From an uncultured bacterium (lineage in GTDB: Bacteria; Chloroflexota; UBA5177; JANWHV01): a stretch of DNA of 64,000 nucleotides. Shown here piece by piece: positions 1 to 64,000 of this stretch. The stretch lies in contig CAWHAE010000010.1 of the NCBI GenBank assembly GCA_963827235.1, positions 1 through 64,000 of the forward strand, written 5' to 3'. The number at the start of each line of letters is the position of its first letter. Position 1 is the first letter of the stretch. Under the pieces are notes generated by a model. It was not told where the DNA came from. It did not search any database and saw only the letters and a list, made by a program, of their open reading frames with translations. The translations under genes and the position numbers were made by a program.

Positions 1-189
1 GCGAAACTGTGGCATCACGAGCGCGAGTGGTTCGACCGACATGCGGCTGGCTGTCGGTTCGCTGTTCACACATTGTTTGCAAAACGACCACAGCTGCCTA
101 TACGACGGCAATAGCCCGAAAACAGTCTCGTCCTATGCTGGTTCTTGTACACCAGATGGCTGGTGATGCAGTAGACAGCGGAGGCAGAG

Positions 190-441
190 ATGAAAACGTT
201 CCGACAGTCCGGCAAGCAAATCCTGAGTGGCGTGGTCGTGTCCACGGTACTGGTACTGGCGGCCGTCGCTCCGACGGCGACTCACGCAGCAGCTCCTGCA
301 CACACAGCGACGCTGGGCATTCCCAAGCGCTGCCAGCCGATCATGAAACGAGATTCAGAATCTGAGCCCGGCGGACTTTCAAAATCAGCAGGCGTTCCAG
401 AACGCCTTGCGTGCCCTGATGGCCCAGTTGCATTCCTGTGA
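190..441 (+). CDS. small secreted protein (83 aa)
   Basis: GGAGG RBS at about 180-184; basic N-terminus, hydrophobic core (ILSGVVVSTVLVLAAVAP) and THA/AA-type cleavage site; TATGCT -10-like box at 134-139. Confidence 0.6.
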   Translation: MKTFRQSGKQILSGVVVSTVLVLAAVAPTATHAAAPAHTATLGIPKRCQPIMKRDSESEPGGLSKSAGVPERLACPDGPVAFL

Positions 442-818
442 GCTGCGCTACGGGAAGTAGGCAGGAGGTCCGGAGGATAGGCGGCCTGCCGCGCGGGTCT
501 CTGGGTGCGAGGCGGACAGGGATGAGTACCGCATCCCCGTCCGCCCCACCCGCTCGGGTGGATATCGATGGTGGCTCCACGCGAGCCCAGTCAACGCCGC
601 GCTCGCGGAAACATCGTAAGGCTCTGAACTGCTGTGCCTGCATGAGCACGCAGCACGATGACATCGATAGCATCCTGTAGCAGGGTCACGATGCTCGGTT
701 ACATGGTCCCCCGTGAATCCACTACGTCACTTGTGCCAGGGTCGCAGTGTGTCGAATAGCTGGCCGTATAGCACTCGTTTCGCACGCGAGCGAGCAGGGT
801 ACGCCAGGCAGCCCCGCG

Positions 819-1130
819 CTACTCGGGTTGCTCACGCTGACGCGCCACGCCCACGGGATGCGCGGCATGTTCTTCCGTGCGCCCCACCAGGCGGTCCATC
901 GCCTCCTGGTCGGTGACATCGGCTAGCAGGGCAAGGGCGTGGCCGCCGGACTGGCCGATCACACGGGCCGTCGCCTCCAGGCGGTCGGTGGGACCGACCG
1001 GAGATGGCGACGGCGGCCCTCGCAGCGGCGGCCAAGGCCTCGGCGATGACACGTCCCAGCTCCACGGCCTCCGCCGGTTACCAGGGCGACCTGTCCGGTC
1101 AAGGTTGTCACTGGCACTCCGTTGCTCATC
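819..1130 (-). pseudogene. SDR oxidoreductase N-terminal fragment, frameshifted and truncated
   Basis: LTGQVALVTGGGRG Rossmann motif; GGHALALLADVTDQEAM in another frame; no YxxxK half found. Confidence 0.75.
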
Positions 1131-1541
1131 GTCGACACTGCTGCCACATGCGGCCCTACCTGCTCGCAGTCACGGCGCCCACATCTTGGCACGCCTACTG
1201 GAAGGATGGTAACGCCTGCGCCGATTGCGAATGATTGGCAGCGCACCGCGCCGCAACCCGTGCTCGCGCATGGGTGGTGCTCGTCACGTCGCGCGGAACT
1301 GATCGCTCATGATTGTGGCGCATGGATTGCATCCCATGCCGCTGGCGGAGCGCACCGGACTCGTCTTGCCTTACGCCTGCCTAGAATAGTGAATGGAACA
1401 TATGAAGATGGACGCTGCTCTGCTTCCAGCGATGAGTGAGAATGATGGCAGCGCGGTCGAGGCGCTATCATGGTCGTGAACCGCCAGATTCTCCAGAGCG
1501 GCAGATCGCCAGTACCAGGCGAGCTAGAGCGGAAGGGCAGC

Positions 1542-4273
1542 ATGAGCCTTCCGGCAGCAGGACCGTTTGGGCAGACTTCCCAGCCGCCGCATAACCTGCC
1601 CGTTCAGGTGACTAGTTTCATCGGGCGCCAGAGGGAGATAGCCGAGGTCATCCATCAACTGAGCACCGGTCGCCTGCTGACACTCACCGGCAGTGGCGGC
1701 ACGGGTAAGACACGCCTGGCCTTGCAGGTCGCCGCGGAGCTACTGGAGCACTATCCGCACGGTGTCTGGCTCGTCGAGCTCGCCCCCGTCTCCGATCCCA
1801 ACCTCGTTGCCCTGACCGCCGCTACCGCGCTCGGTCTGCGCGAGGAGCCCGGCCAACCCTTGAGCGCCACGCTGGCGGAGGCCCTGCGCGCACGCCGGCT
1901 GCTGCTTGTGTTGGATAACTGCGAGCATCTGCTGGACGCCAGCGCCAAGCTGGCCGAGATCCTGCTCACGCCTGCCCGCAGCTCACGATTCTGGCTACCA
2001 GCCGCGAGGCGCTGGGCATTGCCGGTGAGATCGCCTGGCGGGTCCCTTCGCTGGCGCTGCCCAACCCGCAGGCCCAATTGGTCCCCGAGATCCTGCAAGA
2101 GGTCGAGGCAATTCGCCTCTTCCTGGAGCGGGCGCTCGCCGCCCGGCCCCGCTTCATGCTGACCGCCCAAAACGCCGCCGCCGTGGCGCAGATTTGCCGG
2201 GAACTGGACGGCATTCCCCTGGCGCTCGAACTGGCCGCCGCCCGGATGGCAGGCTCTCGGCCGAGCAACTGGCGGCCCGCCTCGATCAGCGTTTCCGCCT
2301 CTTGGCGGGAGGCAGCCGCATGGCGCTGCCGCGCCAGCAGACGCTGCAAGCGACCGTCGAGTGGAGTTACAGCCTGCTGAGTCCGCGGAACAGAGCCTCT
2401 TCAACCGGCTGGCGATCTTCGCGGGTGGCTTCGCGCTCGATGCAGTGGAGGCGGTGTGCGCGGGCGGGGAGGTACCGGCTGAAGACGTTGTCGACCTGCT
2501 GGTGCGACTGGTCGGAAATCGCTCATCGCAGTGGAGGACAGCGCGGGCGATATCGAACGCTATCGGCTGCTGGAGACGCTCCGCCAGTATGGGCACGAGC
2601 GGCTGCTGGCCGACGGCGACGCCGAACGGCTCCAGGCGCGACACACCGCCCACTATCGGGCGCTGGCCGAGGAGGCCGACTTGCTTGTGCCACAGGACGC
2701 TGCCTGGATGGACGCCTGGAGCAGAGCACGAGAACATCCGCCAGGCCCTCGGCTGGGCTGTGGGGCACAGAGAAGCACAGGAGGGGCTGCGGTTGGCCGG
2801 TGCGTGCGCGACTTCTGGATGTATCGTGGCTACTTTGGCGAAGGGCGGCGCTGGACCGGGGCGCTGCTGGCCCTGCCGGAAGCAGCGGCCCCTATTCCGG
2901 CGCGGGCTAGGGCGCGTCTTCGGCCAGGCCATCCTTCTGAAAGGCCCGACGATGGTTGGCGGTGGCTGGTGGCACATAACGGAGGAGCGTCGGTCGCTGG
3001 AAGAGGCCCTCGCCATCGCCCGCGCGACGGATGACACGGAGATGGCAGCCCTGGCCCTGAACGACCTTGGCATGTTAACCGGCCTTGAAGACTACGACGC
3101 GGGATGTGTCATGTTGCGCGAGAACGTCGCCCTCTGCACGGCACAGGGCTACAGGCGCATTCTCTATGTCGCGCTGCACTGGCTGGCCCATGTAGCGTGC
3201 GCACACCGTGACGGGCAGCGGCACGCTCAGGTGCCTGGAGTCCCTGAAGGTGGCTCGGCAGGATGGGGAAGTAGCACTGCTCTGGCCCTCCTGAGCCTGG
3301 GATCGTTGGTCTACCAGGAAGGTGAGACAGCGACCGCGCGCCCCACATCGAGGAGAGTCTGGCGATGCTGCGAACGCTCCATGACCGCTTTCTGACGCCC
3401 TTGGCGCTGGCGCTGCTCGGCACGGTGGCCTGCGCTGGGGCGACACCTCGCACGCCCGGATCTGTTCGAGGGACGATTTGGCGATGGCGCAACAGCTGGG
3501 CGAGCAAGCGCGATCGCCGGAGCGATCACCGATCTGGGACGCTTGGCGCTGCAAGATGAGGACGTTGGGCAGGCACATACGCTCCTCGAGGAGGCACTGC
3601 GTCTGCGGCGAGACCTGGGAGATGCCGTGGGGATCGCCGATTCGCTCGCCGCCCTTGGCGACCTCGCCTTGGCGCGAGGTGATCCCGCGGGCGCGACAGC
3701 ATTCTATGCCGAAGGGCTCACGGTGCTTCGCCCAACCGGCGATAGACACGGCATCGCCGTCTGCCTGGAAGGTATGGCGACGGTCGCCTGGGCCGGCAGT
3801 GATGCCGATCGAGCGGCCTGGCTGGGTGGTGCTGCCGCCGCGCTGATTGCGCCCGACCTGCTCATTGCCGATCCGCCCGCCGCGCGCGAGGGCACGAGCG
3901 CAGCAGTGCGCGCGGCGCTGGGCGAGAGAACCCTGGCGGCGGCGTGGGCAAGGGGCCAGGCCATGAGCCTGGAGGAGGCCATCGCCGCTGCCCTGGCTCC
4001 TCAGCAGGCTCTCACACCATCGTTACCGGATCGGTCCCGGAGCCCGTCCCGGTGAGACGGCGGCGCGATGCGCTGACGAGCCGCGAACGCGAAATCGCCC
4101 TGCTCGTGGCGAAAGGCGCCAGCAATCACGAGATCGGCTCGCGCCTGGTGATCTCCGAGCGCACGGCAGAGACCCACGTCGCGAATATTCTGAACAAGCT
4201 GGGATTCACCTCGCGAAGCCAGATCGCGGCATGGACTGCGCTCCGGGGGATGCTGTCCGACGCGGAGCGCTGA
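1542..4273 (+). CDS. ATPase-TPR-LuxR regulator (COG3903-like), multiple frameshifts
   Basis: [13 protein letters not shown], Walker A GSGGTGKT, Walker [42 protein letters not shown] helices, C-terminal LuxR HTH ([44 protein letters not shown]); split across several ORFs. Confidence 0.88.
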
Positions 4274-4317
4274 GCCGCCCGCCGTTGGAGACCGGGCTTC
4301 CAGCACGCTGCTGTACG

Positions 4318-4370
4318 TACGTAGCCGCTGCTCCGGCCGCCTGCAGCAGCCGGCAAAAGATACGTAGCCG
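4318..4370 (+). promoter_or_regulatory. direct repeat TACGTAGCCG x2, candidate LuxR operator
   Basis: exact 10-mers at 4318-4327 and 4361-4370 between the LuxR stop and the next gene; TACGAT -10-like box near 4412. Confidence 0.5.
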
Positions 4371-4480
4371 TCCTCGGTGTTCTCCCGGATACGCCGGCGC
4401 CTCCCGCGCCATACGATGGTGTCCATGAAGCCGCGCGTTCGAGGCGCGGCGCAGGGGCAAGCGGATGAGGAGGACAAATC

Positions 4481-4911
4481 ATGTATGGCAGAACACATAC
4501 TGCAGTTCAGCGCTTGGCAGTGGCCGGTCTTGCCACGCTCGTCGTAGGGGCGAGCGTGCTCACACTCGGGTGGCGTGCAGGCGATCTGCGCGGTCTATCG
4601 GCCACACCACGGGCAAGGAACATCACCTCGACCGCGCAACCGCGAGCCAGCCCGTAGCCGCTGGGTCTGCGCAAGCCGCCGGGTATAAGCTGGAGATCGC
4701 AGCATGGCGCGGGAGCGCCATCACCGGCTGGCTGCTGGTGTGGCGCGGCGGCGCGTGGGTGCGCCGTCCCATGACCGGCAGCGAGCATGGCCAGCAGATC
4801 ACCTTCTCTTTCGTGCAGCCGGGACGGAGTGACAGAGCAATCAGCTCGTTCACCAGCACTCTTGGAGGTGCCCGAGCGGGCGCGACTGGCGCGCCGTTTG
4901 TGGCCTCTTGA
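4481..4911 (+). CDS. secreted or membrane-anchored hypothetical protein, one frameshift
   Basis: GAGGAGG RBS then MYGRTHTAVQRLAVAGLATLVVGASVLTLGW; the body (GYKLEIAAWRGSAITGWLLVW...) continues in the 4465..4911 frame. Confidence 0.55.
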
Positions 4912-5219
4912 GCATCGGCGTGGCGCCATGACCGGCGAGCTATGCGCTGGTGCGAGTGAATAATTTATCCGTGGTCCATGAAGCCCTGTGATGAGCGTAC
5001 AGTGGCGCCGGACAGCCGTAAAAGCACTGAGCTAGATGCCGCTAACAGGCGTCACTTGGCCACGGTGCCAAGGAACAGTAGTTTTCGTCCGCGGCAGATT
5101 ATGCTCTGTCACGCAGGATTCCTTCCTTTGCGCTCTTTGCCTCCCGACAACAGACTGAGGCGAATTTCGGCAGACGGCAATCTTGTCTCTGCCGCTTGAT
5201 CGCCGAGAGCAAGACCCAG

Positions 5220-5429
5220 GCAGCCTACTTGGCATACTGCACCAGTCTCTCCCGACGGGTTGACCATCGGTGCACGCAGGAGGGGAGGTTGAACACGCGC
5301 TCGGGTCGCGATCAGCGATGTGCAGTATCTCTCAGGTCATTCGAGAAAGCGCGGCGGATCTTTCTCCTGGTGTTCCTCGATGAGCGCGAGGATGAGCGCT
5401 CGTTCAGGGGAGTCATGTTTGGGATACAT
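5220..5429 (-). CDS. possible small protein, frameshifted; 3' end approximate
   Basis: AGGAAGGA RBS then MYPKHDSPERALILALIEEHQEK. Confidence 0.3.
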
Positions 5430-5578
5430 TTTCGGTGTTCCTTCCTGATAGACGCCCTGGGCGCGGATGGCGCGGTCTGCGACTGATCGCGCAGCGCGAA
5501 GGTGTCAACTCCTGCTACTGGTGCGCGGCACCATAGTCCCTCGCGGTGCCTCGGCGTCCTGCGGGTATCTGGTTGGCC

Positions 5579-6362
5579 TTACCGCGAGAATGTGAACTGG
5601 ATGGCATAGGTGCCGCTCGAGCCGTGCCAGGTGAAAGCTCCCGCGCCGCGCAGGCCTGCCAGACCACCGGGTCCACCGAGAATACTCACTCTGCCTTCCA
5701 CGGTGTGTGTGGCCGGCGTGCGCGCGCCGGTGAACAGGACCGTCAGGGTGCCTGCGTGGCCGGCCACGACGCAGCGACAGGTGGCCGTACCGGCAACGCG
5801 CGCGGGGCCAAGCGCGGGGGCTCGCCCTGGCGACGAGAATGGTATACACCCCCAAGCGTACCGGTCAGCACGCCTGGCCCGTCCCGGTCACATACATGGT
5901 GCCGGCCGCGTAGCCGGTGCCGGGACGGTGGCTCGGGATGCCGTTGACCATGTCGGGCGGTAGAGGGTCGATCATGGGCCGGGCCGCGACGCTGCCTGGA
6001 CCGTGCAGCATGCAGATGGCGCCGGCGGTCGCGAGCAGGCCGGCGGCGAGGGCGAGTCGCGCCGTGATGCGCCTGGCCAGGTGCAGGCCTGCGCGCAGCA
6101 CGGATCTGGAGCGTGCGGGCGCGGCCGCGCCGGGTAGCTGCGTGAAGCGCGCTGCTCGGTGCCGGCGTGGGGGGGCCGGCATCCGCAGCCATGCGCCTGC
6201 CGCGTGTCCATGGAAGTGCGTGGGGCTGGCCTGCGGTTCGAGCAGTACGCTGGTAATGCCGGCGTCGGTCGGGACCGAGGAGAGGGTGTGCAGCGTGAAG
6301 TCCTTCCAGCAGGGCTCAATGCCCTGCCCTGACGCCTGATGCCCGAGCACTGACTGATACAT
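5579..6362 (-). CDS. secreted small beta-barrel protein (DUF3224-like C-terminus), frameshifted; output gene of cassette 1
   Basis: GAAAGGA RBS before ATG 6362; hydrophobic segment RLALAAGLLATAGAICML; C-terminal GTLTVLFTG...EGRVSILGGPGGLAGLRGAGAFTW in another frame. Confidence 0.55.
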
Positions 6363-6403
6363 CTGCCATTCCTTTCGTCTGCGTACGTTGCTGCCTTGCC
6401 AGC

Positions 6404-6508
6404 ACTATGCGCCAGGGTGAGCCGGACTCCCAGGCACACGTCATACGCTCGCCTCACACAGTTGGCTGATACAGTTGCGGTCGCGGCCCTGGCGGTGCGT
6501 GCTATGAT
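6404..6508. promoter_or_regulatory. divergent promoter region, cassette 1
   Basis: minus-strand GGCGCATAGT at 6404-6413; GCACA at 6434; ACAGTTG x2 at 6458 and 6471; plus-strand extended -10 GTGCTATGAT at 6499-6508. Confidence 0.55.
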
Positions 6509-6522
6509 GGGAGGCGAGGAGC

Positions 6523-9500
6523 GTGGCAGCCCAGTCTGCTCGGGCAGGAAGCAGCCTGCCCGGATCGGCACCGGCGATGGGGCATGATGGACCGCGAAGT
6601 CCCGAACAGCTGAGTTTCGGCGCGCTGCTGAAGCAGTACCGTGTGGCGGCCGGGCTCTCCCAGGAGGCGCTGGCGGAGCGGGCCCGGCTCTCACCGGGGG
6701 CGATCAGTGCCTATGAGCGCGGCCTGCGCCAGGCGCCCTATCGGGATACCGTGGCGCTCCTGGTTGCCGCGCTGGGACTCTCGGAGCGGGAAGCTGCAGC
6801 GCTGGAGGCCACCGTCTCTCGCCGCCGGGGACCGCCGGACGCGCTTCCCGATGGCCATGCGCCGCTCGACGGCTTCGAGCACCAGGCGAGGGGCACGTTT
6901 GCCGTCGCCCTGCCTGGCCAGCCCTTCGTCTACGTCTCCTATGCCCGCGCCGATCGTGCCCTGGTCACGCGGCTGGTGGACGAGCTGCACGGGCTGGGCG
7001 TGGTGACCTGGAACGACGACCTGGGACTGCAGCCGGGCACGCCGGACTGGGAGCAGACGCTGCGCGACGCCATCCGCGCCGCGCGCGCCGTCTTGCTGGT
7101 CGCCTCGCCGAGCTCGCGCGCCTCGCGCTACGTCGCCGACGAGCTGCGGGTCGCCGAGATGTACCGGCGCCCCGTGTACCCAATCTGGGTGGCGGGCGAG
7201 CAGTGGATGGAGTGCGTCGCCCTCGGCTGGGGCGGCATGCAGTACGTGGACGCCCGCGGCAGCCGCTATGGCACCGCGCTGCAGGATATCGCCGTGGCAC
7301 TCCAGCGCGCCGGCGAATCGGTGACCGCGGAGCACGCCGGCGGCGACGTCTCACCGGACGCGGCGCCCCGCAACCCGTACAAGGGCCTGCGGGCCTTTCA
7401 GCGTGCGGACGCCGGCGACTTCTTCGGGCGGGAGAGCTTGGTGGCCGAGCTGCTGGCGGGCCTGTCGGCCGGTATCCGGGCCGAGCGACGGCTGCTGGCG
7501 GTGGTGGGGCCGAGCGGATCCGGGAAGTCCAGCGTGGTGCTCGCCGGCCTGCTGCCCCGACTGCAGCGGGGCGCCGTGCCGGGCAGCGAGCAGTGGACGT
7601 ACCTGGAGCCGCTGGTGCCGGGGACACATCCGCTGGAAGCGCTGACCGTGGCGCTGGGCGCAGTGCTGCCCGGCAGCAGTCTGGCGACCCTGCGCGCTGA
7701 TCTGGAGGACTCGGAGCGGGGCCTGCATCTGCTGGCCGCTCGCCTGATGCCGGGGCCGGGTAGCCGCGTCGTACTGGTGGTCGATCAATTCGAGGAGCTG
7801 TTCACGCTGACGGCGGACGAGGCGGAGCGGCGTGCCTTCATCGACCTGCTCGTCACCGCCGCCACCGAGCCGCGGGGAGCGCTGCTGGTCCTGCTGACGC
7901 TGCGTGCCGACTTCTACGACCGGCCGCTGCACTATCCGGCCCTGGGCAATCTGCTCGACGCGCAGCACACGGTCGTGCTGCCCATGGCACAGCACGAGCT
8001 GCGGGAGGCCATCGAGCAGCCCGCGCTGCTGCCCGACGTCGGGCTCACGTTCGAGGAGAACCTGGTCGGCGATCTGCTCTTCGAGGTGCGCGGGCAGGCC
8101 GGCGCCCTGCCGCTGCTCCAATTCACCCTGGACCAGCTCTTCGCGCGCCGGAGCGGGTGCACGCTGACGCTGGCGGCGTACCAGGAGCTTGGTGGGGTGC
8201 GAGGAGCCCTGGCGCGGCACGCCGAGGCCACCTATGCCGCGCTGCCGGCGCCGGAGCACCGGCGGCTGGCACGCGGCCTCTTTCTGCGCCTGATCGACCC
8301 CGGCCCGACGGAGCAAGAGACGACGCGGCGGCGGGCGGCGCTGGACGAGCTGCGCCTGCCCGACCCCGAGCGGACGGCGCTGCTGGCCCAGGTGAGCGAA
8401 GCGTTTATCCAGGCGCGCCTGCTGACCAGCGGCGAGAGCGGCGACACGAGCATGATCGAGGTGAGCCACGAGGCGCTGATCCGGGAGTGGCCCCGGTTGG
8501 CGGAGTGGCTGCACGAGGCCCGGGAGGATATCCGGCTGCAGCAGGGCATCAGCGCGGCGGCGGCGGAGTGGGAGCGGCGGGGGCGACCGGCGGACAGCCT
8601 GTACCGGGCGACGTTGCTGTCCGAGGCGACCGGCTGGGCGCAGCGGAACGTGCCGAGCAGGCGGGAAATGGCGTTCCTGGAGGCGGGCGCGGCGGAAGAG
8701 CAGCGGCAGGAGGCCGCGGACCGCGAGCGGCAGGCGCGGGAGGTGGCCACGGCGCAGCAGGCGGCGGCAGCCAGCCGGCGGCGGCGCTGCGCCTCCGAGC
8801 CCTGGTCGGCCTGCTGGCGATCTTCCTGGTGATGGCTGCCGGGCTGAGCCTGGCGGCGCTCCGCAGCGCGTCCACTGCCCGCACGGAGCGGACACACGCC
8901 GTTGCCGCCGAGGCCACGGCGGTCGCCGAGCGCGACACGGCGCTCTCCCGCCAGCTGGCGGCGCAAGCCATCACCCACCTGACGGATCAGTATGACCTGG
9001 CGCTGCTGCTCAGTCTGGAGGCACGGCGCACGGCCGACACCGTCGAAGCGCGCGGCGGCCTGCTCCAGACACTGGAGGCGCGTCCGGCAGCACTGACGTC
9101 GTTCCTGCCAACCCGGGGCATGGCATCGTGGGCGCTTGCAGTGAGCCCTGACGGCAGGACGCTGGCCTGGGCCACCTCAATGCCCGGGAGCGCCATCTAC
9201 CTTTGGGACGTGCTACACCAGCGTGAGCTTGACCCACCGCTGATCAGCCACCTCCACGGCCTGTATAACCTCTCGTTCGGCGCCGGCGGCAAGACGATAG
9301 CAGCTAACAGCGGCGATGGGCGGAGCGTGGAGGTGTGGGACATCGCGCGGCGGCGACCGGCCGGTCCGGTCTTCTCACTGTCCGCCGTCGAGCCCTCCCC
9401 CGGCCCCACACACGTGGATTTCGCCGCCGTAAGCCCCGACGGCAAGACCGCGGCATTCGCCTATGGCAACGCGGTGTATCTGTGGGACATGCCGCGGAAG

Positions 9501-11039
9501 AAGCTCGCGGCCACGCTCGCAACCTCACGGGAGGTGTACACGATGGCTATTGCGCCCGACGGCAAGACCCTGGCCGCGGGCGAGTATGGCGGCCCTGTCG
9601 AGCTGTGGAATCTTGAGGGCTCCCCACGCCGCAGAACCCTCGCGGGCCATGTGAGCGTCGTGGACGGCCTGGCTTTCAGCGCCGACGGCAAGATCCTTGC
9701 CTCGGGTAGCAACGACATGACGGTCCGGCTCTGGGATGTCCAGAGCGGAAACGAGATCGGCGCCGCGCTGGCCGGTCATACCCGCGCCGTGAACGCCCTG
9801 GCCTTCAGCCGGGATGGCACGCTGCTGGCATCGGGGGACATGGGTGGCAGCATCGAGCTGTGGGATATGACGGGCCGGCGCCTGCTCGCGACGCCGCTGG
9901 ACAGCCACACCGGCGCTCCCAACTTCCTGGCGTTCGGCGCCAAGGACACCGCCCTGTTCGCCGCGGACGGCAACGGCACGATAGCGGCATGGGACGTGGC
10001 CACCGCGCTCGCGGGTCCGGCCTTGCTCGCCGACTCCGACCAAGCCACTGTCGCATCCCTGACCTTTAGCCCCGACGGGCGATCGCTGGTGTCCGGCGAC
10101 TGGAATGGCAACGCGCAGATCTGGAACACCGCGACGTGGGAGTCCGGCACGTGGCACGACGCGTACCTGCTGTGGGGATCGGCGTGTGCGTTTTCCCGCG
10201 ACGGCAGAACGCTGATCACAGCGGGCGACGTGGTGGGCGAAGGGTTCATCACGGTGTACGACGCTCGACGAGGCACCCAGGTCAAGGTGCTGCGCACGAC
10301 GCTGACGGCCACCGCGGACACCGTGATGCGGATGGCTCTCAGCCCGGACGCCTCCATCGCGGCAGTAGGCTACCACGCCGGCACCCAGGTGGAGTTGTGG
10401 GATCTGCGGCTCGGCAAGCTGCTGCGGCCGGTGATCGAGAACCGGCAAGGTGAGCTGCGGGATCTTGCCTTCAGTCCGGACGGCAAGACGCTGGCATCGG
10501 TCTGGTCGGACGGGACGGTCAGGCTGTGGGATGTCGTGCACCGACGCCCGTACGGCAGGCCGCTGACCGGACACATCGGCGCCGTGAATAGCGTCGCCTT
10601 CAGCCCGGACGGGAGGCTGCTGGCCACGGGGGGCGACGACTACACGGTGCGGCTGTGGAAGGTGTCCTGCGCCTGCGCGGACGGAGCCCCGGTGCAGCTG
10701 ACGAGTTTTGTCAGCGCGGTGGCCTTCAGCCCCGATGGCACGCTTCTGGCGACAGGAGGCGGTGAGACCACCGTGCAGCTGTGGGATGTCGCGACGCGCC
10801 AGCCCTTAGGCCCTCCCTTGCGCGGGCTATCGCAGCCGGTGATTGCCGCGGCTTTCAGTGCAAACGGCAAGCTGCTCGCCGCCGGCGACTACAACGGGAA
10901 CATACACGAGTGGGACGTGGACCTCGCATCCTGGCCGGCACGCGCGTGCGAGGTCGCCGACCGCAATCTCACGGCCCAGGAATGGGCGCAGTACCTTGGC
11001 GACCGGCCCTACCACAAGACCTGCCCCGGCGCTCCCTGA
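6523..11039 (+). CDS. XRE-HTH / TIR / nSTAND1 NTPase / TM / WD40 protein, single frameshift near 8775
   Basis: FGALLKQYRVAAGLSQEALAERA (XRE); FVYVSYARAD...SRYVADEL (TIR); RNPYKGLRAF...[51 protein letters not shown] (nSTAND1); TM LVGLLAIFLVMAAGLSLAAL; about 14 WD40 repeats; RNLTAQEWAQYL...TCP tail. Confidence 0.92.
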
Positions 11040-11137
11040 CTCCCGTGTGTCCGATCAGGAACCACGTGCACGCAGAGGGCTTGCTTCAACAGCACCACAG
11101 AACGAACGCCGGAGTATTCGATGAGGAGGAAGGACCG

Positions 11138-12085
11138 ATGCTCCTGTCTGCCCCCCAGATCGCGGAGTTCCATCGCGAAGGCTACCTGGTCGTGCAGGAT
11201 GTCTTGACGCGGGACGACTTGCAGCCGGTCATCGATGAGATCTACCAGGCCGTGGACCGAGAGGCGAGGAAACTGGTCGAGGACGGTGTACTCAGCCGCA
11301 CGTATGCCGAGGAAGGCTTCGAGACGAGGCTGACCCGCGTCACGGCTGAGACCGAGCGCCTCTATTGGTCCATTTCCAGCGGCAAGTTGGCTGGGCGCGG
11401 CATCTTCCGGCTGCTGAGCCATCCCAAGCTGCTCGACCTTGCCGAAGCGCTGGTGGGGCCGGAGATCGTCGCCTCCTCGGTGTACCGGCTGCGGCCCAAG
11501 GTGCCCGGCTTCGTCCACGGCGTCGTGCCCTGGCACCAGGATTCCGGCTACTTCGAGCCCTACTGTGACACGTCACTCATTCTGACCGTGTGGGTGCCGC
11601 TGGTGGATGCCACGGCCGAGCGAGGCTGCCTGCAGGTGCTGCCGCGCGTGCACCGCGGCCCGGTGTTCACCCACGCGCGGACCGCCGACGGCCATTACCT
11701 GGAGGTGGGGGCCGGCCACTTGCCTGCCGCGGAGGTCATCACCGTGCCTGTGCCGTTCGGTGGTGTGCTGTTGTTGACGAACCGCACGCCGCACTGTTCG
11801 ACGGAGAATACAAGGGATGTGATTCGCTGGAGTGCCGACCTGCGCTACCAGAGCGCCGACCTGCCGACGAACTATCGTCCGCCCAGCGGCCTGCCCTTGG
11901 CCGAGCTGCCCGAGGATGCGCCGGTGGCCTGCTATCCGCCGGAAGCGGACTTCCTGGTGCGGAGCCGTCAGCGACCTCAGGATGTGATCACCGGCTGGCA
12001 AGCGTTCCACGAGCTGCGGCGCCGGCATGTCGCCACGCCTGTCACCAACCGCTGGGCGTCGGTGAGCAGGGACGACAACGCATGA
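11138..12085 (+). CDS. phytanoyl-CoA dioxygenase (PhyH) family 2OG-Fe(II) oxygenase
   Basis: LSAPQIAEFHREGYLVV, PWHQDSGY (HxD), LTVWVPLVDATAERGCLQVLP, PHCSTEN, RWSADLRY; GAGGAGG RBS. Confidence 0.9.
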   Translation: MLLSAPQIAEFHREGYLVVQDVLTRDDLQPVIDEIYQAVDREARKLVEDGVLSRTYAEEGFETRLTRVTAETERLYWSISSGKLAGRGIFRLLSHPKLLDLAEALVGPEIVASSVYRLRPKVPGFVHGVVPWHQDSGYFEPYCDTSLILTVWVPLVDATAERGCLQVLPRVHRGPVFTHARTADGHYLEVGAGHLPAAEVITVPVPFGGVLLLTNRTPHCSTENTRDVIRWSADLRYQSADLPTNYRPPSGLPLAELPEDAPVACYPPEADFLVRSRQRPQDVITGWQAFHELRRRHVATPVTNRWASVSRDDNA

Positions 12086-12858
12086 GGAGGTGCACTCCTG
12101 CCTCCAGCGTTGTCGTTGGCAGGCAAGGAGGAGGGTGCATCCAGGCAGGCAATCCCGGCGCAGGCGGATGCAGGTGACCGTCGTGGATGCACGGCACGAC
12201 GCACACGCGCCCAGGCAGCACGGCGCCAGGGCGTCAACACCGAGAGCCATCCGTGCCGTTGGCGGATTATGACCACGAGCGAGGACACCAGCAGCGTGCG
12301 GGTTAGGAGGGTGTCGATCAGACGCCGGCCACTACGCCCGCGGCGATGTCCTGGACCCGCCAGTCGCCGCACAGCGTACGGAGGATCTTGGGCAAGGGGC
12401 ACACCGGCGGCTGCGTCTCTACAGCGCTCCTCTCCGCTGTCCACCCGTGGCTCGGTCGAGGCAGGCCCGCGTGTCATCGTAGCACAGCGCCACCAGCGTG
12501 TCGGGGACCAGGACGCGACGCGCGGGCTCGGCTTGCACCCGCCGGCCGTTGCCGGCGCCGACTCGCCCGATCGCGGCGGCTACTGGTATGCCACGCGCAA
12601 AGTCTAGTCGTAGACAGCGAACAGAGCCTTGGCGAAGCCCAGATTAGCGCCACGCCGGGCATCGAGCACGGTTTGCCCAGGCCTGGCCACGCGGGTCGCG
12701 GGGAGCAACTGGCAAAACGCACTTCGTCTGCCGTGCTGTGCGCGCGTTTGCTGGTTGGCCACACCAAGACACGTGCCCACACGACACGCAGGTGCGTGTA
12801 GCTACGGTGTAGGATAGGCTGAGGAGCGGGCGAGGGACGGAACGAGGAGCGAGGCGAG

Positions 12859-13158
12859 ATGAAGCATGAGTGGCAGGACCAGCCGGGCGGACCGGCTGTG
12901 ACGGAGGAGCAGCGCAGGGTCGCGGCCGAGCTTGATCGCCAGGTACGTAAGCTGGTCGAGCGTGGCTGTGATGACCTCGCCATTTTCGGCACACTGGCAG
13001 AGCGCGGTCTGCCGCGGTTCAAGTGGCTGATGGACACAACAACGCTGGACGGTCTGAATACGCTGTGTGCCGAGTACGACGGCTTCAGGCACTACGCGGA
13101 GCTACTTGAGAGCGTCAGCCGCAGTATGTTGTCAGAGCCGCCTGACGACTTGGAGTGA
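12859..13158 (+). CDS. conserved hypothetical helical protein (99 aa)
   Basis: purine-rich RBS; protein-like amphipathic sequence FKWLMDT...LCAEYDGFRHYAELLE. Confidence 0.7.
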   Translation: MKHEWQDQPGGPAVTEEQRRVAAELDRQVRKLVERGCDDLAIFGTLAERGLPRFKWLMDTTTLDGLNTLCAEYDGFRHYAELLESVSRSMLSEPPDDLE

Positions 13159-13444
13159 GCGCTGCGCGACGCACCCAATGGGAATTAGGAGTTTGTACCC
13201 GCCTCATCTTCATGCAGTGTCTCCACGGCCGGTGCCGGCTGTGTGAAGCCGGGCCACCCGTCACCGAGCGCGGAACTGCTCACTCATGATCGGGGCGAAA
13301 GTGTTGCGATGCGGGTGAGTGAGGCTCGTTCGACAAGTCGGACACGCTTCGGCGGGCCGCAAGCACTGAGCAGCGGGGCTGATAGCCGCGCGGTACCATT
13401 GAGGCAGCCCGGCCGGGAACGAGCATCGGGCCGGGGATTCCATC

Positions 13445-14527
13445 GTGGGGACACCGCCCGTGAGAACGCACGCGCAGGACCGAGCGCCAGACGAGCCGCC
13501 GCCCGGGCTGCGGCAGGCCCTGTTAACGGAGCCGGCAGGCCTGGATGGCCGGGTTCGTTGCCGGCAGTGCCAGCGGCTATGCTCCCTGCCACCTGGCAAG
13601 ATTGGCTACTGCCGCACCAAGGTCAACCTCGACGGCACAGTCTACGACGGCATCTACGGCGTTGTCGCGGCAGCAGCCGCCGATCCCATCGAGAAGAAGC
13701 CGGTATACCACTACCGGCCCGGGACGCGCGTCTTCTCGGTCGGCTCGCCGGGCTGCAACTTCCGCTGCCGGTTCTGCCAGAACTGGGAGCTGGCCTACGC
13801 CAATCCGTGCCAGCAAGGCAGGTGGCCTGCGCCCAATTTGGCCCCGGCAGCGTTAGTTGAAGCTGCGTTAGCGCAGAGCTGCCAAGGGGTGGCGTGGACG
13901 TACAGTGAGCCGTCGATCTGGCTTACCTACACGCTGGAGTGTGCGCAACTGGCCAAGGCGGCCGGGCTGTACACGGTGTACGTGACCAACGGCTACGCGA
14001 CGCGGGAGCACCTGGACCTCATCGCACCCTACCTGGACGTGTACCGGGTCGACATCAAGAGCACGGGCGACCGATTCTACCGGGCCCTGGCGCACACGCG
14101 TCCAAAGGACCTGCTGGCGGTGACGGCGCGGGCTCGGGGCCAGTGGGGGCTGCACGTCGAGTGCGTGACCAACGTAGTGCCAGGTTGGAACGACAGCGAC
14201 GTCGAGCTGCGGCAGACGGCGGCGTGGATCGCGGCGAACCTGGGTGGGCTGACGCCCTGGCACCTGACGCGGTTCTTCCCGGCGGCGCAGCTGCTCGAGA
14301 CGCCAGCGACGCCGGTGGCGACGCTGCTGCGCGGTCGCCGCCTGGGACAGGCGGAGGGCTTGCGGTACGTCTACCTCGGCAACGTGGCGGACATCGCCGG
14401 CGACACGAAATGTCCTGGCTGCGGGCTGGTGCTCATCCGGCGGGCGGGGTACCGGGTGCAAGTCATCGGTACGATCAGGGGCGGTCAGTGCGGCCGTTGT
14501 GGCGCGAGTGTCAACATCACACTGTAA
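13445..14527 (+). CDS. amrS: AmmeMemoRadiSam system radical SAM enzyme
   Basis: N-terminal CRQCQRLC...GYCRTK, DPIEKKPVYHY, CNFRCRFCQNW (CxxxCxxC), TYSEP, VTNGY, PWHLTRFFP, YVYLGNV, C-terminal Zn ribbon. Confidence 0.93.
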   Translation: MGTPPVRTHAQDRAPDEPPPGLRQALLTEPAGLDGRVRCRQCQRLCSLPPGKIGYCRTKVNLDGTVYDGIYGVVAAAAADPIEKKPVYHYRPGTRVFSVGSPGCNFRCRFCQNWELAYANPCQQGRWPAPNLAPAALVEAALAQSCQGVAWTYSEPSIWLTYTLECAQLAKAAGLYTVYVTNGYATREHLDLIAPYLDVYRVDIKSTGDRFYRALAHTRPKDLLAVTARARGQWGLHVECVTNVVPGWNDSDVELRQTAAWIAANLGGLTPWHLTRFFPAAQLLETPATPVATLLRGRRLGQAEGLRYVYLGNVADIAGDTKCPGCGLVLIRRAGYRVQVIGTIRGGQCGRCGASVNITL

Positions 14528-14721
14528 GCAGTCGCAGCGTAGCCCTGATCGACTGTCCGGCAGGATCTGGCGCCTCGCCTATCCGGCAGCGAAGGGCTCG
14601 AGCCGACGTCGACGGGCGCCAGTGCGGGAGTTGACGTCGTCTGCCGAGCGCGGCATACTGGGCGCGGCGCATGGCGCGCGGCGGCGCCCGTTCGCGAGGC
14701 GTGAGGAGGGAACACGGCGGC

Positions 14722-15375
14722 ATGTTGGTCGGCGCGGCATTCCTGCCCCATCCAGCGATTCTCTTGCCGGCGTTCGCCGCCCAACGCGGGGATGCGGTGG
14801 ACGAGACCATAGTAGCGGTGCGCCGGGCGTGCCGGTGGATGGCGGATGACTTGCGCCCGGCGCGCCTCATTATCGCCTCGCCCCACCGCGGTCACGGCTT
14901 TGACGTGCCCATGTACTTCCTCCGCGAGTCGCTCGGCCGGCTGCCTGCGGTTGAGCAGATCCTGACGGTGTGGGAGGAGCCCTTGGCCGCGTACGTTGCG
15001 CTGGGGGAGGCCATCGCGGCACGCGAACGTGCGAATGAGACGCGGGTGGCCGTCGTGGCATCCGGTGACTGCTCGCACGTCCTCTTGGCCAGTGGACCCT
15101 ACGGCTACCATCCCGCAGGGCCCCTGCTCGATGCGGCAATCGTGAAGGCGGTCCGCTCCGGCGACCCGGCGAATCTGCTCGGCATCGATGAGGCGATCGT
15201 GGAGGCTGGCAAGGCGTGCGGCCTGCGGTCCTTCCTCCTCGCACTGGCGGCGGTGCGTCCGTCGTGGTGCGAGGTGGTTTCCTACCAGGCCCCCTATGGG
15301 GTTGGCTACCTTGTCGCGACAGCTGACTCGACGGCTGCGGTGGGCGCGCTGGAGCATGCAGTGGGGAAGGGGTGA
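14722..15375 (+). CDS. class III extradiol dioxygenase subunit B / MEMO-like protein, internally short
   Basis: AAFLPHPAILLP, IIASPH, ASGDCSH, GPYGYHPAGP, CGLRS, SYQAPYGVGYLVA; adjacent to amrS. Confidence 0.8.
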   Translation: MLVGAAFLPHPAILLPAFAAQRGDAVDETIVAVRRACRWMADDLRPARLIIASPHRGHGFDVPMYFLRESLGRLPAVEQILTVWEEPLAAYVALGEAIAARERANETRVAVVASGDCSHVLLASGPYGYHPAGPLLDAAIVKAVRSGDPANLLGIDEAIVEAGKACGLRSFLLALAAVRPSWCEVVSYQAPYGVGYLVATADSTAAVGALEHAVGKG

Positions 15376-15394
15376 GACCGGGCAGCACGCCAGG

Positions 15395-15800
15395 TCAGGT
15401 CTCCAGCCGCGCCAGGGCAGCCAGATCCTCCGCACGCTGCTTGGCCCGCCGCTCGTTGCTGGCCTGGTTCTTGGTGCAGACCAGGGTGTAGGGGCGCCCT
15501 TTGCGCTCCGTGGTCACGTCCAGGTCGGCGTTGGCGGCCCGGATTGTCCCTTCCACGTGCTGCCGGTCAAGCTCGGCAGCCTTGAGGCTCCACGTCTTGC
15601 GGGCGGGATCGGCCAGAAACTGGCCGAGCGAGCTGCAGTTGGCGCAGTGGCAGGCGAGCGTGCTCTCCCTTCTCCAGTCAGGTGGCGGTGCCAGTGGCTG
15701 GGCGATACGCGCCCGGAGGTGCTCCAGACAGATGTCGCGCAAGCGGCGCACGGCCGGCACGTTCCGGCTCGCCGACTGGTCGTGCAGAAACAAAATGCCC
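15395..15800 (-). pseudogene. C-terminal remnant of a large 2OG-Fe(II) oxygenase-like protein; 5' limit approximate
   Basis: PLAPPPDWRRESTLACHCANCSSLGQFLADP...RKGRPYTLVCTKNQAS resembles the C-terminus of that family; upstream sequence is not protein-like. Confidence 0.6.
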
Positions 15801-16136
15801 GGCGCTTTCTTCGAAGCGCCCTCCTGTGCTTGCGGGCGGCTCCCGCCGCTTCCCTTGGATGCTGACCCCTCGCCGTGCGTTGACGGGCCCGACGAGCTGA
15901 TGCCTGTCCTGCTCCGGGCGAAATCTCGCGACGCAGGGTTCCCCACTAGCGCGTAGCCTACTACCATGGCGTGTAGGCGCAGTCGCAGGCGTGGGGATCG
16001 AACGCCTGGCCAGTGTCCGAGAGTCACGCGGCGCTGGGCCGGACGCAGAGACGGAGCGACTACCGACAGACTAGGGGGCCGCGAACCGGCCAACCCAGGT
16101 GCGCCGGGGGGCGGTGCACGCGAGAGGAGGGATGCA

Positions 16137-17075
16137 ATGACCCCGGTAATAGCGCTGCGTCGGAACCGCGCAGGGTCGGCCGTCGCGTTGGCCGTGCTCA
16201 TCGCGCTCGTGTTCGGGAGCCTGTGCCCGTCGCCTGTCGCCGCAATCACCCTTGCAGCCACGCGCTACCGCGTGACCCTGGCAGCCAACGGGAGTGTCTC
16301 GCCGAGGGCCATACCTACGGGTTCGGGCGTTCAGCTACGGGCCAGTGTACACCCCGCTCTCGATCAGCAGCACCACCTGCGGATCATTGGGCGGCCACTG
16401 GGCACAACCAGGTCGACGATTCTCAGCGACTGCCCGTCAGGACTATCTCCGTGTCTGGTGGGCGTCCCTGCCAATATTACGAACGTGGAGAACCTCTGGC
16501 AGTTCTACGCCTGGGTGGTCGACCCGCTCGGCACTCAGGTGCTCGGCCGATCGAACGTGGTGAAGGTCCACTGGACCGGAGTGTCGCGCATTGGTACCGA
16601 TGCGACGTGGCTGGTCGATGGGGGCAGGCACGCCGCACCGATACGTCCAGACTGCATCCCCGGCAACTGGGCGTCGGCGGGGGCTGTCTTCCCGGCGCAG
16701 TGGATCTGGTCGAGTGCGTGCATGGCCGGCGATGCGGAGGCCCATACGTTCTCCAGGACCGTGGTCATCGACCTCCCCCAGGCCGGCATCACCGCAGCAA
16801 CGCTCGACATCGCCGTCGACAACTACGCCAGCGTCTTCTTCAACGGGCAGCGGGTGCCATACCAGTTCAGCCCTGTGCGGGATAGTCCAGGCAGTTTCCA
16901 GCTGCACACACTCGATGTGAAGCCCTTTCTCACGCGGATATCCACCACTGGCCTCCTCGTCGATAGCATCAGCATTGAGGTCCATAACTTCCCGCTTGGG
17001 ACGCGCCCCTGTGCTTCGACCCTGCCTGGCTGGTGCAATCCTGCAGGGCTCCTCGCGCGGTTGGTGATCGACTGA
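16137..17075 (+). CDS. secreted protein with galactose-binding-like beta-sandwich C-terminal domain
   Basis: GAGGAGG RBS, signal peptide, AQWIWSS...FSRTVVI...ATLDIAVDNYASVFFNG...NPAGLLARLVI motif set. Confidence 0.75.
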   Translation: MTPVIALRRNRAGSAVALAVLIALVFGSLCPSPVAAITLAATRYRVTLAANGSVSPRAIPTGSGVQLRASVHPALDQQHHLRIIGRPLGTTRSTILSDCPSGLSPCLVGVPANITNVENLWQFYAWVVDPLGTQVLGRSNVVKVHWTGVSRIGTDATWLVDGGRHAAPIRPDCIPGNWASAGAVFPAQWIWSSACMAGDAEAHTFSRTVVIDLPQAGITAATLDIAVDNYASVFFNGQRVPYQFSPVRDSPGSFQLHTLDVKPFLTRISTTGLLVDSISIEVHNFPLGTRPCASTLPGWCNPAGLLARLVID

Positions 17076-17424
17076 TGCCAGAATGGCAAAGCGACGACAA
17101 GCGGCGTAATCAGGGTCAGCTCCGCCGTAATCCCGGGGCGCAGGTCTTGAGCGAAGACAGCAGGCGGCACGCTGATGTCGCGGGCAGAAGCAGGTGGCAC
17201 CGAGGGCTGATCGGCCGATAGGTGGCCACCGCGGCAGGTCCTACGCTGAGACTGGTACTCGCTGGACGCGTCAACGCTCGTGCAAAGTGCCCTTGCCCCC
17301 AACACAACGCCTGCATTGTTGGGCCATCTGACCATCATCGCCTGCAGCATCATGCCTGAGGCCGCTCGCTGGGCAGCGAGTTTGGCGAGCTAAGGAAGTG
17401 CTCGCCTTTTTCGCCGCTCCACGA

Positions 17425-17462
17425 GATAGATGAGGAACCGGCGGGCCGGTTCCTTATCTATC
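17425..17462. terminator. 17-bp stem hairpin between convergent genes
   Basis: GATAGATGAGGAACCGG-cggg-CCGGTTCCTTATCTATC with one G-T pair. Confidence 0.6.
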
Positions 17463-17539
17463 AAGCGTTGGACCGCGCCGGCCGACAGCCGGCACGAGTC
17501 TCCGTTGCGTCATGCACCGCTGTCGTCCGTGCGTGTCGT

Positions 17540-18073
17540 TCACTGGGCATTTCCGTTGGCGGGGAACACCTTGCGGCTGGTCATGGTGATGATCGCCGGC
17601 ACGCTCGTGCCGTCGGGCAGGTGCAGCGACGTCATGATAGCCCGCATCTCGCTCCCGTTGTCATCGAACACCGCGAACCAGGTCGCCGTGCGCTGCAAAG
17701 CGCCCGTCTTCGGGTCGAGGAGGCGGACTGCGATGGTCCCGGTGCAGTCCGGATTCACGGTGACGGTCCCCCTGGGTGCGTTCACGGCGGCGACGCCGCC
17801 CGCGCTGGTGGTCTGCGTCCCCGCGGCGATGTTGCCCTGGGCATCCCAGGTGTTCTCCCCCACGATGTCAAACTGGACCGGGCCGGTCGACCGGATAAGC
17901 GTGCCGGTGCCGGTGTAGGCCCACTGGCCGGCCTCGGCGGCGGCCGAGCACGTGCCGGCGCTTTGGCGCTGCGCCTGAGCAGGCGTTCGCGCTCCCGTGG
18001 GCGCCACGACTACCGCCAGCCCCAACACGAGCGCGCCCACGATACACCATGTCCAGACAGTAGTGCGCTTCAT
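17540..18073 (-). CDS. secreted beta-strand-rich protein; output gene of cassette 2
   Basis: GAAAGGAGCA RBS, signal peptide MKRTTVWTWCIVGALVLGLAVVVAP, paired Cys motifs TCSAA and TVNPDCTGTI. Confidence 0.82.
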   Translation of the reverse strand: MKRTTVWTWCIVGALVLGLAVVVAPTGARTPAQAQRQSAGTCSAAAEAGQWAYTGTGTLIRSTGPVQFDIVGENTWDAQGNIAAGTQTTSAGGVAAVNAPRGTVTVNPDCTGTIAVRLLDPKTGALQRTATWFAVFDDNGSEMRAIMTSLHLPDGTSVPAIITMTSRKVFPANGNAQ

Positions 18074-18344
18074 GAATGTGCTCCTTTCTGAGAATCCAGC
18101 AACTTCGATGATCATGCGCGCAATACGTGCTCCATCCTCTTCTGCGCTCGCTTCACTCTCCTTCCTGGTACGCCCGATAGCGTGTCTCTTGGTGCACCTG
18201 GCCCAACGGCACCGAATCAGGCAGCCCCCTGGCCCTGCGCTGAGGGCGGTCGACCCCGCAAATGTCACCGGCCACCGAAGGCTGCTGGCGGCCACACCGA
18301 CGAGGGTTGTTTCGGTGAGCGACCGGGATCGCACTCTCCCGCCT

Positions 18345-18436
18345 AGTCTGTGCCTGCCGGACACCGGATACCAGGCCCAGTAGCGGACCAGTAGGGGACC
18401 AGTAGCGGCACACTGCGGTGCAGGGCGTGCTATGAT
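18345..18436. promoter_or_regulatory. divergent promoter region, cassette 2, with three 11-bp direct repeats
   Basis: CCAGTAGCGGA/CCAGTAGGGGA/CCAGTAGCGGC at 18377-18409; minus-strand GGCACAGACT at 18345-18354; plus-strand GTGCTATGAT at 18427-18436. Confidence 0.7.
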
Positions 18437-18486
18437 GGTGCCGGCAGCGGGAGGAAGGTGGTGGCTGTCGTCTCAGGTAGGGTGCG

Positions 18487-21432
18487 ATGGCCGGCACGGA
18501 GGCGCAGGCATTCGGGGCGTTGCTGCGGCAGCTGCGCCTAGCCGCCAGCCTGACGCAGGAGGCGTTGGCGGAGCGGGCGGGTTTGAGCGTGCGCGGGCTC
18601 AGACACCTCGAAGACGGCACCCGCCATCCCTATCCGGACACCCTGAGCCAGCTGGTTGCGGCGCTGGGTCTGAGCGGCGCCGCCCGCGAGCGCTTGCTCG
18701 CCGTGGCGCGCAACCGGCAAGCGCGGGTCGTACCTTCGGTCGCGTTCCCGTGGCCGGCACCTATTCAGGACGAACCGTCCCTTCTTGTGGGGCGCGTGGA
18801 GGAATTGTCCCTGCTGGACCGGCACCTCGCCGGTCGGGGAGCGCCGGTGCTGTTGCTGGCGGGCGAGCCGGGCATCGGCAAGACGCGGCTGCTGCTGGAA
18901 GCAGCACGACGTGCTACGCCGCTAGGCTGGACGGTGCTGGCGGGCGGCTGCACGCGCGCCGGCCAGGAGCCCTACGCCCCGCTGGCCGAGGCGCTGGAAC
19001 GCTACCTGGCGGCTTTGGTGCCATCCGCTGCGCAGGCGGTGCTGGCGGACTGTGCCTGGCTGTCCCGCCTACTGCCCGATCTGCCCGCGGACGCGCTTGA
19101 GTCGCTCCCGACCGCGTATCTGGGCCACCTACAGGAACGCCAACTGCTGTTCAAAGCCGTCCGGCGCTGTCTGGCCAACGTGGCAGGGACGACCGGCACG
19201 CTCCTCCTGCTCGACGACCTGCAGTGGGCGGGGGCCGATGCCCTGGCGCTGCTGGCGCACCTGCTGCAGCAGAGCACCAGCGCACCCCTGCGAGTGGTGG
19301 GCGCCTACCGGGACACGGAGGTGGGGCCCGAGCACCCACTCAGCAGTCTGCTGGCCGAGCTGGCCGAGCGGCAGCTGGGGGCGCAGCGGCGGCTGGGACC
19401 CCTGATCTGGCAGGAGGCACAGCAGCTGCTCGGCTCGCTGCTGGGCGAGCGCGGGGGAGCGGCCTGGCAGGCACAGATGGCCCGGCGCGCGGGTGGGGTG
19501 CCATTCTTCCTGGTCAGCTGTGCGCGGAGCCTGCAGCAGGAGGCGGGCGCGGAGCCCACGGCCGAGGAGCTGCCCTGGGACGTGCGGCAGAGCATCCGGC
19601 GGCGGGTGCAGGCGCTGCCCGAGGTAGGCCGCCAGCTGCTGGCGGTAGCGGCGGTGGTGGGCCGCGTGAGCCCGCACCGGCTGCTGCTGGCCGTGCTCCA
19701 GCAGCCGGAAGGCGCGATGCTGGACGCGCTCGACGGCGCCTGCCGGCAGGGGCTGCTGCAGGAGGTGGGGGACGATAGCTACGGCTTCGTGCACGACCTC
19801 ATCCATGAGGTCGTGGAGGGCGATCTGGGTCTGGCGAGACGTCGCCTGCTGCACCGGCAGGTCGCCGAGGCGCTGGAGGGGCAGGGCGGGCAGGCGCCGG
19901 TGGAGGCGCTGGCCTACCACTACAGCCAGGCGGGCGAGCAGGCCAAAGCGGCGGCGTACCTGGAGCAGGCCGGCGACCAGGCGGCGGACCGCTTTGCCAC
20001 CGCGGCGGCCGCGGAGCACTACCGGCTGCTGATGGCCTGCCTGGAAGGCTTGGATCGGCCGGCAGACCTGGCGCGTGCGAGCGAAAAGCTCGGCTGGCAA
20101 CTCCACCTCGTGGGGCAGCTCGACGCGGCCCTGGCGGCACTGGAGCGGGCAGCGGCCAGCGCGCGTATGGCCGGCGACCTCGACAGCCTGGCGCGGGTGG
20201 AAGCACACATCGCCAACGGCCACTGGTGGCGAGGCACCATCGCCGCGGGGCTGGCCCGGTTGCAGCCGGCGGCGGCGACCCTGGAAGCCAGGGGCCCGTC
20301 GTCCGGCCTGACAGGGGTGTATGGCGAGATGGCTTTTCTCCTTCATCATGACGGCCGATACGAGGAGGCCCTGGCGGCAGCCGAGCGCGCGGTGGCGATG
20401 GCACGCCTGCTGGGAGATAGCGGCACCCTGGGGTGGCGGCAGTACTACCAAGTGCGATGTCTCTTCATGCTGAGCCGCATTGACGAGGCGTTCCAAGCCC
20501 TGGAGGATACCGTGCGGATGGCAGAGGAGCTGGACGATCGCTTCCTTCTCTGCTGGTGTCTCCTGGACCGGGCCTGGATCCATGAGGAACGCGGCCAGTA
20601 CGAGGAGGAACGGCGGGACGCCGGGCGCGTCCTCGCCCTCGCGCCCGCGGAACCGACGACCTTGCCGGCCGTCCTGCTCCTCGCCAACAGCCGGCTGGGC
20701 GCGAGTGCCTTCTTCACCGGCGACTGGCCGCAAGCCCGCGACTGGCTCAAGAAGAACATCGCCCTCCTGGCGTGGTGCCCCCCTGAGGGACAGGCCGTCG
20801 CGATCCCCCACCTCGACTGCGGCCGCCTGTGCCTAGCCGAGGGCGACTGGGAGGAGGCAGCCCGCCATCTTGAAGCCGGCCTGGCCGCCTTCCCCGAAAG
20901 CGGTGAAATGAGCCTGGTGCGAAAGGCGCAGGGCCTGCTGGCCGAGCGCGACGTGCTGGCCGGCGACCCGGCCGCGGCCCGCGCCCGGCTCCTCCCGCTG
21001 CTTGGCCGGCCGGGTCGGGAGGAGTGGGACGTGACGCAGTACCTGCTGCCGGTACTGGCCTGGGCCCAGCTGGAGCTGGGGCAGACCGAGCAGGCAGCGG
21101 CAACGGCGGGCACCGCGGTGCAGCGGGCGCGGGAAGGTCCCTGCCGGCTTGGGCTGGTCACTGCCCTGCGCGTGCAGGCCCTGGTCTTCCTCGCGTGGGG
21201 GCCCCTGACCGAGGCCGCGCACGCCCTGGATGAGGGGCTGGCCGTGGCCCGTGCAATGCCGTATCCGCACGGCGAGGGACGGCTGCTGGAGGTCTACGCC
21301 CGGCTTCACCGGGCCCGCGGGGACGCTGGGACCGCGCGGGAGCGGCTGGAGGCGGCGCTGGTCATCTTTCACCGGCTGGGCGCGGTGAAAGATGAAGTGC
21401 GCGTCCAGCAGCTGTTGGTCACACTCGGTTGA
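18487..21432 (+). CDS. XRE-HTH / AAA_16-type STAND ATPase / TPR regulator
   Basis: FGALLRQLRLAASLTQEALAERAG, LVGRVEEL, GEPGIGKT, LLLLDDLQWA, GGVPFFL, FVHDLIHEV, LAYHY, TPR helices. Confidence 0.92.
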   Translation: MAGTEAQAFGALLRQLRLAASLTQEALAERAGLSVRGLRHLEDGTRHPYPDTLSQLVAALGLSGAARERLLAVARNRQARVVPSVAFPWPAPIQDEPSLLVGRVEELSLLDRHLAGRGAPVLLLAGEPGIGKTRLLLEAARRATPLGWTVLAGGCTRAGQEPYAPLAEALERYLAALVPSAAQAVLADCAWLSRLLPDLPADALESLPTAYLGHLQERQLLFKAVRRCLANVAGTTGTLLLLDDLQWAGADALALLAHLLQQSTSAPLRVVGAYRDTEVGPEHPLSSLLAELAERQLGAQRRLGPLIWQEAQQLLGSLLGERGGAAWQAQMARRAGGVPFFLVSCARSLQQEAGAEPTAEELPWDVRQSIRRRVQALPEVGRQLLAVAAVVGRVSPHRLLLAVLQQPEGAMLDALDGACRQGLLQEVGDDSYGFVHDLIHEVVEGDLGLARRRLLHRQVAEALEGQGGQAPVEALAYHYSQAGEQAKAAAYLEQAGDQAADRFATAAAAEHYRLLMACLEGLDRPADLARASEKLGWQLHLVGQLDAALAALERAAASARMAGDLDSLARVEAHIANGHWWRGTIAAGLARLQPAAATLEARGPSSGLTGVYGEMAFLLHHDGRYEEALAAAERAVAMARLLGDSGTLGWRQYYQVRCLFMLSRIDEAFQALEDTVRMAEELDDRFLLCWCLLDRAWIHEERGQYEEERRDAGRVLALAPAEPTTLPAVLLLANSRLGASAFFTGDWPQARDWLKKNIALLAWCPPEGQAVAIPHLDCGRLCLAEGDWEEAARHLEAGLAAFPESGEMSLVRKAQGLLAERDVLAGDPAAARARLLPLLGRPGREEWDVTQYLLPVLAWAQLELGQTEQAAATAGTAVQRAREGPCRLGLVTALRVQALVFLAWGPLTEAAHALDEGLAVARAMPYPHGEGRLLEVYARLHRARGDAGTARERLEAALVIFHRLGAVKDEVRVQQLLVTLG

Positions 21433-21439
21433 TACGTGC

Positions 21440-22045
21440 TAGTGGGTCGGTTGACAAGCTACATGCCGTAAGGAGGGAGGTGCGCGGTGCTGGCTGAGCG
21501 TTGTATGCGTCCAGTCCGTGTGGAGGCGCCCCATGGCTCAGCCGCAGAAGGAACCGCTCCGACCTCTCACCCCGGAGGAGCACACCGAGTTAGTGCGCAT
21601 CAGCCGGTCAGCGAGCGAACCTGCAGGCACGGTGGTCCGCGCCAAAGCGGTGCTGGCGGTGGCAGCGGGGCAGCGCTTCACCGACGCGGCGCGGACGGCG
21701 GGCCGGCGCAGCGGCGATGGGGTGGCGCAGCTGGTGGTGCGCTTCAACCGCCTGGGACTGCGGGCACTGCAGCACCAGTGGCGCGGCGGGCCGCCGCGGC
21801 AGTACGGGACGGCCGAGCAGGCGCGGATTCTGGCCGAGGCGCAGCGGTCGCCGGACCGCGAGGCGGACGGGACGGCGACCTGGTCGCTGGTCACGCTGCA
21901 GCGGGCGCTACGGCGGGCGCCCGACGGGCTGCCGCATGTGAGCACGCAGACCATCTTCGCTGTGCTGCACGAGGCGGGCTACACCTACCAGCGCGATCGC
22001 AGCTGGTGCCCGACGGGCACGGCGGTGCGCAAGCGCAAGCGCGGC
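21440..22045 (+). mobile_element. truncated IS630-family element; HTH part of the transposase from ATG 21533, DDE domain absent
   Basis: [12 protein letters not shown]...[11 protein letters not shown]...RFNRLGL...[14 protein letters not shown]...[18 protein letters not shown]; similarity ends at RKRKRG; the candidate left end begins with TA just after the regulator stop. Confidence 0.8.
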
Positions 22046-22296
22046 TCACTTGGTGCCCGCAGTGGTGGTAGCACGCCGTGGCGATCGCCCGACTCGAAGC
22101 GCTCTGGCGTGCCTGGGAAGTGTGCCGTGACGCCGACGGGGAAGCTCCGCCACGGTGGTTCTGGCAGCACTGCGACCCGATGCTCGCGGTCCTCATGGAT
22201 GCCAAAGCCGGCCCGCCGTGCGACTGCAAGCCCGACTTTACCTGCCGCTGAGCCCACCAACCCCTAGACCAGATCCGCGTGTGCGATAATTGATGG

Positions 22297-22893
22297 ATGG
22301 TGATCGAATCGGCGAGACGGCGGTCTATGGGCGAGGCACGGTCTCGCATCCTCGACGTGGCCCTTGAAGTCCTCGCCAAGAACCCAGATGCGGGGATGGG
22401 TGACATCGCCGTGGCCGCCGGCGTTGTGCGCAGAACCGTGTACGGCCACTTCCCGTCACGGATCGACCTGGTCCGCTCTCTCGCCCAGCTGGCGGTAGAC
22501 GAGGTCCAAGAGGTTCTCGACGGTGCTAAAGCGACCGGCAAGACTGCTCCGCAGGTGTGGGCCGACTTCATTTCCCGCGTGTGGCCGCTAGCTCATCGCT
22601 ACCGCGTGCTGGTCGTTCTCCGCCGCAGCGAATACGGTAGAGAGATCCATGCCCTTCTCAAGCCCGTTGACGACAGCATTGCGGAACTCGTCCGACAAGG
22701 ACAGGCGGCCGGTTCGTTCGGTCGGCACCTTCCCGCCGATGTCCTTGGACAAATCGCCTACGCTGCCGTTTTCAACATCTTCGATAGCGGTTCAGCGGAT
22801 GGCAGTTTCTCTGCTCGCGAGGCGACCATCACGAGCTTGCTTACCCTTGGGGTGCCCGCCTCGACGGCCTCCGAGCTAGCGAAAAGCCGATAA
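22297..22893 (+). CDS. TetR/AcrR family regulator, probably leaderless
   Basis: RILDVALEVL...MGDIAVAAGVVRRTVYGHFPSRIDL; TGcGATAAT extended -10 ends 7 nt before the ATG. Confidence 0.9.
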   Translation: MVIESARRRSMGEARSRILDVALEVLAKNPDAGMGDIAVAAGVVRRTVYGHFPSRIDLVRSLAQLAVDEVQEVLDGAKATGKTAPQVWADFISRVWPLAHRYRVLVVLRRSEYGREIHALLKPVDDSIAELVRQGQAAGSFGRHLPADVLGQIAYAAVFNIFDSGSADGSFSAREATITSLLTLGVPASTASELAKSR

Positions 22894-23227
22894 CGCAACG
22901 ACCCCATGAGAGAATCCCGAAGGGGTTCGGTTAGCAGAGCTCTCAGGGCATCCGTGACGTCGGACCAGGCCCGGTTGCCACGGTCGACGGGCTCGGTCAT
23001 TCTCAAATCGAGGACCGCGCCCACGCATCTCGCAGAGCGTCGTCATGCATTTCGGAGTCGGTATCGCAACCTTGCCGTCTGCGAGAACGTCGCGTTTTCG
23101 TTGCAGCGACGCAGCCGCCTTCTTTTCCGATGGGATGAAAGCGAGGGCCGCCAAGTATTGGACTTCTTACACCGAGGCCCTGTCTTCGATCGTGGGCTCA
23201 CCCGGCGGAATCGACTCACACCATTCG

Positions 23228-23289
23228 ATTGCACACTGCTGTGCAATGGGCTAGACTGTACAGCAGTGTGCAGTGCACACCGGTGTGCA
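23228..23289. promoter_or_regulatory. three TGCACA-N4-TGTGCA palindromes, candidate TetR operators
   Basis: ATTGCACActgcTGTGCAAT 23228-23247; TGTACAgcagTGTGCA 23257-23272; TGCACAccggTGTGCA 23274-23289. Confidence 0.7.
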
Positions 23290-23330
23290 ATTCCGCTACA
23301 CCGAAGGCAAAAGTTCAGGAGAACACGGTA

Positions 23331-24494
23331 ATGACCGCATCGACGCCCGGATCCTCAACCCTCGTCCGTCCATTCACCGTCGCGATCGCGGACTCCGAGA
23401 TCGACGACCTGAAACAGCGACTGGCCAGAACTCGATGGCCGAACCCGGAAACCGTCCCCGACTGGTCGCAAGGAGTCCGCTTGGAAAATGCCAAGTCACT
23501 CATCGACTACTGGGAGCGAGAGTACGACTGGCGCCGATTCGAATCAGAGCTCAATCGTTTCCCCCAATTCCTGACCGCGATCGACGGGCTGGATATTCAC
23601 TTCATCCACGTCAAGTCCAAGAATCCGAACGCGATGCCCCTCATCTTGACGCACGGATGGCCAGGTTCGATCGTCGAATTCCTGAAACTCATTGGCCCTC
23701 TCACCGACCCGGTGGCGTACGGAGGGAACGTCGAAGATTCATTCGACGTCGTCGTTCCGTCGCTGCCTGGATTCGGGTTTTCCCAAAAGCCGACCGAGAC
23801 GGGGTGGACTGTTTCACGTATCGCCACCGCGTGGGTGGAACTCATGGAGCGTCTTGGCTATGAGCACTGGGCCGCTCAAGGCGGTGATTGGGGTGCCGTT
23901 GTAACCTCCGCTCTCGGGGCCATGCGGCCTGAGGGCCTTCTCGGGATTCACTTGAACACTCAATACGCTTTCCCCGCACAGATCCCCGACACGCTGTCTC
24001 CCGAAGAGCGCTACGCCGTGGATACCCTCGCCCTCTACACCGGCTATCTCGGCGGATCAAACCACCTTCAGGCGACGAAGCCAGAAACCGTCGGATTCGC
24101 TCTGGCGGACTCTCCGGCCGGCCAGGCAGCCTGGATCTACGAGAAGTTTCAGTCCAAGACGGACAATCACGGGCTCGCCGAGGACGCGCTCAGCACCGAT
24201 GACATGCTCGACGCAATCTCGCTGTATTGGTTTACAAACAGTGCCGCGTCGTCCGGCCGCATCTACTGGGAGAACAGTTCGGGCAGCCTAGCCGGCCCAA
24301 AGCTCACACTGCCGGTCGCGGTGACTGTGTTCCCACGCGACATCCCACGCCTGCCCCGAAGCTGGATCGAAGACACGTACACCAACTTGATTCACTACGG
24401 CGAGGCCGAAAAGGGCGGACACTTCGCGGCTTTCGAGCAGCCCGAGATTCTGATCGGCGAAATTCGTAGCGGCCTGAGGAGCCTCCGCTCATAA
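23331..24494 (+). CDS. epoxide hydrolase (EHN plus alpha/beta hydrolase)
   Basis: RPFTVAI...DLKQRLARTRWP, YDWRRFESELN, HGWPGS, PSLPGFGFS, QGGDWG nucleophile, GGHFAAFEQP. Confidence 0.95.
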   Translation: MTASTPGSSTLVRPFTVAIADSEIDDLKQRLARTRWPNPETVPDWSQGVRLENAKSLIDYWEREYDWRRFESELNRFPQFLTAIDGLDIHFIHVKSKNPNAMPLILTHGWPGSIVEFLKLIGPLTDPVAYGGNVEDSFDVVVPSLPGFGFSQKPTETGWTVSRIATAWVELMERLGYEHWAAQGGDWGAVVTSALGAMRPEGLLGIHLNTQYAFPAQIPDTLSPEERYAVDTLALYTGYLGGSNHLQATKPETVGFALADSPAGQAAWIYEKFQSKTDNHGLAEDALSTDDMLDAISLYWFTNSAASSGRIYWENSSGSLAGPKLTLPVAVTVFPRDIPRLPRSWIEDTYTNLIHYGEAEKGGHFAAFEQPEILIGEIRSGLRSLRS

Positions 24495-24631
24495 CACAAA
24501 CCTCATGCGTGCAACGCGCTGACCGGGTCTGACCTCGCGGCACGGCTAGGCCGTTCAGGCAGTCTCGGGCGACGGCGGTCGGCCTGAACGACTACCGGCC
24601 GTGAATGTGGCGCTGCCCGACAGCAACGCGC

Positions 24632-25270
24632 TCAGCCCAGCAGACCACGCCGGTACGCTTCGCCGACGGCAGCCGCCCGATCGCGGACACCGAGCTTGTC
24701 ATAGATGTGCAGCAGGTGGGTCTTGATCGTCGCCTCGCTGACGAACAGGTGCTCGGCGGCCTCCCGATTCGTAGTGCCGCCGGCGATCAGCTTGAGCACG
24801 TCGAGCTCCCGCTGGCTCAGTGCGTCGGTGGCCGGCCTGCGCATCTGACCCATGAGCACACCGGCGACCGCGGGTGCCAGGACGGACTCTCCCCTGGCTG
24901 CCGCGTGCACGGCCCGGATGAGCTCCTCGCTGGGCGCGTCCTTGAGCAGATAGCCCGTGGCGCCGGCCTCGATCGCAGGCAACACGTCGCTATCGGTGTC
25001 GTAGGTGGTCAGCACGAGCACGCGCACGGCCGGCGCCTTCTCACGCAGCAGGCGGATCGCTTCCACGCCGCCCATGCCCGGCATGCGCAGGTCCATGAGC
25101 ACGACATCCGGATGCAGCGCGACGGCTCGAGCGACAGCTCTGGCCCCGTCTTCCGCTTCGCCGACCACGGCGAAGTCGGCGTCGGCGGCGAACACGCCGC
25201 GCAGGCCATCCCGGAAGATCGGATGGTCGTCCACGATGAGCAGCCTGATCGGCATGCGCGTCTCGGTCAT
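24632..25270 (-). CDS. NarL/LuxR-family response regulator
   Basis: LLIVDDHP, VLMDLRMP, LTTYD, GYLLKD, LSQRELDVL...TIKTHLLHIYDKLGV. Confidence 0.95.
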   Translation of the reverse strand: MTETRMPIRLLIVDDHPIFRDGLRGVFAADADFAVVGEAEDGARAVARAVALHPDVVLMDLRMPGMGGVEAIRLLREKAPAVRVLVLTTYDTDSDVLPAIEAGATGYLLKDAPSEELIRAVHAAARGESVLAPAVAGVLMGQMRRPATDALSQRELDVLKLIAGGTTNREAAEHLFVSEATIKTHLLHIYDKLGVRDRAAAVGEAYRRGLLG

Positions 25271-26538
25271 CTCCTGCCTCCCGCCGGCAACGCCGGGACG
25301 GTGGCATTGATCGCCGTGCCCGCTCCCGGCGAGCTCTCGATTTCTATTGTGCCGGCCACCTGCCGCATCCGCTGGCGCATCGCCGCGAGGCCAAAGCCGG
25401 TATTGTCTCCCGACCGGCCGGAAGCCTTGATCGCCTCGACGTCGAAGCCCATGCCGTCGTCCCGCACGTCGAGGAGCACGACGTCGTCCATGTAGGAGAG
25501 GGTCAGGCCGACCCTGCTCGCGTGGGCATGCTTGGCCACGTTGTGCAACGCCTCCTGCGCCACGCGCAGGAGGGTCACTTCAATCTCGGCGAGCAGCGGC
25601 AGCGGCTCGCCCGTCGTCTCGAACGTCGCCGGTACCGCGGTGAGCTGCGACCACCGTTGAGCCATGTCGGCAATGGCCTCGGGCAGCCGGGCCGCATCCA
25701 GGACCTCCGGCTGGAGCGCCTGCACTGATCGGCGCGCCTCGACCAGGCTTTCGCGCGCCAACCGCTGCGCCTGATCCACGTGCTGACTCCAGAGCTCCGG
25801 ATCATGGAAGAAGCGCTTTGCCGCCTCGAGCTGGGCGATGATGCCGGTGAAGCCCTGGGCCAGCGTATCGTGAATCTCCCGCGCCATGCGCTGGCGTTCA
25901 TCCTGGATGCCTGCTTCCCTGGCCTGCGCCAGCAGCTGTGCGTGCAGCCCGGCATTCTCGCGCAGCGACGCTTCGAGCCTGGCGTTGGCCTCCGCCACGG
26001 CCGTCAGCGTCTGTCTGCGACGTTCGCTCTGTTCATAATTGACCATGGCCATTCCGGCAATGCCCAGGTTGATGGCGATGAGGATGACGTAGACCGTCAC
26101 GTCCTTCGCGCTCCATCCGGGCAGCCCGGCATGTTGCGACGTCGCCGCGATGACGGCCGCCGGAGCAAGGCCGGCGACCCGCCAAGCACCGCGCAGCAGG
26201 CGGAAAGCATAGACGTAGCCGTCGATGACATAGAAGCCGAACCACGAATCGTGGAGCACCAGGGCCGCCATCAGCGTGAGCAGACCGGCGAAGAACAACC
26301 TCATGAGGCGCGGGCGCCCCTTCCACGCCGGATGGAGGTCGACCATCCACAGCATCCACCCTGCCGCGAGCACCACGAGTCCGGCGCCGAGAAAGAACTG
26401 CGCAGTAGGCTGGCCGTTCCAGAAGATCAGACTGAGTACGGTCGAGAGCGCCAGCAGCGCGTACGGCAGCGCATGACGGGCACGGGGCTCGCTCCGGATC
26501 CAGAGCCCCAGTCGTGACATTTGCCACTGGACGTTCAT
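25267..26538 (-). CDS. membrane sensor histidine kinase (HisKA_3)
   Basis: multiple TM helices, ERQRMAREIHDTLAQG, QEALHNVAKHA, DDGMGF, GFGLAAMRQR. Confidence 0.95.
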   Translation of the reverse strand: MNVQWQMSRLGLWIRSEPRARHALPYALLALSTVLSLIFWNGQPTAQFFLGAGLVVLAAGWMLWMVDLHPAWKGRPRLMRLFFAGLLTLMAALVLHDSWFGFYVIDGYVYAFRLLRGAWRVAGLAPAAVIAATSQHAGLPGWSAKDVTVYVILIAINLGIAGMAMVNYEQSERRRQTLTAVAEANARLEASLRENAGLHAQLLAQAREAGIQDERQRMAREIHDTLAQGFTGIIAQLEAAKRFFHDPELWSQHVDQAQRLARESLVEARRSVQALQPEVLDAARLPEAIADMAQRWSQLTAVPATFETTGEPLPLLAEIEVTLLRVAQEALHNVAKHAHASRVGLTLSYMDDVVLLDVRDDGMGFDVEAIKASGRSGDNTGFGLAAMRQRMRQVAGTIEIESSPGAGTAINATVPALPAGGRR

Positions 26539-26743
26539 GACGGCCTCTCGTTCCTCCCAGCGGAACCATCGTACCGCGGCGAGGCCGAAAACGGCGGCAT
26601 GCGTTAGCCAGGATGCTCACGTGTCAGCGGCTGGGGCCGCCGCCCTGCAGGATTCCCTGCCCGGGCGGCGACCTCGGCGGCATCCGTCACGGGGGCCTTG
26701 GTCCCTGGGTACATCCGGTAGCCAAGTGGGCGTGCCATAGCGG

Positions 26744-29288
26744 TCACTCGGCCGCGATCGCAGCCAGCACGTCCAGCCTGGCTGCCCGGCGGGCCGGCCA
26801 AGTGGCGGCGGCCAGGCCAAGCAGGGCCGATAGGACCAGGAACACCACCAGGCTGGTGAACGGGACGACGATATCCGTGATGCCCTGCTGCTTCAACGAC
26901 GCCGCCAGGGCAATGCCCAGCCCGGTTCCGATGATCACGCCGACGATGGCGCCGAAGACGGCGATGATCATGGACTCCGCGCCGGATCATCGCCCGGACC
27001 TGCCCGCGCGCCATGCCGACCGCTCGAAGCAGTCCTATTTCATGCGTGCGCTCGAACACCGACAGCATTAAGGTGTTGACGATGCCGATGAGGGCGATGA
27101 TGCACGGCAAGAGCCAGCAGGGCATAGACCAGTCCGAGCAGCTGGTTCACTTGCGCTTGCTGCGACGCTTCGAACTGGGATCGGGTCTGGATCTTGAGCT
27201 CCGGGTATGCCGCGAGACCGCGCTCCAGGGCCTTGCCGACCTGGCCGGCCTCCCCATCCGCCCTGACCAGGACGGCTATGGGGAGTGGGTTGTCGAAGTG
27301 GCTGAGGAAGAAGCTATCGGCTACGACGAAGCTGCCCACCAGGGAGTTGGGCTTGAAGATGCCGCCGATGCGCATCGTCGAGCTCCCGGTCTGCGCGAAT
27401 ATGACCGGCACCACCGAGCCCACTGCGAGGTGCTTGCTGTTCGCCGTGGTGGTGTCGACGAGAAGCTGGCCGGCGGCGAGCGCGGGCGCGCTTCTCCCGG
27501 CGGTCACGGCCAGGATGACCGTTTCGGGAAGATGGGCCGGGGATACGGCAGTCAAAGTCGCCAGCGAGCCCTGGATCTCGAACGGTCCGCGGTACACCGT
27601 GGAGGCCGCTGCCACTCCTGGCAGCCGGGCGATGGCAGGAGCTACCGTGCTGCTCACTCCGCCGCTGGAGCTCGTGCTGTTGATGATGAAGTCGGCACTG
27701 ATCGCGCCCACCACGCTGCTGGTCGCCGACCTGGACAGTGACGCGCCGTAGACGGCCATCGTCGAGACCAGGGCCAGTCCGACCATAAGGGCGGCCGCGG
27801 TCTGGGCGGTGCGGCGCGGGGTGCGCATGGCGTTCTCCCGCCCCAGCTTCCCCGCGGTGCCGAGCAGGCCGGCCAGCGGGCGCCCGAGGATGCTCGACAT
27901 CGGCCGGGCCACGATGGGTGCCAGCATGCCGGTGCCGATGAACACGGCCAGTGCGCCAAGACCTACCAGCTGGACCGCCGGGCATAGTCAGTCCTGCCAG
28001 CAAGGCGGCGACGCCACCGGCGACGATCGACGCTGCCGGCGGTGACTCGTCGTCGCAGCGACTCTCCTTGATCTTCGCCGTGGCCCACCAGCGCCGCCAC
28101 CGCTGGAACCCGCACGGCGCGCAGAGCCGGGCTGATCGCCGACACAACCGTCACGCCGACCCCCACCAGGATGGCAACCACCACCGTGCGGACCTCGAAC
28201 ACCAGCGGCTCCGACGGCAACGTGACGCCGAAGCCCTTCAGCAGCGCCTCGAGGCCCAACGCGGCCAAGGCCCCGAGACCCAGGCCGACCAGGGAAGCGA
28301 CCGTTCCTACCAGGGCCGCTTCGCCCAGCACCGAGGCGAACAGCTGCCGCCGACTGGCCCCCACAATTCGAAGGAGGGCAAGCTCGCGGGCACGCTGACC
28401 GACCGTAATGGAGAACGTGTTGAAGATGGTGAACGCGCCGACGAAGAGCGAGATGAAGGCGAAGACCAGCAACGCCGTCGAGAAGAACGACAGCGCGTCG
28501 TTGACGGCGCTTGACTGCTCGTTGGCGACCGTCTGACCGGTAACCACCTCAACGCCCGGCGGGAGGGCCTGGGCGATGGCCTGTTGCAGCCGGATGTTGT
28601 CTGCCCCCGGCCTGGCCAGGACGCTGATGGTGTCGTAGTACCCGCGGGCGTTGAACAGGTTCTGTGCCGTGGGCAGGTCGAAGCCGGCCAGCGTGGTACC
28701 CGCCAGGTTGTCGGCAGTACCGAAGGTCACAATACCGGTGATGGTAAAGGTCTGGGGCGGCCCAGGCAGGAGAATGCGCACCCGGTCGCCCACCGCGAAG
28801 TGGTGCTGCTGCGCCGTCCCCTTATCCATCACGACGTCATGGGGCGTGGTGGGCGCCTTGCCCTCGACCAGCCGCACAGACGACAGCTGTGGATTGGGGT
28901 CGAACGAGAAGCCAAGCGTCGAGGCGCTGCCATTGCCGATCACCTTGCCGTCCGGTGCCACGAACTGGGCGTAGCCACCGACGGACCCGGCTACAAAGGC
29001 GACTCCCGGCAGGCGGCTCACCGCCGCGGCAATCGACTGGGGGACGGGCTTGCGGTCGACGGTACTGTCGACGGCGGCATCGCTGCCGGTGGTGAAGGCC
29101 GCCTTGCCCCGGATCTCGAAATCGACGTGCTGATAGACCTGGCCGAACAGCGTGGTGAACGTGCTGTTGAGTGTGTCGGTGAGCACGTACGTGCCGGAGA
29201 CGAACGTCACTCCCAGCACGATGGCCAGGGCGGTGAGCGCCGAGCGCAGCTTGTGGGCCAGGAGGCCCTTGACGGTGATCTTCCACAT
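26744..29288 (-). CDS. FtsX/MacB-type ABC permease with frameshifts
   Basis: MWKITVKGLLAHKLR, FTIFNTFSITVGQRARELALLR, RTPRRTAQTAAALMVG, GIVNTLMLSVFERTHEIGLLRAVG, WPARRAARLDVLAAI across four ORFs. Confidence 0.9.
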
Positions 29289-29289
29289 G

Positions 29290-30040
29290 TCAGTTCCCCA
29301 GTCTCATCATCTGTGCCAGCACCGCGTCCGCCGTGGGTGAGGCCAGCTCCCGCACGACCCTGCCGTCGGCCAGAAACACAACCCGGTCGGCATACGCCGC
29401 CCCTCGCGGGTCGTGAGTGACCATCACGATCGATTGGCCGTGCTCGGTCACCGAACGACGGAGGAAGGCAAGAACTTCGGCGGAGGCGCTCGAATCGAGA
29501 TTGCCGGTGGGCTCGTCGGCGAAGATCAGATCCGGCCGCCGGACGAGGGCCCGGGCACAGGCGACACGCTGCTGCTGACCGCCGGAAAGCTCGTTTGGGC
29601 GGTGGGCCAGCCGGTCGGCGATGCCCAGCTGTTCGACAAGGAAGTCGAACCACGCCCGGTCAATCTTCGCCCCGGCGAGGTCGGCGGGCAGCGTGATGTT
29701 CTCGGCCGCGGTCAGCGTGGGCACCAGATTGAAGGACTGGAAGACGAAGCCGACGCGGTCCCTGCGCATCTGGGTCAGACCGGCATCGTCGAGCAGGCCG
29801 ATCTCGAGGTCACCCACGTAGGTGCGGCCCGACGTCGGCACGTCCAGCCCTGCCAGACAGTGCAATGAGCGTCGACTTCCCCGAGCCCGACGGGCCCATG
29901 ACGGCGGTGAAGCAGCCACGTGGGAACTCGAGGTTGACGCCGTCCAATGCCCGCACGACGACTTCGCCCTTGCCGTAGGTCTTCGTCAGATCGACGGCGC
30001 GGGCAGCCGACGATGCTGGTGCCTGATTGGCCTGGTTCAT
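29290..30040 (-). CDS. ABC transporter ATP-binding protein (LolD/MacB-type), one frameshift
   Basis: [43 protein letters not shown]. Confidence 0.92.
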
Positions 30041-30230
30041 GGTTTCCCCTTGCTGATGGTTGACGCCGGCCGGGCGGCGGGCGCCGGTGGGCATGTGGTT
30101 TTGAAGAGTTGGAGCGTACTGCCGCGCGCTTGTCATGTCAGATCCTTTCGGCGTGGTGGAGTCGGTCCGCCGGATAGTGCGTCGATACATCGTGATTCCG
30201 ACTGTCTCCCTCTGATCTCTGATTGCCGTT

Positions 30231-30723
30231 TCAGCGCACATACGTCGACGATTTGCCGGCGAACAGGGCTCGAAGGCTCTTGCCGTTGACAAGGACGGCG
30301 ACGCCGAGCAGGAGGAGTCCGCAAACGCTCTGTTCGGCCTTCATCAAGAACGGGAACGGTCCGGGGAGTGCCACGATGAGGACAATTGCCGTGGGCATGA
30401 CGGCTGAGACGATCCGCAGGCGCTGATAGGCGCCGAGGGAGCCGCGTGCCGCGCGGCCGGCTAGGGCGGTCACGACGAGGGCGCTGCCGGTCGCGATGCT
30501 GCCCCGTACACAGACCGCGCTGTTCACCACCGCGGCATCGTTCCGCAGCGTGATGATGGCCAGGAGCGCTATCGCGCTCACCGTCAGATATGCGCCGATC
30601 AGCAATCTGGCTCGATGCCACGCCGCCGGCAGGCGGAATTGCGTCTCGATCGTGACCGGCTGCCCCGCGGGTGTTGTCCGCGCCGGTGAAGGGCGCGCGT
30701 TCGTATAGACTTGTGGAATACAT
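30231..30723 (-). CDS. small multi-pass membrane protein, frameshifted near the 5' end
   Basis: GGAAAGG RBS before ATG 30723; four hydrophobic segments in ORF 30231..30605. Confidence 0.65.
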
Positions 30724-30903
30724 GGGTGTGCCTTTCCTTCAACCTGAAGCTGCGATATGCCGGACGGGCCTCGGCGGGGCCGGAAGGAGCGCTGGGGCCC
30801 TGGGCTTGACTGTTCTCGATTCGCTATCGAGCATACGCCTGGCCCTGGCCCTGTCGCATCGACTCACCGGCCACAAACGCGCAGCCGCGTGGTTGACGGC
30901 GCG

Positions 30904-30921
30904 ATCAACCGATCGGTGGAT
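30904..30921. promoter_or_regulatory. palindrome ATCAACCGATCGGTGGAT, candidate response-regulator site
   Basis: near-perfect 18-bp inverted repeat upstream of the membrane protein/ABC/two-component operon. Confidence 0.55.
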
Positions 30922-31429
30922 GCTTGCGGCGCCAATGAAGGAGCGCGTGAGCAGACTGCTGGGTTCGCCGGTCGTGGTCTCAATCCGCTTCGCGATACTC
31001 GAATCCGCCGTGCATGAGGGGTGGGTCAATGACGATATGGTTTCAACCAGGAGGAGTTGCGCGAACAACAAGCCCTCGAGGCGACGCTAGCCACAACCGC
31101 TGGGTCAGACCTGCGGTTCCGGCGTTGGTGGCCGATTTGTCGGAACCATCACAAAGGCCCAGTGATTCTGGTTCCGAACTTTGAGGCCGCCGACGGAAGC
31201 TATTTGCGGCACTTCCACGTCACGCGCATACTCAACGCCGATGAGAAATCGGAGCTGCTTGCGACCATGCGCTCCATAGTCGAAACGACTCTGGCGTCGA
31301 TCGGCGCAGTATCTACCGGCAAGGAGTGCAACGACCCCTCTGCAGGCCCGCCGTGTGCCGAGGGTCGAATGGATTGACTGGGGGGAGTCTGCCAGCGCAG
31401 AATGGTGCCAGGTGGAAAGGAGGCATTCA

Positions 31430-33088
31430 GTGTCACCCGCCACTTGCTCTCAGCACCCATTCGCTCGCGTTCCCAGTATCCCCCGCGCGGTGGCAGTTGT
31501 CCTGCTGCTGACGCTCCTCGGTCCCGCTACCGTAGCGGCCCGAGCAGCACCTAGCACGAAGCAGGGAGTGCTTACCATCCTCCTCGGCCCTGGTCCGTAC
31601 GGCGCGGCGTTCGACCCGCGCACGGATCATGTGTTTCTGGACGAGTTGTCGACGGACACCATGCAGATGCGGGATGCGAAGGACGGCGTACTACTGAGGA
31701 CGATCGCCCTGCCCACGGCCATGAGCAGCCTCAGCGGCAACATGCTCGTGGCGGGGCAGGAGGGACGTGTCTTTGTGGGCACCACGCGCCCTGGCCTGAC
31801 GGCGGGTGGCGCCGTCTCGACGATCGACACCGCAACGGGCCGCCTGTTGCGATCCGTCGCCATGGGCGAAAACCCACAGGTTCTGCTTGTCGACGAGTCC
31901 AGCAAGCGCGTGATGGTCCGATCCGACTCGCAACACCTCATTCAAGGGCGTCAGGAATGGACCAGCACGATCAGCATGCTGGATGCCAGGAGCGGCACCA
32001 TCGTGAGCAGCACTGCGGTTCCCGGCTCGCTGGACGCCGGTCTGGCCGATGATCCGGGCCGTGAGCGCGCCATCGTCGTCTACCAACTCAACAGCGGCCA
32101 GACGCGGGACATGACGTACGGGCTCGTCGACACGCGAACCGGTGCGTTCATCACGATCGCCGACCTCAACCAGAATGGGCAGACACCGCTGCTTGATCTG
32201 CAGCGTGGCGTCGCCATGATCGTGGACACCGACGAGAGCACCATCCACGTGGTCGACACGCGCAGTGGTGCCGTCCTGCACACCATCGCAGTCGACGCGT
32301 TCCCCGAGGCAGGTGCAATCGATCCGCGCACAGGCCTGGGCTATATTGTGTCGCCTGGCAGCGAGGTGCTGGACGGCCGGGCGGTGAACGGCACGTTCAG
32401 CACGCTGGACCTGGTGCGAGGCGTGGTGCAGCGCCGGGTCGTGGTCGGCGACGACGTCCTGAACATGGGCCTCAGCGCGAGCGGCGATCGCGCGCTTGTC
32501 ACGCTGGGATCGGGGCTGCTTGCCGTCGTGGATACGGAGACGGACCGGGTGCTGCACGCCCTACCGATCGGGATGCCCTGGGGGCCGGCCTTTTCCTCGG
32601 ACGGCCTTGCCTACCAGTACAGCGATGTCTGCACGGGTTCGAATGATGCAGACAAGCAGACAACCTGCGCGCGGCTGAACGTGATCGACGCGGAATCCGG
32701 CGTGCTGGTGCATACGTTCGACGTCGGCTACCCCTTGAATCCACTGCCGACCGAGGATACGGCGCAGGGAACACTGTTGTTCGTGACGAGCACGCAGCCG
32801 GGTCCTCTCGCAGTCTACCCGTCCGGGCCTGGCACCGTGGCGGTGCTCAAGGCAGCAAGCGAGACGCTGCTCGCGCGGATCCCCGTTGGTCTTGGTCCGT
32901 ACGCCATCGGCCTCGACACGAGCACAGGTCGCCTGCTTGTGCTCAACGCGGAGGGGGATGGCACTGCTCCACCGTCCACCAACCCTGCTGAGCCGGTTTG
33001 CTCGAACAAGACCCTTACCAATGTGGCGAATCCTCCACCCTGCCGGCTTCCATACGCAAGTCTGAGCATCGTAGCTCTTCCTTCCTGA
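31430..33088 (+). CDS. secreted YncE/YVTN-like beta-propeller protein
   Basis: AGGAGG RBS then GTG; signal-like AVAVVLLLTLLGPATVAARA; repeats VSTIDTATGRLLRSVAMGENP, IHVVDTRSGAVLHTIAVDAFP, RIPVGLGPYAIGLD. Confidence 0.82.
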   Translation: MSPATCSQHPFARVPSIPRAVAVVLLLTLLGPATVAARAAPSTKQGVLTILLGPGPYGAAFDPRTDHVFLDELSTDTMQMRDAKDGVLLRTIALPTAMSSLSGNMLVAGQEGRVFVGTTRPGLTAGGAVSTIDTATGRLLRSVAMGENPQVLLVDESSKRVMVRSDSQHLIQGRQEWTSTISMLDARSGTIVSSTAVPGSLDAGLADDPGRERAIVVYQLNSGQTRDMTYGLVDTRTGAFITIADLNQNGQTPLLDLQRGVAMIVDTDESTIHVVDTRSGAVLHTIAVDAFPEAGAIDPRTGLGYIVSPGSEVLDGRAVNGTFSTLDLVRGVVQRRVVVGDDVLNMGLSASGDRALVTLGSGLLAVVDTETDRVLHALPIGMPWGPAFSSDGLAYQYSDVCTGSNDADKQTTCARLNVIDAESGVLVHTFDVGYPLNPLPTEDTAQGTLLFVTSTQPGPLAVYPSGPGTVAVLKAASETLLARIPVGLGPYAIGLDTSTGRLLVLNAEGDGTAPPSTNPAEPVCSNKTLTNVANPPPCRLPYASLSIVALPS

Positions 33089-33593
33089 GCGCGGTAGCGC
33101 ACACGTCACGCGGTTTGACGGGAACAGGTGGTCTGTGTGGCCATCGTGGCACCATGAGCAAGGCCCTGCTGGGCACGCTAAAAGTGTTGAAGCGAGCTCC
33201 TTGATGAGGAAGACATGCGCGGTAGCACCGCGACATGCGGGCTATTCTGTCGAATCGGGAGGGAACCAACATATCATGCCCATGCCGGCCAGCCCCTTCA
33301 CCGTTCCGAATCAAGGAAGGCTACTTTGCTGAGCCGGCCGGCGATATTTGCGCGAGCAACGCGTCGTTGGACGTGCCGCCGGCGGCGACCGTGTCACACG
33401 TCGAACGCCGGCAGTGCTCGCTCCGCCGCTCGATCGCGAGAAGCCGAACGGCTCCCGCACCCACTGCCCGAAGTGGGGGGAGCCGCTCAGGCCGAACCTC
33501 TAGGAAGGTTCGCGCCTATGGTAGCACTGTTCCGCTGCTTCGGCATGGTGGCGCGACAGCCGCTCAACCGAGATCGAACGCCGGCGGCCCGCG

Positions 33594-33797
33594 CTACTTC
33601 CAGCGCCGGTTCGCCCGCCACCGGGCCCGACACGAAAGGCGCTTGTGGTAGAGCGGGGTCGCCTGCCAGAGCGCCCGCGCATCCGCAACGCGCAAGATAT
33701 CGCAGAGGCAGTGCTGGCAGATGGCACCTTCTCGACCCCGCACCAGCAAGCCGGTACGCACCTCATATTCGCCGCAGAACAGGCAGCGGTCGATCAT
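33594..33797 (-). CDS. stand-alone ClpX-type C4 zinc finger protein
   Basis: RCLFCG...LLVRGREGAICQHCL matches the zf-C4_ClpX spacing. Confidence 0.55.
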   Translation of the reverse strand: MIDRCLFCGEYEVRTGLLVRGREGAICQHCLCDILRVADARALWQATPLYHKRLSCRARWRANRRWK

Positions 33798-34265
33798 CTT
33801 CCCGGCTCGGCGGCGGCGAGCCGCGGCCGCGGAACGGACAGAATGCGGCCGAGCGAACGGCTCGGCAGCACGCCAAGCGCAGATGCATCATCATTCGCGA
33901 CATTGTGCGTGCCACTGTCGTGTGACCGATCGCTGATAGGGGGCGACGGCGAGCACGAGATGGATGCCTTGAAGCGCTCCAAGCAGTGACCTGGTCGCTC
34001 GTCTTCCCGGCAGCCGCAGGGCGTGCTGCTGCGTACGAGCACCTCGGCGGAATGCACGAGAAAGATTGCCAGGTAGCTGCGAGCCCAGAGACGAGGTATG
34101 ACGCACAGCCGCGTTCCAACTCAACCGAACGGCGGCGGAGTGGCCGAGTGTTGGCGCATCGAATGGCTGGATATTGCCTTGACAAACACAGATGTCTCAC
34201 ATTTCGTGGCTGTGGTTGGATGTCGCGCGAGCGCGGGCCACATTGCCGTCAAAGCGGGAGTAGAG

Positions 34266-34643
34266 CACGAGGCGCGCCGCGTTATCGGGTAGGAGACACG
34301 CGGTGTAGAACCCGATGGAGTAGTGGCAGCGCATAGGAACGGCACTGCCGGGAGCCTATCGTAGCCGCTCCGGCAACTGTGCACCCTACTGTGCGATTGG
34401 CTGTTCATAGGCGGAGCGCACATGCGGCCCTATAATCGAGCCGTAGTGGATACGCTGACCTGCAGCCCGAAAAAGGGTTCGACGCCTCAAGCACCGCGAG
34501 CGGCGAGGCCGCTCCTCTCTTGCCGACGCCTGCTCTTGCCTGGTCACCCCTGGACTGCAGCGAGCAACTGGTGAACCCGGCCACGCTGGCATGGTCGTGC
34601 GCCGGGCTGCTTGTGCCCGGCGGCGTGCAGGGAGGAGAAGGAC
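34266..34643 (+). repeat. upstream/promoter block P, copy 1
   Basis: near-identical to 37050-37439; CTGTGC/CTGTGC/CTGTTC at 12-bp spacing (34377, 34389, 34401) and perfect TATAAT at 34431-34436. Confidence 0.9.
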
Positions 34644-35333
34644 ATGCACAGCTCGAGGAGGCTGGTCGCGTTGCTGGTGGTCGTACTCGCCATCCTGGCC
34701 CTGGGACCGGCGCCTGCCGCCCGGGCGGGGAGCGCGCAGCCGTACGTCTACCCGCCCCAGGCGCACCCGTACGGCCACTCGTACAGCGAATGGCTCATCC
34801 GGTACGTCTGGTGGTGGATGGCTATACCTGCGCAGACGAATCCCTTGTTGGACCACAGCGGTGCGCACTGCGCCCTAGGCCAGTCCGGCCCGGTCTGGTA
34901 CGTCGGACCCGACATGATGAGCGGCACCTACAAGCGGGCCTGCACCGTGCCCGCCGGCAAGGCGCTCGTCATCGGGGGCTTTGTCGAGTGTTCGACCGTG
35001 CAAGGAAGCGGCAACACCCTCGCGGAACTGCGCAGTTGCGCCAAGAGCGGTATGGATTCGGCGACAGAAGCTGACGTCACGGTGGATGGGGTGCACCTCA
35101 CGGACCTGCTGACCCGGTACCGGTTCGAGACTCCTCTCTTCACGTTTGCGTATCCCGCTGACAACGTGATGGGCGTGCCTGGGCCCGGGACCACCAAGTC
35201 GGTGGCAGGCGGCCCCCTCGTCATGCTCGCTCCGCTTGCGGTGGGACGGCACACGCTCGACATGCGCTTTCGGTATAGCCCTCCTGACCCGTGGACCACA
35301 CACGTCACCTACCATCTGACGATTCGCCGCTGA
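34644..35333 (+). CDS. secreted paralogue A of the tandem array (uncharacterised PYGHSYxEW...CxxGQSGPVW...CTVPAGK family)
   Basis: GGAG RBS, signal peptide, conserved framework shared with B-D. Confidence 0.9.
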   Translation: MHSSRRLVALLVVVLAILALGPAPAARAGSAQPYVYPPQAHPYGHSYSEWLIRYVWWWMAIPAQTNPLLDHSGAHCALGQSGPVWYVGPDMMSGTYKRACTVPAGKALVIGGFVECSTVQGSGNTLAELRSCAKSGMDSATEADVTVDGVHLTDLLTRYRFETPLFTFAYPADNVMGVPGPGTTKSVAGGPLVMLAPLAVGRHTLDMRFRYSPPDPWTTHVTYHLTIRR

Positions 35334-35383
35334 GCAGCGTGTTCCCGGCGCTGTGCCCGGCGTCGCGCAGGAAGGAGAAGGAC

Positions 35384-36070
35384 ATGCAAAGCTCGAGGAA
35401 ACTGGTCGCGTTGCTGGTGGTCGTGCTCGCCATCCTCGCCCTGGGACCGGCGCCTGCCGCCCAGGCGAGCAGCGCGCAGCCTTACGTCTACCCGCCCCAG
35501 GCGCACCCGTACGGCCACTCGTACGGCGAATGGCTCATCCGGTACGTTCGGTGGTGGATGGCTGCGCCTACGCCGGAGAACCCCGTGTTGGACCGCACCG
35601 GTGCGCACTGCGCCGTAGGCCAGTCCGGCCCGGTCTGGTACCTCACGTCGAACGAGGGCGGCACCGATATCCGGACCTGCACGGTGCCCGCCGGCAAGGC
35701 GTTCCTCATCTTTCCGGCCGGCGATGAGTCTGCGACCGTGATAGGGGGCGGCGACACCTTCGAGGCACTGCGCAGTACCGCCAGCGGCGGCGCTGTGGTG
35801 AGAGAAGCTGACGTGACGGTGGATGGGGTGCACCTCACGAATCTGCTGACCCGGTACCGTTTCGAGACTCCTCTCTTCACCTATAGCTATCCTGCTGACA
35901 ACTTTATGGGCGTGCCAGGGCCTGGGACCACCAAGGCGGTAGCTGATGGCATCCTGGTCATGCTCGCTCCGCTGTCAGCGGGACGGCATACGGTCGACCT
36001 GCGATTTTCGTATGGCCCTCCTGTCTCGATGACTGGAGAAGTCACGTACCACCTGACCGTTCGCCGCTGA
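35384..36070 (+). CDS. secreted paralogue B
   Basis: same signal peptide and framework; 50-bp intergenic spacer identical to the one between B and C. Confidence 0.9.
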   Translation: MQSSRKLVALLVVVLAILALGPAPAAQASSAQPYVYPPQAHPYGHSYGEWLIRYVRWWMAAPTPENPVLDRTGAHCAVGQSGPVWYLTSNEGGTDIRTCTVPAGKAFLIFPAGDESATVIGGGDTFEALRSTASGGAVVREADVTVDGVHLTNLLTRYRFETPLFTYSYPADNFMGVPGPGTTKAVADGILVMLAPLSAGRHTVDLRFSYGPPVSMTGEVTYHLTVRR

Positions 36071-36120
36071 GCAGCGTGTTCCCGGCGCTGTGCCCGGCGT
36101 CGCGCAGGAAGGAGAAGGAC

Positions 36121-36810
36121 ATGCAAAGCTCGAGGAAACTGGTCGCATTGCTGGTGGTCGTGCTCGCGATCCTCGCCCTGGGACCGGCGCCTGCCGCCCA
36201 GGCGAGCAGCACACAGCCTCAGGTTTACCCGCCCCAGGCGCACCCGTACGGCCACTCGTACGGCGAATGGGTCATCCGGAGCACCCGGTGGGCGTGGAGT
36301 TTGCCTCTAGCGGAGTTCCCAGCGTACGACCACACCGGTGCGCACTGCGCCGCAGGCCAGTCCGGCCCGGTCTGGTACCTCGCAAACAACACCGGAGGCA
36401 CCGATATCCGCACCTGCACGGTGCCCGCCGGCAAGGCGCTCCTCATCACGGCAGCTGGGGTGCTGGCTATGACCGTGTGGGGGAATGGCGACACCTTCGC
36501 GGCACTGAGCCGCACCGCCGGGGGCTGGGAGGACAGTCTGACACAAGCTGACGTGACCGTAGATGGTGTGCACCTCACGAACCTGCTCACGCGCTACCGG
36601 TTCCAGACCCCGCTCTTCACGCTATGGTACAACGCTAGTAACTGGATGGGCATACCGGGGCCCGGGACCACCAAGGCGGTGGCTGATAGCAACAGCGTCA
36701 TGCTGGCTCCGCTGGCAGCAGGACGGCACACGCTCGACCTGCGCTTTTCGTACAATTCTCCTGTGTCGGAGCATGGCGAAGTCATCTACCATCTGACGAT
36801 TCGCCGCTGA
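36121..36810 (+). CDS. secreted paralogue C
   Basis: same signal peptide and framework. Confidence 0.9.
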   Translation: MQSSRKLVALLVVVLAILALGPAPAAQASSTQPQVYPPQAHPYGHSYGEWVIRSTRWAWSLPLAEFPAYDHTGAHCAAGQSGPVWYLANNTGGTDIRTCTVPAGKALLITAAGVLAMTVWGNGDTFAALSRTAGGWEDSLTQADVTVDGVHLTNLLTRYRFQTPLFTLWYNASNWMGIPGPGTTKAVADSNSVMLAPLAAGRHTLDLRFSYNSPVSEHGEVIYHLTIRR

Positions 36811-37051
36811 GCGGCATGTTCCCGGCGCTGCTCACCGACCGCCCCGGGGCCTCACCGCACCGCCTGCCGGTGCCGGGCCCTAGGGCGAGTCGGCCGGGAA
36901 GTTGCACGCGATCCTAGCGATGGCTGCCTCCTCGCTGCACTACGGTCAAGACGGGGCAGCGGGCCAGCAGGTCCCCAGAGCGGCTGGACGGACTCGCCGG
37001 CCGTTTCCGTACGGGGCGCCGCACAAGTCCGAAGCCGTGCACCTGCGCCCA
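36811..37051 (+). repeat. downstream block T, copy 1
   Basis: near-identical to 38130-38370. Confidence 0.9.
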
Positions 37052-37439
37052 CGAGGCGCGCCGCGTTATCGGGTAGGAGACACGCGGTGTAGAGCCCGAT
37101 GGAGTAGTGGCAGCGCATAGGAACGGCACTGCCGGGAGCCTATCGTGGTCGCTCCGGCAACTGTGCACGCTACTGTGCACGCTACTGTGCGATCGGCTGT
37201 TCATAGGCGGAGCGCACATGCGGCCCTATAATCGAGCCGTAGTGGGTGCGCCGACCTGCAGCCCTAGAAAGGGTTCGACGCCTCAAGCACCGCGAGCGGC
37301 GAGGCCGCTCCTCTCTTGCCGGCGCCTGCTCTTGCCTGGTCACCCCTGGACTGCAGCGAGCAACTGGTGAACCCGGCCACGCTGGCGTGGTCGTGCGCCG
37401 GGTTGCTTGTGCTCGGCGCTGTGCAGGAAGGAGAAGGAC
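37050..37439 (+). repeat. promoter block P, copy 2, with one extra 12-bp unit
   Basis: CTGTGC at 37161, 37173, 37185, CTGTTC at 37197; TATAAT at 37227-37232. Confidence 0.9.
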
Positions 37440-38129
37440 ATGCTAAGCACGAGGAAGCTGGTCGCGTTGCTGGTGGTCATGCTCGCCGTCCTCACCCTGG
37501 GACCGGCGCCTGCCGCCCAGGCGAGCAGCACACAGATTCAGGTATTCCCGCCGCAGTCGCACCCCTACGGCCACTCATACAGCGAATGGCTCATCCGGAT
37601 CGTCCGGTGGGGGTGGAGTTTGCCTCTGGCGGAGGCCCCCTTCAACGACAGCACCGGTGCGTTCTGCGCCGTGGGCCAGTCCGGCCCGGTCTGGTACCTC
37701 GAAAACAACACCGGAGGCACCGATATCCGCACCTGCACGGTGCCCGCCGGCAAGGCGCTCCTCATCATGGCAGCTGGGCTGATGGCTATGACCGTGTCGG
37801 GGAATGGCGACACCTTCGAGGCACTGAGCCGCGCCGCCGGGGGCTGGGAGGACAGTCTGACACAAGCTGACGTGACCGTAGATGGTGTGCACCTCACGAA
37901 CCTGCTCACGCGCTACCGGTTCCAGACCCCGCTCTTCACGCTATGGTATAACGCTAGTAACTGGATGGGCATACCTGGGCCCGGGACCACCAAGGCGGTG
38001 GCTGATTGCAACTGCGTCATGCTGGCTCCGCTGGCAGCAGGACGGCACACGCTCGACCTGCGCTTTTCGTACAATTCTCCTGTGTCGGAGCATGGCGAAG
38101 TCATCTACCATCTGACGATTCGCCGCTGA
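37440..38129 (+). CDS. secreted paralogue D
   Basis: 3' two-thirds nearly identical to C. Confidence 0.9.
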   Translation: MLSTRKLVALLVVMLAVLTLGPAPAAQASSTQIQVFPPQSHPYGHSYSEWLIRIVRWGWSLPLAEAPFNDSTGAFCAVGQSGPVWYLENNTGGTDIRTCTVPAGKALLIMAAGLMAMTVSGNGDTFEALSRAAGGWEDSLTQADVTVDGVHLTNLLTRYRFQTPLFTLWYNASNWMGIPGPGTTKAVADCNCVMLAPLAAGRHTLDLRFSYNSPVSEHGEVIYHLTIRR

Positions 38130-38370
38130 GCGGCATGTTCCCGGCGCTGCGCACCGACCGCCCCGGGGCCTCACCGCACCGCCTGCCGGTGCCGGGCCCT
38201 GGGGCGAGTCGGCTGGGAAGTTGCACGCGATCCTAGCGATGGCTGCCTCCTCGCTGCACTACGGTCAAGACGGGGCAGTGGGCCAGCAGCTCCCCAGAGC
38301 GGCTGGACGGACTCGCCGGCCGTTTCCGTACGGGGCGCCGCACAAGTCCGAAGCCGTGCACCTGGGCCCA
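38130..38370 (+). repeat. downstream block T, copy 2
   Basis: near-identical to 36811-37051. Confidence 0.9.
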
Positions 38371-38417
38371 TGCGGCTGAACACGCAAGAGTCGACGAAGG
38401 GATGGGGCACGGGGCCC

Positions 38418-38546
38418 GCGGTTGCGATCGCATGGCAGCAGAGGGGGACCGCGGTCCCGGGTGGGGCGGGGGACGGTAGCCTCCAGCCGCGGCAGCCTGC
38501 GGTTGCGATCGCATGGCAGCAGAGGGGGGACTGCGGTCCCGGGTGG
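38418..38546. repeat. two ~47-bp palindrome-containing direct repeats (REP-like)
   Basis: GCGGTTGCGATCGCATGGCAGCAGAGGGGGACCGCGGTCCCGGGTGG at 38418 and a variant at 38499. Confidence 0.75.
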
Positions 38547-38559
38547 AGGGGCCAGGCAG

Positions 38560-40851
38560 TTATCCTCGCGACTGATGCCACAAGGCGCTGTCAGTCCCTT
38601 CCACGAATACGTCGAGCCGGTTCGGTGCCCAGGAAACCACATTGGGCGGTGACTCCAGTATCCCGCCAAGGGACTCCCAGCCAGCCCAGTGGCTCCCATT
38701 CCACCACCGATGCCACAGGGCACTGTCTGTCCCCACCACGAAGATATCGAGCCGGTTTGGTCCCCAGGCCACGGCACTGGGCGGTGACTCCAGCACCCCG
38801 CCGAGCGATTCCCAGCCTCCCCAGTTGCTCCCATCCCACCAGCGGTGCCAGAGGGCACTATCTGTCCCCACCACGAAGATATCGAGCCGATTCGGTCCCC
38901 AGGCCACGGCACTGGGCGGTGACTCCAGCACCCCGCCGAGCGATTCCCAGCCGCCCCAGTTGCTTCCATCCCACCAGCGGTGCCAGAGGGCGTGATCGGT
39001 CCCGACGGCAAACACATCGAGCCGGTTCGGTCCCCAGGCCACGGCGCTGGGCGGTGACTCCAGCACCCCGCCGAGCGATTGCCAGCCGCCCCAGTTGCTT
39101 CCATCCCACCAGCGGTGCCAGAGGGCATGATCGGTCCCGAGGGCAAACACATCGAGCCGGTTCGGTCCCCAGGCAACCGCGACTGGCGGGGAGGTCAAGA
39201 TCCCGCCGAGCGATTGCCAGCCGCCCCAATTGCTTCCATCCCACCAGCGGTGCCAGAGGGCGTGATCGGTCCCGAGGGCAAACACATCGAGCCGGTTCGG
39301 TCCCCAGGCAACCGCGACTGGCGGGGAGGTCAGAATCCCGCCGAGCGATTGCCAGCCGCCCCAGTTGCTTCCATCCCACCAGCGGTGCCAGAGGGCGCTG
39401 TCCGTCCCCACCACGAAGACATCGAGCCGATTCGGTCCCCAGGCCACGGCGTTGGGTGGTGACTCCAGCACGCCCCCAAGGGATTCCCAGCCTCGCCAAC
39501 CAGTCGAGAAAAAGAACGGGTCGATGGAGGCCACTACCGGCGTCGTGCCATCCACAGCGAGGAGGGTATGTGTCGTGAAATTGGCATTTCGCTGGTACAC
39601 AACGCTCTGAGGGAAGTTCCCCAGATCCGGCGTATTATTCGCGCAGAAGATGCCGTAAAAATCTGGGCCCAGGGCACTCAGATAGACGTAGTCGCCCAGG
39701 TAGGGCTGGAACTGCGGTGCCGGCACGCCTTCAGGAACGGTCGCCAAGACGAGGTCGCCCCAGGTGGCTCCGTCCGAAGACTGACGAAGATGCGTCACCC
39801 ACCGCTGGTTGCCACTCGGGCCCGTGACTTGCTGGTAGAGGAAGCCGATCAGGCCATCAGAGGTGATCGCCAGCGCTGGATTGGTGGCGTTCGTGATGGT
39901 CAGCAGATCCGCACTCCAATTGACACCCCTATTAGTCGAGCGACGGAGGTGCAGCGTATAGCCGGCAGGTTGATGATCAGCAAAGGCCAGATAGACCTCC
40001 GAGCTGCTATTTGGAGTGATCGCAATCGAGAGATCACCGCCCGTACGCTGCTGTCCCATCAGCGCCGACCAGGGGAAGGTGCTGCCAGTCGCGACACGTA
40101 CTCCCGCGATGTTATCGCCAGCGTCGACGAGAGCCGTGAACGGATTCGCGGACGTCCCCCAGCTATCGTCGCGCACGACGACAACGTCGGCGGTGACGAC
40201 GCCGCCGTTGAAGCTCCGCCAACCATAGAATGCTGCGTAGATAGTGCCGTCAGGATGAATGACTGGCCGTACCTGGGGGCCATTCTGGCCCGATGTAGTC
40301 CGTTTCTCAACGCGGGTCGAACTGAATGCGGGTGCCCCAGTCCCGGCATCGAGTGACTGGTCTATCGTCGCGGTTTTCCCACCAGGAGCGTTGAAGTCGT
40401 TGTTGCCGACGTAGATCCGGTCCTTGCCAGCATCCGGACCGCTTGCAACAGTAGCCGCTTGCATCCACGGCTGGTCTTCGTTGCCGCGCCCTTCCAAAGT
40501 CGTCATTGCCGTCGACGCGAGGAAGTTCGTCGTGCGCAAGACGTTCAGTTGCAGGTTATCTCCCCGCAGATCTCCAGCGTACAGAGCGTTGGACGAGGTG
40601 CTGAAGCGCAGGGTAATATCGTCGGTGCCAGAAGACGCATTGCCACCGGGTACAATCGTGTTGAGCGTCCAGCTATGGCCCCCGTCGTTTGATACATAGA
40701 TGGGTGCGTTCGCTCCCCCGAGGGGGTCGGGGGTAAACGCGGTGGCCGCGATTTGCGTGGGCTGCCTTGGGTTGATCGTGAGGTTGGGCTCGCTGTCCTG
40801 GTGGGTTTCACCGCTCAAGGACCGCGGGATAAGATTCACAATGAAGACCAT
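38560..40851 (-). CDS. Asp-box (sialidase-like) domain fused to a seven-repeat PLL-type lectin beta-propeller
   Basis: Asp-boxes [23 protein letters not shown]; seven 45-aa repeats [45 protein letters not shown]; AGGAG RBS. Confidence 0.85.
38563..39500 (-). repeat. 135-bp coding tandem repeat x7
   Basis: ATCGAGCCG recurs every 135 bp (38881, 39016, 39151, 39286, 39421). Confidence 0.92.
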
Positions 40852-40890
40852 CTTCGCCTTCTCCTATCTACCAAAGCAGCCGCAGGAAGG

Positions 40891-41679
40891 TCACTGCACG
40901 AGGGCTCGGACGCGAGGCAGTTGGTCTATTGGCTGAAAGTCCTCTGGGTGTAGCAGGACAAAGGCGGAAGCGTCTGGCGTCACCGCGGCGGCACCGGGGG
41001 CCGCATTTGTCGTCATCTCTTGCTGCGGGTGCAGGAGGAAGACTCCAGACATTCCTGGACGGAGTTTTGGCACCTGATACCACCGAACGTCCTGGCTATT
41101 TGGGTATCGCACCGTTATGCTTTTCTGGGCGAGGCTCCCTCTTTCCACGCCCGTTACGTTGACAATGGCGTCGTGCCACTCAGGATCATGCTCGCTTACG
41201 TATGACTGTGTGGGTGATGCGGCAGTGTCCGGCAGACGCGTGGCCGTAACGGTACCGGTGACAACGGTAGGCGTGGAAGCTAGATGCTGTTGCAGATGAA
41301 GATTTGCCCATGTTTGAACCGGATCGCCGGCTGCGGTGGCCAGCGCCGCGCTGGCCACCGCAATATCGTGATGGCCAACCGATTGCACTGCCAGACTCTC
41401 GCCAAAGACCAAGCCATTCGCATAGAAGGTGGCCTGCTCCCCCACCGTCACCTGCTCGTTGTCAGCCAATTGAACGGTGATGGTCTGACCGGCGTAGCCT
41501 ACGAGGGAGTTCGGCGCCGAGAGCACCTCGTCGACTTTGACCAAAGCGGTGCTCGCTGAGGCGGGAACCGAGGGCACCGTGCTAGCGTTGACCCGTAACA
41601 CAGTACCCCTAAATATGAAGTTGGCCCGGTTGCTGAGATCTTCAGTGCTGGCGGTCGGCTGGGACGTACTAACTGGCAT
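40891..41679 (-). CDS. conserved hypothetical protein, co-oriented partner of the lectin
   Basis: GGGAG RBS; two similar beta-rich halves (FIFRGTV / VVTGTV); SEHDPEW, SQDVRWYQVPK. Confidence 0.75.
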   Translation of the reverse strand: MPVSTSQPTASTEDLSNRANFIFRGTVLRVNASTVPSVPASASTALVKVDEVLSAPNSLVGYAGQTITVQLADNEQVTVGEQATFYANGLVFGESLAVQSVGHHDIAVASAALATAAGDPVQTWANLHLQQHLASTPTVVTGTVTATRLPDTAASPTQSYVSEHDPEWHDAIVNVTGVERGSLAQKSITVRYPNSQDVRWYQVPKLRPGMSGVFLLHPQQEMTTNAAPGAAAVTPDASAFVLLHPEDFQPIDQLPRVRALVQ

Positions 41680-41753
41680 CGTTGTCTCCCCGCGGAGCTC
41701 ACTGGTCGCTAATCGGCGTAGCTGTGGTGGCGCCCCTTTGTGTCACTGAGGGA

Positions 41754-41993
41754 TCATGCCGGTAGTGCAGCCACCTTTCGCCAGTCGTAGCTGGCGAGTG
41801 CGAAGAATACGATCGAGGCTGCACATGACGCCACGACGATCAGCCATTCAGCGGCACCACTGCCATTGTCTGGATCGACTTGGAAAACGAGCTCAATCCA
41901 GTTGCTCCATACCACTGTCAATAAGAGCAGGGCCATGCTGACCAGACCGAGGGCCAACTCAATCCAGAATCGGTGCGGTAGCTGCTTTCTCAC
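41754..41993 (-). CDS. small two-TM membrane protein (VDPDxGSGxxEW motif)
   Basis: AAAGGAGCA RBS; two hydrophobic helices around WIELVFQVDPDNGSGAAEW. Confidence 0.75.
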   Translation of the reverse strand: MRKQLPHRFWIELALGLVSMALLLLTVVWSNWIELVFQVDPDNGSGAAEWLIVVASCAASIVFFALASYDWRKVAALPA

Positions 41994-42185
41994 GTTTGCT
42001 CCTTTCCTCGATTTGCCTGCAGGACATGATGGGATTTACGGTAGAGATGAGGTGAGACCATCAGTGATCGGGTTGCAGTGAGAGCACAGGATTCAGCAGA
42101 TGCTGATAACGGGCTTTCGACCATTATGATGCTGAAGCGAGATTCATTGCGGCAGAGTCCGCAGCCGGTCGCTCTGTCTTTTCAG

Positions 42186-42330
42186 CTACGGCGCCTGCAG
42201 ACGGCTCTCGAGCGTTGCCTGATCCAGTGGGAAACGAACATCCTCGTGTGCTTCACTCACGCGCGAGCGAGCACTTACGGGATAGGTTAATCCATCGCTG
42301 GCACCTATCTCCAGATCAAAGTCAAGATAG
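42186..42330 (-). pseudogene. N-terminal remnant resembling CHAT-domain proteins
   Basis: YLDFDLEIGASDGLTYPVSARS...EDVRFPLDQATLESRLQ; no CHAT catalytic region follows. Confidence 0.45.
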
Positions 42331-43064
42331 CCTCGCCGCTGCATGGCAGCGCCTCGCACGGCACCAGCGCACTCCACCGCTTCTACGTTATGCCGGATTG
42401 CCCGATTACGAGTTGGCAAAAGCGCGACTCGGGTTATCTTCCCGGAATGGCGCAGAGAACAGCGATATTCCGTTCAGCTAGGAGCCCGACTGGGGCGCTA
42501 CCATCTTGCGCCACGAACACATACGAGGGGCAGAATCTCCGGAAGCATCACTTTCCTGACGCCTCCATATGCCAGCTCCATACCGCGTCACGAGCTTGCG
42601 CCTGTCCAGCGCATCGGAACCAATAGACAACGGAAGCGGACCCGCGCAGAGATGCAGGAGCAGCTCGAACTCAAAGCCCGATCTGGAAGCCCTGCAGACT
42701 CGATTGAACGAGCCATGCCTGAGCTTCTTGTTGCGCTCCAATGCGGCCCAATGCACAGTGTGAACAGAATATAGTGCCATTATAGACGCATCAGCGTATT
42801 TCGCAAGACCCTGCCGTCAAGTGGCTGACAGCAGTACAGGCTCAGGCTGATGGTGACTCGACCGAGCATGTCGATGGTGTTGGCAAGGGCATTCAACGTC
42901 CCGTATGATCATGCGGTGCTCAACACGATCGGCCGTAGGACCCGTCAGGCGCACTGAAGCCGTGGCACGACAGAAGCGATGGACGCTCTCTGTTAAGGTG
43001 GGAATGAGCCTCGAGCGGGGGGGACTGACAGGTATCTGGTGTGCAGTTGCTCAGCGAGGTGGGG

Positions 43065-44009
43065 CTAGCGATACAGCAGGGCCATGTGCTCGGCCTGGGC
43101 ACGGATGGCGGCCGTGAGCGCGGGCGGCGATTCCACGACGACGTCGGGCCCGATAGCTAACAACTGGCCTGCGAACCAGGCCACTTCGGACTGTGGGATG
43201 GTGCCATCGATCACGCCGCCGCCATGCCCATCCGGCCGCGGTGCGCCAAACAACGCCCGCAGGTCGTAGTTCAGCATGCCTCGCGCAGTGACCTGTGCAC
43301 GTAACGGGAGGCCACGCCCATCGTCGCGCTCGACCAGGTCCAGCCAGTGCGCCATCGGGATGTGCGGCGGTGGCTCCCGCCCGTCCTGCACCCGCGACAC
43401 TGCCCGGACACGGTCGGCCCGCAACGACAACTTGACACCCCGCAGGTCGTCATGGCAGGCGCAATACCAGCACCCACCCCGTGCGTAGACACCGAACGGG
43501 AAGATGGTGCGCTCCGACTTGCCGGCTTTCGAGTCGTACACGATGCGCAGATGTGCCCGGTCGAGTGCCGCCTGCAGCAGGTCACCCAGCAAGGGCGCGG
43601 GGTCACCCACGGGGCGTGCGATGATCGCCACATGCTCGCTGAGCCGTTCCAGATCGCGCACCGCCTCGGGCGACAGGGCCGCGCGCAGCTTGGTGGCCGC
43701 AGAGGGTCCTGCGCCACCGCCGGCAAACGGCGTCCCGGCGGAGCGCAGGAACGCGTCATAGGCCAGGAGCACACCAAGCGCCTCGTCGACTGAGAGTGTG
43801 AGCGGCGCCAGGCGTTGCTCGCGCGCGAGCATATAGCCGCCGCCCGGTCCCGGCGTGGCATCCAGGCGGACGCCCAGATCCGCGAGCGCCTGCAGGTCCC
43901 GTTGCATCGTCCGGCGCGAGACCCCGAACTCGTCCGCCCACTGCTGTGCGGTGAGGCGGGGCGTCCCGCGCAGGCGGATGAGCATTTCCAGCAGCCGTGC
44001 CGCACGCAT
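43065..44009 (-). CDS. YafY-type HTH-WYL-WCX transcriptional regulator
   Basis: MRAARLLEML...TAQQWADEFGVSRRTMQRDLQAL, GPGGGY, SERTIFPFGV...WYC...LRADRV, VVVESPPAL. Confidence 0.92.
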   Translation of the reverse strand: MRAARLLEMLIRLRGTPRLTAQQWADEFGVSRRTMQRDLQALADLGVRLDATPGPGGGYMLAREQRLAPLTLSVDEALGVLLAYDAFLRSAGTPFAGGGAGPSAATKLRAALSPEAVRDLERLSEHVAIIARPVGDPAPLLGDLLQAALDRAHLRIVYDSKAGKSERTIFPFGVYARGGCWYCACHDDLRGVKLSLRADRVRAVSRVQDGREPPPHIPMAHWLDLVERDDGRGLPLRAQVTARGMLNYDLRALFGAPRPDGHGGGVIDGTIPQSEVAWFAGQLLAIGPDVVVESPPALTAAIRAQAEHMALLYR

Positions 44010-44037
44010 GACACTTCCGATCACAGCCTGAGAACGA

Positions 44038-44052
44038 CGACATAATCTGTCA
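44038..44052. promoter_or_regulatory. CGACA-N5-TGTCA inverted repeat, candidate WYL-regulator operator
   Basis: lies between the divergent WYL and Cdd1 genes, upstream of a TAGACT -10-like box. Confidence 0.5.
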
Positions 44053-44112
44053 CCATTCTACGCTAGACTGCAGAGGTAAGCATACTGCTACGCAGGCGTG
44101 AAGGGAGGAGTC

Positions 44113-44454
44113 ATGAAGCTGGTACACGACCAGACAGATATGGTGGAGGCACGACGCGAAGCCGCCGGCCGACTGCAGGCGATCCCCAATGTCGGGCCAG
44201 CAATGGCCGAGGACTTGCTGCGGCTGGGCATTCTGCGTCTGGAGGACGCTGCCGGTCAGGATCCAGATGCGCTCTACCGGGCGCTTTGCGTGCTGGACGG
44301 AGTACGCCAGGATCCGTGTGTGCGGGATGTCTTCGCGGCGGTGGTGGCCTACGCAAACGGCGAGGAGGCCCGGCCGTGGTGGGCGTTCACGCCGGCGCGC
44401 AAGGCCCGGGATGGGCAGGCGACCGGAAGAGGCCGAAGAGGGAGGACGAGATGA
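44113..44454 (+). CDS. helix-hairpin-helix Cdd1 / mitomycin-resistance-like protein
   Basis: LQAIPNVGPAMAEDLLRLGI...GQDPDALY..LC...QDPCVRDVF...PWWAFT; GGAGG RBS. Confidence 0.85.
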   Translation: MKLVHDQTDMVEARREAAGRLQAIPNVGPAMAEDLLRLGILRLEDAAGQDPDALYRALCVLDGVRQDPCVRDVFAAVVAYANGEEARPWWAFTPARKARDGQATGRGRRGRTR

Positions 44455-44500
44455 ATGTGCTCTTCATTGCTGGCTTCGGCCCGATCGTGCCGGAGATGGA
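44451..44500 (+). pseudogene. N-terminal stub of a glyoxalase/VOC-like gene
   Basis: ATGA overlap with the previous stop, GGAGG RBS, MNVLFIAGFGPIVPEMD, then breaks off. Confidence 0.5.
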
Positions 44501-44602
44501 CACCGAGCAATACAGCACCGTGTGCTGACCCGCTGACAGCGGAGCGAGGATGGCCAAGAAGCCGTCGGCCACCGCCTGGGAGATCCCGTGCCCGGGAGGC
44601 AC
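44500..44602 (-). pseudogene. C-terminal remnant homologous to paralogues A-D
   Basis: PGHGISQAVADGFLAILAPLSAGQHTV aligns with PGPGTTKAVADGILVMLAPLSAGRHTV of paralogue B. Confidence 0.7.
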
Positions 44603-44634
44603 AGGCGAGTTAAGAGTCCGTTCGCTCCTCTTTG

Positions 44635-45924
44635 TCAGGCGACCAGCAGCCAGGAGTCAGCGTGGGTGCCAGCGCTGCCGTGAGCTGCGAGGATATGCCT
44701 GCCAGGGGCAGGTCGGATGTTGTGCGCGCTGACAGGGCTGTGCTGGTGGTCGTACAACTCCAGGCTCCACGTGCCATCCGAAAGCGCGGTGACGTAGCCG
44801 TGATAGCGGCTGTCCCAGAACAGGGCGACCGTCTCATTCGGCTGGAATCCGGTACCGGACACGGCGAGCTCTTCGCCGTTGGCCAGGACGGCTCGGTGTG
44901 GCTGCGGCGCGCCGTCACGCAGCACGGTCGCGGTGATGGTCGGGTACGCCGCGAGTGCCGCGTGCATCGCAGGGGCAGCCGTGATGCGCAGGGCGTCGGC
45001 CGTGATGATGGCACTGGTATTGGCTTCCAGATACGGCCAGGAGATCTCCGCATAGCCGTTCAGGCCCCAGCTTGTGCCCCAGGAGTTCTCGACCCAAGCG
45101 CCGGCGTTGTCGTAGCCCATCACAACCAGCTCGTGGCCGCCCAGGGAGGCGGCTGGATCCGCCGGCACCGGCGCAATCCACGCGCTCGTGGCGGTCGCAT
45201 TGTAGAGATTGGGATATACGGTGAGGCCGATAAGCGCCGGATGGCCGGCGGCCAGCGCGGTCTCGATGACGGTACGCACCCTGCTGGGGTTTGTGTCCCA
45301 GTCGCGCGGGTCGCCGATTTGGGCGGCGCGACCGGGGAAATACGTGATGCCGGCGAGGGCATAATGCCGGGCCAGGGCGCGCTGAGCAGCGGTAGGCCGG
45401 CTGCGCCAGGCGTAGTTGCCTTGCTGGTAATCGGCCAGGGGCAGCATGCCCTGCTGCGCAGCCGCGAGGACCTGTGACTCCCAGCTTCCTGCATCCTGGT
45501 GGCCGTCGACCTGGCCATAGGTGAAGAGCGGTGCGAAGTAGCCGGTGGGGAGGTGCTGCTTGTCGACGTACCAGCCGGCGAGCGTGTAGACGGCAGCCCA
45601 GGCCACGCAGTCGCTCACCCAGCCCTGGTCGCCCACGGGTGGCGCGTTGCGGCTGAGATCGACGCTGGTCGGGAATATGGTTGTCTGGCCGAGCAGGGTG
45701 AGGGGTGGCAGCGGCCCGTAGTCGGTGCTTCGTGTGCCCGGCAGGAGGTGCAGACCTCTCCGTGGCGCTATCGGCGCGGACCAAGCGGGCCCCGCGGCGC
45801 GTGCTACGAGGCCGCCTGCGCTCAACAAGGCGCTTCCCAGGGGGAGCAGAGCGAGAAGACCCGCTCCTACCAGCAGCAGGGAGTTCGATCCTAACGGACC
45901 GCGGCGTGCGCGATGCGCGTTCAT
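44635..45924 (-). CDS. secreted papain-like (C1) cysteine peptidase; output gene of cassette 3
   Basis: signal/TM segment, PTSVDLS..PPVGDQGWVSDCVAWA (Q, C), GGHELVVMGYD (H), ENSWGTSWGLNGY (N); small C-terminal Ig-like domain. Confidence 0.9.
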   Translation of the reverse strand: MNAHRARRGPLGSNSLLLVGAGLLALLPLGSALLSAGGLVARAAGPAWSAPIAPRRGLHLLPGTRSTDYGPLPPLTLLGQTTIFPTSVDLSRNAPPVGDQGWVSDCVAWAAVYTLAGWYVDKQHLPTGYFAPLFTYGQVDGHQDAGSWESQVLAAAQQGMLPLADYQQGNYAWRSRPTAAQRALARHYALAGITYFPGRAAQIGDPRDWDTNPSRVRTVIETALAAGHPALIGLTVYPNLYNATATSAWIAPVPADPAASLGGHELVVMGYDNAGAWVENSWGTSWGLNGYAEISWPYLEANTSAIITADALRITAAPAMHAALAAYPTITATVLRDGAPQPHRAVLANGEELAVSGTGFQPNETVALFWDSRYHGYVTALSDGTWSLELYDHQHSPVSAHNIRPAPGRHILAAHGSAGTHADSWLLVA

Positions 45925-46020
45925 CGACGATTCGCCAGACGGCGGTGTGCTGAGGGCCAGCGCGTGTCTGGCAGGCCTCCTCTCTCCTGGTGCAGCGGGC
46001 TGCGATCTTCGAACGCCTCC

Positions 46021-46091
46021 AGCTTGGGCGCCGATGCTCCGGCGGGCCACGCACAAGACGCTCAAGTAGTCGCACAACCTGCCGCACAACC
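46021..46091. promoter_or_regulatory. output promoter of cassette 3 with GCACAA repeats
   Basis: CGCACAACC x2 at 46071 and 46083 (12-bp period), GCACAA at 46051; minus-strand CAAGCT at 46021-46026. Confidence 0.6.
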
Positions 46092-46413
46092 GGCTGTAGA
46101 GGCGGGAGAGTGCGCACGTGACAGACGACCTCAGGTACCACCCACATGGGATGCACGGAGCCGGCGTCGACGGCGCATGGACTGGGCGTTGCGCTGCGTA
46201 CCTCTCCGCCCGGGCATGCAGGTTCCACCGCGGCGCCGGCATCAGCGCGTGGCAGCCTCTGGGCGAGCACGATGCGTGCGCCGAGGTAGGCCGGCCGTCT
46301 AGAGACTGCTCAGGCCGATGTGGTAGAGTGGTACCGGTGACCTCGCGCACGGTCCAGCTCACCCGTGCCGGCGTGCTGGGGCGTGCCCGAGGGAAGGGAC
46401 TCGGGTGCCTGCC

Positions 46414-49400
46414 ATGGCCCAAGCGCCGTTGTTCGGCGAGCTGCTGCGACGCGCCCGCGTGGCGGCCGGCCTGACCCAGGAGGCACTGGCCGAACGGGCA
46501 GGGCTGAGCGCCACGGCGATCAGCGCTCTCGAACGGGGCGTCCGCCAAACACCGCAGGGCGAGACGCTGCGCCTGCTGACCAACGCGCTCGCCCTTCCCG
46601 ATAGTGAGCAAGCGCGGCTGGCGGCAGCGGCGCGCCGGCTCGACGCCCGCAGCGGAACGATCCCGGCAGCGAGTTCTCTGGCTGCCACTGGGGCGGTCGA
46701 GCCGCACGCCGGATGCGGCGTCGCGGGTGCCCCTCTGTCCGAAGCGGAGGCCCCGGTCGTCTACCTCGCACACGCGCGTGCCGATCGCGCGCTGGTAGCC
46801 CGCCTCGGCGCCGAGCTGCTTGCGCACGGCATCCGCCCGTGGCGCGGTGCGCAGGAACTCCAGCCTGGCAGCCCAGGGTGGGAGCAAGACGCACGTGATG
46901 CCATCCGCGCTGCCAGAGCAATCCTCTATCTCGGCTCGCCTGAGGCTCGAGCCTCCCGCTACGTGGCGGACGAGCTGCGCGTCGCCGAACTCTACCGGCG
47001 GCCGATCTACCCGCTGTGGCTGGCGGGCGAGGCGTGGCTGGAGTGCGTGCCCCTGGGCTGGGGCGGCATGCAGTACCTGGACGCGCGCGGCGGACGCTCT
47101 GCCGCCGCGCTCGACGAGGTCGCGGCGCTGCTGCGCGGTGACCAGGCGCCGGCGGCACCGTCCGGGGCGTTACCAAACGACGAGGCGCAGGGCACGCCCC
47201 GCAACCCCTACAAGGGGCTGCGCGCCTTTGATGCCGCGGATGCCGGCGACTTCTTCGGTCGCGAGTCGGCGGTCGGCAGCCTGCTCGCGGCGCTGGCCGG
47301 CGAGAATGAGCAGGCGCCGCGCTTTCTGGCCGTCGTGGGGCCGAGCGGGTCGGGCAAGTCCAGCCTGGTCCTGGCCGGCCTACTGCCCCGGCTGCGGCGC
47401 GGCGCGCTGCCGGGCAGTGCCGGATGGATTGACTTGCCGCCGGTCGTGCCAGGCGCGCATCCGCTCGAAGCGCTGAGCGTGGCGCTGGCTGCTTCCCTCC
47501 CTGCCTCGCCCGTTCAGGCTGTGCACGCCGATCTGGAGGCATCGGCGCGCGGGCTGCATCTGCTCGGCCAGCGGCTGGCACCCGAGAGCGGCAGGCGTGT
47601 CGTGCTCGTGGCCGATCAGTTCGAGGAACTGTTCACGCTGGCGGTCGACGAGGCGGAGCGGCAGCACTGCATCGACCTCCTGGTCACGGCGGCGACCGAG
47701 TCCAGGGGACCGGTCCTTGTCATACTCACCCTGCGCGCCGACTTCTTCGACCGGCCGCTGGCCTATCCTGAATTGGCGGCGTTGTTCGACGGGCAGAGCA
47801 AGGCGGTGCTGCCCATGACGTCGGCCGACCTCCGTGCCGCCATCGAAGGCCCGGCTGCCTTGACCGACGTGCAGCTCACCTTTGAAGGAGATCTCGTGGG
47901 CGATCTGCTCTTCGAGGTGCGCGGCCAGGCGGGCGCGCTGCCGCTGCTCGAGTTCACCCTGGAGCAATTGGTGCTGCGCCGCGACGGGCACCGCCTGACA
48001 CTCGCCGCCTACCAGGCGCTGGGCGGGGTGCGCGGCGCCCTGGCCCGGCACGCAGAGGCGGTGTTCGCGGGCCTGCCAAGCGAGGAGCAGCGGCATCTGT
48101 GCCGCGCCCTGTTCTTGCGCTTGATTACGCCCGGAGCCAGTGAACAGGAGACGATGAGGCGGCGAGCCGGGGTGCAGGAGCTGGTGCTGGAGGATGCCGA
48201 GCAGACCCGCCTGCTGCAAGCGACCGCCGAGGCCTTCATCGCGGCCCGCCTGCTGAGCACGTCCGACGGCAGCGGCGGTGCCACGATCGAGGTCAGCCAC
48301 GAGGCATTGCTGCGGGAGTGGGAGCGGCTTGGCGCCTGGCTGCAGCAGGCGTGGGGGGACATCAGACTGCAGCAGTCCGTCAGCGCCGACGCGGCGGAGT
48401 GGGAGCGACAGGGCTGGGATCCCGATTACCTCTATCGCGGCGCGCTGCTGCTGGAGGCGCGCGGCTGGGCGGCGCGGAATCTGCCGAGCGTTAGCGAGGC
48501 GGCGTTCGTGGCGGCGGGCGTGGCGGCGGAGGCGCAGCGGGCCGCGGCGGAACGGGAGCGCCAGGCGCACGAGCTGGCCCTCGAACGGCGCGCCGCTTCC
48601 CGGCTACGGGTACTGACGGGGGCCTTACTGGCCTTCCTCGCGGTAGCAGCCGGGCTGGCGACCGTGGCGATCAACGCGGCCAACACCGCACGGACGAGCG
48701 AGCGTCAGGAAGCCGCCGCCAAAGCCACGGCGCTCGCCCGGCGAGATCTGGCATTGTCGACCACCCTCGCGTTGCAGTCCGTGAGTCATCTGGACGATCA
48801 GACGACGCTCGCGCTGCTGTTGAGCGTGCAAGCCAATCGCCTGGCGAGCACAGTAGAAGCCCGGGGCGCGCTGCTGCAGAGCTTCCAGCACCAGCACAGC
48901 CGGTTGGTCGCAGTGCTGCGGGGCGATCCCGTGGGTGCAGCGGGCGTCAGCTTCAGTCCCGATGGCCGGCGCCTGAGCGCGGTCGGCGTTGGCGGGACCG
49001 TCCGGCAGTGGGACGTGGCAACCCTGCGGCAGCAGAGCCTCTCGGTCACGGTCCCCGGCGTTACGAGCACGCTCGCCGCCGTAACCATCAGCGCCGACGG
49101 CACTCTGATGGCATGCAGTAGCGCCGGGGCGCCGGTCGTCTGGGACCTGCTGCACGGGCACCGCATCGGCGACTTCAGCACCGGCAGCCCAGCCGGTGCC
49201 GTGACGGCGCTCGCTTTCAACGCCGACGGTACCGTCCTCGTCGCGGCCTACACGCCAAATGTGATCAGGCTGTGGGATGTCGCCCATCAGCGCCTGATCG
49301 GTAGTTTCGTTGCGAGCCAGCAAGGCGCCATTGACAGCATGGCGTTCAGCCCAGACGGCAGAACCCTGGCCGTGGGCAGCGATGACGGCTCGCTGTGGCT

Positions 49401-50850
49401 GTGGGACGCGCCACGGCGCCGGGCGATCGCCGGGCTGCTCGAAAACGCCGCGCTGGCTGCCGTGTCTTCTGTGACGTTCAGCCCCGACGGCTCGATCCTG
49501 GCGTCGAACGCGAACGGACGGGTGCAGCTCTGGGACGTGGCACACCGGCGGCCGTTCGGCCAATCGCTCGCGCAAGGGCCGCAGGCCGTCTACAGCGTGG
49601 CTTTCAGCCATGATGGCGCCATCCTGGCGTCGGCCAGCACCGACGGCAGTGTCCAGCTCTGGAGCATGCCGCGCGGGCAGCCCCTCGGCGCACCGCTCAC
49701 GGGCTCCGCGGCCGGCATGGCGGCCGGTCTCGGCTACGGCAATGGCCTGGCCGACCTGGCGTTCAGTCCGGATGACGGCCTGCTTGCCTCGGGCGGCCAG
49801 TCGGACGCGGTGAGACTGTGGGATGTCTCCGCCGCCCATACCCTGGGTCTTCCCCTGCCCGGAAGCGCCAATCCCGCCGCCGGCGTCGCCATGAGCCCGG
49901 ACGGCTCGCTGGCAGCCTCCGCAGGAGCAAACAAGACGATTCTCGTGTGGGACCTGGCCGGACGCCGGCTGCGCTGCAGCCCGCTGGCCGGCCACACCGA
50001 CTACGTCAACAGCCTGGCCTTCAGCCCGGACGGCAGGATTCTGGCGTCCGGCGCTGACGACGCGACAATCAGGCTCTGGGACGTGGCCCACTGCCGGCCG
50101 CTGGGCGCACCGCTCGCCGATCCGGCAGGGGCCGCCGTCGAGAGCCTGGCGTTTGGCGGCGATGGCCGGGTACTGGTCGCGGGCAACGCAGACGCGAGCG
50201 TCCGCTTGTGGGATGTGTCTCGGCGGCAGGTGATCGGTCTGCCGCTCGTCGGGCCCGCCATGCGGGCCTGGAGCGTGGCCGTCAGCCGCGACGGCAGGAT
50301 GGTGGCCAGCGGGAACCTGGACGGCAGCGTGTGGCTGTGGCACCTGTGGAGCGGCGACCGCCCGGGACTGCTGCTGTCGGGGCACACGGGCGCCGTCTAC
50401 AGCGTGGCCTGCAGTCCCGACGGCCGCACGCTCGCCACAGGCGGCGCCGATGGGACGATCCGCCTGTGGGACACGGCGACGGCGCGCGCAATCGGCGCAC
50501 CGCTGGTCGCCAACGCCGTGGTGCGCAGCGTCGCGTTCAGCCCAGACGGCGCCACACTGGCCTCGGCCGGCGACGACGAGTCCATCCGCCTGTGGGATGT
50601 GGCGACCCAGCTGGCGGTGGGGCCGTCGCTCACCGGCCACACGGGCGGTGTGTGGGGCGTGGCCTTTGGGCCAGGTGGCAAGACGCTGGTGTCGGTGGGC
50701 ACGGACCAGACGCTCAGGACCTGGACCATCGATCCGGCGGTGCTGGAACGGCGTGTCTGCCAGATAGCAGGGCGCAACCTGACTCCCGGCGAGTGGCAGC
50801 ACTACCTGGGAGGCCTGCCGTATCAGAAGACTTGCGCGGCCTACCCATAA
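46414..50850 (+). CDS. XRE-HTH / TIR / nSTAND1 / TM / WD40 protein, intact
   Basis: same motif order as the 6523 protein; TM VLTGALLAFLAVAAGLATVAI; about 15 WD40 repeats; extended -10 TGgTAGAGT at about 46321. Confidence 0.95.
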   Translation: MAQAPLFGELLRRARVAAGLTQEALAERAGLSATAISALERGVRQTPQGETLRLLTNALALPDSEQARLAAAARRLDARSGTIPAASSLAATGAVEPHAGCGVAGAPLSEAEAPVVYLAHARADRALVARLGAELLAHGIRPWRGAQELQPGSPGWEQDARDAIRAARAILYLGSPEARASRYVADELRVAELYRRPIYPLWLAGEAWLECVPLGWGGMQYLDARGGRSAAALDEVAALLRGDQAPAAPSGALPNDEAQGTPRNPYKGLRAFDAADAGDFFGRESAVGSLLAALAGENEQAPRFLAVVGPSGSGKSSLVLAGLLPRLRRGALPGSAGWIDLPPVVPGAHPLEALSVALAASLPASPVQAVHADLEASARGLHLLGQRLAPESGRRVVLVADQFEELFTLAVDEAERQHCIDLLVTAATESRGPVLVILTLRADFFDRPLAYPELAALFDGQSKAVLPMTSADLRAAIEGPAALTDVQLTFEGDLVGDLLFEVRGQAGALPLLEFTLEQLVLRRDGHRLTLAAYQALGGVRGALARHAEAVFAGLPSEEQRHLCRALFLRLITPGASEQETMRRRAGVQELVLEDAEQTRLLQATAEAFIAARLLSTSDGSGGATIEVSHEALLREWERLGAWLQQAWGDIRLQQSVSADAAEWERQGWDPDYLYRGALLLEARGWAARNLPSVSEAAFVAAGVAAEAQRAAAERERQAHELALERRAASRLRVLTGALLAFLAVAAGLATVAINAANTARTSERQEAAAKATALARRDLALSTTLALQSVSHLDDQTTLALLLSVQANRLASTVEARGALLQSFQHQHSRLVAVLRGDPVGAAGVSFSPDGRRLSAVGVGGTVRQWDVATLRQQSLSVTVPGVTSTLAAVTISADGTLMACSSAGAPVVWDLLHGHRIGDFSTGSPAGAVTALAFNADGTVLVAAYTPNVIRLWDVAHQRLIGSFVASQQGAIDSMAFSPDGRTLAVGSDDGSLWLWDAPRRRAIAGLLENAALAAVSSVTFSPDGSILASNANGRVQLWDVAHRRPFGQSLAQGPQAVYSVAFSHDGAILASASTDGSVQLWSMPRGQPLGAPLTGSAAGMAAGLGYGNGLADLAFSPDDGLLASGGQSDAVRLWDVSAAHTLGLPLPGSANPAAGVAMSPDGSLAASAGANKTILVWDLAGRRLRCSPLAGHTDYVNSLAFSPDGRILASGADDATIRLWDVAHCRPLGAPLADPAGAAVESLAFGGDGRVLVAGNADASVRLWDVSRRQVIGLPLVGPAMRAWSVAVSRDGRMVASGNLDGSVWLWHLWSGDRPGLLLSGHTGAVYSVACSPDGRTLATGGADGTIRLWDTATARAIGAPLVANAVVRSVAFSPDGATLASAGDDESIRLWDVATQLAVGPSLTGHTGGVWGVAFGPGGKTLVSVGTDQTLRTWTIDPAVLERRVCQIAGRNLTPGEWQHYLGGLPYQKTCAAYP

Positions 50851-50884
50851 CTCGCGACGCACGATGGGCAGAGGAGGACGAGAG

Positions 50885-52129
50885 ATGAGACGAAGCCTGC
50901 TCGGAGTTGTGGCAATGGTGCTGGCTGCCGCGCCGTCCGCGGGCGGCGCGGGCGCGGTATCTCAGCGTGCCGGCGCGACCATCACCGTGTGGGAAGACCT
51001 GAACTCCATTCCGGCGGTGGATGGGCTTACCGCGCTGGCGGACAGGTGGGGCGCCGCCAACGGACTGAGCGTGAAGTTCGTCACCTTCGGCCAGCCCGGG
51101 GGTACCAACTGCATTCCCTGTCAGTTCCCGCCCAAGGCGAAGAGCAAAGACGGCCCGGACATCATCTATTTTCCGGAGGACGAGCAGGGCGGCTACGCGG
51201 TAGCCAAGCTGATCGCGCCACGGCCGGCCGGCGTGCTCAGTGCGTCCGACCTGGCAAGGTACCAGCCGTTTGCGCAGGCCGCGACCTTGGTCGACGGCGT
51301 GCCGTACTCGATTCCACACGACGAAGACGGCCTGCTGCTGTTCTACAACAAGCGGCTGGTGCACGATCCTCCCGCCACCTGGACACAGCTGATCGCCAGC
51401 GCCAGCAGGCTGACGAAAGGCAACCAGTCCGGCTTTCTCTACTGGATCTCGGGTGGTCTCTACTACAACTACTGGGCGTACGGCGGCTACGGCGCCTACG
51501 TCTTCGGGAGCAAAGGCGGGAAGGTCGACATCAGAGACATCGGGCTCGACAATGCCGCCGCCGTGCAGGCTCTCACCTTCATCCGATCGCTCACCGCGAT
51601 CGTGCCGAAGAGCGTCGACTATTCATTTGTCAGCCAAGCGTTCCAGGCCGGCCGGGCGGCGATGATCCTGGACGGCCCGTGGAATCTCGACTCCTATGCC
51701 GGGTCATTGGGGCCGGACCTGGGCGCCGCCGACATCCCGGCCCTGCCGGGCGGCTACGTGAGCAGGCCGTTCGTCGGCATTCGCGTCTGGGCGGTCAACC
51801 GCTACAGCGCGCACCAGGCTGCCGCCTGGGATCTGGCACGGTACCTGAGCCTGAACGGCCAGGCGATCACCGCCAGGTACGAGGATCGCCTGCCGACGCT
51901 CCGAGTCGCGCCCGGCTTTACGCCGAACGCGCTGCAACTGGCCGCCGAGCGGCAGTTCAGCGCAGGCATCCTGATGCCGAACTCGCCGGCCATGTCCCAG
52001 GTCTGGGACCCAGAGTACAACGCTATCAACCTCGTGCTGCAGGGGAAAGCGTCGCCACGGCAGGCCCTCAAGACGGCTGTTCAGAAGATCAAGAAGTCGT
52101 ACGCGACGTGCCGGTGTCTCGGCCGTTGA
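50885..52129 (+). CDS. MalE-like sugar ABC substrate-binding protein, orphan
   Basis: signal peptide, ITVWE, GPDIIY, DGVPYSIP, LLFYNKRLV..PPATW, FQAGRAAMILDGPW, MPNSPAMSQVW; no permease or ATPase adjacent. Confidence 0.9.
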   Translation: MRRSLLGVVAMVLAAAPSAGGAGAVSQRAGATITVWEDLNSIPAVDGLTALADRWGAANGLSVKFVTFGQPGGTNCIPCQFPPKAKSKDGPDIIYFPEDEQGGYAVAKLIAPRPAGVLSASDLARYQPFAQAATLVDGVPYSIPHDEDGLLLFYNKRLVHDPPATWTQLIASASRLTKGNQSGFLYWISGGLYYNYWAYGGYGAYVFGSKGGKVDIRDIGLDNAAAVQALTFIRSLTAIVPKSVDYSFVSQAFQAGRAAMILDGPWNLDSYAGSLGPDLGAADIPALPGGYVSRPFVGIRVWAVNRYSAHQAAAWDLARYLSLNGQAITARYEDRLPTLRVAPGFTPNALQLAAERQFSAGILMPNSPAMSQVWDPEYNAINLVLQGKASPRQALKTAVQKIKKSYATCRCLGR

Positions 52130-52431
52130 TCGGCCGACTGCCGCGGCGCTGCGTGACAATGCCGACTACGGCGGCGTGTCTTCGGATGCTGCTCTGCCGC
52201 CTGCGCATACTCACGAATGGCGCCGACATCAGTGCCGAACGTTGTCATGGTTAGCCGCCTGTTCGGTGCTGCTTGCGGTCGAGTTGTTCCGGGCAGGCAC
52301 CTGTTGCACACGGTTGTAGACTCCAGCCTGTCACTCGCCGGGCTGTCCGCGCCGGCGTGAGCGCAGGTCCCGGGAGGCTTGGGCACATATCACGCAGCGG
52401 GGGGAGCGTAGCTCGAGACTTCGCGCCACAG

Positions 52432-53709
52432 TCACGCCGCGGACACGCGCGTAAACACGCAGACAACGCCTCTGGCGCGGTCCTTGAAGCCGGCACCAAC
52501 CAGGACCGCGCCGCCGCTTTCGGCCACAGAGCCGCCAAACCAGTCGCCGGAGCCGCCGTCACCCGCGGTAAGCCTGGCCTGCTGGGCCCAGCGGCCGGCT
52601 GCGCGGGTGAAGACGTACACGGCGCCTGCCTGGTCGTCGGCGTACCACGCTCCGACCAGCGCGGTATTACCGCTCAGGGCCACCGCGTGACCGAACCGGT
52701 CGCGGCAGGCGCCGTCTGCGGCCCTCAGCCTAGCCTGCTGCGTCCACTCCTGCTCAGTGCGCACGAAGATGTAGGCTGCTCCTCGCTGGCAGTCGGCGTC
52801 TCCCGCGCCGACCAGCGCAGTGCTATCGGTAAGCGCGACGGCCATGCCGAAAACATCGCCCGGCATGCCATCGCTCGCGCTGAGCCGAGCCTGCTGCTTC
52901 CAGGTGACGCCTTGCCGCGTGAAAATGAAAGCACTTCCGGTGTTGGCAACCACCCCGGCGGCGCCGACCAGTGCCATGTCGGCGTGCAAGGCGACGGAGG
53001 TGCCGAAGTAGTCCTCCGGCTCGCCCTTGTCCGCGGTGAGCATGGCCTGCTGACTCCAGCGGCCGGCAGTCCGCGTGAAGACGTAGGCTGCACCGGCGTG
53101 GTCATGTGCGTACCAGGCGCCCACCAGCGCGCTGTCCCCATACAGCGCCACGGCACGGCCGAACCAGTCACCGGGAGCACCGTCGCGGGACGATAGCCTG
53201 GCCTGCTCCGTCCACTGCCGTCCGTGCCGCACGAAGATGTACGCTTCCCCGGTGTGGCCGGCCATCGGTGCACCGATCAAGGCAGTATCGCCGCTGAGCG
53301 CCACCGAAACGCCGAACCAGTGATCGGGATTGCCGCTATCGGCCGCAAGCGTGGCCTGTTGAGTCCAGCCACTCGTCGTGCGCACGAAGACGTAGGCGGC
53401 GCCCGCGCCGTGGTGGGCGTTCCAGGCGCCGACCACGGCCGTGTCCCCGCTCAGGGCGACCGGCCCGCCGAAGTGGTCGCCGGCCTGCCCGTCGCCGGCG
53501 GAGAGCTGTGTCTCCTCCTGCCAGCGGGACGAAGTGCCGGCCGACCCGCCACTCCGTAGCTGGGGTCGGCCGGCCTGCAGCGTGGTGAGACGGGGTCGTG
53601 CACCCTGATGGCCGGGTGCTGCCGAACCGGCGAGACAGCGCGGCGGGGCCACGCTGACGGCGAGCAGGGCGGACAGCAGGAGAGTGCAGAGCGTGCGGCG
53701 CGGGGTCAT
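52432..53709 (-). CDS. secreted FG-GAP repeat beta-propeller; output gene of cassette 4
   Basis: GAAAGGAGCA RBS, signal peptide, seven repeats D.FG..VALSGDTALVGA...GAAYVF.R....W.QQA.L. Confidence 0.9.
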   Translation of the reverse strand: MTPRRTLCTLLLSALLAVSVAPPRCLAGSAAPGHQGARPRLTTLQAGRPQLRSGGSAGTSSRWQEETQLSAGDGQAGDHFGGPVALSGDTAVVGAWNAHHGAGAAYVFVRTTSGWTQQATLAADSGNPDHWFGVSVALSGDTALIGAPMAGHTGEAYIFVRHGRQWTEQARLSSRDGAPGDWFGRAVALYGDSALVGAWYAHDHAGAAYVFTRTAGRWSQQAMLTADKGEPEDYFGTSVALHADMALVGAAGVVANTGSAFIFTRQGVTWKQQARLSASDGMPGDVFGMAVALTDSTALVGAGDADCQRGAAYIFVRTEQEWTQQARLRAADGACRDRFGHAVALSGNTALVGAWYADDQAGAVYVFTRAAGRWAQQARLTAGDGGSGDWFGGSVAESGGAVLVGAGFKDRARGVVCVFTRVSAA

Positions 53710-53840
53710 GAGCGTGCTCCTTTCAGGTCGATGGCCACTGCCCGAGGTCGGACCACCGTGGCCGGTGCGGTCCATGCGCGGTGCCCGCATCGCTCGCGGC
53801 TGATCCCTCCTGCCGGCGAGCCCGGGCACTGCTCACCGCC

Positions 53841-53896
53841 ACTCTGCGCCTGGAGTGCTGCCGGCACCACACAGGCCGGCACAGGAAGGTCACAGG
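53841..53896. promoter_or_regulatory. output promoter of cassette 4 with CACAGG x3
   Basis: CACAGG at 53870, 53880, 53891; minus-strand GGCGCAGAGT at 53841-53850. Confidence 0.6.
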
Positions 53897-54135
53897 TGGG
53901 CCCACATCGTGCTCCCTGTGACCGCCGGCCTCGGCTCCAGCACGGCCAGACCACAGTGCGCGGTCGAGATCGGGCGGCGCGCTGCGGAGGGGGCGGTGCG
54001 CCGTTGCGCCGGGCGGGCAGGTGGACTATGCTCAGAGAGAACGAGAACCCGGCGCCGTGCCCGCCGTTCCTGCGGAGGATGGTTGTGCGCTCAGCGCGTG
54101 GGCCGCGCTGCCGGGCCCGTCCGCGTGGAGGCGCT

Positions 54136-57100
54136 GTGCAGCGCAGGGATCCCGGTCCCGCCTTCGGGGTGCTGCTGCGACGCTACCGGGAGGCTGCCGG
54201 CCTGACCCAAGAGGGGCTGGCCGAGCGGGCAGGGGTGAGCGCGCGTGCCGTCAGCGACCTGGAGCGCGGGGTCAACCGCGCCCCGCGCGCGGACACGCTG
54301 GGACTGCTGGCCAAGGCGCTCCAGCTGCCGCCGGAGGACCGCACCCGGCTGGAAGCCGCTGGGCGCCGCGTGGACGAGTCCGAGATCACCCCCAGCGTGT
54401 TCGACGCGCCGGCGACAATGTCCTCCAAGGACGTTGGGGTGCGGCTGCCGATCGAAGACCGGACCCCCTCCGTCGTCCTGTCGTACACGGCAGAGGACGG
54501 CGAGTTCGCGGCGCGCTTGCTGAACGACCTGGCCGCGCGCGGCATCGCCGGGTGGCCGGAGCGCACGGAATTGCGGCGCGGGGCCGGCGGGCCGGAGGGT
54601 TTGCGGACCGCGATGCGCGCCTGCCGCGCGGTAGCGCTGGTGGTCTCGCCCGCGGCGCGTGCGTCGCGCCTGGTCACCATGGAGCTGGGCCTGGCCGAAA
54701 TGTACGGCCGTGCCATCGTGCCCGTCTGGGCGGCGGGGGATCGGTGGCTCGAGTGCGCGCCGGCGGAGCTGGCGGGCGTGCCCTGCGTGGACGCGCGCGG
54801 GGCGCGCTATCCCGAGGCCGTCGCCGCCCTCGTGGCCGCGCTCGGCGCGATCTCTCCCGGCTGGCCACTGGAGCACTCCGTGCCCGCACCTGCCGCGCCG
54901 GCTGCGCCGCGCAACCCGTACAAGGGCCTGCGCGCCTTCGTCGAGGAGGACGCGGGGGACTTCTTCGGGAGGACCGCCTTTGTGCAGACTCTGCTGGAGA
55001 TTGTAGCTGCCACCCTAGCAGGCGGGCCGCCCGCACCGGCCCGCCTGCTGGCGGTAGTAGGGCCGAGCGGCTCGGGCAAGTCCAGCCTGGTACGCGCCGG
55101 ACTCCTCACCCGCCTCAAGGCCGGCGCCGTGCCGGGCAGCGAGGGCTGGGTCTACCTCGATCCGGTGCTCCCCGGTGCGCATCCCCTGGAGGCGCTGGCC
55201 GTGAGCTTGGCGGGCAGGCTGGACCGCAGCATACACACCCTGCGCGAGGACTTGAGCGGCGATGACGCCCGTGGGCTGCACCTGTGGGCCCGGCAGCTGG
55301 CGGCGCGTCTCGAGCAGCGAGTGGTGCTGCTCGTCGACCAGTTCGAAGAGCTGTTCACCCTCACCACGGACGAGCAAGAGCGCCGCCAGTTCATCGACCT
55401 GCTGCTCACGGCGACCACCGAGTCGCGCGGGTCGCTGTTGGTCATGTTGACGCTGCGAGCCGACTTCTACGACCGGCCGCTGGCCTATCCGGCATTCGGC
55501 GCCCTTCTACAGAGCCATGGCCAAGTGGTGCTGCCGATGTCCACTGCCGAACTGCGCGAAGCCATCGAGCGGCCTGCCGGCCTGCCCGACGTACAGCTGA
55601 GCTTTGAGAGCGGACTGGTGGGCGACCTGCTCTACGAGGTGGCAGGGCAGGCGGGCGCGCTGCCCCTGCTGGAGTTCACCCTCGAGCAGCTCGCGGACCG
55701 CCGGCAGGGACGCCTGTTGACCGCAGCCGTCTACCAGGAGATCGGCGGGGTGCGCGGCGCGTTGAGCCGGCAAGCGGAGGCGACGTTCGCTGCGCTGCCC
55801 TCCGACGCGCACCGCGACCTGGCTCGGGCGCTGTTTCTGCGCCTGATCGACCCGGGTGCAACAGAGCAGGACACCACGCGCCGCCGGGCGGCGCTGGAGG
55901 AGATGACCCTCCCCGATTCCCACCAGAGCGCGCTGATGCAGGACGTGGCAGACGCCTTCGTGGCGGCGCGGCTGCTGACCTCCGGCGAGCATGCCGGTGT
56001 GACTACCCTGGACGTAAGCCACGAGGCCCTGATCAGCGCCTGGAGCCGCCTCGCGGGCTGGCTGCGCGAGGCGCGCGAGGACGTGCGGCTCCAGCAGACG
56101 ATCAGCGCGGACGCCGCGGCATGGGCGCGGCGCGGTCGGCAGGCCGACCACCTGTATCGGGGGAGTGTCCTGGAGGAGGCGCAGGCGTGGGCGGCGCGGA
56201 ACGTTCCGAGCGCCTGGGAGGTGGCCTTCCTGGAAGCGGGCGTCGCCGAGGCGCAGCGGCAGGAGGCGGCTCAGCGCGAGGCGCAGGCGCGCGAGCTTGG
56301 GCTCGCGCAAGCGGCGGTAAGCGCTAACCGGCGCGCGGCCGGGCGGTTGCGGGCGCTGGCCGTGGTGCTGGCGTTGTTCCTGGTGGTGGCGGCGGGCTTG
56401 AGCGTGGCCGCGCTCAACAATGCCTCTGACGCCTCACGGGCCCGGACCCGTGCTGCGGCCAATGCCTCTGCCGCGCTGAGCGCGCTCTCTCGCGTGTTGG
56501 CCTTGCAGGCCGGCACACTCCTCAACAGCCAGTTGCAGGTCGCGTTGCTCCTGAGTGTGGAAGCCGACCGGCTGAACAGCTCGCCACAGACTCGTGCCAG
56601 CTTGGTTCGCGCGGTCAACTCCAACCCGCGGCTGCTCGCCTTTCTGGCCACGCTGGCCAGTCCCGTGGAGAGCGTGGCCTTCAGTCCGAACGGAGCGATC
56701 CTGGCATCCGGCAGCGGCGACGGCACCGTGCGCCTGTGGGATGTGGCACACCGAGGGGCTCTCGGCCCGCCCCTCGCCGGCCACTCTGATGCCGTGAACA
56801 GCGTGGTCTTCAGCCCCGACGGCAAGACACTGGCCTCGGCCAGCAACGACGGCACAGTACGGCTGTGGGACGTGGTTCGCCGCCAGCCCCTTGGTCCCTC
56901 CCTGACCGGGCAGCCGGGTTTCCTGAACAGCGTGGCCTTCAGCCCCGACGGCCGTATTCTGGCGTGCGGCGGCAGCGCCGGCACGATCCAGCTGTGGGAC
57001 GTGACAGGCCACCGGCCGCTCGGTGCGCCGCTGGGCGGGCAGGCTGGGTTCGTCTATGGCCTGGCCTTCAGCCCGGATGGCAGGCTGCTGGCCGCAGGCA

Positions 57101-58575
57101 GCGGCGACGGCACAATCCGGCTGTGGGACGTGGCCCGCCGCCGGACAATCGGGCCAGCGCTCAGTGGACACAGCGGTGAGGTGCATAGCCTGACCTTCAG
57201 TCCCGATGGCCGGACGCTCGCCGCCGGCGGGGGCACGGGCACCATCGTGCTGTGGGACGTGGCGAGCGGGCGCGTGTCCGGGGCGTCACTGACCGGGCAC
57301 ACCGGTCCGGTGTACAGTGTGGCCTTCAGCTCAGACGGCACGACACTGGCGTCTGGAGGCGAGGACGGCACCATCCGGCTCTGGGACGTGGCGACCCGGC
57401 TGCCCGTCGGTTCGCCGTACCCGGGACATGGCGGCCCGGTGTATGGGGTAGCCTTCAGCCCAGACGGCACGACGCTGGCGTCGGGAGGCGAGGACGGCAC
57501 AATTCGCCTCTGGGACGCGGCGGCCAGCCCGGCCAGCCCGGCCAGCCCGGCCAGCCGGGTGCTCGCCGGGCACAGTGACCAAGTGAATAGCGTGGCCTTC
57601 AGCCCGGACGGACGGATCCTGGCCTCCAGTAGCAACGACGCGACCATCCGGCTCTGGAACGTGTCGACCGGCCGGCTGCTCGGCCCGCCGCTTGCCGCGC
57701 ACGCCGGCCCTGTGCTGGACGAGGCGTTCAGCCCGGACGGGCGCACCCTGGTCTCGCACAGTTACGACGGTGAGACCGCCGTATCGACCATCCGCTTCTG
57801 GAGCGTGCCCACCGGCCGCCCGCTCGGGACGCCCAACATCGCGCATACCGGCACAGTGGACAGTGAGGCTCTCAGTGCCGACGGCAAGATCGTGGCCTTG
57901 GGCGGTGAGGACGGCACAATCTGGCTGTGGGATGTCGCGCGCCGGCGGCCGCCCCGCCCGTGGCTCACCACGGGGGGCGCTGTCGGCCTGCTAGCCTTCA
58001 GCCGCGACGGCACCGTCCTGGCCTCCGGCGGGGCGGACAATACCATCCGCCTGTGGAGCACGGCCAGCGGCCGGGCGCTCGGTCCTTCCATCATCGGGCC
58101 AGCGCTGTGGGCCATGGCCTTCAGCCCCGACGGCACGATCCTGGCCGCGGGGGGCACCGGCACCGTCTTCCTGTGGGACGTGGCGAGCGGACGGGCGCTG
58201 GTTTCGCCGCACACGTGGTATACCGCATGTGGCTATTGCGACACGAGCAGTGTGGCCTTCAGCCCCGGTAGCACCACATTGGCTGCCGGCGACGCCGAGG
58301 GCACCGTCTCGCTCTGGGACGTGGCGAGCGGGCAGGCGCTCGGCCCGGCTCTCGCCGGGCAAGAAAGCGATATCGCAAGCCTTGCTTTCAGCCCCGATGG
58401 GGGGCTGCTGGCCTCCGGCAGCTACGACGCTACGGTCCGCCTGTGGCCCATGCCGACGCGGCAGTCGCCTGTGCAGCGTGCCTGCGCGATCGCCAATCGC
58501 AACCTGACGCCCCAGGAATGGCGGCAGTACCTCAGCGATCTGCCCTACCACAAGACGTGCGGGGACGTTCCTTGA
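54136..58575 (+). CDS. XRE-HTH / TIR / nSTAND1 / TM / WD40 protein, intact
   Basis: GGAGG RBS then GTG; FGVLLRRYREAAGLTQEGLAERAG; VVLSY...SRLVTMEL; GPSGSGKSS; TM LAVVLALFLVVAAGLSVAAL; about 14 WD40 repeats. Confidence 0.93.
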   Translation: MQRRDPGPAFGVLLRRYREAAGLTQEGLAERAGVSARAVSDLERGVNRAPRADTLGLLAKALQLPPEDRTRLEAAGRRVDESEITPSVFDAPATMSSKDVGVRLPIEDRTPSVVLSYTAEDGEFAARLLNDLAARGIAGWPERTELRRGAGGPEGLRTAMRACRAVALVVSPAARASRLVTMELGLAEMYGRAIVPVWAAGDRWLECAPAELAGVPCVDARGARYPEAVAALVAALGAISPGWPLEHSVPAPAAPAAPRNPYKGLRAFVEEDAGDFFGRTAFVQTLLEIVAATLAGGPPAPARLLAVVGPSGSGKSSLVRAGLLTRLKAGAVPGSEGWVYLDPVLPGAHPLEALAVSLAGRLDRSIHTLREDLSGDDARGLHLWARQLAARLEQRVVLLVDQFEELFTLTTDEQERRQFIDLLLTATTESRGSLLVMLTLRADFYDRPLAYPAFGALLQSHGQVVLPMSTAELREAIERPAGLPDVQLSFESGLVGDLLYEVAGQAGALPLLEFTLEQLADRRQGRLLTAAVYQEIGGVRGALSRQAEATFAALPSDAHRDLARALFLRLIDPGATEQDTTRRRAALEEMTLPDSHQSALMQDVADAFVAARLLTSGEHAGVTTLDVSHEALISAWSRLAGWLREAREDVRLQQTISADAAAWARRGRQADHLYRGSVLEEAQAWAARNVPSAWEVAFLEAGVAEAQRQEAAQREAQARELGLAQAAVSANRRAAGRLRALAVVLALFLVVAAGLSVAALNNASDASRARTRAAANASAALSALSRVLALQAGTLLNSQLQVALLLSVEADRLNSSPQTRASLVRAVNSNPRLLAFLATLASPVESVAFSPNGAILASGSGDGTVRLWDVAHRGALGPPLAGHSDAVNSVVFSPDGKTLASASNDGTVRLWDVVRRQPLGPSLTGQPGFLNSVAFSPDGRILACGGSAGTIQLWDVTGHRPLGAPLGGQAGFVYGLAFSPDGRLLAAGSGDGTIRLWDVARRRTIGPALSGHSGEVHSLTFSPDGRTLAAGGGTGTIVLWDVASGRVSGASLTGHTGPVYSVAFSSDGTTLASGGEDGTIRLWDVATRLPVGSPYPGHGGPVYGVAFSPDGTTLASGGEDGTIRLWDAAASPASPASPASRVLAGHSDQVNSVAFSPDGRILASSSNDATIRLWNVSTGRLLGPPLAAHAGPVLDEAFSPDGRTLVSHSYDGETAVSTIRFWSVPTGRPLGTPNIAHTGTVDSEALSADGKIVALGGEDGTIWLWDVARRRPPRPWLTTGGAVGLLAFSRDGTVLASGGADNTIRLWSTASGRALGPSIIGPALWAMAFSPDGTILAAGGTGTVFLWDVASGRALVSPHTWYTACGYCDTSSVAFSPGSTTLAAGDAEGTVSLWDVASGQALGPALAGQESDIASLAFSPDGGLLASGSYDATVRLWPMPTRQSPVQRACAIANRNLTPQEWRQYLSDLPYHKTCGDVP
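57522..57556 (+). repeat. 9-bp tandem repeat GGCCAGCCC x4 encoding an ASP linker
   Basis: in-frame ASPASPASPAS midway through the WD40 array. Confidence 0.85.
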
Positions 58576-58788
58576 AGCCCGTTGAGACGGTATGCTCTGC
58601 CACGTAGCAGGCGCGTCCCGAGAGGGCGGAGATATTGCAGCAGCGGGCTGGGGCGAGACGCTGATCCGCGGTGTCCACGCCAAGAAGGGTGGCACGCCGG
58701 CACTGGGCGCATGTGTCACGCACACCATTCACGGCTGCGAAGAGTCTACGTGGGACTCTGCGCACCCTGCACGCACTCGGGCTACACC

Positions 58789-59373
58789 TCAGTACTGCAC
58801 GAGGACTTCCTCGGCATGGACGCCGGCGGTGCTGGGGCCGAGGTCCAGCATGTCGTCACGGTAGTACCCCGGCCAGGCCGGAATTGGCCACATCTCCGGA
58901 TACGCCATGCCCCCCGCTACCATCGGGTTGTGTACGTCGCGCACCACCCTCGAGCCATCGAACGTCACCCACTCGTCGGAAACATAGAAGTTCCACGCAC
59001 AAGGGCTAAAGTAGCCCTTGCCATGTGCCGCCAGGTGGCAGAGACCCGTGAAAGCCGTGCTCCCCCACAGCTTGGCGTCGCATTGCGGGCTGACGTCACT
59101 GCCGCTGCCTGCGAGCGTCGCCTCATACGAGAATGTGGCGCTGCCCGCGGCAGTACTCACGATATCCACCGTGACGGCCAGCGTGACGGCGCCCGGCGCA
59201 TGGTCGGCCAGGGCGCAGACTTCACCGGGACCGTGGCCGGGCTCGCAGCTCCAAAACAGCTGAGCCAGCCAGTGACCGGCCAGCGACGGGGTACCGGCCG
59301 CCGCCGCGGTGTGTACCGGTAGGCAGGCCAGCACCAACAAGAGGCTTGCGAACAGCTGATGTGTGACGCGCAT
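58789..59373 (-). CDS. secreted Cys-containing hypothetical protein; output gene of cassette 5
   Basis: GAAAGGAGCA RBS, signal peptide MRVTHQLFASLLLVLACLPVHTAAAA, five Cys in the mature part. Confidence 0.78.
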   Translation of the reverse strand: MRVTHQLFASLLLVLACLPVHTAAAAGTPSLAGHWLAQLFWSCEPGHGPGEVCALADHAPGAVTLAVTVDIVSTAAGSATFSYEATLAGSGSDVSPQCDAKLWGSTAFTGLCHLAAHGKGYFSPCAWNFYVSDEWVTFDGSRVVRDVHNPMVAGGMAYPEMWPIPAWPGYYRDDMLDLGPSTAGVHAEEVLVQY

Positions 59374-59518
59374 CGTCTATGCTCCTTTCGGCCCTTCCCT
59401 CGTGTCACACGGCGTGTCGTGCGGCGCCGCTGGCTGCCCCAGTCCGTCGGCGGGCTGGCTGTCTCCACGAGCCTCCAGTCCTCAGCCGACCGATCGTCCC
59501 GATTTCATCGATACGGGC

Positions 59519-59662
59519 AGCGTAGGCCGTCCAGGAGCCGCCGGCCACGCAGACCGGAAGCGGTACCCGCAGGTCTGTGCCAACCGGCGAAACCTGTGCC
59601 TAACGCTTCGCCATCCAGGCTCGCCGCCCACGCAGCGCTCATGCTCGGCGCAGTGCTATGAT
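59519..59662. promoter_or_regulatory. divergent promoter region, cassette 5
   Basis: minus-strand GGCCTACGCT at 59519-59528; CGCAG at 59548 and 59568; plus-strand GTGCTATGAT at 59653-59662. Confidence 0.5.
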
Positions 59663-59741
59663 CACGACGAGCGCCCTCGCGTGGCGGAAGCGCAGATGCA
59701 CACGGCGAGCTTGACACCCACGACGGGGACCGCGCACAGAC

Positions 59742-62700
59742 GTGGAGACCACCCAATCCTTCGGTGAGCAGCTGCGGGAGGGGCGGCTGGCGGCAGGGCT
59801 GACGCAGGAAGCCCTGGCCGAGCGGGCCGGGGTGAGTGCGCGCGGCATCCAGGCCCTGGAAGGGAGCGAGAGCAAGCCGCAACGGGAGACGGCCAGGCGG
59901 CTGGCTGCGGCGTTGGGCCTGCCCGCGTCTGCGCACCCGGCGTTTCTGGCCGCCGCGGGACCGGCACCGCGTCGCCGGACGGTCGCTGCGCCCGAGGCGC
60001 CCGCCGCGCCTCTGCCACCCACGGTCGGGCCACCCGACCTCGGCAGCCGGCCACCCCTGGTCGGGCGCCAGCGGGAGGTGGCGGCGCTGGAGGCGCACTT
60101 GGCCGGCAAGGGACCGCCCCTGCTGCTGTTCGCCGGCGAGCCGGGTATCGGCAAGACTCGCCTGCTGCAGGAGGCAGCACCCCGGGCCATCCCGCGGGGC
60201 TGGGCGGTGCTGGCAGGCGGGTGCAGCCGTGGCACGGGCGAGCCCTTTGCGCCGCTGCTGCAGGCCCTGGAGCGGCATGTGGCGAGCCGGGCGGTGGCGG
60301 CCTTGCGCGCGGAGCTGGCGGGCTGCGCCTGGCTGGTCCGCCTGCTCCCCGACCTGCCTGCCGATGCCATCGAGCCGCTGCCGCACTGGGTGCTGCAGCC
60401 CGAGCAGGAGCGACACCTGCTGTTCAAGTCGGTCAGCCGCTTCCTGACCAACCTGGCGGGAGCGGCCGGAACGCTGCTGCTGCTGGACGACCTGCAGTGG
60501 GCGGGCGCCGATGCCTGCGACCTGCTCGCCAGTCTGCTCCGCCAGCCGCAAGATGTGCCGTTGCGCTTGGTGGGCGCCTACCGAGATACGGACGTCGGGC
60601 CCGCGCACCCGCTCGTGCTAGCCCTGGCCGAGCTGGGCGAAGCGCAACTGGCAACCGAGCACACGCTGGGTCCCCTGGCGCCAGCCGAGGCCCAGGCGCT
60701 CTTCCTGCAGGCCCTGGGCGAGCCTGGACAGGACAGCGAGGCTCTGGCGGCGCAGGTTGCGTCGCGCGCCGCCGGCGTCCCCTTCTACCTGGTGAGCTAT
60801 GCGCGGAGCGTGCAGAGCCGGCAGACCGAGGGGCCGACTGCACCGGGCGTGCCCTGGGACCTGCGGCAGAGCATCCGGCGCCGGGTGCAGGCCCTGCCGG
60901 AGGCCACACGGACGCTGCTGGGCACGGCGGCGGTGCTGGGCCGTGTGGTGCCCCGCACGCGGCTGCTCGCGGTGATGGGACTGCCCGAGGGTGAAGTCCT
61001 CGATGCCGTGCAGCACGCCTGCCGCGCCGGGCTGCTGGAGGAGACGGCGGACGACGCCTATGCCTTCGTGCACGACCTGATCCGCGAGGTGGTGGAAGCG
61101 GACCTGGCGCTGGGGCGCCGCCGCCTGCTGCACCAGCAGGTGGCCGAAGCCCTGGAACGCGCACCCGGCAAGCCGCCCGTGGAGGCGCTGGCCTACCACT
61201 TCCGGGAGGCGGGCGATGCGGCGCGGGCGGCGATCTACCTGGAGCAGGCCGGCGATCAGGCGGCGGCCCGGTTCGCTGACACGGCGGCGGCGGAGCGCTA
61301 CCGGCATCTGGTGGCGTGCCTCGAGGGACTGGGCGGCGCCGAGGCCGACCTCCTGCGCGCCCGTGAGAAGCTGGGCATTGTCCTGGCATGGCGCTTGGGG
61401 CAGTTCGGCGCCGCGCTGGCGGTGCTGGACCAGGCCGCGAGCATGCTCCGCCTGGCGGGCGACCAGGCAGGCATGGCCAGAGTGGAAACGCTCATCGCTG
61501 GGATCTACGGAGACAGAGGTCCCTTTCCGGCGGGGATAGCGCGCCTGCAGCCGATCGTGGCCACACTGGAGTCCCGCGGCCCCTCCGGCGAGCTGGCCAA
61601 GGTGTACTTGAGGCTGGCCAACCTCCACGCGTCGAATGGGCAGCCGGACTACGCGTTGGACTATGGCAGCCGCGGGGAGAAGATCGCCCGTGCGCTGAGC
61701 GACCAGGCTCTGCTGCTCTGGGCACTCACGAACCACGCCTACGTCTGCATCATGGCGAGCCGCGCCGATGAAGCGCTCCGGGCGGCCCAGGAGGCCGCAG
61801 CTTTGGCGGGACCGGAGGACGATGAGCCATGGGGCATACTGGCCTGGACCCTCGAGGAGCGCGGCGAGACCCGAGGACTCATGGGGGCCCTACGGGGGCC
61901 CTACCACCAACTGGCCTGGATCCATGAGGAGCGGGGCGAGTACGAGCAGGGCAGGCAGGCCGCCGAGCACATGCTCGCGATCGCGGAGGGGGCACGGGAT
62001 CCGGCCGGCATCATCACCGCCATGAGCCGGCTGGGGCTAGACGCTTTCCTGAGCGGTGATTGGGTCGCCGGCCGTGCCTACCTGGAGCGCGGCCTGGCCC
62101 TCGCGGACGAGATGGGCTTCAGGGACGGATTTAACTACACTGGCCCGCGCGTCGACCTGGGGCGACTCCTGCATGCCGCGGGCGCCTGGGACGAGGCGGC
62201 GCAGTACTTCGAAGCGGTGCTGGCAGTCTCAGGAGGAACGGGCGAGCGTTTGCACGCGCTCATCGCTCGTGCCCTCCTGGCCGAGCGCGAGGCGGTCGCC
62301 GGCCATCCCGAGGCGGCCTGTGCGCGCCTACTCCCGCTCCGCGACCAGCCGGGTCAGGAGGAGCGTATCGTGACGCAGTACGTGCTGCCCGTGCTGGCCT
62401 GGGCGCAGCTCGAAGCGGGCCAGATCGATCAGGCTGCCGGTACGGTGCGCGAGGCACTTGAGCGGGCGCGGCGCGGCACCTGCCGGCTGGCATGGGCAGA
62501 GGACCTGCGGGTGCAGGCCCTTGTGCTGTTGGCGCAGGGGTGCTGGGACGAGGCAGAGCAGGCGCTGGCGGAGGGTCTGGCCCTGACGCGGAGCATGCCC
62601 TACCCGCACGGCGAGGGACGGCTGCTGGCGGTCTACGGCCGCCTGCACCTGGCCCGCGGCGACGCTGCGGCCGCGCCGAGCCTGCCTGGAGGACGCGCTG

Positions 62701-62772
62701 ACTATCTTCCGGCGGCTGGGGGCGCGCGCGGATATTGAGAGTGCCGAGCAGCTGCTGGCCACGCTCGGCTGA
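59742..62772 (+). CDS. XRE-HTH / AAA_16-type STAND ATPase / TPR regulator, frameshift near 62680
   Basis: paralogue of the 18487 protein; the true tail LEDALTIFRRLGARADIESAEQLLATLG ends at TGA 62770-62772 and matches LEAALVIFHRLGAVKDEVRVQQLLVTLG. Confidence 0.92.
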
Positions 62773-63125
62773 CGAGCAGTAAGACCGACCCCAGTGTCCA
62801 CGCGTTATGGCAGGCCCTGATCGCTACGCGCCAGCGTTTGAGACATCGGCGCAATGATCGCGCCGGGCCTGTGGCTGCGCCGCGTTGCACCTGCAAAGTG
62901 AGCAAGCTGGTCAGTGCATTTCTCTGCAAGAGTCCGGTATGGGCCGCGAACAGTCAAGCCACCTCAGCGTAGGGTGTGTCAGCGAGAACTGAAGAGCACG
63001 CCGCGGGCGCAAGTGTGAGGTGAGCTTGCCGTGGCGCGCTACGGAGAGGGTGCTTGCCACTGACTCTGCTTCGGCACGTACCACACCCGCCAACATGTTT
63101 GCCCCGACTGCTCGGGACGGGTCAG

Positions 63126-63161
63126 CGAGCGGAAGACCCACGGCCATGGGTCTTCCGCTCG
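63126..63161. other. perfect 15-bp stem hairpin
   Basis: CGAGCGGAAGACCCA-cggcca-TGGGTCTTCCGCTCG, no U-tract. Confidence 0.6.
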
Positions 63162-63253
63162 GAGGTGAGCACACCCACACCGCTGGGGGCGCGCTAGCCT
63201 GTCCTGCAACTGCTTGGCGGCGACCCACTGGCGGCGGCAGGTAGTGGACAGCG

Positions 63254-63379
63254 ATGCCGGGGACGTTCGTCCTCGCGCAGGACGGTGTAGTGCGCCTGGC
63301 CTTCGTGGACGCCGACTGGACCGAGCGGCTGGAGCCGGCAGCGATCCTGGAGACCTTGCACCAGATCGCCGGCCAGTAG
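63254..63379 (+). pseudogene. C-terminal remnant of a peroxiredoxin-like (AhpC/TSA) protein
   Basis: MPGTFVLAQDGVVRLAFVDADWTERLEPAAILETL. Confidence 0.6.
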
Positions 63380-63440
63380 GCGAGACCGGGCCGTGCTTCG
63401 GCGGGTACGTTGTGCCTCGCGAGGGTCGCAGTCACGCCGG

Positions 63441-63818
63441 CTACTTCAGGCTACTCAGAAAGGCTGCAAGGTCGTCTGACTGGCCGGCTGGAGTAGGAGG
63501 TCGCAGGGAGCTAGGGAAGCGAATCTCGTGTTGCAGCCAGGCCAGGCTTCGCCTGCTCCCTTCGTGTGTGAGATCGATAGCGCCGCCCGCCGAGGAGATT
63601 GGATAGAGTGCATGACAGGAGATGCAGGAGCCCGTGGCGAAGTCGTACCGGCCGCGTGCGACAGCTGCCTGCCACGCTCGGTGGTTGTGCCGCGACCACT
63701 GCATCTGGACCAGGATCCCGCCTGCCAGGATAATCGCCGCCAACACCACGACGAGCAGTCGGCGGGCGGTCCTGGCACTCGCACGCCGACCGGTGCGCGC
63801 CGCGTTCGGGCGATCCAT
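63441..63818 (-). CDS. small membrane-anchored c-type cytochrome
   Basis: N-terminal TM, RGRYDF..SCISCH (CxxCH), DLTHEGSRRSLAWL, DLAAFLSSLK. Confidence 0.8.
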   Translation of the reverse strand: MDRPNAARTGRRASARTARRLLVVVLAAIILAGGILVQMQWSRHNHRAWQAAVARGRYDFATGSCISCHALYPISSAGGAIDLTHEGSRRSLAWLQHEIRFPSSLRPPTPAGQSDDLAAFLSSLK

Positions 63819-64000
63819 GCAGTCTGTCTCCCTGGCACGCCTGGGTCGTGTTTCCGGCGTGGGACGAGGGGAATTCCTTTCCGCTGGCGTATTGAGGATA
63901 CTGTAGCGGGAGGGACGAAGTCATGGTTGGCGTGACTGCCGTCGTGGAGCCAATGGGCCCTCGTCGGCTCGGTGCGGCGAAGCTCGCCACCGGGGTCCTG

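Follow-up and report, generated by a model that had tools for sequence, protein, structure and literature searches.

Five large genes in the window, by which we mean the whole stretch of 64,000 nucleotides analysed here, join an N-terminal XRE-type HTH to a STAND NTPase and C-terminal repeats, and each lies head-to-head with a gene on the opposite strand. The arrangement recurs well above background in the genome and in the class, the divergent gene often being one for an exported-type protein, and its parts have been exchanged between loci. We lean towards the view that these genes form a lineage-expanded family of ligand-gated STAND one-component transcription regulators, each controlling its divergent gene. 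The XRE HTH would be the output, the STAND NTPase (AAA_16, NB-ARC-like or nSTAND1) the switch, and the repeat domain the sensor, either a cytoplasmic TPR or a WD40 domain that a single membrane helix would position extracellularly. A signal on the repeats would release the NTPase switch and allow the protein to oligomerise; the clustered XRE heads may then bind the shared intergenic region and alter how the divergent neighbour, and probably the regulator too, is transcribed. The family would in this manner link a wide range of signals to a wide range of products, most of them extracellular, and in the nSTAND1 type the TIR domain may provide a second output, linked to NAD.

Regulators and partners in the window

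The regulators (S1 to S5) and their partners (P1 to P5) are as follows; domain calls are Pfam profile matches on window genes, and gene and signal-peptide calls come from home-made scripts, the latter from a crude heuristic.

5579-6362, minus strand: P1 remnant, DUF3224-like, in at least two frames (5579-5767 and 5865-6362); from ORFs and the paralogue on contig C12
6523-8832, plus strand: S1, N-terminal part, with XRE HTH, TIR_2 and nSTAND1 (Pfam); stops at a frameshift near 8754-8780 (indel map against the C12 copy)
8770-11039, plus strand: S1, C-terminal part, in another frame (ORF 8157-11039), with TM helix (residues 206-240 of that frame) and WD40 (Pfam)
17540-18073, minus strand: P2, 177 aa, predicted exported, NPDCTG motif (signal-peptide heuristic, family comparison, structure prediction)
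18487-21432, plus strand: S2, XRE HTH, AAA_16 STAND NTPase, TPR (Pfam)
44635-45924, minus strand: P3, 429 aa, predicted exported, papain-like (signal-peptide heuristic; partial Pfam match to Peptidase_C1)
46414-50850, plus strand: S3, XRE, TIR_2, nSTAND1, TM, WD40 (Pfam); alternative start 46405
52432-53709, minus strand: P4, 425 aa, predicted exported, seven FG-GAP_2 repeats (signal-peptide heuristic; Pfam)
54136-58575, plus strand: S4, XRE, TIR_2, nSTAND1, TM, WD40 (Pfam)
58789-59373, minus strand: P5, 194 aa, predicted exported, family-less (signal-peptide heuristic)
59742-62738, plus strand: S5, XRE HTH, AAA_16, TPR (Pfam)

The preliminary description had reported a five-fold cassette with all regulators on the plus strand, carrying a homologous XRE head on differing sensor bodies. 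The strand and the head hold throughout, an XRE-type HTH (HTH_3/HTH_31) occupying residues 7-90 or so in 5/5, and several bodies are indeed seen: XRE-TIR_2-nSTAND1-TM-WD40 in S1, S3 and S4, and XRE-AAA_16-TPR in S2 and S5. The five-fold count stands for four cassettes, both genes of the first being frameshifted. The matches to nSTAND1 (E 1e-111 to 1e-121, 372-404 bits) are accompanied by TIR_2 at 51-67 bits, while AAA_16 scores 79 bits in S2 and S5, whose repeats match TPR_12 and the MalT-like TPR_MalT. WD40 repeats number 10-12 in S3 and S4 and lie in the second frame of S1, and a single strongly hydrophobic helix separates nSTAND1 from WD40 in all three proteins. A STAND/NOD P-loop NTPase, an HTH and C-terminal repeats are thus found on one polypeptide (split over two frames in S1). 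Relatives of S2 make up at least 3389 clusters at E<=1e-10 among 8000 candidates scored; in JGI they bear names such as 'TPR repeat protein/' or 'WD40 repeat protein/transcriptional regulator with XRE-family HTH domain'. In the literature searched we found neither a functional study of XRE-HTH TPR/WD40 proteins nor a description of the gene pairing. The architecture is already named in databases; the pairing would be an apparently undescribed means of turning on genes for secreted products. The window also has, at 1470-4273, a separate AAA-TPR-GerE gene in fragments.

The partners had been described as mutually unrelated exported proteins, among them a DUF3224-like barrel, an NPDCTG protein, a papain-like peptidase and an FG-GAP propeller. 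None of the five matches another at E<=1e-5, which bears out the first point, and the FG-GAP_2 repeats of P4 (seven, E 5e-102, 334 bits, above the Pfam cut-off) and the conservation of NPDCTG across the P2 family, a rare one of 11 proteins, bear out two of the assignments. Those of P1 and P3 survive in part. In P1, DUF3224 stays below the 25-bit gathering score: the intact paralogue from C12 scores 23.6 bits and the fragment in the window 17.5 bits (E 0.0036), and by sequence the protein is 'DUF3224-like' at most. In P3, Peptidase_C1 reaches 22.9 bits (cut-off 20.7) over profile positions 126-203 only; reading by eye, we take the Cys in GDQGWVSDCVAW and the His in GGHELVV to be putative members of a catalytic Gln-Cys-His-Asn set. 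A P3 paralogue, 77% identical, partners a duplicated cassette on contig C1. As to export, all four of P2, P3, P4 and P5 have signal-peptide-like N-termini, whereas P1 is in pieces, with two frameshifts relative to the intact paralogous cassette on C12 (93.6% identical), where it encodes 261 aa; because P1 is broken into frames, the window sequence gives no reading of its export. Genes for exported proteins are abundant in the window as a whole. Neither P2 nor P5 matched a Pfam or NCBIfam family. The predicted fold of P2 is an 8-stranded up-and-down beta-barrel (pLDDT 82.7; Z 10-14 against 8-strand barrels and avidins), and its family occurs in 2/401 Chloroflexota genomes searched, at three loci, all divergent from an XRE-STAND gene. 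The two paralogues of P5 are likewise near XRE-STAND genes. Within this genome, every member of the families of P1 (three), P2 (two), P5 (three) and a further 470-aa partner (four) lies at most two genes from an XRE-STAND gene or XRE fragment.

Divergent neighbours in the genome and the class

With this single genome as background, the upstream neighbour is divergent for 32 of the 36 large XRE-STAND genes and for 2134/6332 other genes (34%; Fisher p 1e-11), and given that background five out of five in the window is unlikely by chance. Neighbours of exported type, that is, signal-peptide-like and without a further TM, are also in excess among the divergent ones (15/32 vs 347/2134, or 16%, p 6e-5; 14/30, p 1e-4, once two recent duplicates are removed). 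Among 58 loci in 14 genomes from other genera of the class, 45 have a divergent upstream neighbour, and 26 of these neighbours are of exported type; on the downstream side of the same genes it is 12/54 neighbours (Fisher p 3e-4, the counts coming from related, non-independent genomes). The effect is present in most of the 14 genomes and absent from G005, G008 and G019, which together hold five loci. Large AAA_16/NB-ARC genes that lack the XRE head, also 36 in number, served as a control: 20 are divergent and five have exported-type partners, fewer than in the XRE set in both respects (p 0.0016 and p 0.008). The enrichment of divergent exported neighbours to which the preliminary description looked for support is therefore found in genome and class alike, and is weaker without the XRE head.

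The same description had spoken of sensing a ligand and then secreting a dedicated product. About half of the partners look exported, and comprise beta-barrels, beta-propellers or lectin-like repeats, a papain-like peptidase and hydrolases; about 40-50%, however, are not exported and include cytoplasmic enzymes and membrane proteins, such as a methyltransferase, an aldo-keto reductase, an MFS transporter, a GGDEF sensor and a sigma-like protein, which makes that phrase too narrow. Seven distant XRE-STANDs inspected by eye (six from actinomycetes, with four from Kutzneria/Kibdelosporangium and two from Nonomuraea, and one from Dictyobacter) have three divergent neighbours, one regulator and two membrane proteins, and four on the same strand; none of the seven loci has a soluble exported partner. 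The family counts about 36-40 members in this genome, that of a soil-type member of the Chloroflexota, and 20 other genomes of the class have from 1 to 45 XRE-head matches each.

Intergenic elements and exchange of parts

The following elements lie between the divergent genes of three cassettes.

18079-18088, minus strand: GAAAGGAGCA, Shine-Dalgarno-like leader, 5 nt before the P2 start
53715-53724, minus strand: GAAAGGAGCA, Shine-Dalgarno-like leader, 5 nt before the P4 start
59380-59389, minus strand: GAAAGGAGCA, Shine-Dalgarno-like leader, 6 nt before the P5 start
18374-18408, plus strand: GGaCCAGTAGcGG, three direct repeats with an 11-nt period, upstream of the S2 promoter-like element
18427-18436, plus strand: GTGCTATGAT, extended -10-like element, 51-60 nt before the S2 start

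The leader noticed earlier before three partners is real for P2, P4 and P5 but does not mark the cassette: a fourth window copy lies at 41997, and only three of the 19 copies in the genome adjoin XRE-STAND genes. By its sequence it is a strong Shine-Dalgarno-like element and no cassette signal. Arrayed sites, which the preliminary description mentioned for MalT-type STANDs, can be made out clearly before S2 alone among the five intergenic regions of the window, and the GGaCCAGTAGcGG repeats there are partly kept in two homologous cassettes; across cassettes, exact 7-mer triplets occur in 5/32 intergenic regions vs 19/840 controls. Extended -10-like elements resembling GTGCTATGAT also precede S1 and S5, and TGCTATG is present in 11/30 cassette intergenic regions vs 44/839 controls. 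A box, CAGTCTGC, mostly in the orientation of the regulator, is found in 7/30 vs 19/839, an excess that is borderline after multiple-test correction. No common operator emerged from a search across the cassette intergenic regions, the strongest shared motif being a promoter-like element.

The cassettes have exchanged parts in two ways. S2 and a regulator on C12, g3330, have partners that are 74% identical in nucleotides and XRE codons that are 72.6% identical, and also share intergenic blocks, the promoter-like element and the leader, yet past residue 100 or so they are wholly unlike (AAA_16-TPR vs TIR-nSTAND1-TM-WD40). One module of partner, intergenic DNA and XRE head thus sits on two different sensor bodies. 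S4 and its paralogue g2439 (72% identical) show the opposite swap, with the whole regulator shared from 24 nt before the start codon and unrelated intergenic regions and partners, so the XRE head is not always inherited with its presumed operator. In keeping with exchange, monophyly of the nSTAND1 set is rejected on the XRE tree (AU p 1.6e-4), and partner families recur alongside different regulators.

Other readings and the closest known systems

Two features of the nSTAND1 members count against the regulator reading. It is unusual for a membrane-anchored protein to carry a DNA-binding head. In addition, their TIR domains appear competent for catalysis, the glutamate of an S.W..EL-type motif, presumably the catalytic one, being kept in 8/9 paralogues, which leaves room for a death or defence output; a pure transcription factor has no need of a competent TIR. 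Among nSTAND1 homologues from elsewhere, which occur in filamentous or multicellular phyla (Chloroflexota, Actinomycetota, Cyanobacteria), a single TM helix follows nSTAND1 in 61/70 from other phyla, and an XRE HTH stands ahead of TIR in only 8/80. The proteins could accordingly be NLR-like conflict or defence sensors as in multicellular bacteria, the STAND module sensing an invader, TIR (in the TPR type, the HTH alone) acting as effector, XRE merely autoregulating a gene that is dangerous to the cell, and the neighbour being incidental or a co-effector let out under attack. We think this unlikely, even though passages of PMC8195603 define nSTAND1 in counter-invader systems with TIR effectors, the XRE heads resemble CapH-type defence repressors at the domain level, and the family is very rich in paralogues, with shuffled modules and some copies decaying. 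None of the regulators matches a PADLOC-DB v2 defence model (Avs/AVAST, bNACHT or others) over its whole length, the matches being confined to domains: SAVED_TIR over about 75 residues, capH/HTH_VI/RmrA on the HTH, and HEAT-ARM_XIII on one WD40 region. Moreover, most members (the AAA_16-TPR and NB-ARC types) have the HTH as sole output and no enzymatic effector, the WD40 domain is predicted outside the membrane, where it cannot meet intracellular phage proteins, and the partner association is limited to the upstream divergent position and to XRE-bearing STANDs, unlike that of incidental neighbours.

A related possibility, which we entertain tentatively, is that multicellular Chloroflexota wire a diversified repertoire of shuffled NLR-like receptors, some with WD40 outside and TIR and XRE inside, each to its own exported effector, as a transcriptional and inducible 'extracellular immunity or antagonism'. 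The effectors would be a lectin-like propeller, peptidase, hydrolase or ligand-binding barrel, and shuffling of partner, operator and XRE head against sensor body would give rise to new pairings of signal and product. More boldly still, the extracellular sensor may also receive feedback from the exported partner.

Alternatively, the partner might be signal or co-sensor and not target, being sensed, with or without a small ligand, by the TPR or the extracellular WD40 domain, in an RRNPP-like or binding-protein-dependent manner. Exported partners and a WD40 domain predicted to be extracytoplasmic would suit this, as would the small barrels of ligand-binding type (P2, 8-stranded; P1, DUF3224-like; YceI in another partner) and the restriction of small partner families to XRE-STAND loci. 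We nevertheless regard it as improbable, since one partner family accompanies both a cytoplasmic TPR (S2) and an extracellular WD40 domain (g3330), travelling with XRE and intergenic DNA and not with the sensor, and since the partners are folded proteins of 100-690 aa, some of them enzymes, and not short propeptides; an NTPase, too, is not known from RRNPP receptors. That the arrangement has no function, large regulators in variable, secretome-rich regions merely having promoters of their own and the signal-peptide excess being a calling artefact, is very hard to credit: although both the gene caller and the signal-peptide rule were written for this work, the loose form of the rule lets through 28.6% of all genes, the window abounds in exported proteins and XRE-less STAND-like genes are also divergent above background (20/36), the same rule separates upstream from downstream neighbours (26/45 vs 12/54), the effect holds in most of the other-genus genomes (the five loci in G005, G008 and G019 aside) and conserved partner families recur with different regulators.

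Bacterial STAND/NLR proteins studied so far are a few transcription activators (MalT, AfsR) or cell-killing phage sensors. One-component regulation by the family described here, if true, would be a third use at scale: NLR-like switches would number dozens in a genome, and each seems to be linked to a single divergent product, often an exported one. If the pairing is regulatory, uncharacterised sensors could be matched to their candidate outputs across a phylum of which little is in culture. The loci also offer many matched promoter-regulator pairs and a natural case of module swapping between sensor bodies and DNA-binding heads. Proteins of the nSTAND1 family are in general predicted to be anchored in the membrane with the repeats facing outwards (61/70 homologues), which bears on what 'conflict' proteins can sense.

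RRNPP quorum-sensing receptors fuse an XRE HTH to TPR and have an adjacent, often divergent, gene for a short propeptide bearing a signal peptide; they are not known to contain an NTPase. The window family shares with them the XRE HTH, the TPR sensor and the adjacent gene with a signal-peptide product. It differs in the STAND NTPase between HTH and TPR, in folded partners of 100-690 aa (177-429 aa in the window) instead of short propeptides, and in a partner that is co-inherited with the HTH and not with the sensor. The NTPase and the size of the window partners led us to reject membership of the RRNPP group (Rgg, PlcR, NprR, PrgX; reference PMC7564271). With the counter-invader systems in which passages of Kaur, Iyer, Burroughs and Aravind (2021, eLife, PMC8195603) define nSTAND1, with N-terminal effectors such as TIR, S1, S3 and S4 have in common nSTAND1 itself (E 1e-111 or better), the N-terminal TIR and the C-terminal super-structure-forming repeats. 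Relative to those passages, the window members put an XRE HTH ahead of TIR and are consistently paired with a divergent exported-protein gene, and the membrane helix after the NTPase is unmentioned there. Such conflict systems may also be linked to effector-associated or death-like adaptor domains, DGRs or other conflict genes; no domain of this kind is among the Pfam matches listed for the scanned window genes.

MalT of E. coli, a STAND-class transcription activator (PMC4381067), and AfsR of Streptomyces, an NLR-related factor according to bioRxiv 10.64898/2026.09.02.748808, resemble the family, as do other SARP-NB-ARC-TPR regulators of Streptomyces, in having a DNA-binding domain, a STAND NTPase and a C-terminal repeat sensor on one polypeptide. 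The likeness to MalT extends to the MalT-like TPR of S2 and S5 and to the 11-nt-period direct repeats by the promoter-like element of the S2 cassette. Assignment to the MalT/LAL subfamily was rejected, the HTH being N-terminal and of XRE type and GerE matching none of the five; so was assignment to the SARP/AfsR subfamily, the N-terminal OmpR-type winged helix and BTAD being unmatched in all five (Pfam). BTAD-like sequence was read by eye in distant actinomycete XRE-STANDs. The window family, whose HTH is N-terminal and XRE-type, contrasts with the C-terminal LuxR domain of MalT and the N-terminal winged helix of SARP, counts dozens of paralogues per genome and, in three window members, adds TIR, a membrane helix and WD40; and its preferred neighbour is a single divergent, often exported gene, where theirs is a catabolic or antibiotic operon.

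Divergent exported partners are enriched at XRE-STAND genes

The five plus-strand XRE-STAND genes of the window (S1-S5), in which an N-terminal helix-turn-helix (the XRE head) precedes a STAND NTPase, lie head-to-head with five minus-strand partner genes (P1-P5), a divergent arrangement that is real and statistically supported. Regulators were assigned by Pfam, and partners from their open reading frames together with, for P2-P5, a signal-peptide rule of our own.

Regulators and partner genes of the five cassettes
5579-6362, minus strand: P1, in pieces
6523-8832, plus strand: S1, XRE helix-turn-helix, TIR_2 and nSTAND1, then WD40 in another frame
17540-18073, minus strand: P2, signal-peptide-like N-terminus
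18487-21432, plus strand: S2, XRE helix-turn-helix, AAA_16 and TPR
44635-45924, minus strand: P3, signal-peptide-like N-terminus
46414-50850, plus strand: S3, XRE helix-turn-helix, TIR_2, nSTAND1 and WD40
52432-53709, minus strand: P4, signal-peptide-like N-terminus
54136-58575, plus strand: S4, XRE helix-turn-helix, TIR_2, nSTAND1 and WD40
58789-59373, minus strand: P5, signal-peptide-like N-terminus
59742-62738, plus strand: S5, XRE helix-turn-helix, AAA_16 and TPR

The genome (G000; 7.98 Mb in 21 contigs, 65% G+C, completeness 95.9%, contamination 9%), whose contig C10 has the window as its first 64 kb, yielded 6391 genes with a codon-usage model trained on the same genome, a coding density of 81% by this caller; its closest named homologues are in Chloroflexota MAGs and Dictyobacter. 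Searched with an HMM built from the five XRE heads, G000 has 36 genes that start with the head and are 550 codons or longer. The upstream neighbour is divergent for 32 of these 36, compared with 2134 of the 6332 other genes (Fisher p 1e-11), and is of exported type in 15 of the 32 divergent cases as against 347/2134 (p 6e-5), or in 14/30 once two recent duplicates are dropped (p 1e-4). One simple self-written rule made the signal-peptide-like call for every gene, exported type meaning such an N-terminus without a further hydrophobic segment; 28.6% of all G000 genes pass the rule, and 15.1% are without the further segment. For the nSTAND1 type alone, 8/8 genes have a divergent neighbour, seven of them signal-peptide-like. 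Fewer such neighbours (20 divergent, 5 exported-type) accompany 36 large AAA_16/NB-ARC genes of G000 that lack the XRE head, and the association is thus tied to the XRE-bearing proteins.

The XRE head is present in 21/21 genomes of the class UBA5177, with 1 to 47 matches each (a tally that includes one unpublished genome, G018). From 150 matches listed we hand-picked 72 loci whose open frame reaches at least 550 codons and which, for the most part, have sufficient sequence upstream. G001, of the same genus, and 14 genomes from other genera supplied them; G002-G004 and G018, fragmented genomes of the same genus, were left out. Upstream neighbours are divergent at 56 of the 72, and 33 of the 56 are exported-type; for the other genera the figures are 45/58 and 26/45, and only 12/54 downstream neighbours of the same genes are exported-type (Fisher p 3e-4). 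It is this enrichment, in G000 and across the class, that bears out the proposal in the preliminary description that divergent secreted genes would be over-represented beside XRE-STAND homologues. Among nSTAND1 homologues from other lineages, 8/80 carry an XRE head, and four of the seven XRE-headed ones with upstream DNA face an open reading frame for a signal-peptide protein or lipoprotein at most 450 nt away. Seven distant XRE-STAND genes (six actinomycete, one from Dictyobacter), inspected by eye, have three divergent neighbours (a SARP/LuxR-like regulator and two membrane proteins) and four on the same strand. None of the seven has a soluble exported partner, and the pattern therefore belongs to this Chloroflexota radiation and not to every XRE-STAND gene.

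Against the further idea, in its simple form, that the cassettes sense a ligand and then secrete a dedicated product stand these seven distant genes and also the heterogeneity of the partner families. In G000 these include a GHL6 hydrolase, a BTRD1 plus beta-lactamase protein, DUF346 and BNR propellers, YceI and a FAD/BBE oxidase, and also an MFS transporter, a methyltransferase, a sigma-70-like protein, a GGDEF sensor, a TY-Chap3 protein and an aldo-keto reductase.

Sensor bodies and partner proteins

Pairwise identity of the five XRE heads is 45-55%. In S1, S3 and S4 the nSTAND1 matches (E 1e-111 to 1e-121, Pfam) precede 10-12 WD40 repeats; S1 is disrupted, with helix and WD40 region encoded in the frame of the open reading frame 8157-11039. 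The TPR region of S2 and S5 includes a sub-threshold MalT-type TPR match (Pfam). Between nSTAND1 and WD40 of S1, S3 and S4 lies a single strongly hydrophobic helix and, since the helix-turn-helix, TIR and NTPase domains are necessarily cytoplasmic, the WD40 propellers beyond it would be outside the cell. A strongly hydrophobic 19-mer also lies at most 220 residues from the NTPase match in 61 of 70 nSTAND1 homologues (those with at least 250 residues after that match among 80 from Chloroflexota, Actinomycetota, Cyanobacteria and others), so that the nSTAND1 family appears generally membrane-anchored, with an extracellular repeat domain; we met no statement of such anchoring in the accessible parts of the nSTAND1 literature. 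The glutamate of what we take to be the S.W..EL-type motif of TIR domains is kept in 8/9 paralogues, and these domains may thus provide a second output linked to NAD, or serve in defence. With the XRE-STAND proteins, PADLOC defence models gave matches at domain level only.

P1-P5 show no matches to one another. P4 consists of seven FG-GAP_2 repeats, P3 has only a partial Peptidase_C1 match barely above the cut-off, P1 scores slightly below the cut-off for DUF3224, and P2 and P5 match no family in Pfam or NCBIfam. The P2 family is rare (11 proteins among 5.8 billion searched), and its predicted structure (pLDDT 82.7, confident) is an eight-stranded up-and-down beta-barrel that resembles designed barrels, OmpA and avidins (Z 9-14), a likeness of the modelled fold and not of function. 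For P5, an AlphaFold model from a three-row alignment is unusable (pLDDT 40), and the protein atlas gave scores of at most 0.87 and no family.

Several genes of the window are split across frames, and assembly indels are thus inseparable from true pseudogenes. A sixth STAND regulator, of classic LAL/MalT layout, occupies 1470-4273 (plus strand), is spread over at least four frames, and is either a pseudogene or a product of assembly indels.

Parts of the LAL/MalT-type gene (domain matches)
1470-2162, plus strand: AAA_16/AAA_22/NB-ARC part
3543-4055, plus strand: TPR_12 part
3944-4273, plus strand: LuxR-type GerE helix-turn-helix part

Elsewhere in the window, four paralogues from a ~240-aa exported family without Pfam or NCBIfam match (leader ...RKLVALLVV...) lie in tandem at 34611-38129 (plus strand); members of this family are also the divergent partners at the G000 XRE-STAND genes g2439 and g4537 and at two loci in G001. 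A 763-aa DUF346-repeat protein (38560-40851, minus strand) is a paralogue of the partner of a further XRE-STAND gene, g3702. A 262-aa open reading frame without family (40891-41679) has just upstream of it one of 79 codons for a small membrane protein (41754-41993, minus strand). The window also holds an open reading frame with transposase-type HTH_32/HTH_29 domains directly after S2 (21518-22267, plus strand; the next is 22327-22893) and an HTH_11-WYL-WCX regulator (43065-44024, minus strand). Neither Rfam at the gathering threshold nor ARAGORN matched an RNA in the window.

Module exchange and intergenic signals

Modules are exchanged between cassettes. S2 and g3330, on contig C12, have in common the partner gene (74% nt), the XRE codons (72.6% nt), intergenic blocks, the promoter-like element GTGCTATGATGG and the leader; past residue ~100, S2 continues into AAA_16-TPR and g3330 into TIR-nSTAND1-TM-WD40. 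A third homologous cassette, in G001, has the same layout, and in all three, four direct repeats of ~11-nt period (CACAnnnGCGG-like) abut the promoter-like element; the repeats before S2 lie at 18374-18408. In an XRE-domain tree of 75 columns from a quick search, a single nSTAND1 clade is rejected (AU p 1.6e-4), and a well-supported clade joins S4 and g2439 to an AAA_16 protein. The homology of S4 and g2439 begins 24 nt before the start codon, their intergenic regions and partners being unrelated. Since this exchange is the opposite of that between S2 and g3330, the argument from co-inheritance that the XRE head may bind the adjoining DNA has one clear case and one clear counter-case.

Different sensor bodies are accompanied by the same small partner families, and every G000 copy found of the P1, P2, P5 and 470-aa families lies near an XRE-STAND gene or an XRE fragment. 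In a second cluster (C16:1196400-1215500), three XRE-STAND genes and an XRE fragment (1206784-1207008) occur together with paralogues of P1 and P5; the small families thus travel with the regulators. That the partner is the ligand of the sensor, rather than its target, is weakened because one partner family faces both a cytoplasmic sensor (S2) and an extracellular one (g3330); a predicted complex of the g3330 WD40 ectodomain with its mature P2-like partner scored 0.00, which counts neither way. Cassette 1 (5331-11040) has a 5.7-kb segmental duplicate at C12:1205800-1211500 (93.6% nt identity), from which it differs by 32 indel events, 30 of which have lengths not divisible by 3. The regulator is split in both copies, at different places, and the C12 copy alone has an intact P1 (261 codons, with an internal signal-like segment), relative to which the window copy has two frameshifts.

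The leader said to be common to three partners, the Shine-Dalgarno-like GAAAGGAGCA, does lie 5-6 nt upstream of the P2, P4 and P5 starts, but is not cassette-specific: of 19 copies in G000, nine at most 15 nt from a called start, only these three adjoin XRE-STAND genes. The window's fourth copy (41997) precedes the 79-codon open reading frame. Only 4.4% of called genes have an AAGGAG-type leader, so that these ribosome-binding sites, judged by sequence, appear unusually strong.

TGCTATG occurs in 11/30 non-redundant cassette intergenic regions of G000 as against 44/839 other divergent ones, and GCTATGAT in six as against five; the latter resembles an extended -10 element and was probably inherited along with homologous 5' ends. 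The -10-like form GTGCTATGAT is not quite a mere general -10 of G000, for cassette regions are enriched in it, probably through the same kind of inheritance. The box CAGTCTGC (7/30 versus 19/839, borderline after correction for ~8500 tests) is a candidate operator half-site; it is mostly oriented like the regulator and often lies 60-100 nt upstream of the -10-like element. Of the cassette regions, 5/32 contain exact 7-mer triplets in a span of 70 nt, as do 19/840 controls. In the cassette regions k-mer enrichment and repeat searches found no common palindromic operator, and sigma-70 consensus and terminator scans came up empty and did no better than shuffles.

A proposed mechanism and known systems

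The best-supported model is that XRE-STAND proteins are STAND-type one-component regulators. The repeats would sense a signal, presumably a ligand; the NTPase would then switch and oligomerise; and the XRE heads, by binding, would act on the shared intergenic region, so controlling the divergent gene and, probably, their own. The protein architecture, the gene arrangement with its enrichment and the exchange of modules are observed; binding, regulation, oligomerisation, ligands and topology are all inferred, and the mechanism as a whole seems plausible.

The XRE head is also found in database relatives on NB-ARC-TPR, nSTAND1-WD40, LuxR, cyclase and kinase bodies. Metagenomes abound in XRE-AAA_16-TPR proteins, which bear automatic names only; full-length XRE-TIR-nSTAND1-WD40 proteins number about five among 120 matches listed, three of them in G000. 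Neither that architecture nor the pairing with divergent exported-protein genes is described in the accessible portions of the literature, including PMC10907252, PMC7159879 and PMC8195603, supplementary tables aside, where architecture tables might list the fusion. As far as the accessible text goes, nSTAND1 was defined as a clade of counter-invader NTPases (PMC8195603), and STAND transcription factors are already established in MalT and AfsR. The STAND-type regulator is known as a kind, and the XRE-STAND genes, often divergent from a gene for an exported protein, would be a new form of it.

Follow-up and report, generated by a model that had tools for sequence, protein, structure and literature searches.

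Predicted conflict systems built on nSTAND1 NTPases (PF20703) are described, in the portion of Kaur et al. 2021 (PMC8195603) available to us, as joining a full-length nSTAND1 domain to an N-terminal effector, such as TIR, and a C-terminal repeat sensor, with variable modules at both ends and expansions in filamentous or multicellular bacteria. These features are shared by three paralogous proteins, copies A, B and C, of the 64,000-nucleotide stretch of DNA here analysed (the window). That portion describes no membrane span for such systems and calls related sensors intracellular, whereas in the copies and in most close relatives a predicted span splits the NTPase from the sensor and, in this subfamily, an XRE-type HTH is added before the TIR domain. 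A STAND NTPase with a membrane span is also shared by the sensors of Pepco-protease modules, which a 2025 preprint (bioRxiv 10.1101/2025.11.14.688446) mentions in passing as 'transmembrane STAND ATPases', and by sea cucumber transmembrane NLRs (PMC13133943). The former are set apart by that brief mention, where no HTH plus TIR or WD40 ectodomain is described, and the latter are animal NACHT-Ig proteins for which the available text describes neither.

Apaf-1 and WD40-type STAND proteins resemble the copies in that the NTPase is followed by two tandem WD40 propellers, but Apaf-1-type proteins and the bacterial 2ymu are soluble and cytosolic and lack the helix between NTPase and propeller, the Cys-pair tail and the HTH. 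Moreover, Apaf-1, Avs and bNACHT stay within one compartment, whereas the copies are predicted to be divided by a 21-residue span. Toll-like receptors also place a repeat sensor across the membrane from a cytoplasmic TIR by a single span, exactly the layout of the relative P0264 (TIR-TM-WD40-tail); unlike them, the copies would be N-in/C-out and not type I, carry WD40 instead of LRR, hold an NTPase between TIR and span and add an HTH, and no evidence for common descent was found beyond the TIR fold. An N-in/C-out single-pass layout with cytoplasmic N-terminal output and extracytoplasmic C-terminal sensor is that of PknD/PknB, ToxR/CadC and RodZ, PknD having a beta-propeller outside, and RodZ (XRE-type), ToxR and CadC a membrane-tethered HTH. 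None of them is known to carry a TIR domain or a STAND NTPase, their likeness to the copies being one of layout.

The three copies comprise the following features:

46414..50850, + strand: copy B, intact HTH-TIR-nSTAND1-TM-WD40-tail gene, 1478 aa from the ATG at 46414
46432..46620, + strand: copy B XRE-type HTH (HTH_3/HTH_31), residues 10-72; HTH_31 49.6 bits, HTH_3 48.6 bits
46759..47115, + strand: copy B TIR_2, residues 119-237
47206..48423, + strand: copy B nSTAND1 NTPase, residues 268-673
48490..48786, + strand: copy B unbroken stalk helix, residues 696-794 (AlphaFold2 model residues 7-105)
48610..48672, + strand: copy B predicted transmembrane segment (TM), residues 736-756, 21 uncharged residues
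48907..50730, + strand: copy B WD40 array, 14 blades (blade-end count and AlphaFold2 model)
50758..50835, + strand: copy B two-helix C-terminal tail with the conserved Cys pair C1452...C1477
54136..58575, + strand: copy C, intact paralogue, 1479 aa (database form P0035)
54175-54336, 54472-54831 and 54916-56145, + strand: copy C HTH, TIR and nSTAND1
56353-56415 and 58483-58560, + strand: copy C TM and tail Cys pair
6523-11039, + strand: copy A, whole, frameshifted just upstream of the helix
6523..8832, + strand: copy A first frame, with HTH, TIR, nSTAND1 and coiled coil
6616-6804, 6928-7275 and 7375-8592, + strand: copy A HTH, TIR and nSTAND1
8787..11039, + strand: copy A second frame, with basic run, TM, WD40 and tail
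8799-8861 and 10947-11024, + strand: copy A TM and tail Cys pair, with 14 WD40 blades

A GTG at 46405 is a possible alternative start for copy B, yielding 1481 aa, and its database entry (P0007) is the 1478-aa form. Copy A lies in two frames: the first stops at 8832, and a second one encodes the helix, WD40 and tail. The frame shifts at about 8772-8785, where a (CGG)n run lies between coiled coil and helix; this break may reflect a true pseudogene or an assembly error.

The tripartite STAND/NLR order is present, with an HTH plus TIR effector end, an nSTAND1 NTPase and a 14-blade WD40 sensor. A sequence-only reading had proposed these domains in a single chain, and Pfam matches above cut-off bear it out for all of them, copy A being frameshifted. 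The nSTAND1 (PF20703) scores are 371.8, 380.6 and 404.0 bits in B, C and A against a cut-off of 27.1, each match spanning model positions 1-378 of 379; those for TIR_2 (PF13676) are 58.5, 50.4 and 67.4 bits against 28, and each copy scores 43-56 bits for the XRE-type HTH (HTH_3 / HTH_31), the cut-off being 23-27. Walker A reads GPSGSGKSS in every copy (47338-47364 in B), and Walker B reads VLVADQFEELF in B (47602-47634) with equivalents in the others, so that both motifs (GxxGxGKS[ST] and hhhhDQxEE) are intact. The Glu of S-x-x-V-x-D-E-L, which may be equivalent to the catalytic Glu of TIR NADases, is kept in the three copies (S-R-Y-V-A-D-E-L in B) and in 167 of 219 family TIRs; a PDB sequence search returned no solved TIR for alignment.

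That reading had also noticed a coiled coil with a basic end before a single hydrophobic helix, 14-15 WD40 repeats and a conserved two-Cys tail, all of which were recovered: a basic-ended stalk with 21 uncharged residues, 14 x-W-D blade ends and a C-x24-C motif occur in each copy. WD40 stretches found by Pfam number 10 above threshold in B, 13 in C and 6 in A. The copy B stalk consists, in order, of a charged coiled-coil part, the basic run RRAASRLR (residues 728-735, 48586-48609), the hydrophobic run that starts directly after it (VLTGALLAFLAVAAGLATVAI, residues 736-756) and an outer helix. This hydrophobic run has a 19-residue Kyte-Doolittle (KD) mean of 2.26, being the sole segment of at least 1.6 in the protein, and the hydrophobic segments of copies C (KD 2.76) and A (KD 2.52) are likewise the only ones in their proteins.

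In an AlphaFold2 model of copy B from stalk to tail (mean pLDDT 84.5), the hydrophobic segment lies within a single unbroken helix; pLDDT is low (52-53) at model residues 31-50, which cover the stalk immediately ahead of the span and the first residues of the span. The stalk is followed by two cap helices (about 48808-48900), about 14 four-stranded blades and the two-helix tail, so that by this model the 14 blades would form two seven-bladed propellers. Foldseek placed a 14-blade bacterial WD40 protein (2ymu, E 2.9e-48, 33% identity) and Apaf-1 (3shf, TMq 0.52) as the solved folds nearest to the modelled ectodomain.

The helix was then considered across the family, where it lies about 425 aa past Walker A (median 426, range 396-447). 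It is present in 116 of 118 evaluable closest homologues, in 103 of 118 evaluable 50%-identity cluster representatives (8 borderline, 7 without) and in 56 of 67 evaluable loci (5 borderline, 6 without) from Actinomycetota, Chloroflexota, Cyanobacteria, Acidobacteriota, Proteobacteria and Bacteroidota, these being three separately drawn sets of homologues whose counts are not independent events; it is also found in 9/9 intact paralogues of the Chloroflexota genome. Because this fixed offset recurs in the three samples, the predicted helix is a family trait and not chance, and in this clade it normally follows nSTAND1.

On these grounds, we consider it likely that the proteins are N-in/C-out and single-pass, the HTH, TIR and NTPase lying in the cytoplasm and the WD40 and tail outside, the latter probably disulfide-stapled. 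By Kyte-Doolittle windows and flank charges, which are crude topology measures, helix-bearing relatives show 19-32 uncharged residues (KD 1.8-3.3) and more K+R in the 15 residues on the N-terminal than on the C-terminal side: 4.08 v 1.64 in closest homologues (N>C in 104/116), 4.49 v 1.21 in cluster representatives (100/103) and 6.09 v 2.64 in loci (53/56). The sequence-only reading had placed the WD40 outside from the positive-inside rule and the Cys pair, which holds family-wide and less so for the window copies taken by themselves; since their bias is modest (4 versus 2-3 K+R), the case for this topology rests on the family.

Alternatively, the protein might be wholly cytoplasmic, its helix a peripheral or monotopic anchor or buried core and its WD40 sensing ligands within the cell in the manner of Apaf-1 and Avs, an option that we regard as improbable. 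Characterised STAND/NLR sensors are all cytosolic, helix-less nSTAND1-WD40 and nSTAND1-FGE relatives are known, Kaur et al. 2021 (PMC8195603) term lectin-like FGS sensors intracellular in the portion available, and Dore et al. 2023, in the part at hand, predict cytoplasmic nSTAND1 DGR targets. Against this, the uncharged stretch with its one-sided Arg-rich flank has the form of a classical span, exceeding in both length and hydrophobicity what a soluble core would hold, and no ATP-dependent module stands behind it. PAS, GAF, HisKA or HATPase_c modules follow the NTPase in 8 of 15 helix-less relatives scanned vs 0 of 42 helix-bearing ones (Fisher p 4e-6), and this absence of PAS/GAF/histidine-kinase modules behind the helix supports N-in/C-out; what does follow it is WD40, right-handed beta-helix, Chlam_PMP, NosD, FGE-sulfatase or TSP3. 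The tail Cys pair also tracks the helix, in further support: the helix is present in 67 of 68 tail-bearing proteins, both Cys being kept in 66 of the 67, while the sole helix-less one (L016), the one case on which the covariation rests, has lost both; Cys counts downstream of the helix showed no bias to even numbers. The same topology is favoured by the occurrence of the TM-linker-WD40-tail cassette behind TIR alone (P0264) or a 40-residue N-terminus (P0259), where the helix is an N-terminal signal anchor. Against an outside location count two relatives (P0241, P0224) whose helix is followed by TPR or TPR+CHAT, CHAT being generally regarded as an intracellular protease. Sensors of the WD40 and FGE-sulfatase kinds are found in nSTAND1 relatives that lack the helix too (L016, L018, L059, L063, L054), and the compartment therefore cannot be read from the kind of sensor.

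Some NLR and defence systems use membrane-disrupting helices as output, and the helix could thus be a latent effector, shielded at rest and inserting to form a pore or lesion upon NTPase oligomerisation. Its conserved small-residue patch, F-L-x-V-A-A-G-L, could pack helix to helix. Nonetheless, we hold this to be very unlikely, since effector domains in the family are N-terminal and not between NTPase and sensor, the helix occurs without any NTPase in P0259 and P0264, and charge asymmetry and the Cys-pair pattern would be left unexplained.

Regarding how common the design is, the sequence-only reading counted three paralogues and judged the HTH and TIR tandem unusual. The count holds for the window, but genome-wide there are 10 full-length nSTAND1 genes and 2 broken ones; the rarity did not stand, as HTH+TIR+nSTAND1 is found in 30/119 closest database homologues and 8/10 paralogues of this genome. 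Thus, the design is real and unstudied, and common rather than unique. The majority of family members have TIR without HTH, and in other relatives the N-terminus is swapped for caspase, trypsin, CHAT, kinase or EAD8 domains, domains of the kind treated as conflict-system effectors in the portion of Kaur et al. 2021 (PMC8195603) at hand.

By analogy with characterised STAND proteins, the outside propellers would bind a ligand and the stalk helix would pass the signal inward, upon which the NTPase domains would oligomerise in the membrane plane. Clustered TIR domains might then cleave NAD+ or produce a signal nucleotide, leading to growth arrest or death, while oligomerisation would also alter DNA binding by the HTH, which probably regulates either its own receptor gene or the exported-protein gene that lies head-to-head with that gene. 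We give this full chain, from membrane receptor to TIR clustering, HTH change and surveillance, an even chance of being correct. A surveillance role at the cell surface, towards cues from phage, competitors or non-kin, is consistent with the number and divergence of the paralogues and with their variable sensors. For a conflict or immune role the balance is equally level: no PADLOC-DB 2.0 defence model matches the NTPase beyond the P-loop (mad3/mad8, under 30 residues), the other matches being HTH-type (capH, RmrA N-terminus, control protein) or a partial TIR match, so an immune role is something that we infer.

That lack of a defence model would also suit a somewhat unlikely alternative with the same topology, in which an envelope, developmental or kin-signalling receptor acts through HTH transcription, as membrane-bound one-component regulators do, with TIR as oligomerisation scaffold. 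The retained TIR Glu, the effector swaps and the prevalence of TIR without HTH speak against it. The genes around the copies are the following:

44635..45924, - strand: copy B head-to-head neighbour, 429 aa, N-terminal signal-like segment, weak Peptidase_C1 match (E 3.3e-4)
50864..52129, + strand: solute-binding protein (SBP_bac_1), signal-like N-terminus, 13 nt past copy B
52432..53709, - strand: copy C head-to-head neighbour, FG-GAP protein, 7 repeats, signal-like N-terminus
58789..59373, - strand: 194-aa signal-bearing protein between copy C and the next gene
59742..62738, + strand: HTH(XRE)-AAA_16-TPR STAND-type regulator, HTH class as in copies A-C

The HTH class of the copies heads 44 genes in the genome, most with STAND-type NTPases and TPR, a look of MalT/AfsR-style regulators that favours the transcriptional alternative, although a shared operator was looked for upstream of these 44 genes and none was found. 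Also in its favour, a signal-like protein is encoded opposite 14 of the 20 HTH-STAND genes that have a head-to-head neighbour, vs 373/1564 other genes, and the secreted 194-aa and 175-aa families lie 0.4-2.7 kb from such HTH genes in 5/5 copies. Pairing with a secreted target, as had been suggested, is weakly supported: there is a head-to-head excess in this genome but no conserved partner, no neighbour family recurring next to relatives across 80 loci of other genomes; the excess points to neighbours being regulated targets rather than ligands. The 194-aa protein matched no Pfam family, and its relatives adjoin two other HTH-STAND genes in the genome. The HTH-AAA_16-TPR regulator shows no hydrophobic span after its NTPase and has a paralogue at 18487-21432, while the SBP_bac_1 pairing recurs only beside the 84% twin of copy B, on contig C1.

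All the elements that the sequence-only reading had proposed for three receptor paralogues of the window were found in copies A, B and C, namely the HTH, TIR and nSTAND1 domains, the basic run, a single hydrophobic helix, 14 blades and the two-Cys tail. The claim of three paralogues thus stands as far as the architecture is concerned, but copy A is a broken frame.

Predicted receptor copies of the window and Pfam domains of copy B
6523-11039, + strand: copy A, in two frames, the first ending at 8832
46405/46414-50850, + strand: open reading frame of copy B, as delimited in the sequence-only reading
Copy B, residues 10-72, + strand: HTH_3/HTH_31
Copy B, residues 119-237, + strand: TIR_2
Copy B, residues 268-673, + strand: full-length nSTAND1 NTPase (371.8 bits versus a cut-off of 27.1)
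54136-58575, + strand: copy C, in its 1479-aa database form (P0035)

Pfam also matched many WD40 repeats in copy B. A longer open reading frame of copy C, starting at 53608, is an upstream extension. Each copy contains exactly one strongly hydrophobic segment, with 19-residue Kyte-Doolittle (KD) means of 2.26 (B), 2.76 (C) and 2.52 (A), and its 21-residue uncharged run immediately follows a basic run whose sequence is RRAASRLR for B, RRAAGRLR for C and, past the shift, LRLR for A. Fourteen x-W-D blade ends were counted in each of the three copies, all of which carry the C-x24-C tail. The GC fraction of the window ranges from 0.60 to 0.73.

In copy A the helix, the WD40 repeats and the tail lie in the second frame, the shift occurring within a (CGG)n run at ~8772-8785, between the coiled coil and the helix. 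Contigs of 4 metagenome runs included one related contig of 489 nt that covers the shift site (8619-9106), differing at 17 places and containing one gap; among the runs listed, none of which is an RNA run, the fraction of sampled words did not exceed 0.18. The frame change marks a pseudogene or an on/off site prone to slippage, or else stems from an assembly error.

An AlphaFold2 model, in itself silent on the membrane, was obtained for residues 690-1481 of copy B with 35 homologues (mean pLDDT 84.5). It displays a single unbroken helix at residues 696-794 that includes the span, with pLDDT values of 52-53 just ahead of and at the span start, and, after this stalk, two cap helices, ~14 four-stranded blades and two short tail helices. 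Foldseek neighbours of the model include the bacterial 14-blade WD40 protein 2ymu (E 2.9e-48) and Apaf-1. Sequence searches of the PDB returned no match for the nSTAND1 region and, for the TIR region, no TIR but only de novo TIM barrels (E 0.007).

Three differently drawn family samples were then used to judge the span and its orientation. The first comprised the 119 database proteins closest to residues 1-830 (8000 candidates scored, 6296 with E<=1e-3). Walker A was present in 118 of them, and 116 of these 118 showed a segment of KD>=1.8, located 396-447 residues past Walker A (median 426) and with an uncharged run of 19-32 residues (median 22). The 15-residue flanks averaged 4.08 K+R on the N side versus 1.64 on the C side, the N side being richer in 104 of the 116 proteins, equal in 11 and poorer in one. 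For the second sample, the NTPase domain alone was searched against 1.84 billion cluster representatives, yielding 42,713 matches at E<=1e-3 and 15,677 at E<=1e-30; among the best 150, 130 were new and 118 evaluable, with the segment present in 103, borderline in 8 (KD 1.5-1.8, mainly Gly-rich spans) and absent in 7, and flanks of 4.49 versus 1.21 K+R. The third consisted of 80 loci from named genomes of Chloroflexota, Actinomycetota, Cyanobacteria, Acidobacteriota, Proteobacteria, Bacteroidota and others, 67 of them evaluable (segment present in 56, borderline in 5, absent in 6; 6.09 versus 2.64 K+R). Members of all samples are homologues of each other and the counts are not independent events; despite this, the predicted membrane helix is clearly an old and retained feature of the family.

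This helix (48610-48672 and relatives) is more conserved than anchoring requires, and a small-residue patch, F-L-x-V-A-A-G-L-S, recurs within it in the WD40 subfamily; the patch could be a helix-helix packing face.

Regarding orientation, the proposal that HTH, TIR and NTPase are cytoplasmic, and WD40 and tail extracytoplasmic (N-in/C-out), is well supported by comparison, through the conserved helix, the N-side K+R and three natural controls, and we consider this topology quite probable. Fifteen helix-less relatives were scanned (P0123, plus sets of eight and six), 8 of which display PAS, GAF, HisKA/HisKA_3 and HATPase_c modules behind the NTPase, the rest showing WD40 (4), FGE-sulfatase (1), a weak TPR match (1) or nothing (1). 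PAS/GAF/HisKA/HATPase_c modules depend on cytoplasmic ATP. None was detected behind the helix in the 42 helix-bearing relatives scanned (Fisher p 4e-6 versus 8/15), these being a set of 11 plus 31 drawn from 39 chosen among the 87 of 130 proteins without a WD40-like look. Domains found behind the helix were WD40, right-handed beta-helix, Chlam_PMP, NosD, FGE-sulfatase and TSP3 repeats, and likewise TPR (P0241) and TPR+CHAT (P0224), while N-terminal effectors (TIR, trypsin, caspase, CHAT, kinase, EAD8, zinc ribbon, HTH) always preceded the NTPase. Among 68 tail-bearing proteins, 67 have the helix, 66 of these retaining both Cys, and the sole helix-less one (locus L016) has lost both; this single case is suggestive of covariation of the Cys pair with the helix.

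A search for shorter tail proteins provided P0259, which consists of a 40-residue basic N-terminus, the helix, a matching post-helix linker, WD40 and the Cys tail, a layout implying that its helix is an N-terminal signal anchor. In P0264 the order is TIR-helix-WD40-tail, a layout that resembles Toll-like receptors and has no NTPase. Since it is found in both proteins, the predicted helix-linker-WD40-tail unit travels as a cassette. Against the N-in/C-out topology, (i) WD40 and FGE sensors exist in helix-less relatives too, (ii) CHAT is present behind a helix, (iii) the charge bias is small in the three window copies taken alone, and (iv) no even-number bias of the Cys counts after the helix was evident.

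The window opens a 1.08-Mb contig of an 8.0-Mb assembly (21 contigs, 95.9% complete, 9% contamination), whose rpoB is 90% identical to that of Chloroflexota MAGs and ~81% to those of Chloroflexia and Thermomicrobiales; its rpoB match (C14:445154-449125, L082) lies in an open frame of just 560 aa, so that the gene is possibly split or frameshifted in the assembly. The genome holds 10 full-length and 2 broken nSTAND1 genes, and in 9/9 intact paralogues the hydrophobic segment lies ~430 residues past Walker A. A combination of HTH and TIR in one chain had been considered unusual, which proved wrong, the pairing being that of a recurrent subfamily: 8 of the 10 genome genes have both, 2 have TIR only, and 6 bear the Cys tail. 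A twin of copy B, 84.5% identical, occurs on a 14-kb contig (C1:5812-11613), followed, as copy B is, by a solute-binding gene (82% identity between the two); because of the estimated contamination, the twin may be a variant belonging to a second strain and not a duplicate.

With regard to outputs, the Glu at the conserved S-x-x-V-x-D-E-L position of the TIR domain, which we take to be the catalytic residue of TIR NADases, is present in A, B and C, and 167 of the 219 TIR domains compared across the family have it. The HTH class occurs 44 times in the genome (tblastn), mostly on STAND-type genes; in the two AAA_16-TPR genes of the window it is 53-61% identical to the receptor HTH.

Neighbouring genes in the window
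17540-18073, - strand: small secreted Cys-containing family, no Pfam match, 2 genome copies
18487-21432: HTH(XRE)-AAA_16-TPR STAND-type gene, HTH class common to the receptors
31355-33088, + strand: large repeat protein, PQQ_2-like
38560-40851, - strand: large repeat protein, DUF346/BNR
43065-44024, - strand: HTH_11-WYL-WCX regulator of PafC-like type, two genes upstream of copy B
44635-45924, - strand: signal-bearing Peptidase_C1-like protein, head-to-head neighbour of copy B, absent from the crude gene map
52432-53709, - strand: large repeat protein, FG-GAP
58789-59373, - strand: small secreted Cys-containing family, no Pfam match, 3 genome copies
59742-62738, + strand: HTH(XRE)-AAA_16-TPR STAND-type gene, HTH class common to the receptors

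On a crude gene map with 4084 genes and a coding density of 0.62, and using a permissive signal-peptide heuristic that passes 27% of genes, a signal-like head-to-head partner was found for 14 of the 20 genes with such a neighbour that pair this HTH with a STAND-type NTPase (HTH-STAND genes), versus 373 of 1564 others (odds ratio 7.5, p 2e-5), figures that paralogous loci inflate. With the same inflation, all 5 copies of both small secreted families lie 0.4-2.7 kb from an HTH-STAND gene, mainly head-to-head. The idea that the receptors are paired with a secreted target has therefore some local basis in this genome, but no neighbour recurs beside relatives elsewhere: 8 neighbour proteins searched against the 80 related loci (tblastn) gave zero matches, and the 194-aa secreted neighbour only one short, probably spurious match in other genomes, in a Bacteroidales MAG. 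The exported proteins look more like regulated neighbours than conserved ligands. Gapped palindromes (5-nt arms, gaps 0-12) in 360 nt around the 44 HTH gene starts revealed no shared operator, the maximum being 3 occurrences versus 2-3 in 30 shuffles.

The window receptors are a variant of the STAND/NLR-like conflict or signalling switches. To our knowledge, all such switches studied to date, whether bacterial, plant, fungal or mammalian, sense their ligands intracellularly, and the window proteins differ from all characterised ones by a sensor predicted to lie across the membrane. Surface sensing is the job of Toll-like receptors and further receptor types. The nSTAND1 clade was named within the STAND class, and its conflict systems predicted, by Kaur et al. 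2021 (PMC8195603), whose abstract describes their lectin-like sensors as intracellular and whose available text mentions no membrane span in nSTAND1 systems; in that of Kaur et al. 2020 (PMC7159879) spans are described for other systems, not nSTAND1. As far as their accessible portions indicate, Dore et al. 2023 (bioRxiv 10.1101/2023.09.22.558884) predict a periplasmic location for some NACHT-lectin DGR targets and a cytoplasmic one for their nSTAND1 targets, a 2025 preprint (10.1101/2025.11.14.688446) includes, in a passing phrase, 'transmembrane STAND ATPases' among the sensors that serve Pepco-protease modules, transmembrane NLRs of a sea cucumber are mentioned in a 2026 paper (PMC13133943), and Hu et al. 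2017 (PMC5587647) do not treat topology of prokaryotic WD40 proteins. Over the available text of the literature on nSTAND1, membrane-spanning STAND/NLR, WD40 and bacterial TIR proteins, an nSTAND1 span is undescribed, although figures or supplements may show it, and PADLOC 2.0 has no model for the nSTAND1 NTPase of the copies.

Taken jointly, these observations allow a tentative reading, which we regard as possible but rather doubtful, in which the nSTAND1 clade is a class of outside-in NLR-like receptors, very large (over 15,000 cluster representatives at E<=1e-30) and spread across phyla. Its members would act as prokaryotic pattern-recognition receptors, reading surface ligands by swappable ectodomains (WD40, beta-helix, C-type-lectin-like FGE), and NTP-driven oligomerisation would relay the signal through the membrane, triggering TIR, protease or kinase outputs in the cytoplasm. 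Receptors of the HTH-TIR subfamily would additionally switch the head-to-head exported-protein gene, a single chain thereby linking surface sensing both to an enzyme of death or arrest and to a secreted response. If the topology is true, a very large, unstudied bacterial family merges intracellular NLR and surface-receptor logics in one chain, and would offer a simple test system for how a ligand on one side of the membrane licenses NTPase oligomerisation on the other; the view of conflict systems of the nSTAND1-FGE and nSTAND1-repeat types, including retroelement-diversified targets, as intracellular sensors would then change. Even on a modest reading there is an annotation gap, ~10 paralogues in one genome being named just 'WD40 repeat protein' or 'TIR domain-containing protein'.

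Other features of the window accompany the receptors. PafC-like HTH_11-WYL-WCX regulators are often tied to defence or DNA-damage loci. Large repeat proteins are abundant in the window, and the FG-GAP one, the only one examined in this respect, has a signal-like N-terminus. A tandem array at 34611-38129 comprises four signal-bearing paralogues of ~240 aa that belong to no Pfam family; among six further genome copies, three have the start of an HTH-STAND gene no more than 2 kb away, and another directly adjoins the paralogue at C12:63429-68048 on its 3' side.
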